A DNA stretch of 51,325 bases from Oscillospiraceae bacterium (GCA_031260685.1 JAISLB010000058.1:1-51325); one strand, 5' to 3'. Numbered from the stretch's first letter, positions 1 through 51,325 are shown. The notes: generated by a model not told the origin, from the letters alone. Numbers and translations are program-made.

Positions 1-495
1 ATAAGCGACATCATCAGCTTCGCCGCGCTTCCGTCGGACGCGGAGATTTACGCTTTCGTAGACAGCATACAAATCACGGACGAACAGCGCAGGATTTACG
101 CCGAACAACACGGATTGCAAGGCAACGGAGCTGCGGCGGCGTCTCCAAGCCCCGCGTCCGGACTCCGGCAAGGTGAGTACATTTGGGAAACTAGCGATAA
201 GATGCGCTACAAATTTACCTTACTGGACGGAGTACCGCAGCCAATGGGAACGAGCGTTCAGGAAACCTACAACGGAACGGTAACCGAAACCATAATGGCG
301 TATGCGAGTTCCCGGAGTTCCGCGGACGACGAATGGGGCGAATGGAGAGTAGCTCCGCACTATTGGGCGGGATTGCAGTGCAGCGATTGCGAAGAACTAA
401 ACGCTGACGGCGTAATACCGGAATCGTACATGTTGGGCTTCTCGCACGCGTGGAGCGGCGAGTGGAAAAATTCCCCGCCTGTGTACAAATACTAA
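1..495 (+). CDS. hypothetical protein, 5' end outside window
   Basis: Frame 1 is open from base 1 to TAA at 493-495. The track ORF 115..495 begins at an internal TTG. No recognisable motif. Confidence 0.35.
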   Translation: MSDIISFAALPSDAEIYAFVDSIQITDEQRRIYAEQHGLQGNGAAAASPSPASGLRQGEYIWETSDKMRYKFTLLDGVPQPMGTSVQETYNGTVTETIMAYASSRSSADDEWGEWRVAPHYWAGLQCSDCEELNADGVIPESYMLGFSHAWSGEWKNSPPVYKY

Positions 496-527
496 GCGCA
501 TAATAACGATTCAGCGCATATTCGGCA

Positions 528-557
528 TTGACAAGGCTGCCGAATGTGTGATATACT
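528..557 (+). promoter_or_regulatory. sigma-A type promoter (TTGACA-18-TATACT, TGn extended -10)
   Basis: TTGACA at 528-533 and TATACT at 552-557, preceded by tga. The -35 sits in the loop of a 9-bp inverted repeat, CATTCGGCA / TGCCGAATG. Confidence 0.6.
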
Positions 558-600
558 AGGCGAGTTGTTGCAATAAAATACACGTTTTGGAGATTTACGT

Positions 601-1275
601 ATGAACCCTGATATACAATACTTTGCGTACCTTTGGCAAAACCGCCGCGCTCCGAGCGTTGGTCACAGCGCGGAGCTTTGGGACAAGCGCGCAGCCGAAT
701 GGATAGCGGATCTCGAGGCAAACGGCGAGGACGCTAAGGGCGTAGCACGCGAACGCGCTATTTCGGCGTTTCTCCGCTCTAAGGGTTTACTCACCGCCGA
801 GCAGCGCGTTATCGACATCGGCTGCGGACCTGCGACGTTTACTCTCGACTTTGCCGCTACCTGTAAGGAAGCGATAGGTCTCGATTACAGCAGAACCTTT
901 ACGGAATACGGAGCCGCGCAAGCCGCTAAACTCGGGCGCACTAACGTAAGCTTCATAACTGCCGATTTCGAAGCTATCGACGTAAAGGCGGAGGAACTCG
1001 AACACGCCTTCGACCTTGTGTTTACGTCGATAACTCCCGCAGCGTCCAACTGGGACAAAATGCAAAAGGTTATGACGCTCTCACGCTCCTACGTATGTAA
1101 CGTAGCTGCGGTAGCGTCAAGCGACGGCAACCCGCGCTTCAGCGGAACGGGCTTTTACAGTTTATGGAACTTGCTGTGGCTCTCGGGCTATCTCCCGGAA
1201 ACGTTCTACTATACCGAACATAAAGGGCGCGGGAGCTACACCTACGGCGTAATACTATGGTCTGTTAACAGATGA
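601..1275 (+). CDS. class I SAM-dependent methyltransferase
   Basis: Motif I VIDIGCGPATFTLDFA, followed by acidic LDYS and FDLVFTS motifs typical of the Methyltransf_11/25 fold. Confidence 0.7.
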   Translation: MNPDIQYFAYLWQNRRAPSVGHSAELWDKRAAEWIADLEANGEDAKGVARERAISAFLRSKGLLTAEQRVIDIGCGPATFTLDFAATCKEAIGLDYSRTFTEYGAAQAAKLGRTNVSFITADFEAIDVKAEELEHAFDLVFTSITPAASNWDKMQKVMTLSRSYVCNVAAVASSDGNPRFSGTGFYSLWNLLWLSGYLPETFYYTEHKGRGSYTYGVILWSVNR

Positions 1276-1304
1276 CAGATAGTTAGATAGCAGATAGCAG
1301 ATAT
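1269..1304. repeat. tandem 7-8 nt array (CAGATAG type, about 5 units)
   Basis: cagatga cagatag ttagatag cagatag cagatat. The first unit contains the TGA stop of the methyltransferase. Confidence 0.85.
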
Positions 1305-1316
1305 GGTGGGTACGAT

Positions 1317-2300
1317 TTGAAGAAATACACGCTGATTGTGATAATTCTGGGCGTATTGGTGGCGCTCGGCATTGTGCTGTCGTTCGCTTTGGGACGTTAT
1401 CCGATTTCCGTGGAGGCACTTTTAGAGATAGTTCGCGGGGGCGGTACGTCCACTCAGCGCGCGTTATTTTTCAACGTACGTTTGCCGAGGATTTTGCTTG
1501 CCTGTATGGTGGGCTGCTCAATCTCCGCCGCGGGAGCCTCGTATCAGGGAGTTTTCCAAAACCCTATGGCAGCTCCGGACATTTTAGGCGCATCTTCGGG
1601 AGCCGCCGCCGGAGCTTCGGTCGCGATACTGCTGCAATTCTCCGGGCGCGGGATTATGCTCACAGCTTTTGCCGCAAGCTTAGCGACTATCGCACTCGTA
1701 ATGGCTGTCAGCAAAGCCGCACGCGGTAACAAGCTCCTCGGGATTATCCTCGCGGGCATTATGGTCTCGTCACTCGCAAACGCTGTTACCTCATTCGTTA
1801 AGATTGTCGCGGACCCGTATAACACCTTGCCGGAGATAACCTTTTGGCTGCTCGGAAGTTTGAAAAAGACTAACCTTTCGGACGTACCTCTCGCGGCGCT
1901 TCCTATGGCAATCGGGCTAATACCGCTCTTGCTCCTGCGCTGGCGGATAAATTTGCTCACGTTATCCGACAGCGAGGCGCGGACAATGGGCGTCAACGCC
2001 TCGAGAACCCGCGTAATCGTCATCGTCTGCGCAACTCTCATTACCGCCGCAAGCGTTGCCGTCAGCGGGCTAATCGGCTGGGTAGGCTTAGTTATCCCGC
2101 ACCTGACGCGCAGACTTGTCGGAAACAACTTCCGGCATCTCCTCCCCGCGAGTATGCTCGGCGGAGCCTTATTCCTGCTGCTCGTTGACGATATTTCGCG
2201 CAATCTGCTGGTAACTGAGATACCGCTCGGGATTTTGACCTCGGTGGTGGGCGCACCGTTCTTCCTCTGGCTGATAACCCGAAAGCGCGAGGAGTATTGA
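1317..2300 (+). CDS. iron-siderophore/cobalamin-type ABC transporter permease (FecCD/BtuC family)
   Basis: About 9 hydrophobic segments. FecCD-type motifs LLGASSGAAAGA, ITFWLLGSL and TSVVGAPFFLWL. TTG start with a GGTGGG RBS. Confidence 0.9.
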   Translation: MKKYTLIVIILGVLVALGIVLSFALGRYPISVEALLEIVRGGGTSTQRALFFNVRLPRILLACMVGCSISAAGASYQGVFQNPMAAPDILGASSGAAAGASVAILLQFSGRGIMLTAFAASLATIALVMAVSKAARGNKLLGIILAGIMVSSLANAVTSFVKIVADPYNTLPEITFWLLGSLKKTNLSDVPLAALPMAIGLIPLLLLRWRINLLTLSDSEARTMGVNASRTRVIVIVCATLITAASVAVSGLIGWVGLVIPHLTRRLVGNNFRHLLPASMLGGALFLLLVDDISRNLLVTEIPLGILTSVVGAPFFLWLITRKREEY

Positions 2301-2301
2301 G

Positions 2302-3039
2302 ATGATTATAGTCAAAAACCTCTCGTTTTCCTACGGCAAAGCGCAGGTACTGCGCAACGTGAGCTTCACGGCGGAGCGCGGAGAGCTGCTCGCGGTTCTC
2401 GGTCCCAACGGAGTGGGAAAAAGCACGCTGTTCCGCTGTATACTGGGACTCGCGAAGCCGCAATCGGGCGAAATATTCCTAGACGGCGAACGTGTCAGCT
2501 CAATCCGCCCGAACGACTTAGCGCATAAGCTTGCGTACGTACCGCAGTCCCACGCGCCTACGTTCAATTACAGCGTGTTCGATATGGCGCTGATGGGAAC
2601 CACGGCGCAGGTCGGCGGCTTGTCAAGCCCGGGAGCCGCGCAAATCAAGCTCGTGAACGAAGCTCTCGAACGTGTGGGAATTCTCGCGCTCAAGAACCGC
2701 GGCTACCTGGAAATAAGCGGCGGCGAACGTCAGCTGACGCTTATCGCGAGAGCCTTAGCTCAAAAGGCCGATACGCTAGTGCTCGACGAGCCTACGTCCA
2801 ATCTCGACTACGGCAATCAGCTGAAAGTCCTCGCACAGGCGAAAGAACTCGCAAACTCCGGCTATACCGTTATCCAAAGTACTCATAACCCCGACCAGGC
2901 GGCACTATTCGCGGATAGAGTACTCGCGCTCAAGGGCGGTACAGTTCGCGCACTCGGAAGCAGTGAAATACTCACCGATGAGCTAATCGGTGAGCTGTAC
3001 GATATAGACTTGTCCGCGCTGAAACTCTACCGGCGGTAA
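2302..3039 (+). CDS. ABC transporter ATP-binding protein (FecE/BtuD type)
   Basis: Walker A GPNGVGKST, signature SGGERQ, Walker B LVLDEPTS, H-loop STHN. Starts 1 nt after the permease stop. Confidence 0.9.
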   Translation: MIIVKNLSFSYGKAQVLRNVSFTAERGELLAVLGPNGVGKSTLFRCILGLAKPQSGEIFLDGERVSSIRPNDLAHKLAYVPQSHAPTFNYSVFDMALMGTTAQVGGLSSPGAAQIKLVNEALERVGILALKNRGYLEISGGERQLTLIARALAQKADTLVLDEPTSNLDYGNQLKVLAQAKELANSGYTVIQSTHNPDQAALFADRVLALKGGTVRALGSSEILTDELIGELYDIDLSALKLYRR

Positions 3040-3045
3040 ACGCGC

Positions 3046-3085
3046 CAACTAACCACTAACCACTAACCACTAACCACTGACAACT
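3046..3085. repeat. tandem heptamer array (AACCACT x4 plus degenerate flanks)
   Basis: caact aaccact aaccact aaccact aaccact gacaact, between convergent genes. The tgt stop (TAG, 3070-3072) and its last codons lie inside the array. Confidence 0.9.
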
Positions 3086-4185
3086 GTTCTAGCGTAGTAG
3101 TCGGCGGCGAATTCGTCAAAAGCGCCCGCCACTATCGCGCTTCTTATGTCCTCCGTGAGCCTGTTATAGTGCCGGAGATTGTGCAATACGGCAAAGCGCA
3201 GCCCGAGTATTTCTCCGCTCTTGAACAAATGCCGGATGTAGCTTCGGCTGTAACCGCCTTTACATACCGGACAGTCGCAGCCGGCGTCGAGAATTCGTCC
3301 GTCTGCCGCGTACTGTTCGTTTTTTATGTTCAGCACTCCCGATTGAGTGTAGAACTTACCGTGTCTGCCGTTCCGCGCGGGAAGTACGCAGTCGAACATA
3401 TCAACGCCGCGCCGTACCGCTTCGAGGATATTGTACGGGGTTCCGACGCCCATTAGGTAACGCGGTTTGTCAGACGGCATTGCGGGAACGATATAGTCAA
3501 GCGCGGCGTACATTTCCTCCGTGCTTTCCCCGACAGCTAAGCCGCCGATAGCATAGCCCGGAAGTCCGAGCGCGGCGATATCGCGCATATGTTTCAGGCG
3601 TATCTCGCGGTAGGTTCCGCCCTGATTGATTCCGAACAGCGCGGAAGCGGACTGCGAACATCCGAGTTCCTCAATACAGCGTTCCAGCCAGCGCGTAGTG
3701 CGCTCCGCCGATTCCTCCACGTATTTGTAATCCGCGGGAAGCGCTATACACTCGTCAAAAGCCATAATAATGTCGCTCCCGAGCGCGATTTGGGTTTGCA
3801 CGGAAACTTCGGGAGTAAGCGTTATACGTTTACCGTCGATATGAGAGTTGAAAGCAACTCCGCTCTCAGTGATTTTGCGTAAGCGTCCGAGCGAATAGAC
3901 CTGAAACCCTCCGCTGTCCGTGAGAATCGGCTTATTCCAGCGCATAAAGCCGTGCAAAGCTCCCGCCGTGCGAATCGTTTCCGCTCCCGGACGCAGGAAC
4001 AGATGATAGGTGTTCGCAAGCGCAATCTGGCAGCCGATTTCGCCGAGGTCACGCGCAGACAAGCCGCCCTTGATAGCCGCTTGCGTAGCGACATTCATAA
4101 AGCAGGGGGTTTGCACTTCGCCGTGAGCCGTGGTAATTGTCCCGCGCCTGGCATCTCCGGAGCTGTGAGTACGATTGAAGGTCAT
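3070..4185 (-). CDS. tgt: tRNA-guanine transglycosylase (queuine tRNA-ribosyltransferase)
   Basis: TPCFMNVATQAAIKG, LTDSGGFQV, YAIGGLAVGE and zinc motif CDCPVC...H. I place the start at ATG 4185, which forms an ATGA overlap with the upstream stop; the track start is 4203. Confidence 0.9.
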   Translation of the reverse strand: MTFNRTHSSGDARRGTITTAHGEVQTPCFMNVATQAAIKGGLSARDLGEIGCQIALANTYHLFLRPGAETIRTAGALHGFMRWNKPILTDSGGFQVYSLGRLRKITESGVAFNSHIDGKRITLTPEVSVQTQIALGSDIIMAFDECIALPADYKYVEESAERTTRWLERCIEELGCSQSASALFGINQGGTYREIRLKHMRDIAALGLPGYAIGGLAVGESTEEMYAALDYIVPAMPSDKPRYLMGVGTPYNILEAVRRGVDMFDCVLPARNGRHGKFYTQSGVLNIKNEQYAADGRILDAGCDCPVCKGGYSRSYIRHLFKSGEILGLRFAVLHNLRHYNRLTEDIRSAIVAGAFDEFAADYYARTVVSG

Positions 4186-5030
4186 TGCAGCACCCTCGCC
4201 CAATTATCGTAGAATACAGCGTCCGCAAGCTTTTCTCCCGCGGTTTTTTCGAGAGCTTCGTACAAGCGTACGAGGCTTTCGACTGTTTCAAGACCCTCCG
4301 GCGGCGTAATTCCTCCGTCAAAGTCAGTGCCTAAGCCCACCGCGTTTTCGTCGAGTTCGAGGAAGCGGCAAATGTGCGTCGTTACGTCAGCTACGGACGC
4401 TGTACCGCCGGCAGCGAGAAAGCCGGAGTGCAGATTTACGCCCGTAACCCCGCCGCTCTTAGCTATCGCCTTATACTGCGAATCCGTGAGGTTACGCGGA
4501 CAATCGCAGAGAGCCTTAGAGTTGCTGTGGCTCGCAACAAAGGGAACGTTCAGCATACGCGAAACAGCCGCAACGTCCCAGAATCCCGCCTCCGAGAGGT
4601 GCGACACATCGACCAAGACGCGAAGTTCCGCACATTTTGCAGCAAACTTCCTGCCAAGCTCCGACAAGCCCCGGAACGGCTCCTCGGCGCAAGTTCCGGA
4701 CAGGAGATTTGCGTTATTCCACGTAAAATTCAGGAGCCGTACTCCCTCCTCCGCCGCAAGTTCGAGGTTAGCCAGGCTGCAGTCAAGCAGGTGCGCGCCC
4801 TCAACCGCGAGTAAACCGGGAGAACCCGCGTTCCTATACTTTTCAAGCTGCGGAATAAAGCGGTTCTTATAGCCGCAGTGCCTATCGCCCCATATCGCGT
4901 AGACTTGAGTGTACGCAGCGAACTGTCCGCGGCGGGCGGTTTGCAGTTTACCGTCCTTTGAGAGGGTATCGCAGTGAGCGTCAAATAGTTTCAGTGTGTT
5001 CTTCTGAACAAAGTTCAGCCTCCAAAGCAT
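4182..5030 (-). CDS. membrane dipeptidase (peptidase family M19)
   Basis: FDAHCDTL, VDVSHLSE, ASHSNSKALCDCPRNLTD and GLGTDFDGG metal-ligand motifs. The start is uncertain because it overlaps the upstream ORF by 50 nt. Confidence 0.8.
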   Translation of the reverse strand: MLWRLNFVQKNTLKLFDAHCDTLSKDGKLQTARRGQFAAYTQVYAIWGDRHCGYKNRFIPQLEKYRNAGSPGLLAVEGAHLLDCSLANLELAAEEGVRLLNFTWNNANLLSGTCAEEPFRGLSELGRKFAAKCAELRVLVDVSHLSEAGFWDVAAVSRMLNVPFVASHSNSKALCDCPRNLTDSQYKAIAKSGGVTGVNLHSGFLAAGGTASVADVTTHICRFLELDENAVGLGTDFDGGITPPEGLETVESLVRLYEALEKTAGEKLADAVFYDNWARVLQ

Positions 5031-5355
5031 AGTTGTCGGTTGCCTCCCGGAGCGCCGTCAAAACGTAATCCGCGAGCTTCTCCGGTGTAATGTTGTAGCA
5101 GATAGCGGTCAGCCCGAGCTTTACGTCGGTATTGTAGATGACCGAAACTCCGGTACTAGCGTCCGTAACAGAGAATGTAGCCGCGCCGGAAGGCTCTACG
5201 TAGCCTTTAATGTGACCGATGAGCGCACCGTAATCCTCAACTTCACGCGCCAGCGCCGCAATAGACTCCGCAAATCCGCGTACTTTCGCCGCCGAGAAAT
5301 CAGTTGATACTACCGAAGCTCCGTTATGCGTATGCGCGTGCATATCAATTTTCAT
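4981..5355 (-). CDS. small His-rich protein, likely the detached C-terminal domain of a COG0523/CobW GTPase
   Basis: MKIDMHAHTHNG N-terminus followed by a beta-rich IGHIKGYVE...FSVTD...LTAICYNI region. ATG 5355 overlaps the TGA of the GTPase gene (ATGA). Confidence 0.45.
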   Translation of the reverse strand: MKIDMHAHTHNGASVVSTDFSAAKVRGFAESIAALAREVEDYGALIGHIKGYVEPSGAATFSVTDASTGVSVIYNTDVKLGLTAICYNITPEKLADYVLTALREATDNYALEAELCSEEHTETI

Positions 5356-5936
5356 ACTAAGAACCCTTTCCACAGTTCCGTCCGGTCAACGCCGTCAATC
5401 GCGCTGAAACATTGTATTTCGGCGGCGGGATTGACAGTTTTCAATATTTCAAGCGCAGCCTCTTTTTGCTCCGAACTGACCAAATCGCATTTGTTGAGCA
5501 GTATCAAATCCGCGCAGCCGAGTTGGTCGCCGAGAAGCTGCGGCATAGCGTTCCAAAGCCGCGCCCAACGGCTGCAGTCGGCTATCCCGAGAACCGCAGC
5601 CCTTATGCCGAACTGCTCCGCGATGTTGCAGCGTATTTCCAGCGGGTACGCGACGCCTGTTGCTTCGATAATGATGTAATCCGGATTATACTCTCCGCGC
5701 AGAGACGCTATATCGTCCAGAAGCAAACCGCTCGAACCGCAGCAGATACAACCCCCGAAGACTTCTTTCATACGGAGCCCCGCGGAGCGCAGCAGCTTAT
5801 CGTCTACTCCGACCTCGCCTATTTCGTTCTCGATGATAACCGCCGACGCTCCGCTCTCGGTCAGATACTTCGCGAGTTTGAGCAATACGGAAGTCTTGCC
5901 GGATCCGAGAAAGCCCGCGATAAGAATAATCTTCAA
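5352..5936 (-). CDS. COG0523/CobW-family G3E GTPase (metallochaperone), GTPase domain only
   Basis: P-loop GFLGSGKTS, CxCC motif GGCICC, and NKCD. The track N-terminus MIQWSVVSGQWS is translated repeat. I prefer the TTG at 5936, preceded by a GGAGGTG RBS. Confidence 0.8.
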   Translation of the reverse strand: MKIILIAGFLGSGKTSVLLKLAKYLTESGASAVIIENEIGEVGVDDKLLRSAGLRMKEVFGGCICCGSSGLLLDDIASLRGEYNPDYIIIEATGVAYPLEIRCNIAEQFGIRAAVLGIADCSRWARLWNAMPQLLGDQLGCADLILLNKCDLVSSEQKEAALEILKTVNPAAEIQCFSAIDGVDRTELWKGFLV

Positions 5937-5953
5937 TCTAACCACCTCCGCTG

Positions 5954-6025
5954 CTGACCACTGACCACTGACCACTGACCACTGTATCACTGTATCACTG
6001 TATCACTGTATCACTGTTCACTGAC
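5954..6025. repeat. compound tandem array (CTGACCA x4, CTGTATCA x4, ctgttca ctgac)
   Basis: Read directly from the sequence. It lies between the acyl-CoA synthetase stop (6011-6013, inside the array) and the COG0523 start. Confidence 0.95.
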
Positions 6026-7666
6026 TTTACGTATTTCGGCGCGCTTAATCTTTCCGCCGAGCGTTTTCGGCAATTCCTCTACGAATTCTATAATCCGCGG
6101 ATACTTATAGGGAGCCGTAGTGTGCTTCACGTGGTCTTGCAGCTCTTTCACAAGTTCGCCGGAAGCCTCGTAGCCTCTCGCGAGGATTACGGAGGCTTTG
6201 ATGAGCTGTCCGCGAGTTCCCTCCGGGTCGGGAACTCCCGTTATAGCGCATTCAACGACTGCGGGATGTTCAATTAGCGCGGATTCTACCTCAAAGGGTC
6301 CGATTCTATAACCCGAGGATTTTATCATATCGTCGTCGCGCCCTATGAAATTGATGTAACCGTCGCTGTCGCGCCAAGCCATATCGTGCAGGTTATAGCA
6401 GTCGCCGCCTAAAGCGGTCTGCGTAGCTTCCACATCTCCGTAGTAACCTACGAACAAACCTACCGGTTTCTTAGCGGTTACGCAGATTGAGCCCTCTTCG
6501 CCGTCCTCCATTTCGCGTCCGTCCGGAGCGAGAATTTTCACGTTAAGCAGCGGGGACGGCTTACCGGTCGAACCGGGCTTAATATTATCCCAGCCGAAGT
6601 TCGCGATTAGCACAGGTCCCTCGGATTGCCCGAAACCCTCGTGGATTGTGTGACCGGTAAGCTCGCGCCATTGCTTAATAACCTCGGGGTTAAGCGGTTC
6701 GCCCGCTGTCGTACAGTGGTGAAGCCCGCTCAGGTCGTACTGTCCTACGTCCTCCTGCAAGAGAAAACGATAGGTCGTAGGAGGACAGCAGAACGTAGCA
6801 ACGCGGTACTTCGCAAGCTTCTCCAGCAGCTTCGTCGGCTGAAATTTCCCGACCATATCATAGCAGAAGATTGACGCTCCGCATATCCACTGACCGTAGA
6901 TTTTGCCCCAGCCGAACTTAGCCCAAGCGCTGTCAGCGACAGACATATGGAGCTGATTCTCCTCAACGTGCTGCCAGTATTTGGCGGTGATAATATGCCC
7001 GAGAGGATGCAGGAAGTTGTGCATAACCATTTTCGGAAGCTTAGTCGTTCCCGAAGTGAAGTATATTAGCATAATGTCGTCGTTTTCGGTGACACGCTCT
7101 CCGGCGAAGCTGTCCGGGATATTTTCGTCCGCGAGTACCGCTCCGTAATCGGTCCAGCCGTGCCGCGCTTTGCCGACGAGCAGCAGGTTCTTTATACCGG
7201 GCGTAAGTCCCGCCGCGGCTTCCGTCTGTTCCACTATCGAAGCGTCGTCAACGCAGATAAGCGTCGAGATACCCGCGGATTCAGCGCGGTAGACGATGTC
7301 TTTCTTCATCATCTGGAGCGTTCCGGGGATAATCGTCGCGCCGATTTTGCAGAGCGCGGCGGCTGTCACCCAATACTCCCAGCGTCTGCGGAGTACGCAG
7401 AGTACGCGCTCGCCCTTTTGAATCCCGATAGACTTAAAGTAGTTAGCCGCGCGGTTAGACAGGCGGCTGATATCGCCGAATGAGAACGTGCGCTCCTCTC
7501 CCTCATCGTTGACCCAAAGGAGTGCGCGCTTGTCCGGTTCGAGCCTTGCCCATTCGTCAACTATGTCAAAACCAAAGTTGAAGTTGTCAGGTTCGGGAAT
7601 GGTGAAATTTTCCGCGAAGTCGTCGTAAGAGCCGAACTCAATTCGCGGGAGGTATCGTTGTAGCAT
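6011..7666 (-). CDS. AMP-forming acyl-CoA synthetase (medium-chain/ACSM-like)
   Basis: AMP-binding motif YFTSGTTKLPKMV, plus TAGEPLNP, YRIGPFEVES and a C-terminal GKIKR. Confidence 0.85.
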   Translation of the reverse strand: MLQRYLPRIEFGSYDDFAENFTIPEPDNFNFGFDIVDEWARLEPDKRALLWVNDEGEERTFSFGDISRLSNRAANYFKSIGIQKGERVLCVLRRRWEYWVTAAALCKIGATIIPGTLQMMKKDIVYRAESAGISTLICVDDASIVEQTEAAAGLTPGIKNLLLVGKARHGWTDYGAVLADENIPDSFAGERVTENDDIMLIYFTSGTTKLPKMVMHNFLHPLGHIITAKYWQHVEENQLHMSVADSAWAKFGWGKIYGQWICGASIFCYDMVGKFQPTKLLEKLAKYRVATFCCPPTTYRFLLQEDVGQYDLSGLHHCTTAGEPLNPEVIKQWRELTGHTIHEGFGQSEGPVLIANFGWDNIKPGSTGKPSPLLNVKILAPDGREMEDGEEGSICVTAKKPVGLFVGYYGDVEATQTALGGDCYNLHDMAWRDSDGYINFIGRDDDMIKSSGYRIGPFEVESALIEHPAVVECAITGVPDPEGTRGQLIKASVILARGYEASGELVKELQDHVKHTTAPYKYPRIIEFVEELPKTLGGKIKRAEIRKVSEQ

Positions 7667-7681
7667 TGTCGTGTCGTTCCT

Positions 7682-8629
7682 TTACAAGAATAATTCGCCG
7701 AGTGAATCTTTTTCGTGAATGATTTTTATCGTTTTGGCAAACAGCTCCGATACGGAGATGATTTCGATTTTCGGACAGCTCAAAACCTTAGGGTTATAGA
7801 TTGTATCGGTAGTGTAAAGAGTTTCAATCTCGCTGTCCGTAAGAGCTTCAACGCCTTTATCGGATATAGGCGAGTGAGATACAAACGCGATTATGCGCCC
7901 TGCGCCGTTTTTCTTCAGCGCGGCGGCAATCTCTTTGAGTGTTCCGCAGGAGATTGCCAGGTCGTCAACTATAACGGCGGTTTTACCGCTGACATCGCCG
8001 AAGAGGTTCAGGATTTCGGCTTTCTCATCGTGAGCCGAGCGGCGCTTGTTGCCGACAGCCAGCGGAACGTTCAGTTTGTGCGAAAAGTAGCCCGCGTTCT
8101 TTGCAAAACCCTCATCCGGCGATACTATTACGTAATCGCCCAGTTCCAGCGCCTTTATATAATCGCAAAAGATATTAGCCGCGTAGAGGTGGTCAACGGG
8201 TTTACGGAAAAAGCCCTGAATCTGTGGACTGTGCAGGTCCATTGTCACAACCCTGCTGACTCCTACCGCTTCGAGACAGTCCGCGCAGACCCTGGCGCGG
8301 ATTGAGACCCGCGGTTCGTCCTTCTTGTCCGCCTTAGCATAGCTGAAATACGGCATTATGACCGTTACGGAGTTGACGCTTGCCCTGTTAAACGCGTCTA
8401 TCCAGAACAGCAGCTCCATAAATTCGTTGTTCGGGTCGATGCCTATCGTCTGAACTATATAAACGTCATTGCCGCGTACCTTTTCGCCGATTTTGACGTA
8501 AGTGTTGCCCTCCGAGAACGTTATAACCTGACTCTCTCCGAGCGGAACAGCGAGATGTCCGCAGATTTTACGGGCAAACTCGCGGCTCGCCGTCCCGGCG
8601 AAGATTTTTATGCCGTTGTCGTTTCGCAT
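7682..8629 (-). CDS. prs: ribose-phosphate pyrophosphokinase
   Basis: IKIFAGTASREFA, VTVIMPYFSYAKADKK and the PRPP loop VIVDDLAISCGT. AGGAGG RBS. Confidence 0.9.
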   Translation of the reverse strand: MRNDNGIKIFAGTASREFARKICGHLAVPLGESQVITFSEGNTYVKIGEKVRGNDVYIVQTIGIDPNNEFMELLFWIDAFNRASVNSVTVIMPYFSYAKADKKDEPRVSIRARVCADCLEAVGVSRVVTMDLHSPQIQGFFRKPVDHLYAANIFCDYIKALELGDYVIVSPDEGFAKNAGYFSHKLNVPLAVGNKRRSAHDEKAEILNLFGDVSGKTAVIVDDLAISCGTLKEIAAALKKNGAGRIIAFVSHSPISDKGVEALTDSEIETLYTTDTIYNPKVLSCPKIEIISVSELFAKTIKIIHEKDSLGELFL

Positions 8630-8646
8630 TGTTATCCTCCTTTTAA

Positions 8647-8680
8647 CTGACCACTAATCACTGACCACTGCTATCTGTCC
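8647..8680. repeat. tandem heptamer array (CTGACCA / CTAATCA / CTGCTAT)
   Basis: ctgacca ctaatca ctgacca ctgctat ctgtcc. It contains the ROK gene stop (8654-8656) and its last 8 codons (GQIAVVSD). Confidence 0.9.
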
Positions 8681-9523
8681 CAATGCGTATTTCCACGCTC
8701 CGTAGACTCCCGCGGGGATTGCTTCTTCTTTCGGGACAGTCAGGATTGTCAAGCCCTCCGCGGGGTAAGGTTTTACGGCGTGTCCGAGAATCCCGCGCCT
8801 GACTTCCTCCAGCGGGAAGCCGCGCATTTGAGCTACTCCGCCGCCGAGGATTATCACATCCGGGTCAAGCAGGTTCAGCGTCCCCGCGAGAACTACTGAG
8901 AGCGCCTCGATGTAGCGCGATCTGTCGGCGTCAGTAAGCACGGTGAACAGCTCCGAGATGTCCGTCCCGGGATAGCTCCTGTCGCGAAGCCGTACTAAGG
9001 CTCCTCCCGCGACTACCGTTTCCGCGCAGCCGCGTCCTCCGCAGCCGCAGGCTTCGTCAACCCCGAACAGCGGAACGTGTCCAAGCTCCGTTCCGTAGCC
9101 GTATTTCCCCTTGTAGGGTTTGTTATTGATGAACAATCCGCTGCCTAAGCCCGTACCGATGTAGATTCCGAGTACAACTCCGCGGTCCGCGAGGTTCATA
9201 CGGTCTATATCGCCCGTGAGCAGCACCACGGTGTCATTCTCGAGAAAGACGGAAGCGCCCGTAGCGGCTTCAAGCTCCGAAGCGAGTTCGCGTCCGTTCA
9301 GCGCGGGAATGTTCGGAACTTTAACGGCTTTGCGGCAATCCTTGTCGAGAAGCCCGGGAACTCCGACGCCCATAGCGGTTACTCCGCGTGACGTACAGTA
9401 GCCGGCGATTGCGGCTACGGCATCCCTTTCGGAGGTGCGGAACCTTACGATGCTCTCCGGCTTCTCCGGGTTTCCGAGGCGAATGTGTGTGCCGCCAATG
9501 TCAACGCCGATAACTTCTTTCAT
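8654..9523 (-). CDS. ROK family sugar kinase (glucokinase-like)
   Basis: GVDIGGTHIRLG ATP-binding motif and the ROK zinc motif GHVPL...CGCGGRGCAE. Start taken at ATG 9523 (MKEVIG) with a GGGAGG RBS; the track start is 9559. Confidence 0.8.
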   Translation of the reverse strand: MKEVIGVDIGGTHIRLGNPEKPESIVRFRTSERDAVAAIAGYCTSRGVTAMGVGVPGLLDKDCRKAVKVPNIPALNGRELASELEAATGASVFLENDTVVLLTGDIDRMNLADRGVVLGIYIGTGLGSGLFINNKPYKGKYGYGTELGHVPLFGVDEACGCGGRGCAETVVAGGALVRLRDRSYPGTDISELFTVLTDADRSRYIEALSVVLAGTLNLLDPDVIILGGGVAQMRGFPLEEVRRGILGHAVKPYPAEGLTILTVPKEEAIPAGVYGAWKYALGQIAVVSD

Positions 9524-9591
9524 ATCGTCAACCTCCCGCCAGTTTGATGGTACGTTCATTGTTAATTTACATATAGTATAACATATTTTGC

Positions 9592-9620
9592 TTGCAATTA
9601 CAAGCGGGTTGTGTTATACT
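9592..9620 (+). promoter_or_regulatory. sigma-A type promoter (TTGCAA-17-TATACT, TGn)
   Basis: TTGCAA at 9592-9597 and tgtTATACT with TATACT at 9615-9620, upstream of the 9666 ORF, rplI and dnaB. Confidence 0.55.
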
Positions 9621-9665
9621 GTTGCTTGTAAAGAAAATCTGACTGTATGAAAGGCGGATAAAAAT

Positions 9666-10049
9666 ATGAACTTTGAAGAATTCAAAGAGCGGGCTACCGA
9701 AACCGCGGAGTTTGTAGCGGGTAAAACCGTTCAATTCGCGAAATATGCCGGCGAGAAGGTCGGTACAGCTGCCAAAGTCGCAAAGCTCAACGCGGAGATA
9801 CTTGCCGAGAAGGACAACCTCCGCAAATCGTATCAGCGTATCGGCAAGCTCTACGTCGAGCTGTACGCCGCTACTCCGCACGATGATATCGCAGCCGAGC
9901 TTGACATCGTACACTCGGCGCAGGATAAAATTGACGAGCTGAAAAACAAAATCGACGAGATTAAAACAGACGCGGGCTGGAACGGCGGTTCCGACGCGGA
10001 TTTTGAAGAAGACTTTGACGCTGAATTCAACGAAGGGGACGAGCAGTAA
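9666..10049 (+). CDS. hypothetical coiled-coil protein with acidic C-terminus
   Basis: ATG preceded by an AAAGGCGGA RBS. Helical, heptad-like composition. Codirectional with and 3 nt upstream of rplI. Confidence 0.5.
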   Translation: MNFEEFKERATETAEFVAGKTVQFAKYAGEKVGTAAKVAKLNAEILAEKDNLRKSYQRIGKLYVELYAATPHDDIAAELDIVHSAQDKIDELKNKIDEIKTDAGWNGGSDADFEEDFDAEFNEGDEQ

Positions 10050-10052
10050 GTT

Positions 10053-10502
10053 ATGAAGGTCATATTACTTGCCGACGTAAAAGGTCTGGGCAAAAAAGGA
10101 GACGCGATAGAAGCCAGCGAGGGACACGCTCGTAACTACCTCGTTCCGCGCAAACTCGCAGTCGCGGCTACTCCCGAAAATCTCGCCAATGTCAAAGCCC
10201 GCGAAAGAGCTAAGGCTGCGCAGGCGATTAAGGAAAAGGAAACCGCGCTGACGGTTTCGAAAAAGCTTGAGGCGCTCATCGTCAAGGTCTCGGCAAAAGG
10301 CGGGGAGGGCGGACGCCTATTCGGTTCCGTCACAAGCGAACAAATCTCCGAAGCTCTCAAAGCTCAGCACGGCATTGACATCGAGAAAAACAAAATAGTT
10401 CAGAGCGACCCTATCAAAGGCTTTGGGTCTTATCAATTAAAGGTAAAGCTCGGACACGAAATTTCCGGCACTCTCCACATCGTAGTCGCCGAAGCTAAAT
10501 AA
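10053..10502 (+). CDS. rplI: 50S ribosomal protein L9
   Basis: MKVILLADVKGLGKKGD...ARNYLVPRKLA is the L9 N-terminal signature. Length 149 aa. Confidence 0.95.
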   Translation: MKVILLADVKGLGKKGDAIEASEGHARNYLVPRKLAVAATPENLANVKARERAKAAQAIKEKETALTVSKKLEALIVKVSAKGGEGGRLFGSVTSEQISEALKAQHGIDIEKNKIVQSDPIKGFGSYQLKVKLGHEISGTLHIVVAEAK

Positions 10503-10507
10503 CAACA

Positions 10508-11830
10508 ATGGACGAACTGCTCGGCAGACAATTGCCGCACAGCGCGGAGGCTGAACAAGCCGTTATCGGCTCAATTCTCCTCCACGGTGAATCAATAAGC
10601 CAAGCGCTGGACATATTACGTACTGACGACTTCTATACCGAAGCCTGCCGTGATATGTTCAGCGTTATGCTGTCAATGTTTAACGCGGGCAGCCTGATTG
10701 ACCCGGTAACGCTTCTTGACGAACTCGGGAAAGCGGGACTTGCCAAAACCAACAGCCGTGAGTTCCTATCGCGCTTGCTGACTAATACGCCGACGTGGAA
10801 AAATATCACGCAGTACGCGGGTATAGTCCGCGATAAGTCGAAGCTCCGCGCAATTGCCGAGGCGGCGGCGGACATAGCAGCTGCAATAGCCGAAGGTACG
10901 GCGACAGCTGACGAAGCGCTCGAATTCGCCGAACGTAAAATCTATTCGCTGAAAACAGGGCGCGGAAAGGGCGGTCTGACCCCCGTCGCGGAGATTATCG
11001 CGGACTTCTACGAGTCGCTCCGGGAACTTGCTGAAAACGGCGGAGCGGTGTCCGGATTGCCGACGGGTATGGCTATGCTCGATAACACGATAATGGGGCT
11101 GAATAAGTCGGACCTTATACTGCTGGCTTCGCGCCCCGGCGTCGGTAAGACGAGTCTCGCGCTCAATATGGCTCTCAACGTGGCTAAAAAGGACCCGTCG
11201 AAGGTCGTTGCGTACTTTACGCTTGAGATGTCGAAAGAGCAGATAGTGGCGCGTATGCTCTCGGGCGAAGCTTTCATAGACAGCAAAAAGATGCGTACGG
11301 GACAGCTCAATTCAGACGATTGGCGCAAACTCTCGCAGGCTGTGGCTACGCTCAGTAACACCGGTATTCAGGTTGACGACAACTCAATGCTTACGGTAAG
11401 CGAGATGAACGCGCAATGCCGCCGGATTGACAATCTCGGGCTGATAGTAATCGACTACTTACAGCTGATGAACAATCCCGGCGCGGAAAACCGTCTCCAA
11501 GCGGTAAGCGAAATGTCGCGGATGATGAAGATTATGGCGCGTGATTTGGCAGTTCCGGTGCTGTGTTTGTGCCAGCTTTCGCGCGCGAGTGCTACACGCG
11601 ATAACAAGCGTCCTATGCTGTCCGATCTGCGCGAAAGCGGTTCGCTCGAGCAGGACGCGGACATCGTACTCGGCATCTACCGTGAGGACGCGCTGAAACC
11701 CGATTCCGACGACCCTAACGCCGCCGAACTCCACGTCCTGAAAAATCGTCACGGTGAAACCGGGCGAATCAAGCTGCGCTGGGTTCCGGAATATACGACC
11801 TACAGCGAACAAGACGACAGATACGAATAA
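10508..11830 (+). CDS. dnaB: replicative DNA helicase
   Basis: PHSAEAEQAVIGSIL N-terminus, Walker A ASRPGVGKTS, IVIDYLQLM and LSDLRESGSLEQDAD. Confidence 0.95.
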   Translation: MDELLGRQLPHSAEAEQAVIGSILLHGESISQALDILRTDDFYTEACRDMFSVMLSMFNAGSLIDPVTLLDELGKAGLAKTNSREFLSRLLTNTPTWKNITQYAGIVRDKSKLRAIAEAAADIAAAIAEGTATADEALEFAERKIYSLKTGRGKGGLTPVAEIIADFYESLRELAENGGAVSGLPTGMAMLDNTIMGLNKSDLILLASRPGVGKTSLALNMALNVAKKDPSKVVAYFTLEMSKEQIVARMLSGEAFIDSKKMRTGQLNSDDWRKLSQAVATLSNTGIQVDDNSMLTVSEMNAQCRRIDNLGLIVIDYLQLMNNPGAENRLQAVSEMSRMMKIMARDLAVPVLCLCQLSRASATRDNKRPMLSDLRESGSLEQDADIVLGIYREDALKPDSDDPNAAELHVLKNRHGETGRIKLRWVPEYTTYSEQDDRYE

Positions 11831-11833
11831 TTT

Positions 11834-11854
11834 TAGTTAGCAGATATCAGAGAC
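11834..11854. repeat. short degenerate heptamer array (TAGTTAG CAGATAT CAGAGAC)
   Basis: Three units starting 4 nt after the dnaB stop. Same unit family as 1269..1304 and 24199..24234. Confidence 0.5.
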
Positions 11855-11898
11855 GTAAGTTTGGACAGAAGCCGGGTGCGTTATTTGTTGCGCGGCTC

Positions 11899-11927
11899 TT
11901 GACAAATCGCCGTATATTTGTTATAAT
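11899..11927 (+). promoter_or_regulatory. consensus sigma-A promoter (TTGACA-17-TATAAT)
   Basis: TTGACA at 11899-11904 and TATAAT at 11922-11927, about 24 nt upstream of the His-rich ORF. Likely the promoter of the Ni-accessory/CFeSP operon. Confidence 0.7.
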
Positions 11928-11950
11928 GTTGTGAAACGGAGGTAAAGAGA

Positions 11951-12226
11951 ATGAGAATCTATCTGCACGAGGGCGAACACCATCACCACCACGGTGACGA
12001 AGCTCCGCACGACCACCACCACGAACACGAACACGTACCTCACAGCGGAACAGAACAAGAAGCGCTGCTGAGATACTTCATCGAGCATAATCTGCACCAC
12101 AAAGAGGAACTTCAAGAGCTTGCCGCGGAACTTCCGGAAGCCGCCGCTAAATCCGTTCTCGAAGCCGCGGAACTTACTGACGCCGTCAACAACCTGCTGA
12201 GGGAGGCTCACAATGTGCTTGTCTAA
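11951..12226 (+). CDS. histidine-rich putative Ni/Co-binding protein
   Basis: The N-terminal 30 aa contain 14 His (HEGEHHHHHGDEAPHDHHHEHEHVPH), followed by a helical C-terminal half. GGAGG RBS. Sits directly upstream of cooT and cooC. Confidence 0.6.
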   Translation: MRIYLHEGEHHHHHGDEAPHDHHHEHEHVPHSGTEQEALLRYFIEHNLHHKEELQELAAELPEAAAKSVLEAAELTDAVNNLLREAHNVLV

Positions 12227-12428
12227 GGCGTATGTACTCCCGGCTGTTTGCGAGGACAGCTGTACTCCGAAGCTCGTAATGTCTAATGTCAGCTCGTTCA
12301 AAGTTGAGGACGGCAAAGTCATTCTCTCCGACATTCTCGGCGAGGAGCTTCCAATCGCGGGGAGCCTCCAATATTGCGATTTGGTCAACGGCAAACTGAT
12401 AATCGAAGAACTGCTCGCTGTTGCTTGA
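12213..12428 (+). CDS. cooT: CooT-family nickel-binding protein
   Basis: 71 aa starting MCLSKAY (conserved Cys2), with the family pattern V..V..DGKVIL.DILGEE..I.G....DLV.GKLII.E. GGGAGG RBS. Confidence 0.65.
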   Translation: MCLSKAYVLPAVCEDSCTPKLVMSNVSSFKVEDGKVILSDILGEELPIAGSLQYCDLVNGKLIIEELLAVA

Positions 12429-12437
12429 GGTGAAAAT

Positions 12438-13208
12438 ATGTCAAAAACTATCGCGGTAGCCGGAAAGGGCGGTACGGGCAAAACTACGCTTACCGGGCTC
12501 ATTATCCACTACCTTTCTAAAATGGATAAGGGTCCCGTACTTGCGGTTGACGCGGACGCTAACTCTAACCTTAACGAAGTTCTCGGCGTCGAAATGGGAC
12601 TTACGCTCGGGGCTTTGCGCGAGGAGCTCGAACGCGGAGGCGACGCGCTCTCGGGAACCCCTATCCCCGGCGGAATGTCAAAAGCCGACTACACAGAGCT
12701 GCGCTTCGCGGAGGCTCTTACGGAAATGCCGGACTACGATATGCTCGTTATGGGCAGAACGCAGGGTCAAGGCTGCTACTGCTTTGTAAACGGGCTTCTC
12801 GCGAACCAAATCCAGAAGTTTTCCGGCAACTACTCCTATGTAGTCGTTGATAACGAAGCGGGACTCGAACACATCTCGCGCGGTGTGCTTCCCGCTGTTG
12901 ACACTATTCTGCTTGTAAGCGACTGCTCACGGAGAGGAATACAAGCCGTCGGACGTATCCAACAGCTCGTCTACGACCTGAAACTTCCCGCCGGTAAGAT
13001 TGCGCTCATTGTAAACCGCGCTCCGAACGGTGAACTATCGCAGGGCATTAAGGACGAGATAGCGATACAAAAGCTCGATTTACTCTACGTCGTTCCGCAG
13101 GACGAATCCGTATACGAATACGACAGCGACGGCAAAGCGCTCGTGAACTTACCCGAAGATTCGCCGGTAAAGGTTGCCGTACGCGCAATCGTCGATTTAA
13201 TTTTGTAA
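12438..13208 (+). CDS. cooC: CO dehydrogenase/acetyl-CoA synthase nickel-insertion ATPase (CooC/AcsF family)
   Basis: Deviant Walker A AGKGGTGKTT and the CxC nickel motif GQGCYCFVNG. MinD-like fold length of 256 aa. Confidence 0.85.
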   Translation: MSKTIAVAGKGGTGKTTLTGLIIHYLSKMDKGPVLAVDADANSNLNEVLGVEMGLTLGALREELERGGDALSGTPIPGGMSKADYTELRFAEALTEMPDYDMLVMGRTQGQGCYCFVNGLLANQIQKFSGNYSYVVVDNEAGLEHISRGVLPAVDTILLVSDCSRRGIQAVGRIQQLVYDLKLPAGKIALIVNRAPNGELSQGIKDEIAIQKLDLLYVVPQDESVYEYDSDGKALVNLPEDSPVKVAVRAIVDLIL

Positions 13209-13221
13209 ACCACGCAGTCAA

Positions 13222-13249
13222 ATATCCGATATCCGATATTTGATAACTG
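13222..13249. repeat. tandem heptamer array (ATATCCG ATATCCG ATATTTG ATAACTG)
   Basis: Read directly from the sequence. Lies in the 70-nt cooC-acsD spacer. Confidence 0.8.
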
Positions 13250-13278
13250 TAATCTATATATAAAAGGAGCATTGACAA

Positions 13279-14226
13279 ATGGCATTTAAGAAACCTACTC
13301 CCAAACCCGGGTCCGCAATAAATGAAGTAACGCTCGGGGTCGGTGCAAACGCAATCACCTTAGGCGGTGAGAGCGTATTACCGTTCTACTCTTTCGACGG
13401 GACAATTCCCAACAGCCCGAAAATCGGCATTGAGGTCTCGGACCTCGGCTTCGAGAACGCTGTTCCGGGGATTGCGGAACTCTACGCGGGAACTTCCACA
13501 CCCGCGGAAGCGGCAGCAAAAGCAGCCGCTGTACCCGGAGTGGACTTTGTCTGTCTGCGCTTTGAATCGGCAGACCCGAATGGTCAAAACCGCAGCGCGG
13601 AGGACTGCGCGGTAACCGCGAAAGCTGTCAGCGACGCTCTCGGCGATTCTAAGCCGCTCGTCATCATCGGCTGCAAAAATAACGAGAAAGACGCTCAGGT
13701 TTTCGACAAAGCCGCAGCCGCTCTCGAGGGGAAAAACATTCTGTTTGTAGCTTCCAAAGAGGAAAACTACAAAACCGTCGCGGCTTCCGTAGGTCTTGCG
13801 TATAACCAAAAAGTCGGCGCGGAGAGTTCCGTCGATATCAACCTCGCGAAACAGCTCAACGTACTTATCACGCAAATGGGCGTAGACGGCAAGAACATCG
13901 TAATGAACGTCGGACAAGCCGCCGCGGGCTACGGTTTCGAATATGTCTATTCCACAATCGACCGTATCAAAGCAGCCGCACAGAATCAGAACGATACAAC
14001 GCTCCAAATGCCGATTTTCACTCCGGTTTCCTCTGAAACGTGGGGCGTTAAGGAAGCGACGGCAAGCGCGGAGGATATGCCCGGCTGGGGCGATGTCGAG
14101 GCACGCGGAGTTTCTATGGAAATCCAGACCGCCGTTTCCGTGCTTAGCGCCGGTTCGAACGCTGTAATGCTCAGACACCCGAAATCTATCGAGGCTGTTT
14201 CAGCCTTGATTACGGCGTTAGCTTAA
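13279..14226 (+). CDS. acsD: corrinoid iron-sulfur protein small subunit (acetyl-CoA decarbonylase/synthase delta, AcsD/CdhD)
   Basis: N-terminus INEVTLGVGANAITLGGESVLPFYSFDG and a TIM-barrel-like length of 315 aa. Adjacent to acsC. Confidence 0.85.
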   Translation: MAFKKPTPKPGSAINEVTLGVGANAITLGGESVLPFYSFDGTIPNSPKIGIEVSDLGFENAVPGIAELYAGTSTPAEAAAKAAAVPGVDFVCLRFESADPNGQNRSAEDCAVTAKAVSDALGDSKPLVIIGCKNNEKDAQVFDKAAAALEGKNILFVASKEENYKTVAASVGLAYNQKVGAESSVDINLAKQLNVLITQMGVDGKNIVMNVGQAAAGYGFEYVYSTIDRIKAAAQNQNDTTLQMPIFTPVSSETWGVKEATASAEDMPGWGDVEARGVSMEIQTAVSVLSAGSNAVMLRHPKSIEAVSALITALA

Positions 14227-14305
14227 CTATATCGCAAGGCAATAGCTCCCCAAGCGGGGACGAAAAATTCTATAATTTTTATAGGTTAACTGGAGGAAAT
14301 TTACA

Positions 14306-15649
14306 ATGGCATTGAAAGGTCTCGATATATTCAAGCTCCTGCCGAAAGCTCACTCAAACTGCAAGGAATGCGGCAATCCGACTTGTATGGCGTTTGCGAT
14401 GAAAGTCGCTCAGGGCGCGGTAGAAATCACCAAATGTCCGCACGTTTCGGCTGACGTACTCGACAAAATCAGCGAGTCGAACGCGCCTCCGATGAAGTCA
14501 TTCACTGTAAAAGCCGGAGACGCGGAGTACAAACTGGGCGGCGAAACCGTTCTGTTCCGCCACGAGAAAACTTACGTCAGTAAAACGCTGTACGCTTTCT
14601 CGCTCTACGGCTGCCGGACGGACGAAGAACACGACTCGGTTATCAAGGAAGCTACCGCAGTTGACTACAATCGTATCGGCGAACGTATGTACGCTGAATT
14701 TGTCAACGTCTGCACTCATACCGATGAGCATTTCGTCGCGCTTGCCCAGAAAGCCGCTTCGCTCAATCGCGGCGTAATTCTCTCAACGAGCAAAATTGAG
14801 CTTGCGACCGCCGCCGTAGACGCGATAAAAGACTCTAAGCCGATTCTGAACGGCGCGAATAAGGATAACTACGAAGCTTTCTCGAAGCTTGCAAGCGACA
14901 ACGGACTGCTTCTCGGCGTTAACGCGCCTACCCTTGACGACCTGCACGACTTAGTCGAAAAGCTCGAAGCGCTCGGCAACAAGAACCTCATTCTAACGGT
15001 TGACACTCACGACATCAAGACCGCTTTTGAGATGAACACGCAAATCCGCCGCTCCGCTATCCTCAATAAAGACAGCCAGTTCGGTTATCCGACGCTTATC
15101 AATGTTGCGGGACTGACTAAGGGCGACATAAACCTCGAAAACGCTCTTGCGGCTTTATTCACTGTTAAGTATGGTTCGATACTTATCTTCGAAACTATGG
15201 ACTACGCAAAGGCTCTCGCGCTCTACGGCTTACGTCAGAACATCTACACAGACCCGCAGAAGCCGATGCGTCAGGAAGTCGGAATCTACCCGCTGAACAA
15301 GGGCGTAAGCGATTCGCCGTGCTTTATCACGGTAGACTTCGCGCTTACGTACTTCGTAGTAAGCGGTGAGCTTGAACGCTCCGGCGTACCTGTCAATCTG
15401 CTGATTTGCGATGCCGGCGGCTACTCGGTGCTTACTTCGTGGGCTGCGGGTAAGTTCAGCGCGGGTTCAATCGCGAAATTTATCACGGAGGAAGTAGAGC
15501 CGAAGCTCACAAGCCGTACTCTCGTACTTCCGGGCAAAGTCGCGGTACTCAAAGGCGAACTGCAAGACAAGCTTCCCGGCTGGAAAGTCCTCGTAGGTCC
15601 CAACGAAGCCGTAGCGGTAGTAAAATTCGCAAAGGAACTCGCGGCATAA
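14306..15649 (+). CDS. acsC: corrinoid iron-sulfur protein large subunit (AcsC/CdhE)
   Basis: N-terminal [4Fe-4S] motif CKECGNPTCMAFAMKVAQG...KCP. 447 aa, with a C-terminal Rossmann-like corrinoid domain. Confidence 0.85.
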   Translation: MALKGLDIFKLLPKAHSNCKECGNPTCMAFAMKVAQGAVEITKCPHVSADVLDKISESNAPPMKSFTVKAGDAEYKLGGETVLFRHEKTYVSKTLYAFSLYGCRTDEEHDSVIKEATAVDYNRIGERMYAEFVNVCTHTDEHFVALAQKAASLNRGVILSTSKIELATAAVDAIKDSKPILNGANKDNYEAFSKLASDNGLLLGVNAPTLDDLHDLVEKLEALGNKNLILTVDTHDIKTAFEMNTQIRRSAILNKDSQFGYPTLINVAGLTKGDINLENALAALFTVKYGSILIFETMDYAKALALYGLRQNIYTDPQKPMRQEVGIYPLNKGVSDSPCFITVDFALTYFVVSGELERSGVPVNLLICDAGGYSVLTSWAAGKFSAGSIAKFITEEVEPKLTSRTLVLPGKVAVLKGELQDKLPGWKVLVGPNEAVAVVKFAKELAA

Positions 15650-15652
15650 CGC

Positions 15653-15765
15653 AACTAACAATGAATAGTGTATAGTGGGAATCTAAAGAGATAGAGCGGT
15701 GCAATAAGACAGCGAAATCTGAATAAACCTATTATTCACTATTCATTATTAACCATTAACTGATT
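15653..15765. repeat. inverted AT-rich heptamer arrays flanking a 66-nt spacer
   Basis: taacaATGAATAGTG (15656-15670) pairs with CACTATTCATtatta (15737-15751) at 14 of 15 positions. The right arm reads tattcac tattcat tattaac cattaac tgattaa. Confidence 0.7.
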
Positions 15766-15782
15766 AAATAGGAGAACAACTT

Positions 15783-16568
15783 ATGGCAAAATTTGTGGTT
15801 ATCGGTGAGCGCATACATTGCATCTCGCCGGCTATCAAGAAAGCTATGGACACTAAGGACCCCGCGCCTATTCTCAAACGTGCCGACGAACAGCTCAAAG
15901 CAGGCGCTACTTATCTCGACCTCAACATCGGACCCGCGGAAACGGGCGGCGAAGCTCTTATGGAGTGGGGCGTGAAACTCCTGCAAGAGAACTTCGACAA
16001 TGTACCGATTGCTCTCGACACCGCTAACCGCAAGGCTATCGAAGCGGGAATCCGCGTCTATAACCGTTCCAAAGGTAAACCGATTGTCAACTCCGCCGAT
16101 GCCGGAGACAGAATCGGTAACATCGACCTTGCGGCTGATAACGATGCGATTGCAATCGCGCTGTGCTCCGCCGAAGGAGTTCCGGGAAGCGTTGAGGAGC
16201 GTCAGGGCTACTGTATGACAATGCTCGAGCGCGGACTGGAACACGGTATGGAAGCCGAGGACCTTTGGTTTGACCCGCTGTTCCTCGTTATCAAGGGGAT
16301 GCAGGACAAACAAAGCGAAGTTCTCGAAACAATCCGTTGGTTTGCGGAGCAAGGCTTCAACTCAACGGGCGGCTTGTCGAACGTGTCAAACGGCGCGCCG
16401 AAGCATATCCGTCCGATTCTCGACAGTACTATGGTTGCGATGGCAATTCAGGCGGGACTGACGAGTGCGATTGTAAACCCCTGCGACGACCGTCTCCGCG
16501 AAGCTATCAAGAGCGCGGATATTATCAAGAACGAAACGCTCTACGCGGACAGCTATCTCGAAATATAG
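15783..16568 (+). CDS. acsE: methyltetrahydrofolate:corrinoid/iron-sulfur protein methyltransferase
   Basis: Pterin-binding domain. FVVIGERIHCISPAIKKAM, YLDLNIGP and GGLSNVSNG motifs. 261 aa. Confidence 0.85.
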   Translation: MAKFVVIGERIHCISPAIKKAMDTKDPAPILKRADEQLKAGATYLDLNIGPAETGGEALMEWGVKLLQENFDNVPIALDTANRKAIEAGIRVYNRSKGKPIVNSADAGDRIGNIDLAADNDAIAIALCSAEGVPGSVEERQGYCMTMLERGLEHGMEAEDLWFDPLFLVIKGMQDKQSEVLETIRWFAEQGFNSTGGLSNVSNGAPKHIRPILDSTMVAMAIQAGLTSAIVNPCDDRLREAIKSADIIKNETLYADSYLEI

Positions 16569-16608
16569 AGGATACCGCTCAGAACGCGGAACTTATTGGT
16601 GCATTGAA

Positions 16609-18405
16609 ATGGCTAACATAACCTTCACGTTTGAGGACAGCCGTATCTCCCCGGTTTGCGTAAGCTCGCACGCCGGGGAGCGTCTGCTTGATATTGCGCG
16701 GGCCGCCGAAGTCGCTATCGACGCTCCCTGCAACGGAAACGGAACCTGCCGCAAGTGTAAAGTTTCGATTGACGGCAAAATTGTTCTTGCCTGTGAAACC
16801 GTCGTTCCCGCGGACGACCTCACCGTTCTGGTTCCCGCAACTGCCGGAGCTTTCAAAACGGATATCCGCACGGCTGATTTGTCAGACCCCCGCGAACTTG
16901 CGATTTTTGAGAAAACTCTAAGCGACTTGGCGGAGTTCCCCGCGGGGAAACTCTTTACTACGGAGCTTGTCACGCTCGAACAGCCTAATCTCGACGACCC
17001 GACAAACGATTTGGAGCGTTTGCTGACCGCTGTAAACGCTGAACATATCGCGCTGTCGGCAATACGGCAATTGCCTAAGGCGCTTCGCTCGGACGGAGAG
17101 CTTGCCTTGCTGCGGACTAAAAACACCGTACTAAATATCGGTTCGCCTGTTCCGGAACCTCTCGGTATCGCGCTTGATATCGGTACTACAACTGTCGTAA
17201 TGCTGCTCGCGAATCTCAATACGGGCGAGATACTATCGAAAGCAAGCGCGGGTAACGCTCAAATCCGCTACGGCGCGGACGTTATCCACCGCATTGTCGA
17301 AGCCGAAAGACCCGGCGGCTTAGACAAGCTCAATAACGCGATAATCGAGGAAACTATCAAACCGCTGATGCGCAAGCTGTACGCCGAAGCCGGAGTATCC
17401 GGGGAGCAGGTGTACCGTTTTGTAGTTTCCGGAAATACAACTATGAATCACCTGTTTCTTAAAATCGCGCCGGATTTCATACGTTTAGAACCGTATACGC
17501 CCGCGTTTAACCGTTTGGGCGCTCTCAACGCGTCCGACCTCGGGCTTGACGTCCACGCGCATTGCAAGCTGATTGCCGCGCCCAATGTCGGGAGCTACGT
17601 AGGAGGCGACATCACCGCCGGGACGCTTACCAGTTTGCTCTGGAAGCGAAGCTCCGGCAATGTACTTTTCGCCGACCTCGGGACTAACGGCGAACTCGTA
17701 TTCGGTAACGGCGAATTTATGTTTACCTGCGCGTGCAGCGCGGGACCCGCTCTCGAGGGCGGCGATATGTCCTGCGGTATGAGAGCTACGGACGGCGCGA
17801 TAGACGAAGTTACAATAGACGCGGAAACTCTCGAGCCGGCTTTCAGCGTAATCGGCGGCGGCGAAGCGAAAGGACTTTGCGGCAGCGGGATTATCGACGC
17901 CATAGCTGAACTTTTCCGCGTCGGCGCAATCGACGGTAAAGGCAAATTCGTCAAATCCGGCTCACGCATTACCGAAACCGACGGTATTATGAGCTATACG
18001 CTCTCGCCGGGCGTTGAGATTACCGAGGTTGATATCGACAACTTCATACGTACAAAAGCCGCTATCTTCTCCGCTATACGAACTATGCTGAACGCCGTGG
18101 GATTCACAGTAGGGGATATTGACGAGGTGCTTATAGCCGGAGGAATCGGGAGCGCAATCAATTTCGATAACGCCGTCCGAGTAGGAATGTTTCCGGCGAT
18201 TGCGCTTGATAAATACCGCTATGTCGGTAATTCCTCTTTGTCCGGAGCGTACGCGATGCTGCTTTCTAACGAAGCCGCGCGGAAAGTGGATGAACTGGCA
18301 CGTTCAATGACGTATATCGAGCTTAGTACAGACCCCGGATATATGGAGGAATTCGTAGCCGCGTGCTTCCTTCCGCACACGGACGCGGGATTATTTTGCG
18401 GGTAA
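16609..18405 (+). CDS. corrinoid activation/regeneration protein (RACo/AcsV-like; 2Fe-2S ferredoxin plus ASKHA ATPase)
   Basis: N-terminal plant-type 2Fe-2S motif CNGNGTCRKCKV...LACE, and ASKHA motifs LDIGTTTVV and FADLGTNGE. 598 aa. Confidence 0.8.
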   Translation: MANITFTFEDSRISPVCVSSHAGERLLDIARAAEVAIDAPCNGNGTCRKCKVSIDGKIVLACETVVPADDLTVLVPATAGAFKTDIRTADLSDPRELAIFEKTLSDLAEFPAGKLFTTELVTLEQPNLDDPTNDLERLLTAVNAEHIALSAIRQLPKALRSDGELALLRTKNTVLNIGSPVPEPLGIALDIGTTTVVMLLANLNTGEILSKASAGNAQIRYGADVIHRIVEAERPGGLDKLNNAIIEETIKPLMRKLYAEAGVSGEQVYRFVVSGNTTMNHLFLKIAPDFIRLEPYTPAFNRLGALNASDLGLDVHAHCKLIAAPNVGSYVGGDITAGTLTSLLWKRSSGNVLFADLGTNGELVFGNGEFMFTCACSAGPALEGGDMSCGMRATDGAIDEVTIDAETLEPAFSVIGGGEAKGLCGSGIIDAIAELFRVGAIDGKGKFVKSGSRITETDGIMSYTLSPGVEITEVDIDNFIRTKAAIFSAIRTMLNAVGFTVGDIDEVLIAGGIGSAINFDNAVRVGMFPAIALDKYRYVGNSSLSGAYAMLLSNEAARKVDELARSMTYIELSTDPGYMEEFVAACFLPHTDAGLFCG

Positions 18406-18428
18406 CTTAGACGCTTGAGGGATAAAAA

Positions 18429-20255
18429 ATGTTCAACTATGAGCTGTCGTTTAACGACGCGCAGAAACAGGATAATTCGGGGGAACACGAAAAGCAGACG
18501 CTTTTCCTCGCAAGTGTTTCTCACGAGATTCGCACCCCGGTCAGCGCGATTACGGGGATGGCGAAGCTATTTCGTGAAGACAACCTCGACAAAACTCAAC
18601 TTGAATACCTGAAAAATATCCGCTCAATGTCCGACACTTTGCTTGCGATTATCAACGACATACTCGATTTCTCGCGTATTGACACGGGGCGGCTGACGCT
18701 TGACGCTGTTGACTATTCGTTCACGCGCTTTTGGGACGATGTAACATCGCTGTTTGAGTTTTTGGCAGCTGCGAAATCTCTTGAATTCCGCAAGGAGCGC
18801 GGACCTAACCTCCCGTCAGTTGTTTTCGGCGATGAGCTCCGTATGAGGCAGATTCTGGTGAATCTCCTGACAAACGCGGTCAAATACACGCGTGAGGGCT
18901 ACGTACTTTTCAAAACGGAGGTTATACGTTTCGAGGGCGGAGAGTACTTACTATACACCGTTTCGGACACGGGCGTGGGCATAAAGGACTCGGATCACGA
19001 ACCGCTGTTCAAGGCGTTTTCCCGCTTGGATGAACAATCCGCAAACCGCAACATCGAGGGAACGGGCTTGGGACTTGCGATAACCAAAAGCCTTGTGTCG
19101 CTTATGGGCGGTCAAATCTGCTTTGACAGCACTTACGGTATAGGCTCGACGTTTAGGGTTTATCTCCCGCTTATACGCGGCGACTCCGTACACATACCTA
19201 CTATCGAAACCGCCGATATTCACGCTTCCGGCGATGTTGATATCCTTGTCGTTGACGATTCCCGGATAAATCTCGCGGTAACTCTCGGCTTTCTGAATAG
19301 CTACGGTTTCACCGCTGATTCCGCGGGAAATGGGCGCGAAGCCTTTGAAATGGCGCGTTCTAAGCGTTACGACCTCGTTTTCCTCGACCATATGATGCCC
19401 GAAATGAACGGTCTCGAAGCCGCGGCTGCGCTGCGAGGACTCCCGGGGGATTACTTCCGCGATTTGCCGCTTGTCGCTTTGTCCGCGAATGTAGTCGCAG
19501 GCGCGAAAGAGTTTTTTGAAGCCGCGGGAATGAACGACTTCCTCGAAAAGCCTATCAAAGAAGCCGAACTTGTGACTATTCTCTCTAAATATCTTCCGGA
19601 GGGAAGCGTTGAGATAAACGTTCATAACAGCGACGAAACCGAAGCTGTTGACAACCCTGTTGACCCGAACGTGCAGTCGCATATCGTTGACCACAATATC
19701 GGGCTGAAAAACTTCGGCAACGACCCTCAGCTCTACGCTAAAGTACTGAACGATTTTACTAAGGACCATATAGCGGATTACTCTAAGCTGATGACCGCGA
19801 TACGAGAGAATCGCGTTGAGGAAGCCACGAGAGTCGCGCACACGATAAAAAGCACCTCCGCGCTGATAGGTGCGGAGACGCTCCGCGTCGCCGCGTACGA
19901 CTGTGAAATGTCGCTAAGGCGTTCGAGCGCGTGTCCGCCGGAACTTACAGAAGTGTTCAAACAACGTTTTGACGCGGTAATCGAAGAACTTGCGAGAACC
20001 TCGCCGCGCGAAGCGCCGGAGAAAAAAGCCGCAAAAACGCTTGACAAAAACTCGGCGGTAGTGCTTTTGTCGCAGCTTCTGCCGCTTTTGCAAAAAGGTT
20101 CTCTCGAAATTTTGGAATATACAGAACGGATAGAGGACGTTCTGTCGCCTTTCGGCGTTTTATGCGAATTGCTGGCAACCCATATCGACGAATTTGCCTT
20201 CGGCGACGCAGCGGCTGTGGCGGCACAAATGCTTGACAGCCTATACTCAAACTAA
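18429..20255 (+). CDS. hybrid histidine kinase (HisKA-HATPase-REC-HPt) with no N-terminal sensor or TM domain
   Basis: H-box SVSHEIRTPVSAI begins at about residue 29. G-boxes DTGVGI and GTGLGLAI, REC ILVVDDS...FLDHMMPEMNG, HPt HTIKSTSALIGA. Confidence 0.85.
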   Translation: MFNYELSFNDAQKQDNSGEHEKQTLFLASVSHEIRTPVSAITGMAKLFREDNLDKTQLEYLKNIRSMSDTLLAIINDILDFSRIDTGRLTLDAVDYSFTRFWDDVTSLFEFLAAAKSLEFRKERGPNLPSVVFGDELRMRQILVNLLTNAVKYTREGYVLFKTEVIRFEGGEYLLYTVSDTGVGIKDSDHEPLFKAFSRLDEQSANRNIEGTGLGLAITKSLVSLMGGQICFDSTYGIGSTFRVYLPLIRGDSVHIPTIETADIHASGDVDILVVDDSRINLAVTLGFLNSYGFTADSAGNGREAFEMARSKRYDLVFLDHMMPEMNGLEAAAALRGLPGDYFRDLPLVALSANVVAGAKEFFEAAGMNDFLEKPIKEAELVTILSKYLPEGSVEINVHNSDETEAVDNPVDPNVQSHIVDHNIGLKNFGNDPQLYAKVLNDFTKDHIADYSKLMTAIRENRVEEATRVAHTIKSTSALIGAETLRVAAYDCEMSLRRSSACPPELTEVFKQRFDAVIEELARTSPREAPEKKAAKTLDKNSAVVLLSQLLPLLQKGSLEILEYTERIEDVLSPFGVLCELLATHIDEFAFGDAAAVAAQMLDSLYSN

Positions 20256-20965
20256 TGGCGCTTTACGTAATTGGCGACACTCATTTGTCGCTCGGGGCGG
20301 AGAAGCCGATGGACGTTTTCGGCGGTAACTGGGAGGGCTACACGGAGAAGCTGCGCCGCGGCTTCTCCGTGCTCGGCGAGGGCGATACAATTGTCTTAGC
20401 GGGCGATATAAGCTGGGGAATGAGGCTCACGGAGGCATTGCCGGACTTCCGCTTTTTATCGGAATATCCGGGGCGTAAGATACTCGTAAAAGGTAATCAC
20501 GACTATTGGTGGGACACTCTCAGCAAGATGAACGCGTTTTTTGCGGAGAGCGGCTTAGACGATTTTGAGATTCTGCACAATAACTGCTTCCTGTATAAGG
20601 ATATTGCGCTTTGCGGAACCCGCGGCTGGTTCTACGAAGAGGATAGAGGTTCAAACGCGGAGCTTACTCACGACAGGAGGATTTTTCTGCGCGAATTGGG
20701 ACGTTTGGAAGCCTCGCTCAAAGCAGCCGAAAGTATCAATCCGCGGGAGATTTACGCTTTTCTGCATTATCCTCCCGTATTCCGCGACTTTTACTGCGCG
20801 GAGATAATCGACCTTTTCGCTAAGTACGGCGTTAGCCGCTGTTTCTACGGACACATACACGGAGAGACGCAGCGCTGGGCGTTTGAGGGAACCTACGGAG
20901 CTGTGACCTATTCGCTGATTGCCGCCGACAGACTGGGCTTCGTCCCGCGCCTGATTGAACGCTGA
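20255..20965 (+). CDS. metallophosphoesterase family protein
   Basis: GDTHLS, LAGDISW, GNHDYWW and HYPP...GHIHG motifs. TAATG overlap with the kinase stop. Confidence 0.75.
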   Translation: MALYVIGDTHLSLGAEKPMDVFGGNWEGYTEKLRRGFSVLGEGDTIVLAGDISWGMRLTEALPDFRFLSEYPGRKILVKGNHDYWWDTLSKMNAFFAESGLDDFEILHNNCFLYKDIALCGTRGWFYEEDRGSNAELTHDRRIFLRELGRLEASLKAAESINPREIYAFLHYPPVFRDFYCAEIIDLFAKYGVSRCFYGHIHGETQRWAFEGTYGAVTYSLIAADRLGFVPRLIER

Positions 20966-21094
20966 CCGCAGTGGTCAGTGAGCAGTGAGCAGTGGTCAGT
21001 GAGCAGTGGTCAGTAGGAACGTCCCAATGTCCCAACGTCCATCTGACCACTAATCACTGACCACTGACCACTAACCACTGCTCTCTGACCACTG
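20962..21094. repeat. inverted heptamer arrays (GTGGTCA/GTGAGCA x7 and the complement x7) around an AGGAACG...CGTCCA core
   Basis: The left arm, about 20971-21019, is imperfectly complementary unit-by-unit to the right arm, 21042-21094. The centre reads cgtcccaa tgtcccaa cgtcca. Confidence 0.9.
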
Positions 21095-21111
21095 CCGCGC
21101 ATATTTAGCGT

Positions 21112-21140
21112 TTGACAATCTTTGCAAATTATGTTATACT
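21112..21140 (+). promoter_or_regulatory. sigma-A promoter (TTGACA-17-TATACT)
   Basis: TTGACA at 21112-21117 and TATACT at 21135-21140, upstream of the MinD-like gene. Confidence 0.7.
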
Positions 21141-21176
21141 TACTGTGAATATGCTAATCACGTGAGGAAAGCGCCG

Positions 21177-21875
21177 TTGTCAAAAGTCATTCTTGTCGCT
21201 TCGGGTAAGGGAGGTACGGGAAAAACTACCGTAACCTCCGCTCTGGGTGTATTGCTCGGGGAAAAGGGCGAGACCGTTATCGCGCTCGACTGTGACCCGC
21301 TCGGAGGTTTAGACATTGCGTACGGCTGCGGAGAACGCGCTATTTACGATATCGGCGACGCGGTTAACGGAAACTGCGCAATGAGCGCGGCTCTGGCTGC
21401 GATTCCGCTGCCCTTGAAAAAGAACCGCGCGGCTCACGGACTATTGCGTTACGCTAAACTCGGGGACGTCCGGAACGACGCTATAGCGTCAGTTTTCGCA
21501 AATCTGCGTAAACGCTGCGGTTATATACTGTGCGACTGTCCCGCTGGTTCGGTTCGGACGGAGCTTGCGGACTGCGCGGACGTACTGCTCCTCGTGACTA
21601 ACATCGGTGACAGCTGTAACCGTGCGGCTTCCGCGATTAGACAGGACGCGCAATTCGGACGTTCGCTCGAAGCCGTACTCGCCGTAAATCGCGTGGAACG
21701 CTCACAACTGCGGAAACAGCGCGTTACGCTTGACGACTCAATCGACGACATCGGCGCGAAACTGATAGGCTGGGCGAAAACGATTGACAATCTGCACGCC
21801 GAGACCGACGGCTGGCGGCGGAGGGATTTCAACGAGTTCCGCGAAATAGCGGTCAGACTGCAAACTAATGAATGA
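21177..21875 (+). CDS. MinD/ParA-family P-loop ATPase
   Basis: Deviant Walker A ASGKGGTGKTT and Walker B ILCDCPAG. I prefer the TTG at 21177 (MSKVILVAS) with a GAGGAAAG RBS; the track GTG is at 21162. No minC or minE nearby. Confidence 0.7.
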   Translation: MSKVILVASGKGGTGKTTVTSALGVLLGEKGETVIALDCDPLGGLDIAYGCGERAIYDIGDAVNGNCAMSAALAAIPLPLKKNRAAHGLLRYAKLGDVRNDAIASVFANLRKRCGYILCDCPAGSVRTELADCADVLLLVTNIGDSCNRAASAIRQDAQFGRSLEAVLAVNRVERSQLRKQRVTLDDSIDDIGAKLIGWAKTIDNLHAETDGWRRRDFNEFREIAVRLQTNE

Positions 21876-21886
21876 GGTGAAAAATT

Positions 21887-22282
21887 ATGAACATTGCGTT
21901 ACTGGCACACGATAACAAAAAAGAACTGATGGTGCAGTTTTGCAGCGCCTATAAGGGAATCCTCGAACAACATTCGCTCACCGCGACTAATCAGACGGGA
22001 ATGCTCCTGCGGAGGGAGACCGGGCTGAAAATCAGCACTGTACTCTCCGGTCATCAGGGCGGACTTCATCAAATAGCCTCACGGATTGCTTACAACGAGT
22101 TTGATATGGTGCTGTTCTTCTGCGATTCCACTCACCCGGAATATGTATCGGATTTGAGCATAATTATACCGCCCTGCGACCTGCACTCAATACCTTTCGC
22201 TTCTAACGCCGGAACCGCCGAGGTACTTATACACGGCTTAAGGCGCGGCGCGCTCGATTGGCGGGAGCTCGTACGCAAATAG
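21887..22282 (+). CDS. methylglyoxal synthase-like (MGS domain) protein, probably non-canonical
   Basis: MNIALLAHDNKK...ATNQTG...LSGHQGGLHQI...LFFCD aligns with MgsA, but the GGDQQ catalytic Asp is replaced (GGLHQ). Confidence 0.65.
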   Translation: MNIALLAHDNKKELMVQFCSAYKGILEQHSLTATNQTGMLLRRETGLKISTVLSGHQGGLHQIASRIAYNEFDMVLFFCDSTHPEYVSDLSIIIPPCDLHSIPFASNAGTAEVLIHGLRRGALDWRELVRK

Positions 22283-22311
22283 CCGTAAGCACACAATATA
22301 GGAATACTGCA

Positions 22312-24195
22312 ATGATAGACCTTGCCGTACGCGGCGTTACAAAAGCTTTCGAAAAGGACAAAAATATCCTCGACGGCATAAGCTTCGATATAAACACAGG
22401 CGAGAGGGCGGGCTTACTCGGACGCAACGGCGCGGGTAAAACCACCCTGTTCCGCGTTATTACCGGCGAATACGAATGTGACAGCGGAGACGCGCTTCTC
22501 GCAAACGGGAAGCGTACGGGTATCCTTGCGCAAATTCCCGTCTATCCGCCGGGCTTTACAGTTGAGGACGTACTGCTCAAAGCGCAGTCGCGTCAGCTCG
22601 ACCTGATACGAACCCTCGGGGAACTCTCCGGGAAGCTTGATAACCCCGCTGCTCTCCGCGAATACGACGAACTAAGCGTTCAGCTCGAAGCCGCGGGAGG
22701 CTACGAACTGGACTACGTACGTGACAAAACCGCCAACGGCTTGAACATTCCCGCCAAAATGCGGAAGTCACTCTTTGCGGAGCTTTCGGGCGGCGAAAAA
22801 ACTCGCGTCAACCTCGCGCGTTTGCTGCTTGAGGGCGTTGACCTCCTGCTGCTTGACGAACCTACTAACCATCTTGATATGAAGAGTATCGCTTGGCTCG
22901 AAGAGTACCTCGTCGGCGCAAAGCTCTCCGCGCTGATAATTTCGCACGACCGCTACTTTCTCGACGCCGTACTGACCCGCGTTATCGAGTTGGAAGCCGG
23001 CAAAGTCGAACTATACAGCGGAAACTACACATCGTACGTAGCTGAAAAGCAACGCCGCGAGGAGCTTGCCGCTAAACAATTCGCGCAAATGGACAAGGAA
23101 GCGTCAAGGCTCCGCGAAACCGCTCTGATGTTCCGCCAATATGGTACGGAGATTGCAATCAAGCGCGCCAAAAATATGGAGCGCAGAATCGAGCGGCTTC
23201 GCGCTTCGGCTCCTCCGCCGGCTAAGAAAGAGGGCAAGCTCAAGGCAAGCTTCACCGCGAGGGAATTTCGCGGTGACGAGCTTATGATTGCGCAAAACCT
23301 CTCAAAAGCTTACGGCGAGCGCACGCTTTTCTCCGGAGTATCGCTCGAGATAAGAGCTGGAGAGCGAATCGCGCTTCTCGGCGATAACGGAACCGGCAAG
23401 TCTACGCTGATAAATATTCTCGCAAACCTCGATAAGCCGGACAGCGGTACCGTGCGCTTTTCTCCGTCTGCCAAAACCGCTTATCTTGAGCAGCACGTCA
23501 CTTTCGCGAATGTTAACCGCAGTCTGTACGATACCGTAATCTACGAGACTAACTGCCCTCCGCAGGAAGCGCGGAACCGGCTCGGACTATACCACTTCCG
23601 CGGCGAGGACGTATTCAAGCCTATCTCGGTACTTTCGGGCGGCGAATTATCATGCTTACGGCTTTGCATCCTTATGCGCGGCGACATCAATCTGCTGATG
23701 CTCGACGAACCTACGAATCATCTCGATATCTTAGCCCGCGAATGGCTTGAGGACGCGCTCGACGAATACGACGAGGCGATACTTTTCGTCTCGCACGACA
23801 GATACTTTATCGAGCGTTTTGCCACACGCTTCTGGACGCTTGAGAACGGCGTAATAAACGATTTCAGCGGGAACTACAAACAGTATATAGCGCGTCCCGC
23901 AACTGCGGCGGCTGTTCCGCCGCGTTCCGGCAACTTCGCGCCGACTTTGAGCGATGTTCCGAAATCGGAAGCGAAGCACAAAGGCGGACGCTCCAAGCCG
24001 CCCGACAAATCTCGCCAGCTGGCAAAGCTCGAAGCCGAAATCGCAAAGCAAGAGACCGCGCTGAACCAAATCAACGCGGAAATCGAGGAAAACGCCAGCA
24101 ACTACGAAGCTCTCACCGAACTATACGCAAAAAAAGAAGCCGCAGACTTCGCTCTGAACGAGCTCTACGAAAATTTCGCGGAACTGGAATACTGA
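22312..24195 (+). CDS. ABC-F family ATPase (two ABC domains plus C-terminal coiled coil)
   Basis: Two Walker A sites (GRNGAGKTT, GDNGTGKST), two signatures (LSGGEKTR, LSGGELSC) and two Walker B sites (LLLDEPTNHLD, LMLDEPTNHLD). Start taken at ATG 22312 (MIDLAVRG). Confidence 0.9.
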   Translation: MIDLAVRGVTKAFEKDKNILDGISFDINTGERAGLLGRNGAGKTTLFRVITGEYECDSGDALLANGKRTGILAQIPVYPPGFTVEDVLLKAQSRQLDLIRTLGELSGKLDNPAALREYDELSVQLEAAGGYELDYVRDKTANGLNIPAKMRKSLFAELSGGEKTRVNLARLLLEGVDLLLLDEPTNHLDMKSIAWLEEYLVGAKLSALIISHDRYFLDAVLTRVIELEAGKVELYSGNYTSYVAEKQRREELAAKQFAQMDKEASRLRETALMFRQYGTEIAIKRAKNMERRIERLRASAPPPAKKEGKLKASFTAREFRGDELMIAQNLSKAYGERTLFSGVSLEIRAGERIALLGDNGTGKSTLINILANLDKPDSGTVRFSPSAKTAYLEQHVTFANVNRSLYDTVIYETNCPPQEARNRLGLYHFRGEDVFKPISVLSGGELSCLRLCILMRGDINLLMLDEPTNHLDILAREWLEDALDEYDEAILFVSHDRYFIERFATRFWTLENGVINDFSGNYKQYIARPATAAAVPPRSGNFAPTLSDVPKSEAKHKGGRSKPPDKSRQLAKLEAEIAKQETALNQINAEIEENASNYEALTELYAKKEAADFALNELYENFAELEY

Positions 24196-24198
24196 GGT

Positions 24199-24310
24199 CA
24201 GATAGCAGTTAGCAGATATTAGATAGCAGATAGCGTGGGTTAGGACGCAGCTAAACGTCCAAACCCACGCTATCTGCTATCTGCTATCTGCTATCTGCTA
24301 TCTGCTAACT
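24199..24310. repeat. near-perfect long palindrome built from GATAGCA / TGCTATC heptamer arrays around a GTGGGTT-A-GGACG ... CGTCC-A-AACCCAC core
   Basis: The left arm 24199-24234 pairs with the right arm 24269-24310 with 3 mismatches, plus a 12-bp core stem and an 8-nt loop (cagctaaa). Lies between convergent genes. The purA stop (24298-24300) is inside the right arm. Confidence 0.95.
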
Positions 24311-25503
24311 GAAACAACGTCGTCTCTTGCCGGTCCTGTTCCTATGTAGCGCACTTTTACGCCTACCTGCTTCTCTATCAGCTCGATGTAGGCTTTCGCA
24401 TTTGCGGGGAGTTTGTCATAATCCTTGATGCCTTTGGTGGATTCTGTCCAGCCGGGCATCATTTTATATATAGGGAAACTGCTGCCTTTAACGTAGCTCG
24501 TGCAGACTTTGAGCTGCTCCACGCCGTCGAGTTTGTCAAGCTTTGTGAGTATCAGCTCCGTCAAACCGTTGACTTTATGGGCATAGCGCAGAACTTCAAG
24601 GTCGAGCCAACCTAAACGGCGCGAACGTCCCGTACGCGCTCCGAATTCGTCATCGGGCTGCGAACCGTCGCCGCGCAGCGGTGCCGCTTCGTCATCGGTC
24701 ATCTCCGTTGGGAAAGGTCCGTCGCCCACATCGCTGCTGAAAGCTTTCGCAACTCCCGCAACGCGTGTGATTTTGCTTACCGGAAAACCTCCGCTCACTG
24801 CCGCGTACGCAGCGACAGGATTGGACGAAGTAACATACGGGTACGTACCGAGGTCAATGTCCTTCATAACCCCGAGCTGACCCTCGAACAATACGTGCTT
24901 GCCGCTGTCAATATAGTCGTTGACAAACTCAACCGGGTCAACGAGCAGCGGTACAAGCCGCTCCTGCCAGTAACGCAGCTTTTCGTCCGGAACATCGTAA
25001 TTGAGGTTCGCAAGCCCCGCGGATTTCGCCTGACTGATGTACTCTTTTAGTACGTCAAGGTCACGCAAATCCTCCGCTCTCGGGTTCTTGCGAAGCATTT
25101 TATAGGCATAAGCCTGACCAATCCCGCGCTTCGTTGTGCCTATACCGCTCGCTTTCTCGATAGCTACGTCAAGCTCAACGTGGTAAGGCAAAATGAGGTG
25201 CGCCTTATCCGAGAGGTAGAGCTTTGATACGTCTACGCCTAACTCTTTGAGCATATCAATCTCGCTTATCAGCACGTCGGGGTTAACGACCGTTCCGGTG
25301 CCGACGAGATTTGACGCGCCCGGAGTGAAAATTCCGCAGGGTATCAGGTGCATTTTGAACACTCCGTAGCTGTTAATTACGGTGTGACCGGCGTTGTCGC
25401 CTCCCTGATAGCGTACTACCAAGTCAGCGTCAGCCGCGAGGTAATCGACCATTTTGCCTTTGCCTTCATCGCCGAATTGCGCGCCTACTACGACAGTTAC
25501 CAT
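24298..25503 (-). CDS. purA: adenylosuccinate synthase
   Basis: VVVGAQFGDEGKGKMVDYLA P-loop, GDNAGHTV, GTTKRGIG and TGRSRRLGWLD. Start taken at ATG 25503; the track TTG is at 25521. Confidence 0.9.
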   Translation of the reverse strand: MVTVVVGAQFGDEGKGKMVDYLAADADLVVRYQGGDNAGHTVINSYGVFKMHLIPCGIFTPGASNLVGTGTVVNPDVLISEIDMLKELGVDVSKLYLSDKAHLILPYHVELDVAIEKASGIGTTKRGIGQAYAYKMLRKNPRAEDLRDLDVLKEYISQAKSAGLANLNYDVPDEKLRYWQERLVPLLVDPVEFVNDYIDSGKHVLFEGQLGVMKDIDLGTYPYVTSSNPVAAYAAVSGGFPVSKITRVAGVAKAFSSDVGDGPFPTEMTDDEAAPLRGDGSQPDDEFGARTGRSRRLGWLDLEVLRYAHKVNGLTELILTKLDKLDGVEQLKVCTSYVKGSSFPIYKMMPGWTESTKGIKDYDKLPANAKAYIELIEKQVGVKVRYIGTGPARDDVVSVSR

Positions 25504-25538
25504 TGTATAATTCCCTTTCAATGTGAATATAATATTAT

Positions 25539-25587
25539 CAGTAATCAGTGGTCAGTGGTCAGTGGTCAGTGGTCAGCGGTCAGTTGC
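25539..25587. repeat. tandem heptamer array (CAGTGGT type, 7 units)
   Basis: cagtaat cagtggt x4 cagcggt cagttgc, in the divergent purA / yaaL-like intergenic region. Confidence 0.95.
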
Positions 25588-25612
25588 CGCGCACGCCGCG
25601 GGGAGGGAACTA

Positions 25613-25912
25613 ATGAAAAATCAACTCTTTTTATCGCAAAAGCGGAATCTCCCGCAGGAACTGGCAAAACTTCTCGCGGAGCTGAAAAGCGTCAGCTCTG
25701 ACCTTTCCGCGGCATACTCGGAGTTCGGACGAGCCGCGGAACCCGAAATGATTGACGCGGCGGTATTCGCGATTAACGCTCTCGACTCGGAGTACGGAGT
25801 CCTGCTGCGCAAAATCAAAAACCTAACTCCGGAGGAAGCGGAACCCGATACCCGGAAAGCCGGAAAGCCCGAAAAACGCGATAAGTCGCCTATCATCTTC
25901 GGCGCGGCTTAA
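25613..25912 (+). CDS. DUF2508 (YaaL-like) family protein
   Basis: The pattern EPEMIDAAVFAINALDSEYGVLLRKIK resembles YaaL. GGGGAGGGA RBS before ATG 25613. The track N-terminus is translated repeat. Confidence 0.5.
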   Translation: MKNQLFLSQKRNLPQELAKLLAELKSVSSDLSAAYSEFGRAAEPEMIDAAVFAINALDSEYGVLLRKIKNLTPEEAEPDTRKAGKPEKRDKSPIIFGAA

Positions 25913-25963
25913 CGATTTACAAACAACAATCCGCGTAAAGCGCGATGGTTAGGAGCGTTCACA

Positions 25964-26143
25964 ATGAGCAGAATAATCAAACTCCTCCGAAGCATAGTCC
26001 TGAGTTTTGCGGGACTGATAGCCGCCGACTTAGTTTGCGGTTACATAGGAATAAATCTCGGCGTGAACCTACTGAACCTCACGGCGGTGACAATCTTAGG
26101 ACCCGCGGGGCTGGGATTGCTGCTGATTCTGCGTCTTATATAG
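25964..26143 (+). CDS. bofA: pro-sigmaK processing inhibitor BofA-like small membrane protein (59 aa, absent from ORF track)
   Basis: My translation: MSRIIKLLRSIVLSFAGLIAADLVCGYIGINLGVNLLNLTAVTILGPAGLGLLLILRLI. Two hydrophobic helices and a BofA-like GxNxxN...ILGxxGxxLL tail. AGGAG RBS. Follows the yaaL-like gene, as in Bacillus. Confidence 0.55.
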   Translation: MSRIIKLLRSIVLSFAGLIAADLVCGYIGINLGVNLLNLTAVTILGPAGLGLLLILRLI

Positions 26144-26210
26144 CCGTTTCGCCGCTCCTATTCAAACCAACCTCATACATTGTAACACATTCCCCGCGAA
26201 ATTGCAAGCC

Positions 26211-27311
26211 CTACGCGTTGAATTCAAAATTACACCTCGCAACTTCATAGCCGTGACGCAGGAGCAGTTCGTAGTTGTCCCTGCCGGGCGATTCGAGCGT
26301 TGTCTTATAATCTGCCGCAAACTTCGCGTCAGCGGGACTTAGGCACTTATCAATCAAGCGCCGAGCGGAGGACGATTCGAGTTTTGCGGCGTTTGCTATT
26401 TGCTCCGCGCTGCTGCCGATTTCGAGATACAGCCCTAAACCCTTTGAAATTACCGCGGCTTGAAGCTCTCGCGTCCGCAGTGAGCCTACTTGGTCCATTG
26501 CGATATTAAGCAAACGCATAAGGTTTCCCGCGGAGGGAAGTACGCTCCGCGTTTTGCGTCCGCTTTCGCCGGAAGCGTTGCTGACTATCAGATAGTTTAT
26601 CTCATCGTCCAAACCTTTGCCGATTTTATGCAAAGCTTCAAGCCCGAGATTGTCGTAAACTCCGCCGTCCCAAAGGTGTACATCAGGAGGAACCGCTTCC
26701 GGCAGCGCGCCGTATTTATCCGCGGACCACTTATAACGTGAGCTTTTAAGCTTCAGCGGTCCGATAAGTACGGGGAATCCGGCTGACGCGGCTATCATAT
26801 CGGATACCGGTAATTCGGGGCGCTGTACGTAACCAAGCGTGTAGTCGCCCATATAGTCTTTCCGAACGCGGAAGCTTTTACCGGTTTCGAAAGTGGTGCT
26901 GTTGATTTCCCAATAGGGATAATCCGGCAGGTCCTGTATCACTCCCGTTATCCCGAACTTTTTGCGCAAAACTTGCGACAGCAGCCCCGCCTTATTTCGC
27001 CAATACCGCGGAGAAAACGGCAAACGGCACAGCGCGGAGAACTGTATATCGTTTGTAAGTATCAAGCTCTCAATATCAGGCAGCGTGTAAAGGAGATATT
27101 CCGCGTCCCCCGGCCAGATATTACCGCTGAACGCGAATATCAGCCCCACGCAAATGCTTGCGCCCGAAACCGAGGAAATGTTCGCAAGCCTGCCGAGCAA
27201 GCGCCGCTCCGCAAGATATTTGAATACTCCGAGGTGAAAAATCGTTGCGCGAATACCGCCGCCCGAAAGCGCTATACCTATCCGCAAGGCGTCCCGATTG
27301 AGCTTTACCAT
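26211..27311 (-). CDS. patatin-like phospholipase
   Basis: Oxyanion loop ALSGGGIRA, nucleophile elbow VSGAS (GxSxG) and catalytic Asp in WDGGVYDNLG. Start at ATG 27311 with an AGGGGGA RBS. Confidence 0.8.
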   Translation of the reverse strand: MVKLNRDALRIGIALSGGGIRATIFHLGVFKYLAERRLLGRLANISSVSGASICVGLIFAFSGNIWPGDAEYLLYTLPDIESLILTNDIQFSALCRLPFSPRYWRNKAGLLSQVLRKKFGITGVIQDLPDYPYWEINSTTFETGKSFRVRKDYMGDYTLGYVQRPELPVSDMIAASAGFPVLIGPLKLKSSRYKWSADKYGALPEAVPPDVHLWDGGVYDNLGLEALHKIGKGLDDEINYLIVSNASGESGRKTRSVLPSAGNLMRLLNIAMDQVGSLRTRELQAAVISKGLGLYLEIGSSAEQIANAAKLESSSARRLIDKCLSPADAKFAADYKTTLESPGRDNYELLLRHGYEVARCNFEFNA

Positions 27312-27385
27312 AACGCATATATCCCCCTGCCAGAATATATGCAAAACGCGGATAAAAAATAACAGCGGAAAAGTTCGGAGAACGG

Positions 27386-27416
27386 CTAAAAAGGGGGACG
27401 GTTAAAGCCGCCCCCT
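27386..27416 (-). terminator. rho-independent terminator
   Basis: On the minus strand: GGGGGCGG cttta(a) CCGtCCCCC followed by TTTTTA, 8 nt after the stop at 27424. Confidence 0.75.
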
Positions 27417-27423
27417 TTCTGTT

Positions 27424-28944
27424 CTAATAGCTGTAATATATCTGTTCAGCCAAGCCGTACAGCAAGTTGTAGACTATAAGCGTGAATCCGTCAGTTTCTC
27501 CGGCAGAGAGTTCGCCGAGCTTATCCTCAGCCGCTTCCACAAAAGCGTCGAGCTTCGCGATTGTCGCGTCACTATCGTCGCCTATGGTGATTAGCTTATC
27601 CTCGGAAACCACCGGAGTTTCGGGGGTTTCGTAGCCCTCGGTAATTTCGCAGCCTATCGTTATCTTTCCGGGGTTTTTCCCCAAGACAGTTCCCGAGTAT
27701 TCGATAATCTGTCTGTTGCCCTCCGTAATGAATAAGACCGACAACGCAAAGGGAGACTCCGCGTTATTGTAAACGAAGCTCGCGGAACCGCTTAGCAAGC
27801 CCTTGTCACTGTTTGTAATATCCGAAAACGTCAGCTCGAATTTTTCACCCTCGACTGTCAGCGTTCCGCTGCCGTTAGTCGTCCACTCGGAAGCGTTTTT
27901 CTTCGCGGCAAGCTCTAACTCGGCAGTGAGACCCTCTCCGCTGAAAAATATGTAAGTTTCGCCGTCATTGCCCTTTTCCAGTGACGTGTAAATTAGGCTA
28001 ATCTGCTCGTCACCCGCGAGAGTTAAGCAGCGTCGGACAACCGTATCGCCTACTATGTTAGTCCGCATAGTGAACATCAATTCTCCGGCTTCGCCGCCCA
28101 ATGCATCGAGTTCCGCCTGTACTTCCGCTATGATTTCGTCAACGTCAAAGCTTTGCGCGGAGGTTTCAAGCGCCTGCCTGATAAGCTCGACCAGCTCCGG
28201 GTTATTTTTCAGCTCGTTCAGGGCGAGAATCGCAAACTCATACGCGTCTTTTTCGTAGAAGTCCACAGTGTATTCGTCCGTCTTGACTGTGATTGAGCCT
28301 TGCGTCAGCACGATTTTCACGGCTTCCGCGGACTTTGCCTTTTCGAAGTACCACTTAGCCAAAACTTCGATAGAGGCTTTCAGCTTCTCGCTGTCTATCT
28401 CGGGTTGCTTCACCGCGGACGTTCCCGACTCAAACGCGAATACATAGTCCGAGAGAGCCGGTATAGCCGCGAGAATCTTCGAACCCTCAATGTAGGCTTT
28501 TGCCTCCGCTATATCGCCGCCGCCGTTGGCAATCGCGAGACTGATAAAGCTCCGCAGCTCGTCGGCTCCTACGGAGGCTTTGAGCTTTGCGTCCGCTATC
28601 CCCGCAAGCATCTGTCCGATTTCGCTTTCGGCGTTAGTATCGCCGCTGACCGTCCCGAAGAATAATTCGGAAAAGTCGGGACCCGGCTCAAAAGCTAAGT
28701 CGAACTCTACAAGAGTTCCCTTAGAGGCGGTAGTTTCAGCGTTAGACAAGAGCCGCGCAAACGCTTTTGCCTCCGCGCGTTCATACGAGGAACCGGCGTT
28801 CGCGAAAACTATCACCGCGATTACCGCCGCGATTACGAAGATAAGAATACCGATAATCAGGTAAATCTTTATCGGGGACTTGCGGCTGACTGCGCCGGAG
28901 ACTTGGATTTCGCCGGCGTTTGCGTTGTTGCTGTCGTTGTTCAT
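27424..28944 (-). CDS. single-pass membrane-anchored hypothetical protein
   Basis: N-terminal TM IKIYLIIGILIFVIAAVIAVIVFA, then an approximately 450-aa acidic extracytoplasmic region with no motif I recognise. AAGGAG RBS. TAATG overlap with the ComFB-like gene. Confidence 0.6.
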   Translation of the reverse strand: MNNDSNNANAGEIQVSGAVSRKSPIKIYLIIGILIFVIAAVIAVIVFANAGSSYERAEAKAFARLLSNAETTASKGTLVEFDLAFEPGPDFSELFFGTVSGDTNAESEIGQMLAGIADAKLKASVGADELRSFISLAIANGGGDIAEAKAYIEGSKILAAIPALSDYVFAFESGTSAVKQPEIDSEKLKASIEVLAKWYFEKAKSAEAVKIVLTQGSITVKTDEYTVDFYEKDAYEFAILALNELKNNPELVELIRQALETSAQSFDVDEIIAEVQAELDALGGEAGELMFTMRTNIVGDTVVRRCLTLAGDEQISLIYTSLEKGNDGETYIFFSGEGLTAELELAAKKNASEWTTNGSGTLTVEGEKFELTFSDITNSDKGLLSGSASFVYNNAESPFALSVLFITEGNRQIIEYSGTVLGKNPGKITIGCEITEGYETPETPVVSEDKLITIGDDSDATIAKLDAFVEAAEDKLGELSAGETDGFTLIVYNLLYGLAEQIYYSY

Positions 28945-29297
28945 TACAATACTCCTTCTTGTTTACTTATTTCCTCCGCAATAACTTCCGCGCAGTTTTT
29001 GCGCGGCTTATCGCGGACCAACATACAGGCGCTGATAATATCGGCATCGAGTGAAATGGTCTGTTCATCGGAGGTAAGCATATCGGCAATGGCAAAGTTC
29101 TCTCCCATCTCCGATGAAACGTAGTGCGGCTTAGACCTATTGAGCGTAATCGCAAGCACATCGGCGTAGCAAACGCCGCAGATACACATACGCAATTCTT
29201 TCATATACTTCTGAACCCGCCGCTCGATGATGTCCTCAACGGTGTTATGTACTACGCTGCGCACCGGCGGAAAGGGCGGTCTTTCGGTTTCTGTCAT
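28944..29297 (-). CDS. ComFB-family (late competence development protein-like) protein
   Basis: NTVEDIIERRV...MCICGVCYADVLAITLNRSKPHY matches the ComFB C.C..C..D..A.ALN..P.Y pattern. Start uncertain (29297 or 29354). Confidence 0.6.
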   Translation of the reverse strand: MTETERPPFPPVRSVVHNTVEDIIERRVQKYMKELRMCICGVCYADVLAITLNRSKPHYVSSEMGENFAIADMLTSDEQTISLDADIISACMLVRDKPRKNCAEVIAEEISKQEGVL

Positions 29298-29453
29298 AAG
29301 TAATTTATTCTCCCGCAAATCATTCTTGCAACTATTATACACCTTTCCGAGCAAATTGTAAAGGGCAAATTGCTAAAAATAATCGAAATATGTCTTTTGC
29401 GCTCAAAATATCCTCCGGCAAACGCTCCGGCTCCGTTCGGCTGCTATTCGCGC

Positions 29454-29482
29454 TTGACAAAACCGTTTGGCTGTGCTAGAAT
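29454..29482 (+). promoter_or_regulatory. sigma-A promoter (TTGACA-17-TAGAAT, TGn)
   Basis: TTGACA at 29454-29459 and tgcTAGAAT with TAGAAT at 29477-29482, upstream of pit and the DUF47 gene. Confidence 0.65.
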
Positions 29483-29563
29483 ATAGCAAAGAGGAGTAAA
29501 TGTTCGCCGCTGTGAGCAGGTTCCAAAAACTGTTCGCGGCTAATAGAAAGCAGGTGGTTCAAT

Positions 29564-30580
29564 TTGTCCGCGGCTCTGATTATCACCGGGGTGTTAGTAT
29601 TGGGCGTAATCTTCGTCAACGGTTGGACTGACGCTCCGAATGCTATCGCGACAGCCGTTTCAACCCGTGTTCTTCCTCCGCGCGTTGCCATCACAATGGC
29701 GGTAATACTTAACTTCGCCGGAGTGCTGATAATGACCTTCTTCAACGCGGAGGTAGCGGAAACCATTAGCCATATGGTAACTTTCGAGGGCGGAGCGAAC
29801 GAACCGCAGATAGCTCTCGCGGCTGCCTTATTCTCAATAGTCGTCTGGTCGGTGGGAGCTTGGTACTTCGGAATCCCCACGAGCGAAAGCCACTCGCTGA
29901 TTGCCGGAATTACCGGCTCCGCGCTGGCAATGGGCGGTCTCCACGCGGTCAATATGGCTGAATGGAGCAAAGTTCTCATTGGGTTGGCAATTTCCTCGGT
30001 CATCGGCTTCGGCGGCGGTTTCGGCGTTGCAAAGCTTATACAGAAAATCTTTACTCACGTTAACCGTCCCTCCGCTAACCGATTCTTTACGGTCGGGCAA
30101 GCTCTCTCGGCAGCGGCCAACGCCTTTCTGCACGGAGCGCAGGACGGGCAAAAATTTATGGGCGTGTTTATGCTGACGCTCTTTTACAACGGCATTGTCG
30201 AGCGGAACGCTTCGGGCGGCTTCGCGATTCCGCTGTGGGTAATGATTCTGTGTTCGCTGATTATGGGGCTCGGAACCTCTGTCGGCGGTATGAAAATCAT
30301 CAAAGCGGTCGGAATGGATATGGTGAAGCTCGAAAAGTACCAAGGCTTCTCAGCTGATTTGAGCTCGGCTGTTTGTCTGCTTGCGTCCTCGCTGTTCGGG
30401 ATTCCCGTTTCCACTACGCATACTAAGACTACCGCGATTATGGGCGTCGGAGCGTCGCGCAGGGTTCGTTCGGTGGATTGGCGCATTGTCAAGGAAATGG
30501 TTCTCGCGTGGATTCTGACTTTCCCCGGCTGCGGGCTGATAGCGTACCTAATGACTAAGCTGTTTACGCACATATTCTAG
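29564..30580 (+). CDS. inorganic phosphate transporter, PiT family
   Basis: NGWTDAPNAIATAVSTR and PVSTTHT PHO4 motifs, with multiple TM segments. TTG start with an AGGTGG RBS. Confidence 0.9.
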   Translation: MSAALIITGVLVLGVIFVNGWTDAPNAIATAVSTRVLPPRVAITMAVILNFAGVLIMTFFNAEVAETISHMVTFEGGANEPQIALAAALFSIVVWSVGAWYFGIPTSESHSLIAGITGSALAMGGLHAVNMAEWSKVLIGLAISSVIGFGGGFGVAKLIQKIFTHVNRPSANRFFTVGQALSAAANAFLHGAQDGQKFMGVFMLTLFYNGIVERNASGGFAIPLWVMILCSLIMGLGTSVGGMKIIKAVGMDMVKLEKYQGFSADLSSAVCLLASSLFGIPVSTTHTKTTAIMGVGASRRVRSVDWRIVKEMVLAWILTFPGCGLIAYLMTKLFTHIF

Positions 30581-30653
30581 CAAAAACCCATTGCGGCGAA
30601 GCTCCCGTAATGCCGCAATCCGAAAATTCATTCGAATAGGAGAAAGACCGCCA

Positions 30654-31268
30654 ATGGCTAAGAAAAGTTACAACTATTTTGAGCAATTCGAAAAACAAAT
30701 GACAATGTGCGAAAAAGCCGCGGAACAGCTCGTTGCAATGCTCGCGGACTATACCGATATTCACAATAAGGCGGAGGAAATCCACGACACCGAGCATAAA
30801 GCGGACGAACACCTCCACGAACTTATGCAGGAACTGAACCGCTCGTTCGTTACCCCGATTGACCGCGAGGATATCGTTCAGCTGGCGAACGCGCTTGACG
30901 ATATCACCGACGCGATTGAGGATGTAGCGAACCTCTTTGACGTTATGTCGATTGAACGCGTAAAGCCCGAAGCGAAAGAAATGTCGCAGCTGATTCTCGA
31001 AAGCAGCATCGCTCTGAGCGCGCTCGTTTCGGAGTTCCACCTGTTCAAAAGCTCCAAGAACCTCAACGACTTGATTATCAAGGTTAACGAGGTCGAAACA
31101 AAGGGCGACGAGCTGCACCGCTCAGTAACTAAAGAAATGTTCAAGAACGAGAAAGACGCTATCGAACTTATGAAGTGGAAACAAATTTTTGACACAATGG
31201 AGGAAACGCTCGATATCTTTGAGGATGTAGCCGATATGATAGACGGCTTAGTCATAAAAAACAGTTGA
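30654..31268 (+). CDS. DUF47 family protein (PhoU-like phosphate transport regulator partner of PiT)
   Basis: HKADEHLHELMQELNRSFVTPIDREDI and ETKGDELHR helical repeats. Conserved pairing with PiT. Start at ATG 30654. Confidence 0.85.
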   Translation: MAKKSYNYFEQFEKQMTMCEKAAEQLVAMLADYTDIHNKAEEIHDTEHKADEHLHELMQELNRSFVTPIDREDIVQLANALDDITDAIEDVANLFDVMSIERVKPEAKEMSQLILESSIALSALVSEFHLFKSSKNLNDLIIKVNEVETKGDELHRSVTKEMFKNEKDAIELMKWKQIFDTMEETLDIFEDVADMIDGLVIKNS

Positions 31269-31281
31269 ACCCGCGCTTATC

Positions 31282-31321
31282 GCTCCTCCGGAAACAGTCT
31301 TTCCGGAGGAGCTTTTTCTTT
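31282..31321 (+). terminator. rho-independent terminator
   Basis: Perfect 13-bp stem GCTCCTCCGGAAA / TTTCCGGAGGAGC, 5-nt loop, then TTTTTCTTT. Confidence 0.85.
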
Positions 31322-31365
31322 GCCCTCAAAACGTTCCGCGGCTGTGAACGGCGGCAAGTTCTCTC

Positions 31366-31395
31366 TTGACAAGGTATTACTAAAAATGTTATAAT
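31366..31395 (+). promoter_or_regulatory. sigma-A promoter (TTGACA-18-TATAAT, TGn)
   Basis: TTGACA at 31366-31371 and tgtTATAAT with TATAAT at 31390-31395, upstream of the MCP gene. Confidence 0.7.
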
Positions 31396-31443
31396 GAAAC
31401 CGCCGCGATACGACGGCGTGAATTATATATGGGAGGCTTCAAT

Positions 31444-33498
31444 ATGAGCATCAAACGAATTCTTTGGACTACTTCGGCAATCCTTGTCGCGGTCTGCGTT
31501 ATTGTGCAATTGTCGATTTTTTTCGTTTCAAGGTCGAAAGTCGCATACCGCACAGAAGTTTTGGAAGCTGATTTGCGCACTGACGACTCCGAACGTTCCG
31601 GCGATGAAATCAAGTCCTTGGCGGATGCTCTTTCCGCATATCTCACGGATATCGAGGACGAAATCGACAACTCGATGTATCACGCGGCTCTGGTACTCCA
31701 AAAGCTCGATACTTTAACCGTCGTTACGGAGAGCGAAATGGAAAAGCTCCTGACCGAGCTTCGCGTTGATGACCTCTACCTCGCAGGCTTAGACGGCAGA
31801 TTCACCGTTTCCACGGTGGACGGAGCTGTCGGCGGTATCGGAATGTTCGACATCTGGGACGGTTACAGGATGCTGGTTACGGGAGAAGCGGCGGAGCTTC
31901 CCTCTACGATAAAGGTTATGGTGGAAACCGGCGAAATCTACAAATTTACCGCAATACCGCGCTATGACAATAACGGCGTCATCACGGGTATTTTGGAATC
32001 AGCTCTCGAAGTCAGCGCGATTGAAACTGATTTAGCGGAATTCATTAACAGCTACTATATGATTAACAGTCTGCATCTTTTTGACTCCGCGGGACTGACT
32101 CTCGCTTCCGTGGAAAAGGGCGGAGCGCGCAGCAGCTACCAAAAAGGCACTACGGTTACACTTCCCGAGATTGCGCAGACTGTTAAAGACGGTTCGCTGA
32201 TGACGGCTCCCGGCGACGGCAGCGTCGTATACTACAAAACAGTCAATCGAATGGGAAGCCCCGCCTACATAATGCGGCTTGAACTCGAAGAGTCCTACTA
32301 TTCAGAAGATACGGACTACGCGCTTGATGAGGTTACGGCACTGTCCGGAACCGCCGATTCGTTCCTGCTTCTGACCGTTGCTATTGGTATAGTATTTATG
32401 GTTGTGGTGGCGGGATTCTACATTTTGCTCGTCAACCGTTCGATTCTCCTGCCAATAGAACTTTTACGGGACCGAACTCGCCGCGTTTCGCAGGGCGATA
32501 TTTCACCGATGGAGGTTTCGCGGAAGCACGACGAAATCGGCGACTTAGAGCGTGACTTCGCCGAAATGGTTTCCGCAATCCATAACCAAGCGCAAATCCT
32601 TGACGGAATAGCGCAGGGCGACTACACGATGTCTATTTCCGTTCGCTCCGATAAGGATATTATGAACCGCGCAATCAACGAGATGATACTAAGCAGCAAC
32701 AATATGATTTCCGAAATCCGCACTTCCGCGGACCAAGTCGCCTCCGGGTCGCAGCTGGTTGCCCAAGCCTCGCAAACTCTTGCGTCCGGAGCTACCGAAC
32801 AGGCGCTCACAATCGAGAAATTCTCCGAAACAATCTACGAAATCCAATCTCTCGCAAACGAAAACGCTAAAATCGCCGACGAAGCTATGACGCATACGCG
32901 CGATTCCGAACGGCTAATGAGCGAATGTACAGACGCAATGAGCCAAATGCTCACGGCTATGCACAGTATTGACGACAGTTCGCAGAATATTTCAAAAGTT
33001 ATCAAGGTAATCGACGACATAGCGTTCCAGACGAATATTCTCGCTCTAAACGCCGCCGTAGAAGCAGCCCGCGCCGGACAGCACGGAAAGGGTTTTGCGG
33101 TGGTAGCCGAAGAAGTCCGCAGTTTAGCGTCCAAATCAGCCGAAGCCGCCCGCGAAACCGCGGAACTAATCGAAGGAAGCTCAAAGAGTGTAGCCGAAGG
33201 CAGCTCAATCGTCAACAAAGTCAATGAAAGTCTGCAAGCCGTAGATACCCTTTCTAAGCAAAACGCCGAATCTATTGAGAATCTGCGTTCCGCCTCCTCA
33301 AAGCAAAGCGAGTCGGTATCGGGCGTAGCGTCCGCAATAAATCAGCTGTCCACAGTTGTGCAAGCTAATTCAGCCACCGCGGAGGAGACGGCCGCTTCAA
33401 GCCAGCAGATTTCCGCGCAATCCGCTATGCTCGATGAGATTGTCGGACGCTTCCGGCTGAAAGACAACGCTCCGTTAACTCTTACGCGCGGCAGATAG
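31444..33498 (+). CDS. methyl-accepting chemotaxis protein
   Basis: An N-terminal TM, an approximately 280-aa periplasmic sensor region, a second TM, HAMP, and the signalling hairpin [40 protein letters not shown] before ATG 31444. Confidence 0.9.
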
Positions 33499-33548
33499 CT
33501 ACTGTACGGAGAAAACGCTTATCTAATATAATTCAGGAGGAGCACAAA

Positions 33549-34796
33549 ATGGGAAATAACGGCAATAACCGGAGCAGCAATGAATCAGACATTCTCGAAC
33601 TAAAAGAGTTTTTGCTTGACAGCGAGTCTTTACTGAGCGATTTGGAGGAGCAAATCGGCAACAAAGTCAACATTTTTGACATTCTAAGCGTCAGCCGAAC
33701 CGAAATCAGACACAGCAATATACTCGCTTGGCTGCTCAATCCCTTTGAAAACCACGGCTTATCAAGCAAGTTCACCGATGGCTTACTGGCGCTGATAGCG
33801 GGTTTTGACGAAACGTCGCACGAAGAAAGCATTAAGCTAATCCTCGCGGACGGAGCAAGCTTCAGCGTTTACCGCGAATGGAACCACATTGACCTTCTCC
33901 TTGTTTCCGAGAAAGATAAGCTCGCAGTCTGCATTGAGAACAAAATTGATTCAGGTGAAAGCGATAACCAGCTTAACACATACCGAAAGAAAGTGAAAGA
34001 GGAGTTTGCAGACTCCGAATATAGTCATTACTTTTTGTATCTGACCTTATTCGGCGAAGAACCATCTGACAGCGATAACTGGACTCCGATAAGCTATTCG
34101 GACGATATAAGCGGGCTTATTAAATCCATCGCAGCTAAGGAGTCCCTGTCAAGCGAGGTTTCGCTGATAATCAACCACTACTTATCTACAATAGGGAGTT
34201 TAACTATGGAAAACAGCGATAAAATCATAGAGTTATGCAGAAAAATTGACGCAAAGCACAGGCACGCAATTGATTTAATCGTAGGAAACCGCTACAATCC
34301 GCTTAGCGAAGTTGCCGAAACTATAAATGATTGGGTCGTTAAGTGGGCGAGTGAGGAACGATTAGTCAATCTACCGAGAGCAACCACTTTTTACAAGGCT
34401 TTTACAACAAATGGATTGACTGAAATTTTACCGGATGTAATAGAAAATAAGCCGCCCTGCATCTATTTTATTGGTATTGAATCCTCTCGGATTTTTCTTA
34501 CTATGGAGTTGCAAGGCATCGGCGTAAACGATACAAATTTAGACGCGGCTGAAATTGTTTCAATTGCCGCGTCAGACGGGAAGAAACCGTTAAAGAAGAA
34601 AGACTGGGGATATAAAAGGATTGTTAGCTGGGACATCATTAAAAAGGGGAAAAATGAAGATGTAGAAGCTTTCGTCGATAAATTCAACAAAGGAATAAGC
34701 GGTATTGAAAAGAAGCTCTATCAGATAATTACGTCGGATATACCCGCGATTGAAGCTAAGTGCAAGAAACAACTTGCCGAAGCGGAGTTGTTGTAA
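33549..34796 (+). CDS. PD-(D/E)XK nuclease family protein (PDDEXK_4-like)
   Basis: EIRHSNILAWLLNPFENHGL N-terminal signature, then D...E.K core HIDLLLVSEKDKLAVCIENKIDSGESDNQL. Visibly AT-richer than its flanks. Confidence 0.65.
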   Translation: MGNNGNNRSSNESDILELKEFLLDSESLLSDLEEQIGNKVNIFDILSVSRTEIRHSNILAWLLNPFENHGLSSKFTDGLLALIAGFDETSHEESIKLILADGASFSVYREWNHIDLLLVSEKDKLAVCIENKIDSGESDNQLNTYRKKVKEEFADSEYSHYFLYLTLFGEEPSDSDNWTPISYSDDISGLIKSIAAKESLSSEVSLIINHYLSTIGSLTMENSDKIIELCRKIDAKHRHAIDLIVGNRYNPLSEVAETINDWVVKWASEERLVNLPRATTFYKAFTTNGLTEILPDVIENKPPCIYFIGIESSRIFLTMELQGIGVNDTNLDAAEIVSIAASDGKKPLKKKDWGYKRIVSWDIIKKGKNEDVEAFVDKFNKGISGIEKKLYQIITSDIPAIEAKCKKQLAEAELL

Positions 34797-34843
34797 CAAT
34801 CCCGGCTTGCGGTGACACTATAATATAGAAAGAAGGCGAAGCT

Positions 34844-36814
34844 ATGACAAAGCAGATTAACTATGGCAGCGAACCCGCTAAATGGCCCTATCCTGTTAGG
34901 TACGACGCGGAGAACCGTATCGAAACTGACGTACTCATCATCGGGGCGGGAATCGCGGGAGCAATGGCGGGGCTTATGGCTGCGCGGCGCGGCGTACGCG
35001 TTGCGGTAGTCGATAAGTCGCCCGTTGACATCAGCGGCAGCGGAGGCAGCGGACTTGACCACTATCTCGACTGCTTCTCGAATCCCGACTGTACGCTTTC
35101 CCCGGAGGAAATTATGGACCTGCCTCACGAGGAAAACTACTTTATGCCGCGCCGCGACCACAGGTCCTACATACATATGAAAGGTTCGTGGGAGAATCTG
35201 CTCGAAATGGAAAAACTCGGGCTGCACTTCCGCGATGAGGAGGACGAATTCAAAGGCGCGCCTTTCCGCGACGACAAAACGAAAATTATGTACGCCTATG
35301 ACTATAAAACCAAATCGTCAATCCGGCTCCGCGGCGGTGCTGCGATTAAGAAGCATATGCGGAACGGTCTTACGGCTGAACCTAACGTGAGCCTATTCGA
35401 GCGCGTTATGATTACGTCACTCCTAAGCGAGGACGGCAAAGCGGGAGCGCGGATTGCGGGAGCTACCGGCTTCAACGAGGAAACCGGCGAATTCTACGTG
35501 TTCAGCGCGAAGTGCGTGATTATCAGCACCGCGGGAGTTTCGATGCAGGGTACGCAAACTTGGACGTTCAACTCCGAGATGTTCGCTAACGGCTACCGCG
35601 CTGACCCGCGCAACACGGGCGACGGAGTAGCGATGGCTTGGAACGCCGGAGCGGAACTTTACAGCGAACAATCTTTCGGGCAGACGATGATGACGGGACC
35701 TTTCGGCTGGCCTTGGTACGGTATCGGCAACCCCGATAACACTTGGCATCCCTGCACTCTTGTCGATAACAAGGGTACGGTCATTCCGTGGATTGATTCG
35801 CAGGGAAATCCGATTAGCACTATTGAGGAGCGTACGCTTCCGGCTCCCGGCGAGCTGTATATGAGTATGAGCCGTCCTACGCCTTATATCGACCCGGAGC
35901 TTATACGCAACGGAACCTACGAACTGCCGCTTTGGGCTGACCTCTCGTCGCTCCCGGAACACGAACGGCGCGGTATTTGGGGCTTAATGGTAGGCAACGA
36001 GGGACGTACCCGCTATGCAGTTTACGACTACTACAATAAAGCGGGCTTCAACCCCGATACCGATATGCTGATGTGTCCGGTAATGACCCCGGAAAACTTC
36101 GGCAATCAATGGAAAGACTGGTTTCAGGGCGAACCGGATAACAACAAATTCTGGAAAGCCGACACTCTCCGAGGTATCGCGTCCGACTGGAAGCAAATGT
36201 CGAATATCGCGGGACTTTTCGTTTCAGGCTCGGAATCGGGGCAGGGAGGCGCGGTAGCCGGTTCCTCCGGGTGTTACGCCGGGAATCGCGCAGCCGAATA
36301 CGCGCAGACAGTTTCGCAAGGTAAAATCAGCGAAGAACAGATAGCCGCGGAAAAGGCACGCGTCTACGCTCCCGTCAGACGCTCGGAAAATCCGGAAGCG
36401 TCCGTAAGCTGGAAAGAGCTGTGGATGGGAATGAACCGCGTAATGCAGCAGGATTGCGGAGAATTCCGCTCCGCCGCACTTTGCAGGCACGGGCTTATGT
36501 GGCTCGACAGCATCAAAAAGTTCGAAATGCAGCGGACATACGCGCGTAATCCCCACGAACTTGCGCGGGTACTCGAAGCCGAGAGCCGCGTTACCGTCGC
36601 GGAAATTTACCTCTATCTCTGTCTCGCAAACTTTGAGTCCGAAGCGGAAGACGTTTCAAAGGATAAGCTGATGTTCACTAAGCTAATCAACGGCGAACTG
36701 ATTCGCGGTTACAAAGAGGACGGCTGGTGGCTCAAAGCTCCGTACAAACCTACGTATAAGGAAAACTACGAAGCTATCCGCGCAAACGAAGTATCAGCAA
36801 AGGAGGCGAAATAA
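34844..36814 (+). CDS. FAD-dependent oxidoreductase, adenylylsulfate reductase alpha (AprA)/fumarate reductase flavoprotein-like
   Basis: Dinucleotide fold DVLIIGAGIAGAMAGLMAARRG. 656 aa. The C-terminal capping region resembles AprA. Paired with an AprB-like ferredoxin. Confidence 0.6.
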   Translation: MTKQINYGSEPAKWPYPVRYDAENRIETDVLIIGAGIAGAMAGLMAARRGVRVAVVDKSPVDISGSGGSGLDHYLDCFSNPDCTLSPEEIMDLPHEENYFMPRRDHRSYIHMKGSWENLLEMEKLGLHFRDEEDEFKGAPFRDDKTKIMYAYDYKTKSSIRLRGGAAIKKHMRNGLTAEPNVSLFERVMITSLLSEDGKAGARIAGATGFNEETGEFYVFSAKCVIISTAGVSMQGTQTWTFNSEMFANGYRADPRNTGDGVAMAWNAGAELYSEQSFGQTMMTGPFGWPWYGIGNPDNTWHPCTLVDNKGTVIPWIDSQGNPISTIEERTLPAPGELYMSMSRPTPYIDPELIRNGTYELPLWADLSSLPEHERRGIWGLMVGNEGRTRYAVYDYYNKAGFNPDTDMLMCPVMTPENFGNQWKDWFQGEPDNNKFWKADTLRGIASDWKQMSNIAGLFVSGSESGQGGAVAGSSGCYAGNRAAEYAQTVSQGKISEEQIAAEKARVYAPVRRSENPEASVSWKELWMGMNRVMQQDCGEFRSAALCRHGLMWLDSIKKFEMQRTYARNPHELARVLEAESRVTVAEIYLYLCLANFESEAEDVSKDKLMFTKLINGELIRGYKEDGWWLKAPYKPTYKENYEAIRANEVSAKEAK

Positions 36815-36815
36815 T

Positions 36816-37148
36816 ATGGAAGCGTATTTAGTCCCGAACCCGATTGCGCCGAATCAAACCGTATCTATTGACGCGGAAAAGTGTATTGGCTGCAACGAGT
36901 GTACGCGGCATTGCCGCACGCAAACGATTATGCCGAATCCGGCAGCCGGAGAAGCCCCGATTGTCATTTACCCGGACGAGTGCTGGTTCTGCGGCTGCTG
37001 TATTGACGCCTGTCCGAAAGCGGCGATTACTATGCACTATCCAATCAATCAGCGCGTATTCTTCAAGCGAAAGGAAAGCGGCGAGGTCTACCGTATCGGC
37101 GGTCCCGACGCTCCTCCGCAATCCTATTTTAAGCCGCCCGTCGGCTGA
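36816..37148 (+). CDS. 2x[4Fe-4S] ferredoxin, AprB-like small subunit
   Basis: CIGCNECTRHC and PDECWFCGCCIDACPKAAI (compare AprB ACWECYSCIKICP). Starts 2 nt after the flavoprotein stop. Confidence 0.6.
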   Translation: MEAYLVPNPIAPNQTVSIDAEKCIGCNECTRHCRTQTIMPNPAAGEAPIVIYPDECWFCGCCIDACPKAAITMHYPINQRVFFKRKESGEVYRIGGPDAPPQSYFKPPVG

Positions 37149-37169
37149 AGCCGTTATCAAAACAAAAAC

Positions 37170-37209
37170 GCCGCGTCCGGGAACTCCGCAAAAGAGTCCC
37201 GGACGCGGC
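37170..37209. terminator. bidirectional hairpin terminator between convergent genes
   Basis: Perfect 13-bp stem GCCGCGTCCGGGA / TCCCGGACGCGGC with a 14-nt loop. The plus-strand upstream A-run gives a GTTTTTGTTTTG tail on the minus strand. Confidence 0.75.
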
Positions 37210-37226
37210 TCTCATTGTGTCCGCGC

Positions 37227-40200
37227 TTACTTTGCCGCAAGCAGTCCGACGGCTTTGTCGTATTCTCCGCGCAGTACGAAGCGTGAAACGTCGTCAACAA
37301 GCGTCCTGGTGGCGGAACTAATCTCCATTTGGTCAAACGCGTCAAGCAAATCATCGACTATATCAACGTCATTTTCGGAGAGCGCGGTGCGGAGCCTTGT
37401 CAACGCTCCCGCTGCTTCCGCGCTGTCCTCGCCGCCGTTTGCTTCGGAACCCGCTTCGGCGGAGATGCCGAGTTCCTCACGTATTCCGTTTACAAGCGTT
37501 GACAGATGTTCTAAGAAAGTCTCGGTATCACGTTCGATAACGTCCTCTAAGGCGTAGCGTCCCGCGTCCTCAAGCGCGCGGGCTTCTTCCGAAACCTGCA
37601 TTGCGCCTATATTCGCCGCGGCGGATTTCAGCGCGTGAACTGCCGTAGTATACGCTTTGAGTTCATCGGTACTGTAATTTGAATCGTCGCGAAGCATATT
37701 TTTTATCGACGCGGAGTATTCAACTCCGTTATCCGCGAAAGTTTTCAGCACCTTGCGGTAATAGCCCGAGTCTCCGCCGACGCTCTTCAATCCGACCTTG
37801 ATGTCTATGCCCGGGATTACGAACAGCTTAGTTTCTTCCGTAGGTGCGGAAGCCGCGATTTTGGCAGCGGAAGATTGTTTCACGCTGACCTTTTTACCCG
37901 GGTGAAGCCACTTATCAAGCGCCGCGTCAAGCTTTAAGATGTCTATGGGTTTTACTACCAAACCGTCCATTCCGGCAGCGAGAAACTGTTCCTCAACCCC
38001 GTAGATAGCGTTAGCGGTGAGCGCGACGACCGGCGTCGAAACGCCCATCTGACGCAGCTCGATAGTCGTCTCTATACCGTCCATTCCGGGCATCATATGG
38101 TCCATAAAAATCAGGTCGTAGTTTTGAGTTTCGCAAAGCCGCAGACAATCCTCTCCGCTCGTACAAGTGGTAATACGCATTTGATACGGCTGAAGCAGTC
38201 CCTCCGCGACCATAAGGTTCGTCGTAATGTCGTCTACAATCAAAACATCGGCGTCCGGAGCGGTAAAGCGCACTGTGAACGCGTCAATGTCATAGAAGAA
38301 TTCGCTCGGAATGTCGTTCAGTATATTCGCGATACTGAGCGAAGTCGCGGGCATATCGAGTTTACGGATATCGCTGCTTGACACCAGCTCTCCGTAGTCA
38401 ATCAGTACGATAAACTCGGTGGTACAGCCGCAATCGTCGGCAATCGTCTTGGCTTTCTCGAATAGCGCGCCCGTAACGAATATATGCGTAAAGTCGCCGT
38501 TAGTACCGAGAATATCGCGGAAAGCGGCGGAACGCGAAACTACGTCGCTTCGCACACCTAAGTTATCGAGCGTGTCCTTGATAGAATTCGCGTAAGTCTC
38601 GCGGGTTTCGTAAATCAATACGCGGAGCCGCTCGGGGTTTTCGACTTCGGCGTAAGGTTTGTAGGGAAGTGAAATTTGCTGCGGAATCCTCACGGTAAAG
38701 GTCGAACCCTCTCCGTAGACTGATTGCACGGTAATATCGCCGCCCATTTGTTCGCAAAGCGCGCGGGTTATCGCAAGTCCCAAACCGGTGCCTTCCTTTT
38801 GGCTGTTGCGGATAGCGTCCAGACGTTGGAACTCACCGAATAGACGGCTCATATCCTCCGGCTTTATTCCGGAGCCTGTGTCGCTGACAGAAATTATCAA
38901 GCAAGCCGCGTTGTCGAACAGTTCCGCGGTGATTTTGAGGCTTACAGCCCCCCAATCTGTAAATTTGATAGCGTTGCCGAGCAAATTCGTCAGAATCTGG
39001 CGTATACGTACCGCGTCGCCTATCATATCGCGTGGTACGTCACCGTCTATGTTAACGCAGAAAAGTACGGGACTGTCGATAACTTTCATACGTACGATAC
39101 TGATTACGTCCGTAACAATCGACGGGAATACGTAGCCCTGCGTTACAATCTCCATCGCGCCCGAATCTATCTTTGAGAAGTCGAGAATATCGTTAATAAG
39201 GGCGAGAAGGTTGTTACCGGCGTTTTTGATACTACGTATGTAGTCCTGACCGCGCTCTCCCATAGGTTCGCGCTGCGCAAGCTCCGCCATACCGATTACC
39301 GCGTTCATAGGAGTGCGGATTTCGTGGGACATCTTAGCGAGGAACTGCGACTTAGCGGTGGCTGCGCGTTCGGCTTCTATCCGCGCCGTAACCGCCATTG
39401 TTATGTCCACTACGTCCACGTAGGTGCCGCGGATTTCTCCGTGGAGCTTCTCCATAATGACTTTGACATACATAACTTTGCCGTTGATAGTAAGTTTCAG
39501 CTCTTGGTCGATGTTAATCGTATTATTGAGGATATTGTGAAAGAGCATTTTCAGCTCGAAATCGCCGAACAAGTCGAGTATAGGACGTCCGACGGGGAGC
39601 TTACGGTTATAAACATTAGTCAGGCGCGTCAAGGACTCGGAGATATAGATAACGCGGAAATCCTCATCAACAATAGCCATAAGGTTCGGCGTGGTGTTCA
39701 GAAGCGTGTCAAAAGCCCGGAGCCCGCGCTTAGACTCCGCGGAGGATTTCGTTGTGGCGTGAACGATATAGCACATAGTCATAATCGCCGCGTCTACGAC
39801 AAGAAGATTGCGCAGTTCGATATATATTTCTCCGCTGACTAAACTGCTGTCCGCCGCCATCATAATAACGCTGATGAGCATTGTGGCGATTGTGTAGAGT
39901 ACACCGCTCTGTACAACACCGTACAGACAGCATACAACCGCAAGCGCAATCTGTATTGTAGCGAAATCCGCGATAGCGTCGTTAAATATAGACGCCAGTA
40001 CAAAGGCTATAAAGAACAGCAGCGGTGTCGCAAGCGAAATAATCTTGCGGTAAGGAGCTATGTACGAGAGTATAACTACCGCGACAGTAGCCGAAAACGC
40101 GATAATAAGCGGGACGGCAACATTAAACAGCGCTACGCCTATATATATGTCATAAACGCTGCTGATAAAGCAGAACACCCACACAGCTAACAAAGCCGCG

Positions 40201-40250
40201 CTGGTAGTATGTTTCAAATCCCGCGAGTTATTTACAGTATCAAATATCAT
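37227..40250 (-). CDS. hybrid sensor histidine kinase (multi-TM, PAS, HisKA, HATPase, degenerate REC, REC, HPt)
   Basis: About 5 N-terminal TM helices. H-box MSHEIRTPMNAV, GTGLGLAI, REC VLIVDDITTN...FMDHMMPGMDG, HPt HALKSAAANIGA. Confidence 0.9.
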   Translation of the reverse strand: MIFDTVNNSRDLKHTTSAALLAVWVFCFISSVYDIYIGVALFNVAVPLIIAFSATVAVVILSYIAPYRKIISLATPLLFFIAFVLASIFNDAIADFATIQIALAVVCCLYGVVQSGVLYTIATMLISVIMMAADSSLVSGEIYIELRNLLVVDAAIMTMCYIVHATTKSSAESKRGLRAFDTLLNTTPNLMAIVDEDFRVIYISESLTRLTNVYNRKLPVGRPILDLFGDFELKMLFHNILNNTINIDQELKLTINGKVMYVKVIMEKLHGEIRGTYVDVVDITMAVTARIEAERAATAKSQFLAKMSHEIRTPMNAVIGMAELAQREPMGERGQDYIRSIKNAGNNLLALINDILDFSKIDSGAMEIVTQGYVFPSIVTDVISIVRMKVIDSPVLFCVNIDGDVPRDMIGDAVRIRQILTNLLGNAIKFTDWGAVSLKITAELFDNAACLIISVSDTGSGIKPEDMSRLFGEFQRLDAIRNSQKEGTGLGLAITRALCEQMGGDITVQSVYGEGSTFTVRIPQQISLPYKPYAEVENPERLRVLIYETRETYANSIKDTLDNLGVRSDVVSRSAAFRDILGTNGDFTHIFVTGALFEKAKTIADDCGCTTEFIVLIDYGELVSSSDIRKLDMPATSLSIANILNDIPSEFFYDIDAFTVRFTAPDADVLIVDDITTNLMVAEGLLQPYQMRITTCTSGEDCLRLCETQNYDLIFMDHMMPGMDGIETTIELRQMGVSTPVVALTANAIYGVEEQFLAAGMDGLVVKPIDILKLDAALDKWLHPGKKVSVKQSSAAKIAASAPTEETKLFVIPGIDIKVGLKSVGGDSGYYRKVLKTFADNGVEYSASIKNMLRDDSNYSTDELKAYTTAVHALKSAAANIGAMQVSEEARALEDAGRYALEDVIERDTETFLEHLSTLVNGIREELGISAEAGSEANGGEDSAEAAGALTRLRTALSENDVDIVDDLLDAFDQMEISSATRTLVDDVSRFVLRGEYDKAVGLLAAK

Positions 40251-40391
40251 AATGAACCCTCTAGGCAGTTGGACGTTTTAGTAATGGTCGAACTTAGTGT
40301 TATTCTATTTAATTATGTAATAGCACCAAAAAGGATTGATAAGACTTAGTCGAATGGGCGATTGAGAAAGTGTTCACTTCCTCCTGTCGCG

Positions 40392-41438
40392 TTATATTCG
40401 TTTGAAGCGCGGTTCTTTGCGTAGCGGCGACTTTTGTGGTTTTACGTAGTTTAGCGCACCGTGTTCAACCATTATTTTCAGTTCGGCTGCTACGAACTTT
40501 TCGCCGTCAATATTTACCGAGAGCGGCTGATTGCTGTGGATTTCAAGCGTTTTGGCGCTGACGCTCCGGAAGCAGTATTCGTTATACGGGTACTCTCCGG
40601 CTTTCCCCGAGTCATAAAGTTTTAAGCTGTGGAGTGTTTCGAATAAACCGCTTGAGCGGAGCAGTGTGATATTCATCTGTCCGTCCTGATAATCCGGTTC
40701 GGGCGGCGGACAAAAGTGTCCCGGATAGAGGTGAGCGTTCCAGATGAAAATCGACGAGAACGCTTCGCTGATTTCTTCGCCGTCAATCGTAATGTAGTAG
40801 CTCGCTCCGAGATATTCTTCGCGCAGAAGCGACATTATCCGGAGTACGCGGTAGTAGCTTTTGCGGATAAGCCGCGGGAGCAGCCACTCAAATCTGCGTC
40901 CGTTAGGCGTAATGCGGCGCAGGTTTGCTTTATATTCGTTTACTATCATTTCGGTTTGCAGTCCGACCGCACAGTAGTTGAGAGCGTTGACATTTCCGCA
41001 GTTAAGAATATCAACAGACATCGTCGGCGCGGACACATATGATTTTATGTATTCTACGGCATCAAGCGCGCCCATTCGGTTAAGCCCTATGTAGGTTCCC
41101 ACGGGGATTGCCGCAAGCTCCGCGCCTTTGAAGTTCGCAACTCCGTTGAGGCAGTCGCTTTGGGTTCCGTCGTCCCCGATTGCGTATACGCGAACCGGCT
41201 CGGGACTGTTTGCGCGCAGATAGGTGTAGATAGTTACTATCGGGTCGCGCCGCCGCCGCGTGATGAATATTCGGTACATATCGCTCTCACGTCTGCCCTC
41301 CGGTTTTACTTTGCCGAGCGGCGCCGGAGCGGATTCTCTGCCCGGCGAACCGAAAATGCCGCGAATCCCGGCACAAACCGCGTCGAAGTCTGCTTTCGAC
41401 GCAAATGTTTCGGGGTCTATAACAAAGAAATGTTTCAT
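40392..41438 (-). CDS. diacylglycerol/lipid kinase catalytic-domain family protein, degenerate motifs
   Basis: Paralog of 45657..46625 (MKHFFVIDP versus MVHYFVVNP; VRVYAIGDDGT versus VRVYAVGGDGI). Has GDDGT instead of GGDG, and IPVGTYIGL instead of IPxGSxNDF. Confidence 0.55.
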   Translation of the reverse strand: MKHFFVIDPETFASKADFDAVCAGIRGIFGSPGRESAPAPLGKVKPEGRRESDMYRIFITRRRRDPIVTIYTYLRANSPEPVRVYAIGDDGTQSDCLNGVANFKGAELAAIPVGTYIGLNRMGALDAVEYIKSYVSAPTMSVDILNCGNVNALNYCAVGLQTEMIVNEYKANLRRITPNGRRFEWLLPRLIRKSYYRVLRIMSLLREEYLGASYYITIDGEEISEAFSSIFIWNAHLYPGHFCPPPEPDYQDGQMNITLLRSSGLFETLHSLKLYDSGKAGEYPYNEYCFRSVSAKTLEIHSNQPLSVNIDGEKFVAAELKIMVEHGALNYVKPQKSPLRKEPRFKRI

Positions 41439-41506
41439 TTCAAATACCAAACTGACAAATATTAAATAACAACATCGGCGGACAGGAACGGTGTACTGCG
41501 GCTATA

Positions 41507-42586
41507 CTATATAAGCGCAGCCAGAATCTCGGTAAAGCGCGTCATTTCGTCCTCGGCGCCTATTGACACCCGCAGACAGTTGTCTATTCGCGGCAGGTCG
41601 AAGTAACGCACTAACACTCCGGCTTCCCGCAGTTTACTTTGCAGCACCGACGCGTGATACGCTGTAAGCTCCGCTCCGAATTTATGACCTTCCGGATGGC
41701 TTATAAACAGGAAGTTCGCGGCGGAGGGACAGACTTCAAAACCCAGTTTGTACAATTCGTGTTCGGTGCGTTCGCGGGTTGCGATAATCTTCGCGATGAT
41801 TCTTTTGAAATAACCGACGTCGCGGATTGCGGCCGTGGCTCCCTCCTGCGCTAAACTGCCGAGAGTGTAGCTGTTGACGCAGTTCTTGACGGTTTCGAGA
41901 TTGCGTATGAGCTGTTCCTGTCCGAGCGCGTAGCCTACGCGAAGTCCCGCAAGCGAATATGACTTTGAGAAAGTCCGGACGACAAGCAGATTCGGGTATC
42001 GCTCAATCAGCGGGATAGCGGAGTTATTGCCGGAGTCGAAATCCATATAGGCTTCGTCGATTATAACGACTTTGTCCGGATTAGTACGGACTATCAGCTC
42101 TATCTCGGCGGCGGTGAGGACGATTCCGGTCGGAGCGTTCGGATTAGCCAGTACGACGCTCTTGTCAGTAGCGATAAACCTCTTGACGGGAACTGTAAAG
42201 TCCTCGTTCAGCGGAATCGTATGATACTTAATGCCGTAAATCTTTGCCCAAACCGGGTAAAAGCTGTACGTGATATCCGGCGCGGCGATACTATCGCAGA
42301 AAGCCATAAAAGCGAACGCGAGTACTTCGTCGCTGCCGTTTCCCGCGAATACTTGCTCCGTCTTTAACCCGTAGGTTTCGGCTATCGCCGTGCGAAGCGC
42401 GGAACAGTTAGGGTCGGGGTATTTTTCGAGAGGGCGCGGAACCGGAGACAGCGAACGTATAGTTTGCACGGAGGGCGGATAGGGATTTTCGTTAGTATTG
42501 AGCTTTATGCGTATTCCGGTCCTGGGTTGTTCCCCCGGGGTGTACGGAGTAATCCCGCGTAAGCGGTTCGATGTGAATGTACTCAT
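41507..42586 (-). CDS. hisC: histidinol-phosphate aminotransferase
   Basis: LNTNENPYPPS, and PLP lysine context RTFSKSYSLAGLRVGY. Start at ATG 42586 with an AGGAGA RBS. Confidence 0.9.
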   Translation of the reverse strand: MSTFTSNRLRGITPYTPGEQPRTGIRIKLNTNENPYPPSVQTIRSLSPVPRPLEKYPDPNCSALRTAIAETYGLKTEQVFAGNGSDEVLAFAFMAFCDSIAAPDITYSFYPVWAKIYGIKYHTIPLNEDFTVPVKRFIATDKSVVLANPNAPTGIVLTAAEIELIVRTNPDKVVIIDEAYMDFDSGNNSAIPLIERYPNLLVVRTFSKSYSLAGLRVGYALGQEQLIRNLETVKNCVNSYTLGSLAQEGATAAIRDVGYFKRIIAKIIATRERTEHELYKLGFEVCPSAANFLFISHPEGHKFGAELTAYHASVLQSKLREAGVLVRYFDLPRIDNCLRVSIGAEDEMTRFTEILAALI

Positions 42587-42632
42587 CTGACGTGGTCTCC
42601 TAAATCTATTTGAAAGCGCGGACACTTCGTTA

Positions 42633-44318
42633 TCAGCCGAAATTTGAGTTCTCCCGCAGCCACGCGTAGGCTGTTTCCGTTATAGTTTTCAGCGCGGTTT
42701 CGTCAAAAGGAGAGTCGAGACCGGCTCCCGCTATCAGCTCGGTAAAGGTGCGCGTACCGGCTTTATCCACGAACTTGCGGTATTTATCCCAAGCGGTTTC
42801 GTGCTCCGACCGGTTCAGCGCCCAAAATTCGAGAGCTGCGGTTTGCGCCAGTACGTAATCTATATAATAGAACGGACGTTCGTAGATATGCGCTTGAGCC
42901 TGCCAACGCCGTCCCTCTCCGAAGAACGGCAGGTCGTAATCGAGATACGGTCGGTACTCCGCTTCGAGCAGCTTCCAAGCGTCGTTGCGCTCTTTGGGCG
43001 TAAGCCGCGGATTGCCGTAGACAATATGCTGGAATTCGTCCACCATTGAGCCGTAGGGCAGAAAGGTCAGCGCGGACGCGAGATGCTGATAGCGATACTT
43101 ATCGGGATTCTCAAAAAACAGCTTCATCCAGGGCCAAGTGAAAAACTCCATTGACATTGAGTGTACTTCCGCGGCTTCGTAGGTAGGATTGCGCAGATTC
43201 GACGGCGAAATATCCCGCGCGAGATACGCGGCGAAAGCGTGTCCCGCCTCGTGAGTGAGTACGTCTATATCGTCCGAGGTTCCGTTGAAGTTTGCGAAGA
43301 TGAACGGCGACTTGTAATCTTCGATAGTAGTGCAGTAACCGCCGCCGGACTTGCCGGGACGCGTGAGAACGTCAAACAGCTCGTTCTCCAGCATAAAGTC
43401 TATAAATTCGCCGGTTTCGGGACTTAGCTCGCGGTACATCTTTTGTCCCGCGGCAAAAATTTCGTCCGGCGAACCTTGCGGCTTAGCGTTACCCTCCGCG
43501 AAAAGCAGCGCATCGTCATAGAGCGTTACGCGCTCTATCCCGAGCCGCTTTGCTTGTTCGGCTTTGAGTGCTTCCGAGAGCGGTACGACGTACTTTTTGA
43601 CGGCGGCGCGAAGCTTCGCTACGTCCTCCGCGTTGTAGCAATTGCGCGTCATATTGTAGTAGCCAAGCTCGATGTAGTTTTCGTAGCCGAGCTTGCGCGC
43701 CATTTCAGTGCGGACTTTCACAAGCTCGTCAAATATACCGTCGAGACGCTCCGATTGCGGCAAGAACCAATCGGAACGCGCCGCGTAAGCAGCTCTGCGG
43801 ATTTCACGGTCGGTACTCTGAAAGTACGGAGCTAACTGCGCGAGATTCAGCGTCTTACCGTCAAATTCTATCTGCGCCGAAGCGATAAGCTTGTTATATT
43901 CGGTGGTAAGACGGTTTTCCTCCTGCAAGTCGGCGATTATTTCCGGCTTGAACGTTTTGAGCGCAATCTCGGAGTTGCGGAACATCACGCTGCCCCATTC
44001 GGCTTCAAGCTCACTGCGGAACGGAGACGCCAGAAGCGCTTTGGTTATCTCCTGATTGATTTCCTCAAACTCCGGCATAACACCGTCGAAAAAGTCCTGT
44101 TCTTTAGCGTAGAATTCGTCTCTTGTGTCGAGCGAATGATGCAGATAGACAAGCTCCATAGCGGTATAGAAATGTTCAACAGCGCGGTCGATTTGAATAT
44201 ATGCCTTCGCCGCTTCCTCCGGAGTTCCGGCTGCGTTGAATACGTCCGATAAGCCGCGCAGTTCAGCCGCGGCAGCGTCGTAGTCGGGATGTTCGTAGGT
44301 CATCTGCGAAAATTTCAT
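42633..44318 (-). CDS. pepF: M3B oligoendopeptidase F
   Basis: Zinc motif HEAGHAF and a downstream E ligand (AEVHS), at family-typical length. Start at ATG 44318 (MKFSQMTYE) with a GAGGTAA RBS. Confidence 0.9.
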   Translation of the reverse strand: MKFSQMTYEHPDYDAAAAELRGLSDVFNAAGTPEEAAKAYIQIDRAVEHFYTAMELVYLHHSLDTRDEFYAKEQDFFDGVMPEFEEINQEITKALLASPFRSELEAEWGSVMFRNSEIALKTFKPEIIADLQEENRLTTEYNKLIASAQIEFDGKTLNLAQLAPYFQSTDREIRRAAYAARSDWFLPQSERLDGIFDELVKVRTEMARKLGYENYIELGYYNMTRNCYNAEDVAKLRAAVKKYVVPLSEALKAEQAKRLGIERVTLYDDALLFAEGNAKPQGSPDEIFAAGQKMYRELSPETGEFIDFMLENELFDVLTRPGKSGGGYCTTIEDYKSPFIFANFNGTSDDIDVLTHEAGHAFAAYLARDISPSNLRNPTYEAAEVHSMSMEFFTWPWMKLFFENPDKYRYQHLASALTFLPYGSMVDEFQHIVYGNPRLTPKERNDAWKLLEAEYRPYLDYDLPFFGEGRRWQAQAHIYERPFYYIDYVLAQTAALEFWALNRSEHETAWDKYRKFVDKAGTRTFTELIAGAGLDSPFDETALKTITETAYAWLRENSNFG

Positions 44319-44394
44319 AAGTGTTACCTCGATTTTTTGTAATCCCCGATTGATAAAAGACGTAGTTTCCGCGCGGGAACTGTTACCGTTTGCC

Positions 44395-45600
44395 CTAATT
44401 TTCAAGAATACTGACGAGTTCGCGGAACTTCTCGCCGCGTTCCTCGAAGTTTCTAAACTGGTCGAAGCTCGTACTCGCCGGAGAGAGCAGCACTATATCA
44501 CCGGCTTCAGCCGCTTCGGAAGCTGCTCTCACGGCTTCCGCGAGGTCTCCGCAGCGTTTATTGGGAACGGAAGTTCCCGCGGCTGTTACTATCTTCTCCG
44601 AAGTCGGACCATTCAATACTAAGAGCTTAACTTTTTCGCGGAGAGCGGGACCCAAAGCATCGTAGGGGATTCCCTTGTCCTTGCCGCCGGCGATTAGAAT
44701 TACGCGCTGACCGAACGCTTCCAAACCTGCGATTGTACGGTCCGGCGAGGACGCAATGCTGTCGTTATAGTATTTGACACCCTTGACCTCGCGTATAAAC
44801 TCCAAACGGTGCGGAACCCCCGGAAAGTTTTCGGCAACCCGCGCGATTGCTTCGCGTGAGATAATTCCTCCGAGAGCTTCAACGGCTGTCGCGAAGTGCC
44901 GCCTATTATGTTCCCCGAGAACGTGTTTCAGCGGTACGCCGGCAACCGAATTCGCGTCGAAAACAAGTCTGTCGCCGGGTTTCTGAAAGCGGAAAATATT
45001 CGTCTTTGCCGAAGCGTATTCGTCGAAGTTTTTGTGCCAATCGAGGTGATTCGGCGTGATATTCGTCAAAACGGCTATATGCGGGGATTCGGTAAAGGTC
45101 ATCAGCTGAAACGAACTTAGTTCCACTACGGCGTAATCCTCCGGAGCAATCAGCGGAACCTTGTCAAGAAGCGGCGTACCGATATTGCCGCCGAGATGAA
45201 CCGTTTTGCCGTCAGCTTCGAGGAGAGCCGCGATGAGACTCGCCGTGGTAGTTTTACCGTCGCTGCCGGTAACTCCGATAACAGGACAGGGGCAAAGCCG
45301 AAAGAACACTTCCATTTCGGAGGTCAGCAGCGCACCTCTGGACAGCGCGTCCGCAATCTCCGGCAAATCGGGACGGATACCGGGTGAACGGAAAATCACA
45401 TCCTCCGAAAGCTCCGCGAGATAGTCCGCTCCGAAGCGGGTTTCGCAATCCGGCAAATCGCCCGGAACGCTTCTGTCGCGTACGCAAACGTTCAACCCCG
45501 CGCTGAGCAGCAGCGTAACAAGCGGACGATTGCTGATTCCGTAACCCAAAACGGCAACGCGCTTACCGCGCAAAGACTGTAACCAAGCGGAAATTGTCAA
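44395..45600 (-). CDS. murD: UDP-N-acetylmuramoylalanine--D-glutamate ligase
   Basis: GKRVAVLGYGISN Rossmann motif, GVTGSDGKTTT P-loop, NITPNHLDWH and PHRLE. I prefer the TTG at 45600 after GGAGGAG; the track GTG is at 45618. Confidence 0.85.
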   Translation of the reverse strand: MTISAWLQSLRGKRVAVLGYGISNRPLVTLLLSAGLNVCVRDRSVPGDLPDCETRFGADYLAELSEDVIFRSPGIRPDLPEIADALSRGALLTSEMEVFFRLCPCPVIGVTGSDGKTTTASLIAALLEADGKTVHLGGNIGTPLLDKVPLIAPEDYAVVELSSFQLMTFTESPHIAVLTNITPNHLDWHKNFDEYASAKTNIFRFQKPGDRLVFDANSVAGVPLKHVLGEHNRRHFATAVEALGGIISREAIARVAENFPGVPHRLEFIREVKGVKYYNDSIASSPDRTIAGLEAFGQRVILIAGGKDKGIPYDALGPALREKVKLLVLNGPTSEKIVTAAGTSVPNKRCGDLAEAVRAASEAAEAGDIVLLSPASTSFDQFRNFEERGEKFRELVSILEN

Positions 45601-45656
45601 TGTTTGCTCCTCCGTCACGTATTGCGCATACTATCTGCTTTTTCGGATTTGATGTA

Positions 45657-46625
45657 CTACCGCGCCGCGGTGTAACTGCCATCCGATAAATACGGCTGTC
45701 CGTTGATTGATACAAAGCGTATAGCGTTTGGTATAATCTTAATATCGAGCGATTGTTCGTAGAATATTTCGCCGTCCAGCGCGACATAAAGCGGACGCTC
45801 CGACTTAACAGTTATACTATGCGTCAGCTTATGCGAAAATGATTCCGGATGTTTGTGATATTTGCCGTGTACAAAATCGCTAATCTTAGTCACTATTTGC
45901 AGGAGTGAGAGCTTTTTAGCCAGCAGCACGTCAAGTACGCCGTCGCTGGGGCAAGCGTCGGGGCAAGGGGAAAACGTATCTCCGTAGAAACCACCGTTGA
46001 ATATGCTAATCGCGCTGTACGAGTCGCTTAGGTTCTCGCCGTCGGAGACAACTTCGTAATCCTGATAGCGCGATTCGTCTCTCAAGGCGGAGAAAATTGC
46101 CATAGCGGAATACGCGGGCGAGATAAACTTAGAGAATTTAGAGCGTGACATATGACCGCTTAACCCATAGAGCGCGGCAATCGCTCTGCTCTCGATACCT
46201 ATCGTACAATGGTTCAGCGCGTAGGCGCGTCCGGTGGAAATAACGTCCGTAGGAATAGCGGGACTCAAAAGCTGCAGCTGTATATCGCGGAAAAGCTCTT
46301 TGACGCCGGGACCGAAAGACCTCAGAAAATCGTTCGAAGAGCCGTAGGGTATGTTCGCAAGTTCCGCGTTTTCAAGCCCTATTATCCCGTTAAGACAATC
46401 GAAAAGTATTCCGTCGCCTCCCACCGCGTATACGCGAACAATCTCCGACGAATGTTTCATAACGTATGAGCGTACTACCGCAACCGCGTCTCTCGGGCGG
46501 CGCGAGAAGTAAACGCGGTAGCTCCCGCTCCCCTCCGGCAGATAGTCCTCGATATCAACGAAGAACTGTTGGAAGTCCTGCCGGTTTGTAAGCGATATAG
46601 GATTAACGACGAAATAATGTACCAT
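45657..46625 (-). CDS. diacylglycerol/lipid kinase family protein (YegS/BmrU-like)
   Basis: DAGK_cat motifs VYAVGGDGILFDCLNG and IPYGSSNDFLR. Confidence 0.7.
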   Translation of the reverse strand: MVHYFVVNPISLTNRQDFQQFFVDIEDYLPEGSGSYRVYFSRRPRDAVAVVRSYVMKHSSEIVRVYAVGGDGILFDCLNGIIGLENAELANIPYGSSNDFLRSFGPGVKELFRDIQLQLLSPAIPTDVISTGRAYALNHCTIGIESRAIAALYGLSGHMSRSKFSKFISPAYSAMAIFSALRDESRYQDYEVVSDGENLSDSYSAISIFNGGFYGDTFSPCPDACPSDGVLDVLLAKKLSLLQIVTKISDFVHGKYHKHPESFSHKLTHSITVKSERPLYVALDGEIFYEQSLDIKIIPNAIRFVSINGQPYLSDGSYTAAR

Positions 46626-46636
46626 AATTCCCCAAC

Positions 46637-46663
46637 TATAGCCATTCGGCTATGTTTTTGCCG
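46637..46663. repeat. 27-nt motif, copy A (TATAGCCATTCGGCTATGTTTTTGCCG)
   Basis: Identical to 48222..48248. Contains the 6-4-6 palindrome ATAGCC-attc-GGCTAT. Lies 11 nt upstream of the minus-strand start at 46625. Confidence 0.9.
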
Positions 46664-46675
46664 CAGTTGAGCGGT

Positions 46676-47755
46676 CTAATGTGCGTCCTCTGCTACCGTC
46701 AGCTTCGCGAATTCGCTTTCCATCGTGCGGAACACTTCAACTAACTGCGGGTCAAAGTGGCTCCCGCTTGACGCGAAGATTATTTCAGCCGCTTGCTCAC
46801 GCGGCATTGCTTCTTTATAGGAGCGAACGTGCGTCAACGCGTCGTATACATCGGCGATAGCGAGAATTCTCCCCAGCAGCGGAATCTTTTCGCCCATTAA
46901 GCCCCTGGGGTAGCCGCTTCCGTCCCATTTCTCGTGGTGCGCTCCGGCGAAAGTTTTTGCGTATTCTAAGAATTCCTGCTTGCCGTTTTTCGCGAGTTTG
47001 ACTTCCATATGCGAGATTATCTCCTCGCCCATTGCCGCGTGAGTTTTCATTATTTCAAACTCCTGCGGAGTGAGCTTTCCCCTTTTGTTGAGTATGAGGT
47101 CGCTGATACGGATTTTGCCTACGTCGTGCAGTTGAGCCGAGGGGAGCAGCCACTCCATATTCCAGCTTTTGCGCTCCTCCGGAAATACGTTCCCCGCTAT
47201 CATACCGTCAATAAGAAGCGAGAGGTAGCCCTGAGTACGCTCCACGTGTCCGCCCGTTGTGAAATCGCGCGATTCGATAAGGTTTGACACCACCGAGAGC
47301 AAACCGCTCTGGAGCGCGAGAACCTGACTTGTTTTCTCGCGAACCATAATGTCGAGGTCGTGGTGAGAAGCCGCGTTGAATAAGTGCGTCTCAATCCTGC
47401 GCAGAAGCGTGGGGATAGAGAACGGCTTAGAAATGAAGTCCACCGCGCCCAGTTTGAAACCTTCAAGCTCCGAGGCTTCGTCGCTTCTCGCCGTGAGAAA
47501 GATTACCGGAATATGGTTATACTGCGGTTCCGAGCGAAGCCTGCGCAGAACGGTATAGCCGTCCTCCTCGGGCATTTCAACGTCCAAAAGGATTAAGTCC
47601 GGAGAGCTTCGGGTCAGTTGGTTGAACATCATAGCTCCGGAGATAAGGGTAACAACTTTGTAGTCTTTGTTGAGCGCCTGTTTAGCAACTTGCAGGTTGG
47701 TTTCATTGTCGTCAACAATAAAGACGGTTTTGCGATTAGGCTGCACGGCTAACAC
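46676..47755 (-). CDS. response regulator with HD-GYP c-di-GMP phosphodiesterase domain
   Basis: REC VFIVDDNETN...LLDVEMPEEDG, and HD-GYP motifs HDVGK and HHEKWDGSGYPRGL. GTG start; an alternative GTG lies at 47746. Confidence 0.85.
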   Translation of the reverse strand: MLAVQPNRKTVFIVDDNETNLQVAKQALNKDYKVVTLISGAMMFNQLTRSSPDLILLDVEMPEEDGYTVLRRLRSEPQYNHIPVIFLTARSDEASELEGFKLGAVDFISKPFSIPTLLRRIETHLFNAASHHDLDIMVREKTSQVLALQSGLLSVVSNLIESRDFTTGGHVERTQGYLSLLIDGMIAGNVFPEERKSWNMEWLLPSAQLHDVGKIRISDLILNKRGKLTPQEFEIMKTHAAMGEEIISHMEVKLAKNGKQEFLEYAKTFAGAHHEKWDGSGYPRGLMGEKIPLLGRILAIADVYDALTHVRSYKEAMPREQAAEIIFASSGSHFDPQLVEVFRTMESEFAKLTVAEDAH

Positions 47756-47830
47756 TTCCTTCTATTGACAGTTTACAAGGGTTAAATACAGAAACCGGGG
47801 AAGACGCTGACGGCTTGACCGAGCGGTAAA

Positions 47831-48202
47831 TCACAAGCTCCAAAACTCCGGCGCGAACGTTTCCTCAAATATCCCCTCGGAAACTTTCCGCAACGCCGCG
47901 CAGTATTCCTCGTATTTATCAATCAGCGCAAGCGCAAATTCGGTTAGGCTGGAGCTGCCTCCGTGAGAACCGCCCTGCCGCCTGTTGATTAGCTTTCGCC
48001 CGAGAGATTCCTCGAGGTTGTCGACAATTTTCCAACCTTTTGAGTATGATAAACCCATTTCAGCACAGGCTACTTTGATTGAGCGGTGCTTGTCGGTGAG
48101 TTTCAAAAGTTTAAGCGTTCCCGGTCCGAAGAAGCCTTGTTCGCCGCGTTTCAGCCATATCTTCATCTTCGGCACCACGGTCAGATTGTCTTGTGGGTTC
48201 AT
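47831..48202 (-). CDS. ModE N-terminal-like winged-helix transcriptional regulator
   Basis: GPGTLKLLKLTDKHRSIKVACAEMGLSYSKGWKIV...RRQGGSHGGSSSLT matches the ModE/LysR-type HTH N-domain. No molybdate-binding domains. Confidence 0.7.
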   Translation of the reverse strand: MNPQDNLTVVPKMKIWLKRGEQGFFGPGTLKLLKLTDKHRSIKVACAEMGLSYSKGWKIVDNLEESLGRKLINRRQGGSHGGSSSLTEFALALIDKYEEYCAALRKVSEGIFEETFAPEFWSL

Positions 48203-48221
48203 AAAACCTTCCCCCGTTTAT

Positions 48222-48248
48222 TATAGCCATTCGGCTATGTTTTTGCCG
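48222..48248. repeat. 27-nt motif, copy B
   Basis: Identical to 46637..46663. Lies 19 nt upstream of the minus-strand start at 48202. Confidence 0.9.
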
Positions 48249-48277
48249 TAACAATTGTCAAACGTAAGAGCTGTAAA

Positions 48278-49561
48278 TCAGTTATACACAAATTGCCAGT
48301 TGTAGAATATTATCGTATCGCCAGCTTGCAGCCCGAGTTCTATTAGCCTGTCGTATACTCCCACGCGGCGCAGCGTCGTATCGAAGTACGCGCGTCCCTC
48401 CGTGTCGTCGAGATTAACCCTATCGAGTAAGCGGTCGAGCCAAGGTCCCGTAACTGTGTATTCTCCGTCCGCTCCGGAGTAGCTGAGTTCGGCTGCCGTT
48501 TCGCTGAAATCGTCCGCGGGAACGAAATCAGCCTCAAAGTAAGGCGCGGCGGGAATTTGCGATAGTTGATGCGCGGCCAACCGCAGAAGTTCGCGAACGT
48601 TATATCCCGTCGCACCGCTGATTTGCACTAAGGCAACTATCGGAAAACCCGATTTCCCGGCGTAGTCTGTCAGTTCGCTGAAAAGTTCCGTATCGCCCTC
48701 CGGCAATAGGTCAGATTTATTCAGCGCGACTATCATCGGCTTTTTTGCAAGCTCCGTATCGTAGTTTTTCAGCTCACCGCAGATTGTATCGAAGTTAGCG
48801 CGCATAACGTCCGGTTCGTCCGCGGCAATGACGTGTATCAACAGTCTGCAGCGTTCGATATGACGCAGGAAGCCGTGTCCCAAACCCGCTCCCTCGGAAG
48901 CGTTCTCTATAAGCCCCGGAACATCCGCCAGTACGAACGATACACCGTCGGATATGTTCGCAACCCCGAGATTCGGATGCAGCGTGGTGAACGGATAATC
49001 CGCAATCTTTGGATTCGCTCGTGTGGAAGCCGCAAGCAGGGTAGATTTCCCGGCGTTCGGAAGCCCTATTAAGCCCACGTCCGCGAGAAGTTTCAGCTCA
49101 AGCGTAACCTCGCGGGATTGTCCGAAACCTCCTGGTTTAGCAAAGCGCGGAGCCTGACGGGTTGCCGTAGCAAATCTTTTGTTGCCGCGCCCTCCGCGCC
49201 CTCCCCTCGCGAGTACGAACGGCAAGCCGTCCGAGAGGTCGTGTATTACCCCGCCGGTGGCTTTGTCCTTGACGACCGTACCAACAGGTACGCGGAGCGT
49301 CAAGTTCGCGCCGTCCCTGCCGCTTTTTTGACGTCCGGAGCCATTTTCGCCCTTAGGAGCAGTATACACCCTTTTATAGCGAGAATCAACCAGTGTCGAG
49401 AGGTTATTATCGGGCAGGAGAATAACGCTCCCGCCCGAACCTCCGTCGCCTCCGTCCGGTCCGCCGGCGGGTACATATTTCTCGCGGTGGAATGAGACTG
49501 CTCCGTCCCCCCCATTGCCCGCCGTGACAGTTATGGTAGTGCGGTCGTAAAAGTTGTTCAA
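48278..49561 (-). CDS. obg: GTPase Obg/CgtA
   Basis: Glycine-rich Obg fold AGNGGDGAVSFHREKYVPAGGPDGGDGGSGG. G1 GLPNAGKST, G3 DVPG, G4 NKSD. TTG start with an AGAGGAAA RBS. Confidence 0.95.
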   Translation of the reverse strand: MNNFYDRTTITVTAGNGGDGAVSFHREKYVPAGGPDGGDGGSGGSVILLPDNNLSTLVDSRYKRVYTAPKGENGSGRQKSGRDGANLTLRVPVGTVVKDKATGGVIHDLSDGLPFVLARGGRGGRGNKRFATATRQAPRFAKPGGFGQSREVTLELKLLADVGLIGLPNAGKSTLLAASTRANPKIADYPFTTLHPNLGVANISDGVSFVLADVPGLIENASEGAGLGHGFLRHIERCRLLIHVIAADEPDVMRANFDTICGELKNYDTELAKKPMIVALNKSDLLPEGDTELFSELTDYAGKSGFPIVALVQISGATGYNVRELLRLAAHQLSQIPAAPYFEADFVPADDFSETAAELSYSGADGEYTVTGPWLDRLLDRVNLDDTEGRAYFDTTLRRVGVYDRLIELGLQAGDTIIFYNWQFVYN

Positions 49562-49577
49562 CGTGTTTCCTCTTGCA

Positions 49578-49640
49578 CAGTGGTCAGTGATTAGTGGTTA
49601 GTGGTTAGTGGTTAGTGGTTAGTGGTAAGTGGTCAGTGGC
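49578..49640. repeat. tandem heptamer array (CAGTGGT/TAGTGGT, 9 units)
   Basis: cagtggt cagtgat tagtggt x5 aagtggt cagtggc. Contains the stop (49633-49635) of the four-helix-bundle gene and abuts the obg RBS. Confidence 0.95.
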
Positions 49641-49992
49641 TTAATCTTCTGATAAGTGCTGTCAGCATTTTCCCTACTTCTTCAGACAAACTCATTGCTT
49701 CTGTAATATCTGTAGCGGAAAGATAACCGATTTCTATGCAAATCAATAACTGTGTCTGAATTTCTGCTTTTGAACCTCTTGCTATTGCCAGAAAATGAAT
49801 AAATTCTTTTGTCGATTCTCTAGCCTGACCTTCTGCAATATTTGAGGGAATTGAAACAACTGCTCTGCGCATCTGGTCTGACAGCGAAAACAATTCCTCT
49901 TTTGGTAATTTTTTTACTAGCAAATAAACTTCTTTAACCAGTTTCATCGCTTTTTGCCATACTATTAGGTCTCGGTAATGATTCACAACCAT
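49633..49992 (-). CDS. four-helix-bundle protein (23S rRNA intervening-sequence protein / Avd family, PF05635-TIGR02436 type)
   Basis: YRDLIVWQKAMKL...SIPSNIAEGQARESTKEFIHFLAIARGSKAEIQTQL is the family hallmark. ATG 49992 follows a GGAGGATGAT RBS. The track N-terminus is translated repeat. AT-rich relative to its flanks. Confidence 0.9.
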   Translation of the reverse strand: MVVNHYRDLIVWQKAMKLVKEVYLLVKKLPKEELFSLSDQMRRAVVSIPSNIAEGQARESTKEFIHFLAIARGSKAEIQTQLLICIEIGYLSATDITEAMSLSEEVGKMLTALIRRLSH

Positions 49993-50018
49993 ATCATCCT
50001 CCACCGTCCAACCCCGTT

Positions 50019-50060
50019 CTGACCACTGACCACTGACCACTGTATCACTGTTCACCTGAC
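50019..50060. repeat. compound tandem array (CTGACCA x3, CTGTATCA, ctgttcac ctgac)
   Basis: Same unit order as 5954..6025 but with fewer copies. Inverted relative to 49578..49640. Contains the stop (50045-50047) of the XDH-family gene. Confidence 0.95.
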
Positions 50061-51325
50061 AAAGCGCGAAGCACTTTATCCGGCGTTGCCGGAGGGTCAA
50101 CCCATTTGCCTATGGCGTTGTGGATTGCTATCGCCACTAAGTGCGTATTCGCGAGACTGTGGCTGATTCCGTTAGCTCCGTAAGCTGCGTTGCCGGCCCG
50201 GGATTCTAGAAATTCTTTCTGAACCTCCGGGACGTCGAGGATTGTCGGCTTCTTATAGTCTATCAAATTCGCGTTGAGTTTGACACCTGTTTCCGGGTCG
50301 AAGAAAAAATCTTCAAGAAGCTGACAGCCTTGCGAGAAGTACATAACTTGGTCGATTTGGCTCTCGAGGCTTGTCGGACGCATAACCTTTCCGGGGTCCG
50401 CGACAACTCCGAAGCGGAGAACTTCGGCGATTCCGGTTTCTTCGTCTACCGCAACTTCGCAGAAAGCTACGTTCATTGTGTCGAGCTTGCGTCCCATATC
50501 GGTCGCCCAAACCGCTGTCGGCGGCTTACCCTGATAGTGCGCGGTACAGGAGCCTTTTACGCTTGAGATAGGGGCGCGGACTTCCGGTTTTGCCGTGACG
50601 AATATGTGTCCCTCGCCTAAGTCCAGTTCCTCCGCTTTGTAACCGATAAAGGGGGACGGAACAGGCGGCGGACCGAAGAAGCTCGGGGGCGGCGGATTGT
50701 CAGCTTCGTAGATTGCGCGCTCGAGTATCTGCTTTTTAAGTAGGTTCGCACATTCTTTCGTTACCCACGCCGACGCTGTTGTACCGTCCGAACCTCCGCC
50801 GACCGGTGTGAATTTCTCGCGGTAGTCGAAGTCTATGACTACATCGTCGTAGTTTAGCCCTAGTTCCTCCGCGACTACCATTGCGTTACACTCAACCGCG
50901 TAAACGCCGAAAAGCGGTCCCTGTGTCGGGAGATGTACTTGTCCGTCGCGGTATTCTAAGCGGCTCGTATAATCCGAGAACGAATGTCGCGGACACATCT
51001 GATAGCGGAAGCTCAAACCGTGCTTGCGTCCGTCCGGAAGCGTCTTTGCTCCCGCGCGGTGAGGTTCCCAGTTCATCAGTTTGCGTCCCGCTTCAATGCA
51101 AAGGTCAAAGCTCGGTACCGGGTCCGAATCGTCCTGCGAGGTAGGACCGTGGAGGTTTAAGCGCGCTATGTCAATAGGGTCTTTATCAAGTTTTTCTGCA
51201 ATGAGATAGAGCGCGAGAGTTACGCTGTCCCAATTGAACGGACAGTGCTGACCTGAAACGTACATCAAGCCGCGGTTGGTGTCCACAATCTCCATCTGCT
51301 GGCGAATGTCCTTGCATTTGAGCGT
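50045..51325 (-). CDS. xanthine dehydrogenase/aldehyde oxidase family molybdopterin-binding subunit, 5' end outside window
   Basis: The C-terminal Ald_Xan_dh_C2-type sequence ends GNAAYGANGISHSLANTHLVAIAIHNAIGKWVDPPATPDKVLRAL. The frame stays open to base 51325. Confidence 0.85.
   Translation of the reverse strand, partial: TLKCKDIRQQMEIVDTNRGLMYVSGQHCPFNWDSVTLALYLIAEKLDKDPIDIARLNLHGPTSQDDSDPVPSFDLCIEAGRKLMNWEPHRAGAKTLPDGRKHGLSFRYQMCPRHSFSDYTSRLEYRDGQVHLPTQGPLFGVYAVECNAMVVAEELGLNYDDVVIDFDYREKFTPVGGGSDGTTASAWVTKECANLLKKQILERAIYEADNPPPPSFFGPPPVPSPFIGYKAEELDLGEGHIFVTAKPEVRAPISSVKGSCTAHYQGKPPTAVWATDMGRKLDTMNVAFCEVAVDEETGIAEVLRFGVVADPGKVMRPTSLESQIDQVMYFSQGCQLLEDFFFDPETGVKLNANLIDYKKPTILDVPEVQKEFLESRAGNAAYGANGISHSLANTHLVAIAIHNAIGKWVDPPATPDKVLRALSGEQ

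Follow-up and report, generated by a model that had tools for sequence, protein, structure and literature searches.

The spacers of a 51,325-nt stretch of DNA from an uncultured Clostridia lineage (Oscillospiraceae bacterium, GCA_031260685.1, JAISLB010000058.1:1-51325; hereafter the window) carry hypervariable tandem arrays of a polar heptamer, YAG-N4, and we lean towards reading them as the repeats of a system whose complete form is a cassette of the S23p intervening-sequence type. A single complete cassette is present in the window (49574-50056), along with three "empty" stems (15656-15767, 20966-21095, and 24198-24312) and seven arrays that stand alone (solo arrays). Every array is confined to a spacer or reaches into a gene only at its last codons (13 loci in 51 kb), which agrees with an initial annotation that had placed them outside conserved coding sequence. 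The Clostridia-type genome proposed there also held up, with the nearest PurA and Obg proteins coming from uncultured MAGs labelled Oscillospiraceae.

Tandem Repeats Finder identified period-7 arrays at 1276, 3048, 5954, 8646, 13222, 15733, 20968, 21043, 24199, 24269, 25545, 49579, and 50019, with an 8-mer, CACTGTAT, at 5980 alongside the array at 5954. By a strict score the window has eight period-7 arrays, compared to a mean of 0.005 (maximum of 1) in 200 Markov-1 simulations, and zero or one at each other period from 4 to 12. Most of the 13 loci listed initially were recovered; two (11834 and 15653) are weak, with only 2–3 degenerate units that Tandem Repeats Finder missed. A scan of the window found no arrays between 26 and 49.5 kb, as first described.

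The arrays are built from a single polar unit (CAGTGGT, TAGTGGT, CAGTGAT, CAGATAG), not from two families. YAG recurs every 7 nt on one strand and is absent from the opposite strand, with 5–12 occurrences in strong arrays and fewer in weak ones. Both apparent families share one phase and orientation, because they are mixed in the array at 8646. Units are non-palindromic and run in tandem, head to tail. The CAGTGGT and CAGATAG units of the window differ from those of the classical cyanobacterial STRR1–3.

The first solo array (1269..1303, plus strand; CAGATGA-CAGATAG-TTAGATAG-CAGATAG-CAGATA) contains the methyltransferase stop (1273-1275) and occupies the spacer up to a FecCD permease gene. Between a convergent ABC ATPase gene and tgt, the array at 3046..3083 reads TAGTGGT x4 + CAGTGGT on the minus strand and encodes the tgt stop and last codons (..VVSG*). 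Another minus-strand array (5951..6025; CAGTGGT x4, then the 8-mer CAGTGATA x5) fills the interval between the stop of an acyl-CoA synthetase-like gene and a point 12 nt short of the Shine-Dalgarno sequence of a cobW-like gene, which starts with TTG. The mixed array (8646..8680, minus strand; CAGATAG-CAGTGGT-CAGTGAT-TAGTGGT-CAGTT) encodes the C-terminus of a ROK kinase (..QIAVVSD*) and extends as far as the prs ribosome-binding site. Directly after the dnaB stop is a weak degenerate array (11834..11856, plus strand; TAGTTAG-CAGATAT-CAGAGAC), with a consensus promoter 3' of it (11899-11927). A short array upstream of a CdhD-family gene (13222..13249, minus strand; ATATCCG x2-ATATTTG-ATAACTG) reads CAGTTAT-CAAATAT-CGGATAT x2 on the minus strand, and its units resemble those of sister species. 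The last (25535..25585, plus strand; CAGTAAT-CAGTGGT x4-CAGCGGT) lies between the divergent purA and a 99-aa ORF.

Four loci are inverted pairs with predicted near-perfect duplex stems of 35–50 bp, and the order, YAG then complement, is constant in all of them. The weak pair (15656..15767, plus strand; arms 15656-15679 and 15728-15751, extending to 15767) lies between an acsC-like gene and a pterin-binding gene and folds at -27.7 kcal/mol (z = -3.8). The arms reported earlier at 20962 and 24199 proved to be genuine inverted repeats. One is an empty hairpin (20966..21095, plus strand; -82.5 kcal/mol, z = -9.7) with a YAG arm of CAGTGGT/CAGTGAG x7, a 25-nt loop containing AACGTCC motifs, and a complementary arm; it follows the metallophosphoesterase stop and is itself followed by a promoter (21112-21140). 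The other (24198..24312, plus strand) lies between the convergent ABC-F gene and purA, and has a CAGATAG-type arm, an inner mini-stem (GGGTTAGGACG..CGTCCAAACCC), and a CTATCTG x6 arm, with the purA stop within an arm; its folding energy is -83 kcal/mol whichever strand is folded (z = -14.5 and -13.6). Solo arrays can make no stem of their own, and a role as transcript-end structure, one of the functions first suggested, is retained only for the four inverted pairs (-28 to -83 kcal/mol). Intrinsic terminators (GC-rich hairpin plus T tract) were rejected, since no terminator-like site in the window falls in an array spacer; the best ones are in array-free spacers.

The complete cassette, the fourth pair, is located between a MoCoBD (molybdopterin-enzyme) gene and obg. 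Its cargo is a minus-strand gene (49633..49992) for a 119-aa four-helix-bundle protein (TIGR02436/PF05635; S23p, Avd-like). On the sense (minus) strand the 5' arm (50019..50056) reads CAGGTGAA-CAGTGATA-CAGTGGT x3 and contains the MoCoBD gene stop. The 3' arm (49574..49640) reads CAGTGGT-CAGTGAT-TAGTGGT x5-AAGTGGT-CAGTGG on the plus strand, so the sense strand has the complementary form there; the obg start is next. CAC-TGA, the last codon and stop of the cargo gene, is also the first unit of this arm. Segments 49577-49639 and 50019-50043 pair in both MFE and centroid structures, and the full arms (49574..49640 and 50019-50056) close the gene in a predicted stem of ~35 bp.

The cargo protein matches PF05635 (E = 1.8e-41), TIGR02436 (134 bits; cut-off, 24), and PDB entry 2GSC (E = 1.5e-22). 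The S23p family is very large; to our knowledge, two of its structures have been solved (2GSC and 2RLD) and it has no known role. There is no Rfam or rRNA match in the window, and the cassette is outside any 23S rRNA helix. Identity of the cargo protein across phyla is 66%–76%, whereas PurA reaches only 64% within the organism's own family, and by this comparison the cassette appears to spread horizontally. The fold is homologous to Avd of diversity-generating retroelements. An Avd retroelement was rejected, with a score of 40 bits against the Avd equivalog NF033474 (cut-off, 80) and no reverse transcriptase, template, or variable repeat nearby. The S23p gene is present at only 1 of the 13 window loci, and no gene cognate to the CAGATAG subfamily was found in the window.

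We surveyed 25 TIGR02436/PF05635 genes from many phyla (Cyanobacteria, Planctomycetota, Balneolaceae, Azospirillum, Acidobacteriota, Synergistaceae, Firmicutes, and viral contigs), many of them from STRR-rich Nostocales. Cognate inverted arrays with the same polarity bracket 19 of these genes, counting a bracket where a gene's own arms are more complementary than 95% of unrelated pairs. In two genes (L209 and L216) the arrays are direct, not inverted, and some genes have no clear bracket (L210 and L214). Flanks are AG-rich on the 5' side (21/25) and CT-rich on the 3' side (23/25), and array density within 150 nt of S23p genes is 15.7-fold that elsewhere in the same loci. Arms around each gene complement each other, yet differ from gene to gene. 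Arms of the CAGTGGT family accompany every one of the window protein's closest homologues (63%–78% identity, from four or more independent contexts), unit type corresponding to protein subfamily. Median arm cosine is 0.40 for protein pairs with at least 60% identity and 0.16 for the rest (P ~6e-6, from non-independent pairs); globally, protein identity and arm composition correlate weakly (rho = 0.12, P ~0.1). Other S23p cassettes sit in cas, RNR, lpx, and pglX operons.

The arrays are hypervariable. An independent assembly of the same organism (L001) shares 4560 bp with the window, and all differences (2 mismatches and 7 gap openings) are inside 25545-25584, a single array. The orthologous site upstream of purA in a sister species has ATTTGAT units where the window has CTGACCA, and CAGTTAT, a YAG-N4 unit, is also present in sister species. 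Sister species also differ in whether a given spacer has an array. Locus L223 has arrays in spacers that are array-free in the window; between the same two genes that border the window cassette it carries a different unit and a non-coding cargo, so both cargo and unit are swapped at an orthologous site. These comparisons support the slippage hotspots that the initial annotation had listed among possible functions.

As a kind of repeat the arrays are already known (STRR or long simple sequence repeats); the lineage is new. Reports of tandem heptamers in cyanobacteria go back to 1990, and Xanthomonas, Beggiatoaceae, and many other bacteria were added later. Like STRRs, the window arrays are tandem 7-nt units of variable copy number at many intergenic loci, and exact (CAGTGGT)3 occurs in many phyla, including Nostoc, Anabaena, and Calothrix genomes; the label "STRR-like" was therefore fair, although STRR hosts are heterocystous cyanobacteria and the host here is of a Clostridia (Oscillospiraceae-labelled) lineage. 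In the literature searched we found no description of such heptamers for Clostridia, and none of a link between S23p cassettes and heptamer arrays. The earlier claim of novelty is weakened by heptamers that behave in the same way and are already in print, those of Xanthomonas and Nostoc (PMC4692102) and those of Beggiatoaceae, Bacteroidetes, and cyanobacteria (PMC4679880).

The GGGAATC / GGGGAYT heptamers of Xanthomonas and Nostoc are intergenic and often paired as inverted copies. They occupy the coding strand up to 50 bp from stops and the non-coding strand ahead of starts, and sister species have them between corresponding genes but with differing lengths and sequences (Rehm et al. 2015, PMC4692102). 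The window arrays are likewise intergenic, form inverted pairs, and keep their sites while units vary. Those G-rich units were read as G-quadruplex formers, and the S23p family went unremarked (PMC4692102); the window units, unlike them, cannot form quadruplexes. A GGGAATC array overlaps the start codon of XCC0516 (PDB 2GSC), which is an S23p gene. TAACTGA heptamers of Beggiatoaceae, cyanobacteria, and Bacteroidetes occur near start codons and are patchy across phyla, which suggested horizontal transfer, and were read as sites for a translational regulator (MacGregor 2015, PMC4679880). Reverse-complemented and rotated, TAACTGA is CAGTTAT, the YAG-N4 unit of the sister species. Inverted pairs were not emphasised and an S23p link was not noted in that study (PMC4679880).

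The closest precedent for the whole cassette is the 23S rRNA intervening sequence of Coxiella and Leptospira, an S23p/PF05635 ORF in a stem of terminal inverted repeats (Warrier et al. 2016, PMC4990558). In Coxiella it has 5' tandem GACAGAT heptamers whose copy number varies by strain, and RNase III cuts it out, cleaving within its 28-bp stem (PMC4990558). GACAGAT rotates to CAGATGA, a unit also found in the window array at 1269..1303. Unlike these intervening sequences, the window cassette is not in an rRNA gene and has longer array arms, and the window arrays also occur without an S23p gene. In the model that we favour, arrays would grow, shrink, and change units by slipped-strand mispairing and would persist only where tolerated, in spacers and last codons. 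The complete form would be an S23p gene with a YAG-form array 5' and a complementary array 3', so that its transcript would fold into a long double-stranded stem around the gene. The window stems may likewise be processed by RNase III, which would allow the element to reside within operons. As for the function of solo arrays, we infer that they and the empty stems may be cassette derivatives or landing pads, exchanged by recombination between arms.

The strongest competitor, possible if on the unlikely side, is that the arrays are plain long simple sequence repeats that arise by replication slippage, are near-neutral, and accumulate in spacers, with S23p genes as unrelated passengers that land or are retained there. 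In many prokaryotes, long simple sequence repeats are predominantly heptamers (Mrazek 2007 as cited in PMC4679880; PMC4692102), and the hypervariability relative to L001 and the patchy carriage of arrays among relatives are what such repeats would give. Most arrays are also far from any S23p gene: one occurs within 8 kb in just 3 of 119 array-selected loci of other genomes and in 0 of 58 viral contigs. Most arrays therefore need no gene in cis, and the association could reflect cassettes inserting into pre-existing arrays. Left unexplained are the recurrence of CAGTGGT in more than 10 phyla, the mutually complementary but gene-specific arms, the constant YAG-to-complement order in all inverted pairs, and the tracking of protein subfamily by unit family across phyla.

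UAG-N4-UAG-N4-UAG is the target of HutP, and TRAP recognises spaced (G/U)AG triplets. The strict period-7 phase of YAG, together with TAGTGGT and CAGATAG arrays that match (UAG-N4)n exactly, would suit an oligomeric RNA- or DNA-binding regulator of NAG triplets at 7-nt spacing; -35-like boxes for purA flagged in units of the array at 25535..25585, which varies between strains, would suit phase-variable promoter elements. Both are improbable. Arrays show no sense-strand preference across phyla (21 vs 27), and the housekeeping genes beside them are unrelated and share no theme. HutP is confined to Firmicutes, but the arrays cross phyla, and no candidate regulator was found in the window.

Less probable still is that the arrays are three-frame translational stop pads capping gene ends. 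The initial annotation had reported stops within or abutting arrays at eight or more loci, and all genes named there were confirmed (methyltransferase, tgt, acyl-CoA synthetase-like, ROK, metallophosphoesterase, purA, four-helix-bundle, and MoCoBD), with ABC-F and dnaB in addition, so that 10 or more genes terminate in an array or a few nucleotides from one. Its further claims, that stops occupy all frames of one strand only and that incoming genes meet the stop-rich side, failed. Arrays at 3046, 5951, 8646, and 49574 stop all frames on both strands, and CAGTGGT-family arrays face incoming genes with the strand on which the pure unit has no stop, their stops coming from the variants TAGTGGT and CAGTGAT. 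Arrays are also found upstream of start codons or between divergent genes (25535, 13222, and 15728), and sister species have ordinary stops and terminators at the corresponding gene ends. Any array that overruns a gene end inevitably supplies the first in-frame stop, and the stop codons are probably by-products.

An assembly artefact or a REP/RAYT (REPIN) system is hardly credible: contigs do often break at arrays (L001 ends inside one, and S23p-carrying contigs are mostly 0.5–2 kb), but independent assemblies from other samples and sources show arrays at the same sites, the window units are not palindromic REPs, and no RAYT, IS200-type TnpA, or other transposase is among the window ORFs.

The earlier suggestion of a REP/RAYT-like footprint was right in spirit but named the wrong partner, the window gene being TIGR02436/PF05635. 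As with REPs and RAYTs, a few gene copies have inverted repeats and many spacer copies have no gene (PMC3116915), and genes and repeats pair in cognate fashion (Bertels and Rainey 2011, PMC3116915). REPs are imperfect palindromes of 20–40 nt (PMC3116915), whereas the repeats here are tandem heptamers. Unlike RAYT, the S23p partner is a small protein, a four-helix bundle for which neither a catalytic activity nor a transposition mechanism is known. Extending the S23p cassette reading, we suggest, tentatively and with considerable doubt, that STRR-type arrays at large belong to a mobile S23p family as its non-autonomous arms or its landing pads, with subfamily-specific array recognition and protein-promoted spread or maintenance. 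XCC0516, related to the window protein, is described as a homopentamer (PMC4990558). Each pentameric S23p subfamily would recognise its own YAG-N4 array, five subunits x 7 nt being about the typical array length, and the protein would promote array spread or maintenance, as RAYTs do for REPINs. Paired arms would permit RNase III excision from any host transcript, whether rRNA, operon mRNAs, or coding genes such as pglX.

Array-encoded protein tails result where arrays overlap gene ends, and short-read assemblies are broken by arrays. Because arrays change between strains, annotation is affected and they may be of use as strain markers. The cassette reading offers a testable origin for a bacterial repeat class that has been without explanation since 1990; if the arrays and S23p do belong together, the origin of the one and the function of the other would both become experimentally approachable.

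Period-7 arrays were recovered in the window by Tandem Repeats Finder at positions 1276, 3048, 5954, 8646, 13222, 15733, 20968, 21043, 24199, 24269, 25545, 49579, and 50019, along with an array of the 8-mer CACTGTAT at 5980. These arrays are real. By a strict score, the window holds eight period-7 arrays, compared to a mean of 0.005 and a maximum of 1 in 200 Markov-1 simulations, and other periods (4–6 and 8–12) yield 0 or 1 array each. The strong loci listed in the initial annotation were all among those recovered; loci 11834 and 15653 are weak, with two to three degenerate units each. A spacer table built on a Pfam-checked gene map places every array in a spacer or limits its overlap to the last few codons of a gene. 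Several C-termini are array-encoded and read QIAVVSD (ROK), VVSG (tgt), SVSR (purA), and SGEQ (MoCoBD) before the stop. The array-free stretch recognized at ~26–49.5 kb was also borne out, with no period-7 signal in its dozen or so spacers. Several of these spacers contain ordinary GC-hairpin-plus-T terminators (27415–27394, 31282–31312), and no canonical terminators were found within the array spacers of the window. A search of the window against Rfam gave no match. Two other features were observed in the array-free stretch. A PDDEXK_4 (PD-(D/E)XK nuclease) gene at 33549–34796 has a GC3 of 0.49, clearly below its neighbors, and may be a recent acquisition. A terminator-like hairpin, TATAGCCATTCGGCTATG then TTTTTGCCG, is identical at 46637–46654 and 48222–48239 in two spacers and is a small dispersed repeat distinct from the heptamer arrays.

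All arrays in the window share one polar unit, YAG-N4, a heptamer starting with CAG or TAG. This trinucleotide occurs every 7 nt on one strand (5–12 times in strong arrays, fewer in weak ones) and is absent from the other. Separate unit families with opposite stop-codon content had been proposed, but array 8646 combines CAGATAG and CAGTGGT units in a single phase. Stop codons were likewise not confined to one strand facing incoming genes: arrays 3046, 5951, 8646, and 49574 have stops in three frames on both strands, and genes running into the CAGTGGT family meet the orientation in which the pure unit is stop-free. The arrays are therefore not translational stop pads. Where an array has overrun the end of a gene, the next stop in frame comes from the array itself, which explains why genes terminate there. 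A general sense-strand polarity was also rejected, since arrays between co-directional genes across phyla divide into 21 YAG-sense and 27 antisense. The apparent pattern of YAG near stops and its complement near starts may be biased by ORF-based gene calls; a pattern of this type was also reported by Rehm et al. (PMC4692102) for their repeats.

The nearest PurA and Obg sequences come from uncultured MAGs labeled Oscillospiraceae, with identities of 91% and 89% for the two nearest PurA proteins (next ~64%) and 83% for the nearest Obg (next ~62%). The window also encodes Wood-Ljungdahl components (CdhD-family proteins, RACo, and a pterin-binding protein). Exact-protein look-ups of the prs product and the S23p protein described below gave no match. 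Copy number and units were compared between strains using an independent Logan assembly of the same organism (SRR14710919), which overlaps the window over 4560 bp. The two differ by two mismatches and seven gap openings, all inside the array upstream of purA, and are otherwise identical. Two sister-species contigs have an array at the equivalent place with changed units (ATTTGAT/ATCTGAT), and one of these two has an ordinary terminator at the position of the window's CAGATAG hairpin. Downstream of obg, the sister-species contig L223 is syntenic with the window and has arrays in spacers that are array-free in the window. A prs-based metagenome scan identified only family-level relatives (66%–72% Prs identity) that nearly all lack arrays; the single array-bearing relative has units TAGGGGT/TAGTGGT, again YAG-N4. 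The arrays are thus mutational hot spots whose position is kept over short distances and which are gained and lost over longer ones, much like the position-conserved, fast-changing GGGAATC repeats of Xanthomonas (Rehm et al., PMC4692102). Array units CTGACC at 25526–25562 (minus strand) were called as -35-like boxes 17–18 nt from TATATT/GATAAT upstream of purA. As this solo array both overlaps such boxes and varies between the two assemblies, it may influence expression locally.

Inverted pairs of arrays occur at four loci in the window (15656–15767, 20966–21095, 24198–24312, and 49574–50056), each with the YAG arm first. Predicted RNA folds have energies of −82.5 kcal/mol for the 20966–21095 pair (z = −9.7), −83.0 and −83.5 kcal/mol for the two strands of 24190–24320 (z = −14.5 and −13.6), and −27.7 kcal/mol for 15656–15767 (z = −3.8). 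The fourth pair, 49574–49640 with 50019–50056, encloses a 119-aa gene of the four-helix-bundle family PF05635/TIGR02436 (S23p, alias "23S rRNA intervening sequence protein"), which the arms are predicted to close in a stem of ~35 bp. The protein is Avd-like, yet scores under the DGR Avd cut-off; among solved structures, 2GSC is the nearest. A junction motif, GGTTAGGACG ... CGTCCAAACC, itself an inverted pair, is found only in this lineage, at the inner ends of paired arms (window 24235–24268, 21015–21040, and 49996–50010; L223 9650–9665 and 9935–9948; and the 3′ end of L121, a contig from another assembly). The motif points to a defined core of the element within the heptamer arms. AACGTCC was rejected as a hairpin-loop marker because, although enriched (19 vs 7.9), it occurs mostly within genes and is non-specific. 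In the sister species, the MoCoBD–obg spacer of L223 carries a YAG arm with units CAGTTAT/CAAATAT and, after ~290 nt of GC-rich and palindromic non-coding cargo lacking any trace of an S23p gene, the complementary arm. Relative to the window, this site has retained the bracket while its cargo and unit differ, as would be expected if cassettes exchange by recombination through their arms.

We compared 25 S23p-family genes: the window copy, three from array-selected loci, 16 from plasmids chosen purely by tblastn, the three closest homologs (Gracilibacteraceae, Acidobacteriota, and Synergistaceae), and two from viral contigs. For 19 of them, complementarity between the gene's own 5′ and 3′ flanks exceeds the 95th percentile seen among 548 unrelated pairs of flanks. 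Two genes outside these 19 have direct arrays on both sides, and in L213 an IS element separates the gene from its matching 5′ arm. Of the 25 genes, 21 have an AG-rich 5′ flank and 23 have a CT-rich 3′ flank. Comparison inside the 16 plasmid loci shows a 15.7-fold higher density of period-7 arrays at distances up to 150 nt from the gene than in the remaining sequence. Arm units vary between genes (TAGGGAG, TAGGGTG, CAGGTGA, CAGGGAA, CAGAAGG, CAGGAGT, TAGTACC, and others), but for any one gene both arms always match, which is the whole-unit counterpart of compensatory helix changes. The genes are wedged within operons in either orientation, including between the RNR beta and alpha subunit genes (L204, antisense to the operon), between cas6 and cas4 (L206 and L216), between cas10 and cmr3 (L215), and after lpxI. 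On cyanobacterial plasmids, the cassettes were observed repeatedly within CRISPR-Cas and other operons. Separately, in three organisms (L220:3–3992, L282:79–1617, and L283:3–2492), an S23p cassette lies within a PglX/Eco57I-type BREX methyltransferase ORF, and the host frame stays open through both arms and the entire S23p gene, which uses another frame. The +2 frame contains no stops in these embedded copies, compared to 2–19 in the majority of the other copies. A DUF559 domain is additionally present in the L220 ORF.

Identity between the window S23p protein and its copies in other phyla is 63%–78%, whereas that of PurA drops to 64% inside the organism's own family. All of its close homologs, from at least four independent genomic contexts, have CAGTGGT/TAGTGGT-type arms, and in each the 3′ arm has as its first unit the last codon together with the stop (CAC-TGA or CAC-TAA). 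Median arm-composition similarity is 0.40 for protein pairs with at least 60% identity from independent contexts and 0.16 for more distant pairs (P about 6e-6, with pairs non-independent). The global rank correlation between protein identity and arm composition is weak, and the relationship is clear only in the ≥60% comparison. A gene and arms that travel together would explain the spread of CAGTGGT across phyla. Most contigs with close homologs are only 0.5–2 kb, consistent with disruption of short-read assembly by the arrays on either side; MAGs probably under-represent the family as a result.

Exact (CAGTGGT)3 was found in at least 119 stretches in 596 Gb, where we estimate ~0.3 by chance from 4^21. 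Hosts among the matches listed include Acidobacteriota, Planctomycetota, Chloroflexota, Verrucomicrobiota, Bacteroidales, Nostocales, Deltaproteobacteria, and an Oscillospiraceae MAG, so a replication quirk of a single lineage cannot be the cause. The repeat is also present on 58 predicted viral contigs. S23p genes do not adjoin arrays in general: within the examined stretch, one was found at 3 of 119 array-selected genome loci (among the matches listed) and on none of the 58 viral contigs. Any dependence of arrays on S23p, if real, is therefore not in cis.

Published parallels exist for parts of this arrangement. The Coxiella 23S rRNA intervening sequence encodes S23p, has termini that form a 28-bp stem, and carries two to three tandem GACAGAT heptamers in its 5′ region, their number varying by strain; RNase III cleaves the stem at the first repeat (Warrier et al., PMC4990558). 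Rotated, GACAGAT is CAGATGA, which is present in window array 1269. Ralph and McClelland proposed that intervening sequences are mobile elements (cited in PMC4990558). XCC0516, the S23p protein of PDB 2GSC, has its start codon overlapped by a GGGAATC array (Rehm et al. supplementary table, PMC4692102); the gene family drew no comment from the authors. Literature searches on the array sequence, on heptamer repeats, and on the gene family turned up no publication describing a general link between heptamer arrays and S23p genes. The host and setting are new, but the repeats belong to known kinds: STRR or long simple sequence repeats, along with intervening sequences of the S23p type. The REP/RAYT-like system suggested in the initial annotation pointed in the right direction but named the wrong partner; the associated gene is instead of the S23p family.

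The arrays are polar and fast-mutating, paired arrays form long stems, and the bracket around S23p is cross-phylum, cognate, and constant in polarity. We infer that RNase III may act on the stems, so that transcripts would tolerate the element within them, and that recombination between arms may exchange cassettes. Empty stems and solo arrays would then be derivatives of cassettes or their landing pads, and stop codons and array-encoded protein tails would be by-products. Of the results of this analysis, the connection of heptamer arrays with S23p cassettes is the most valuable.
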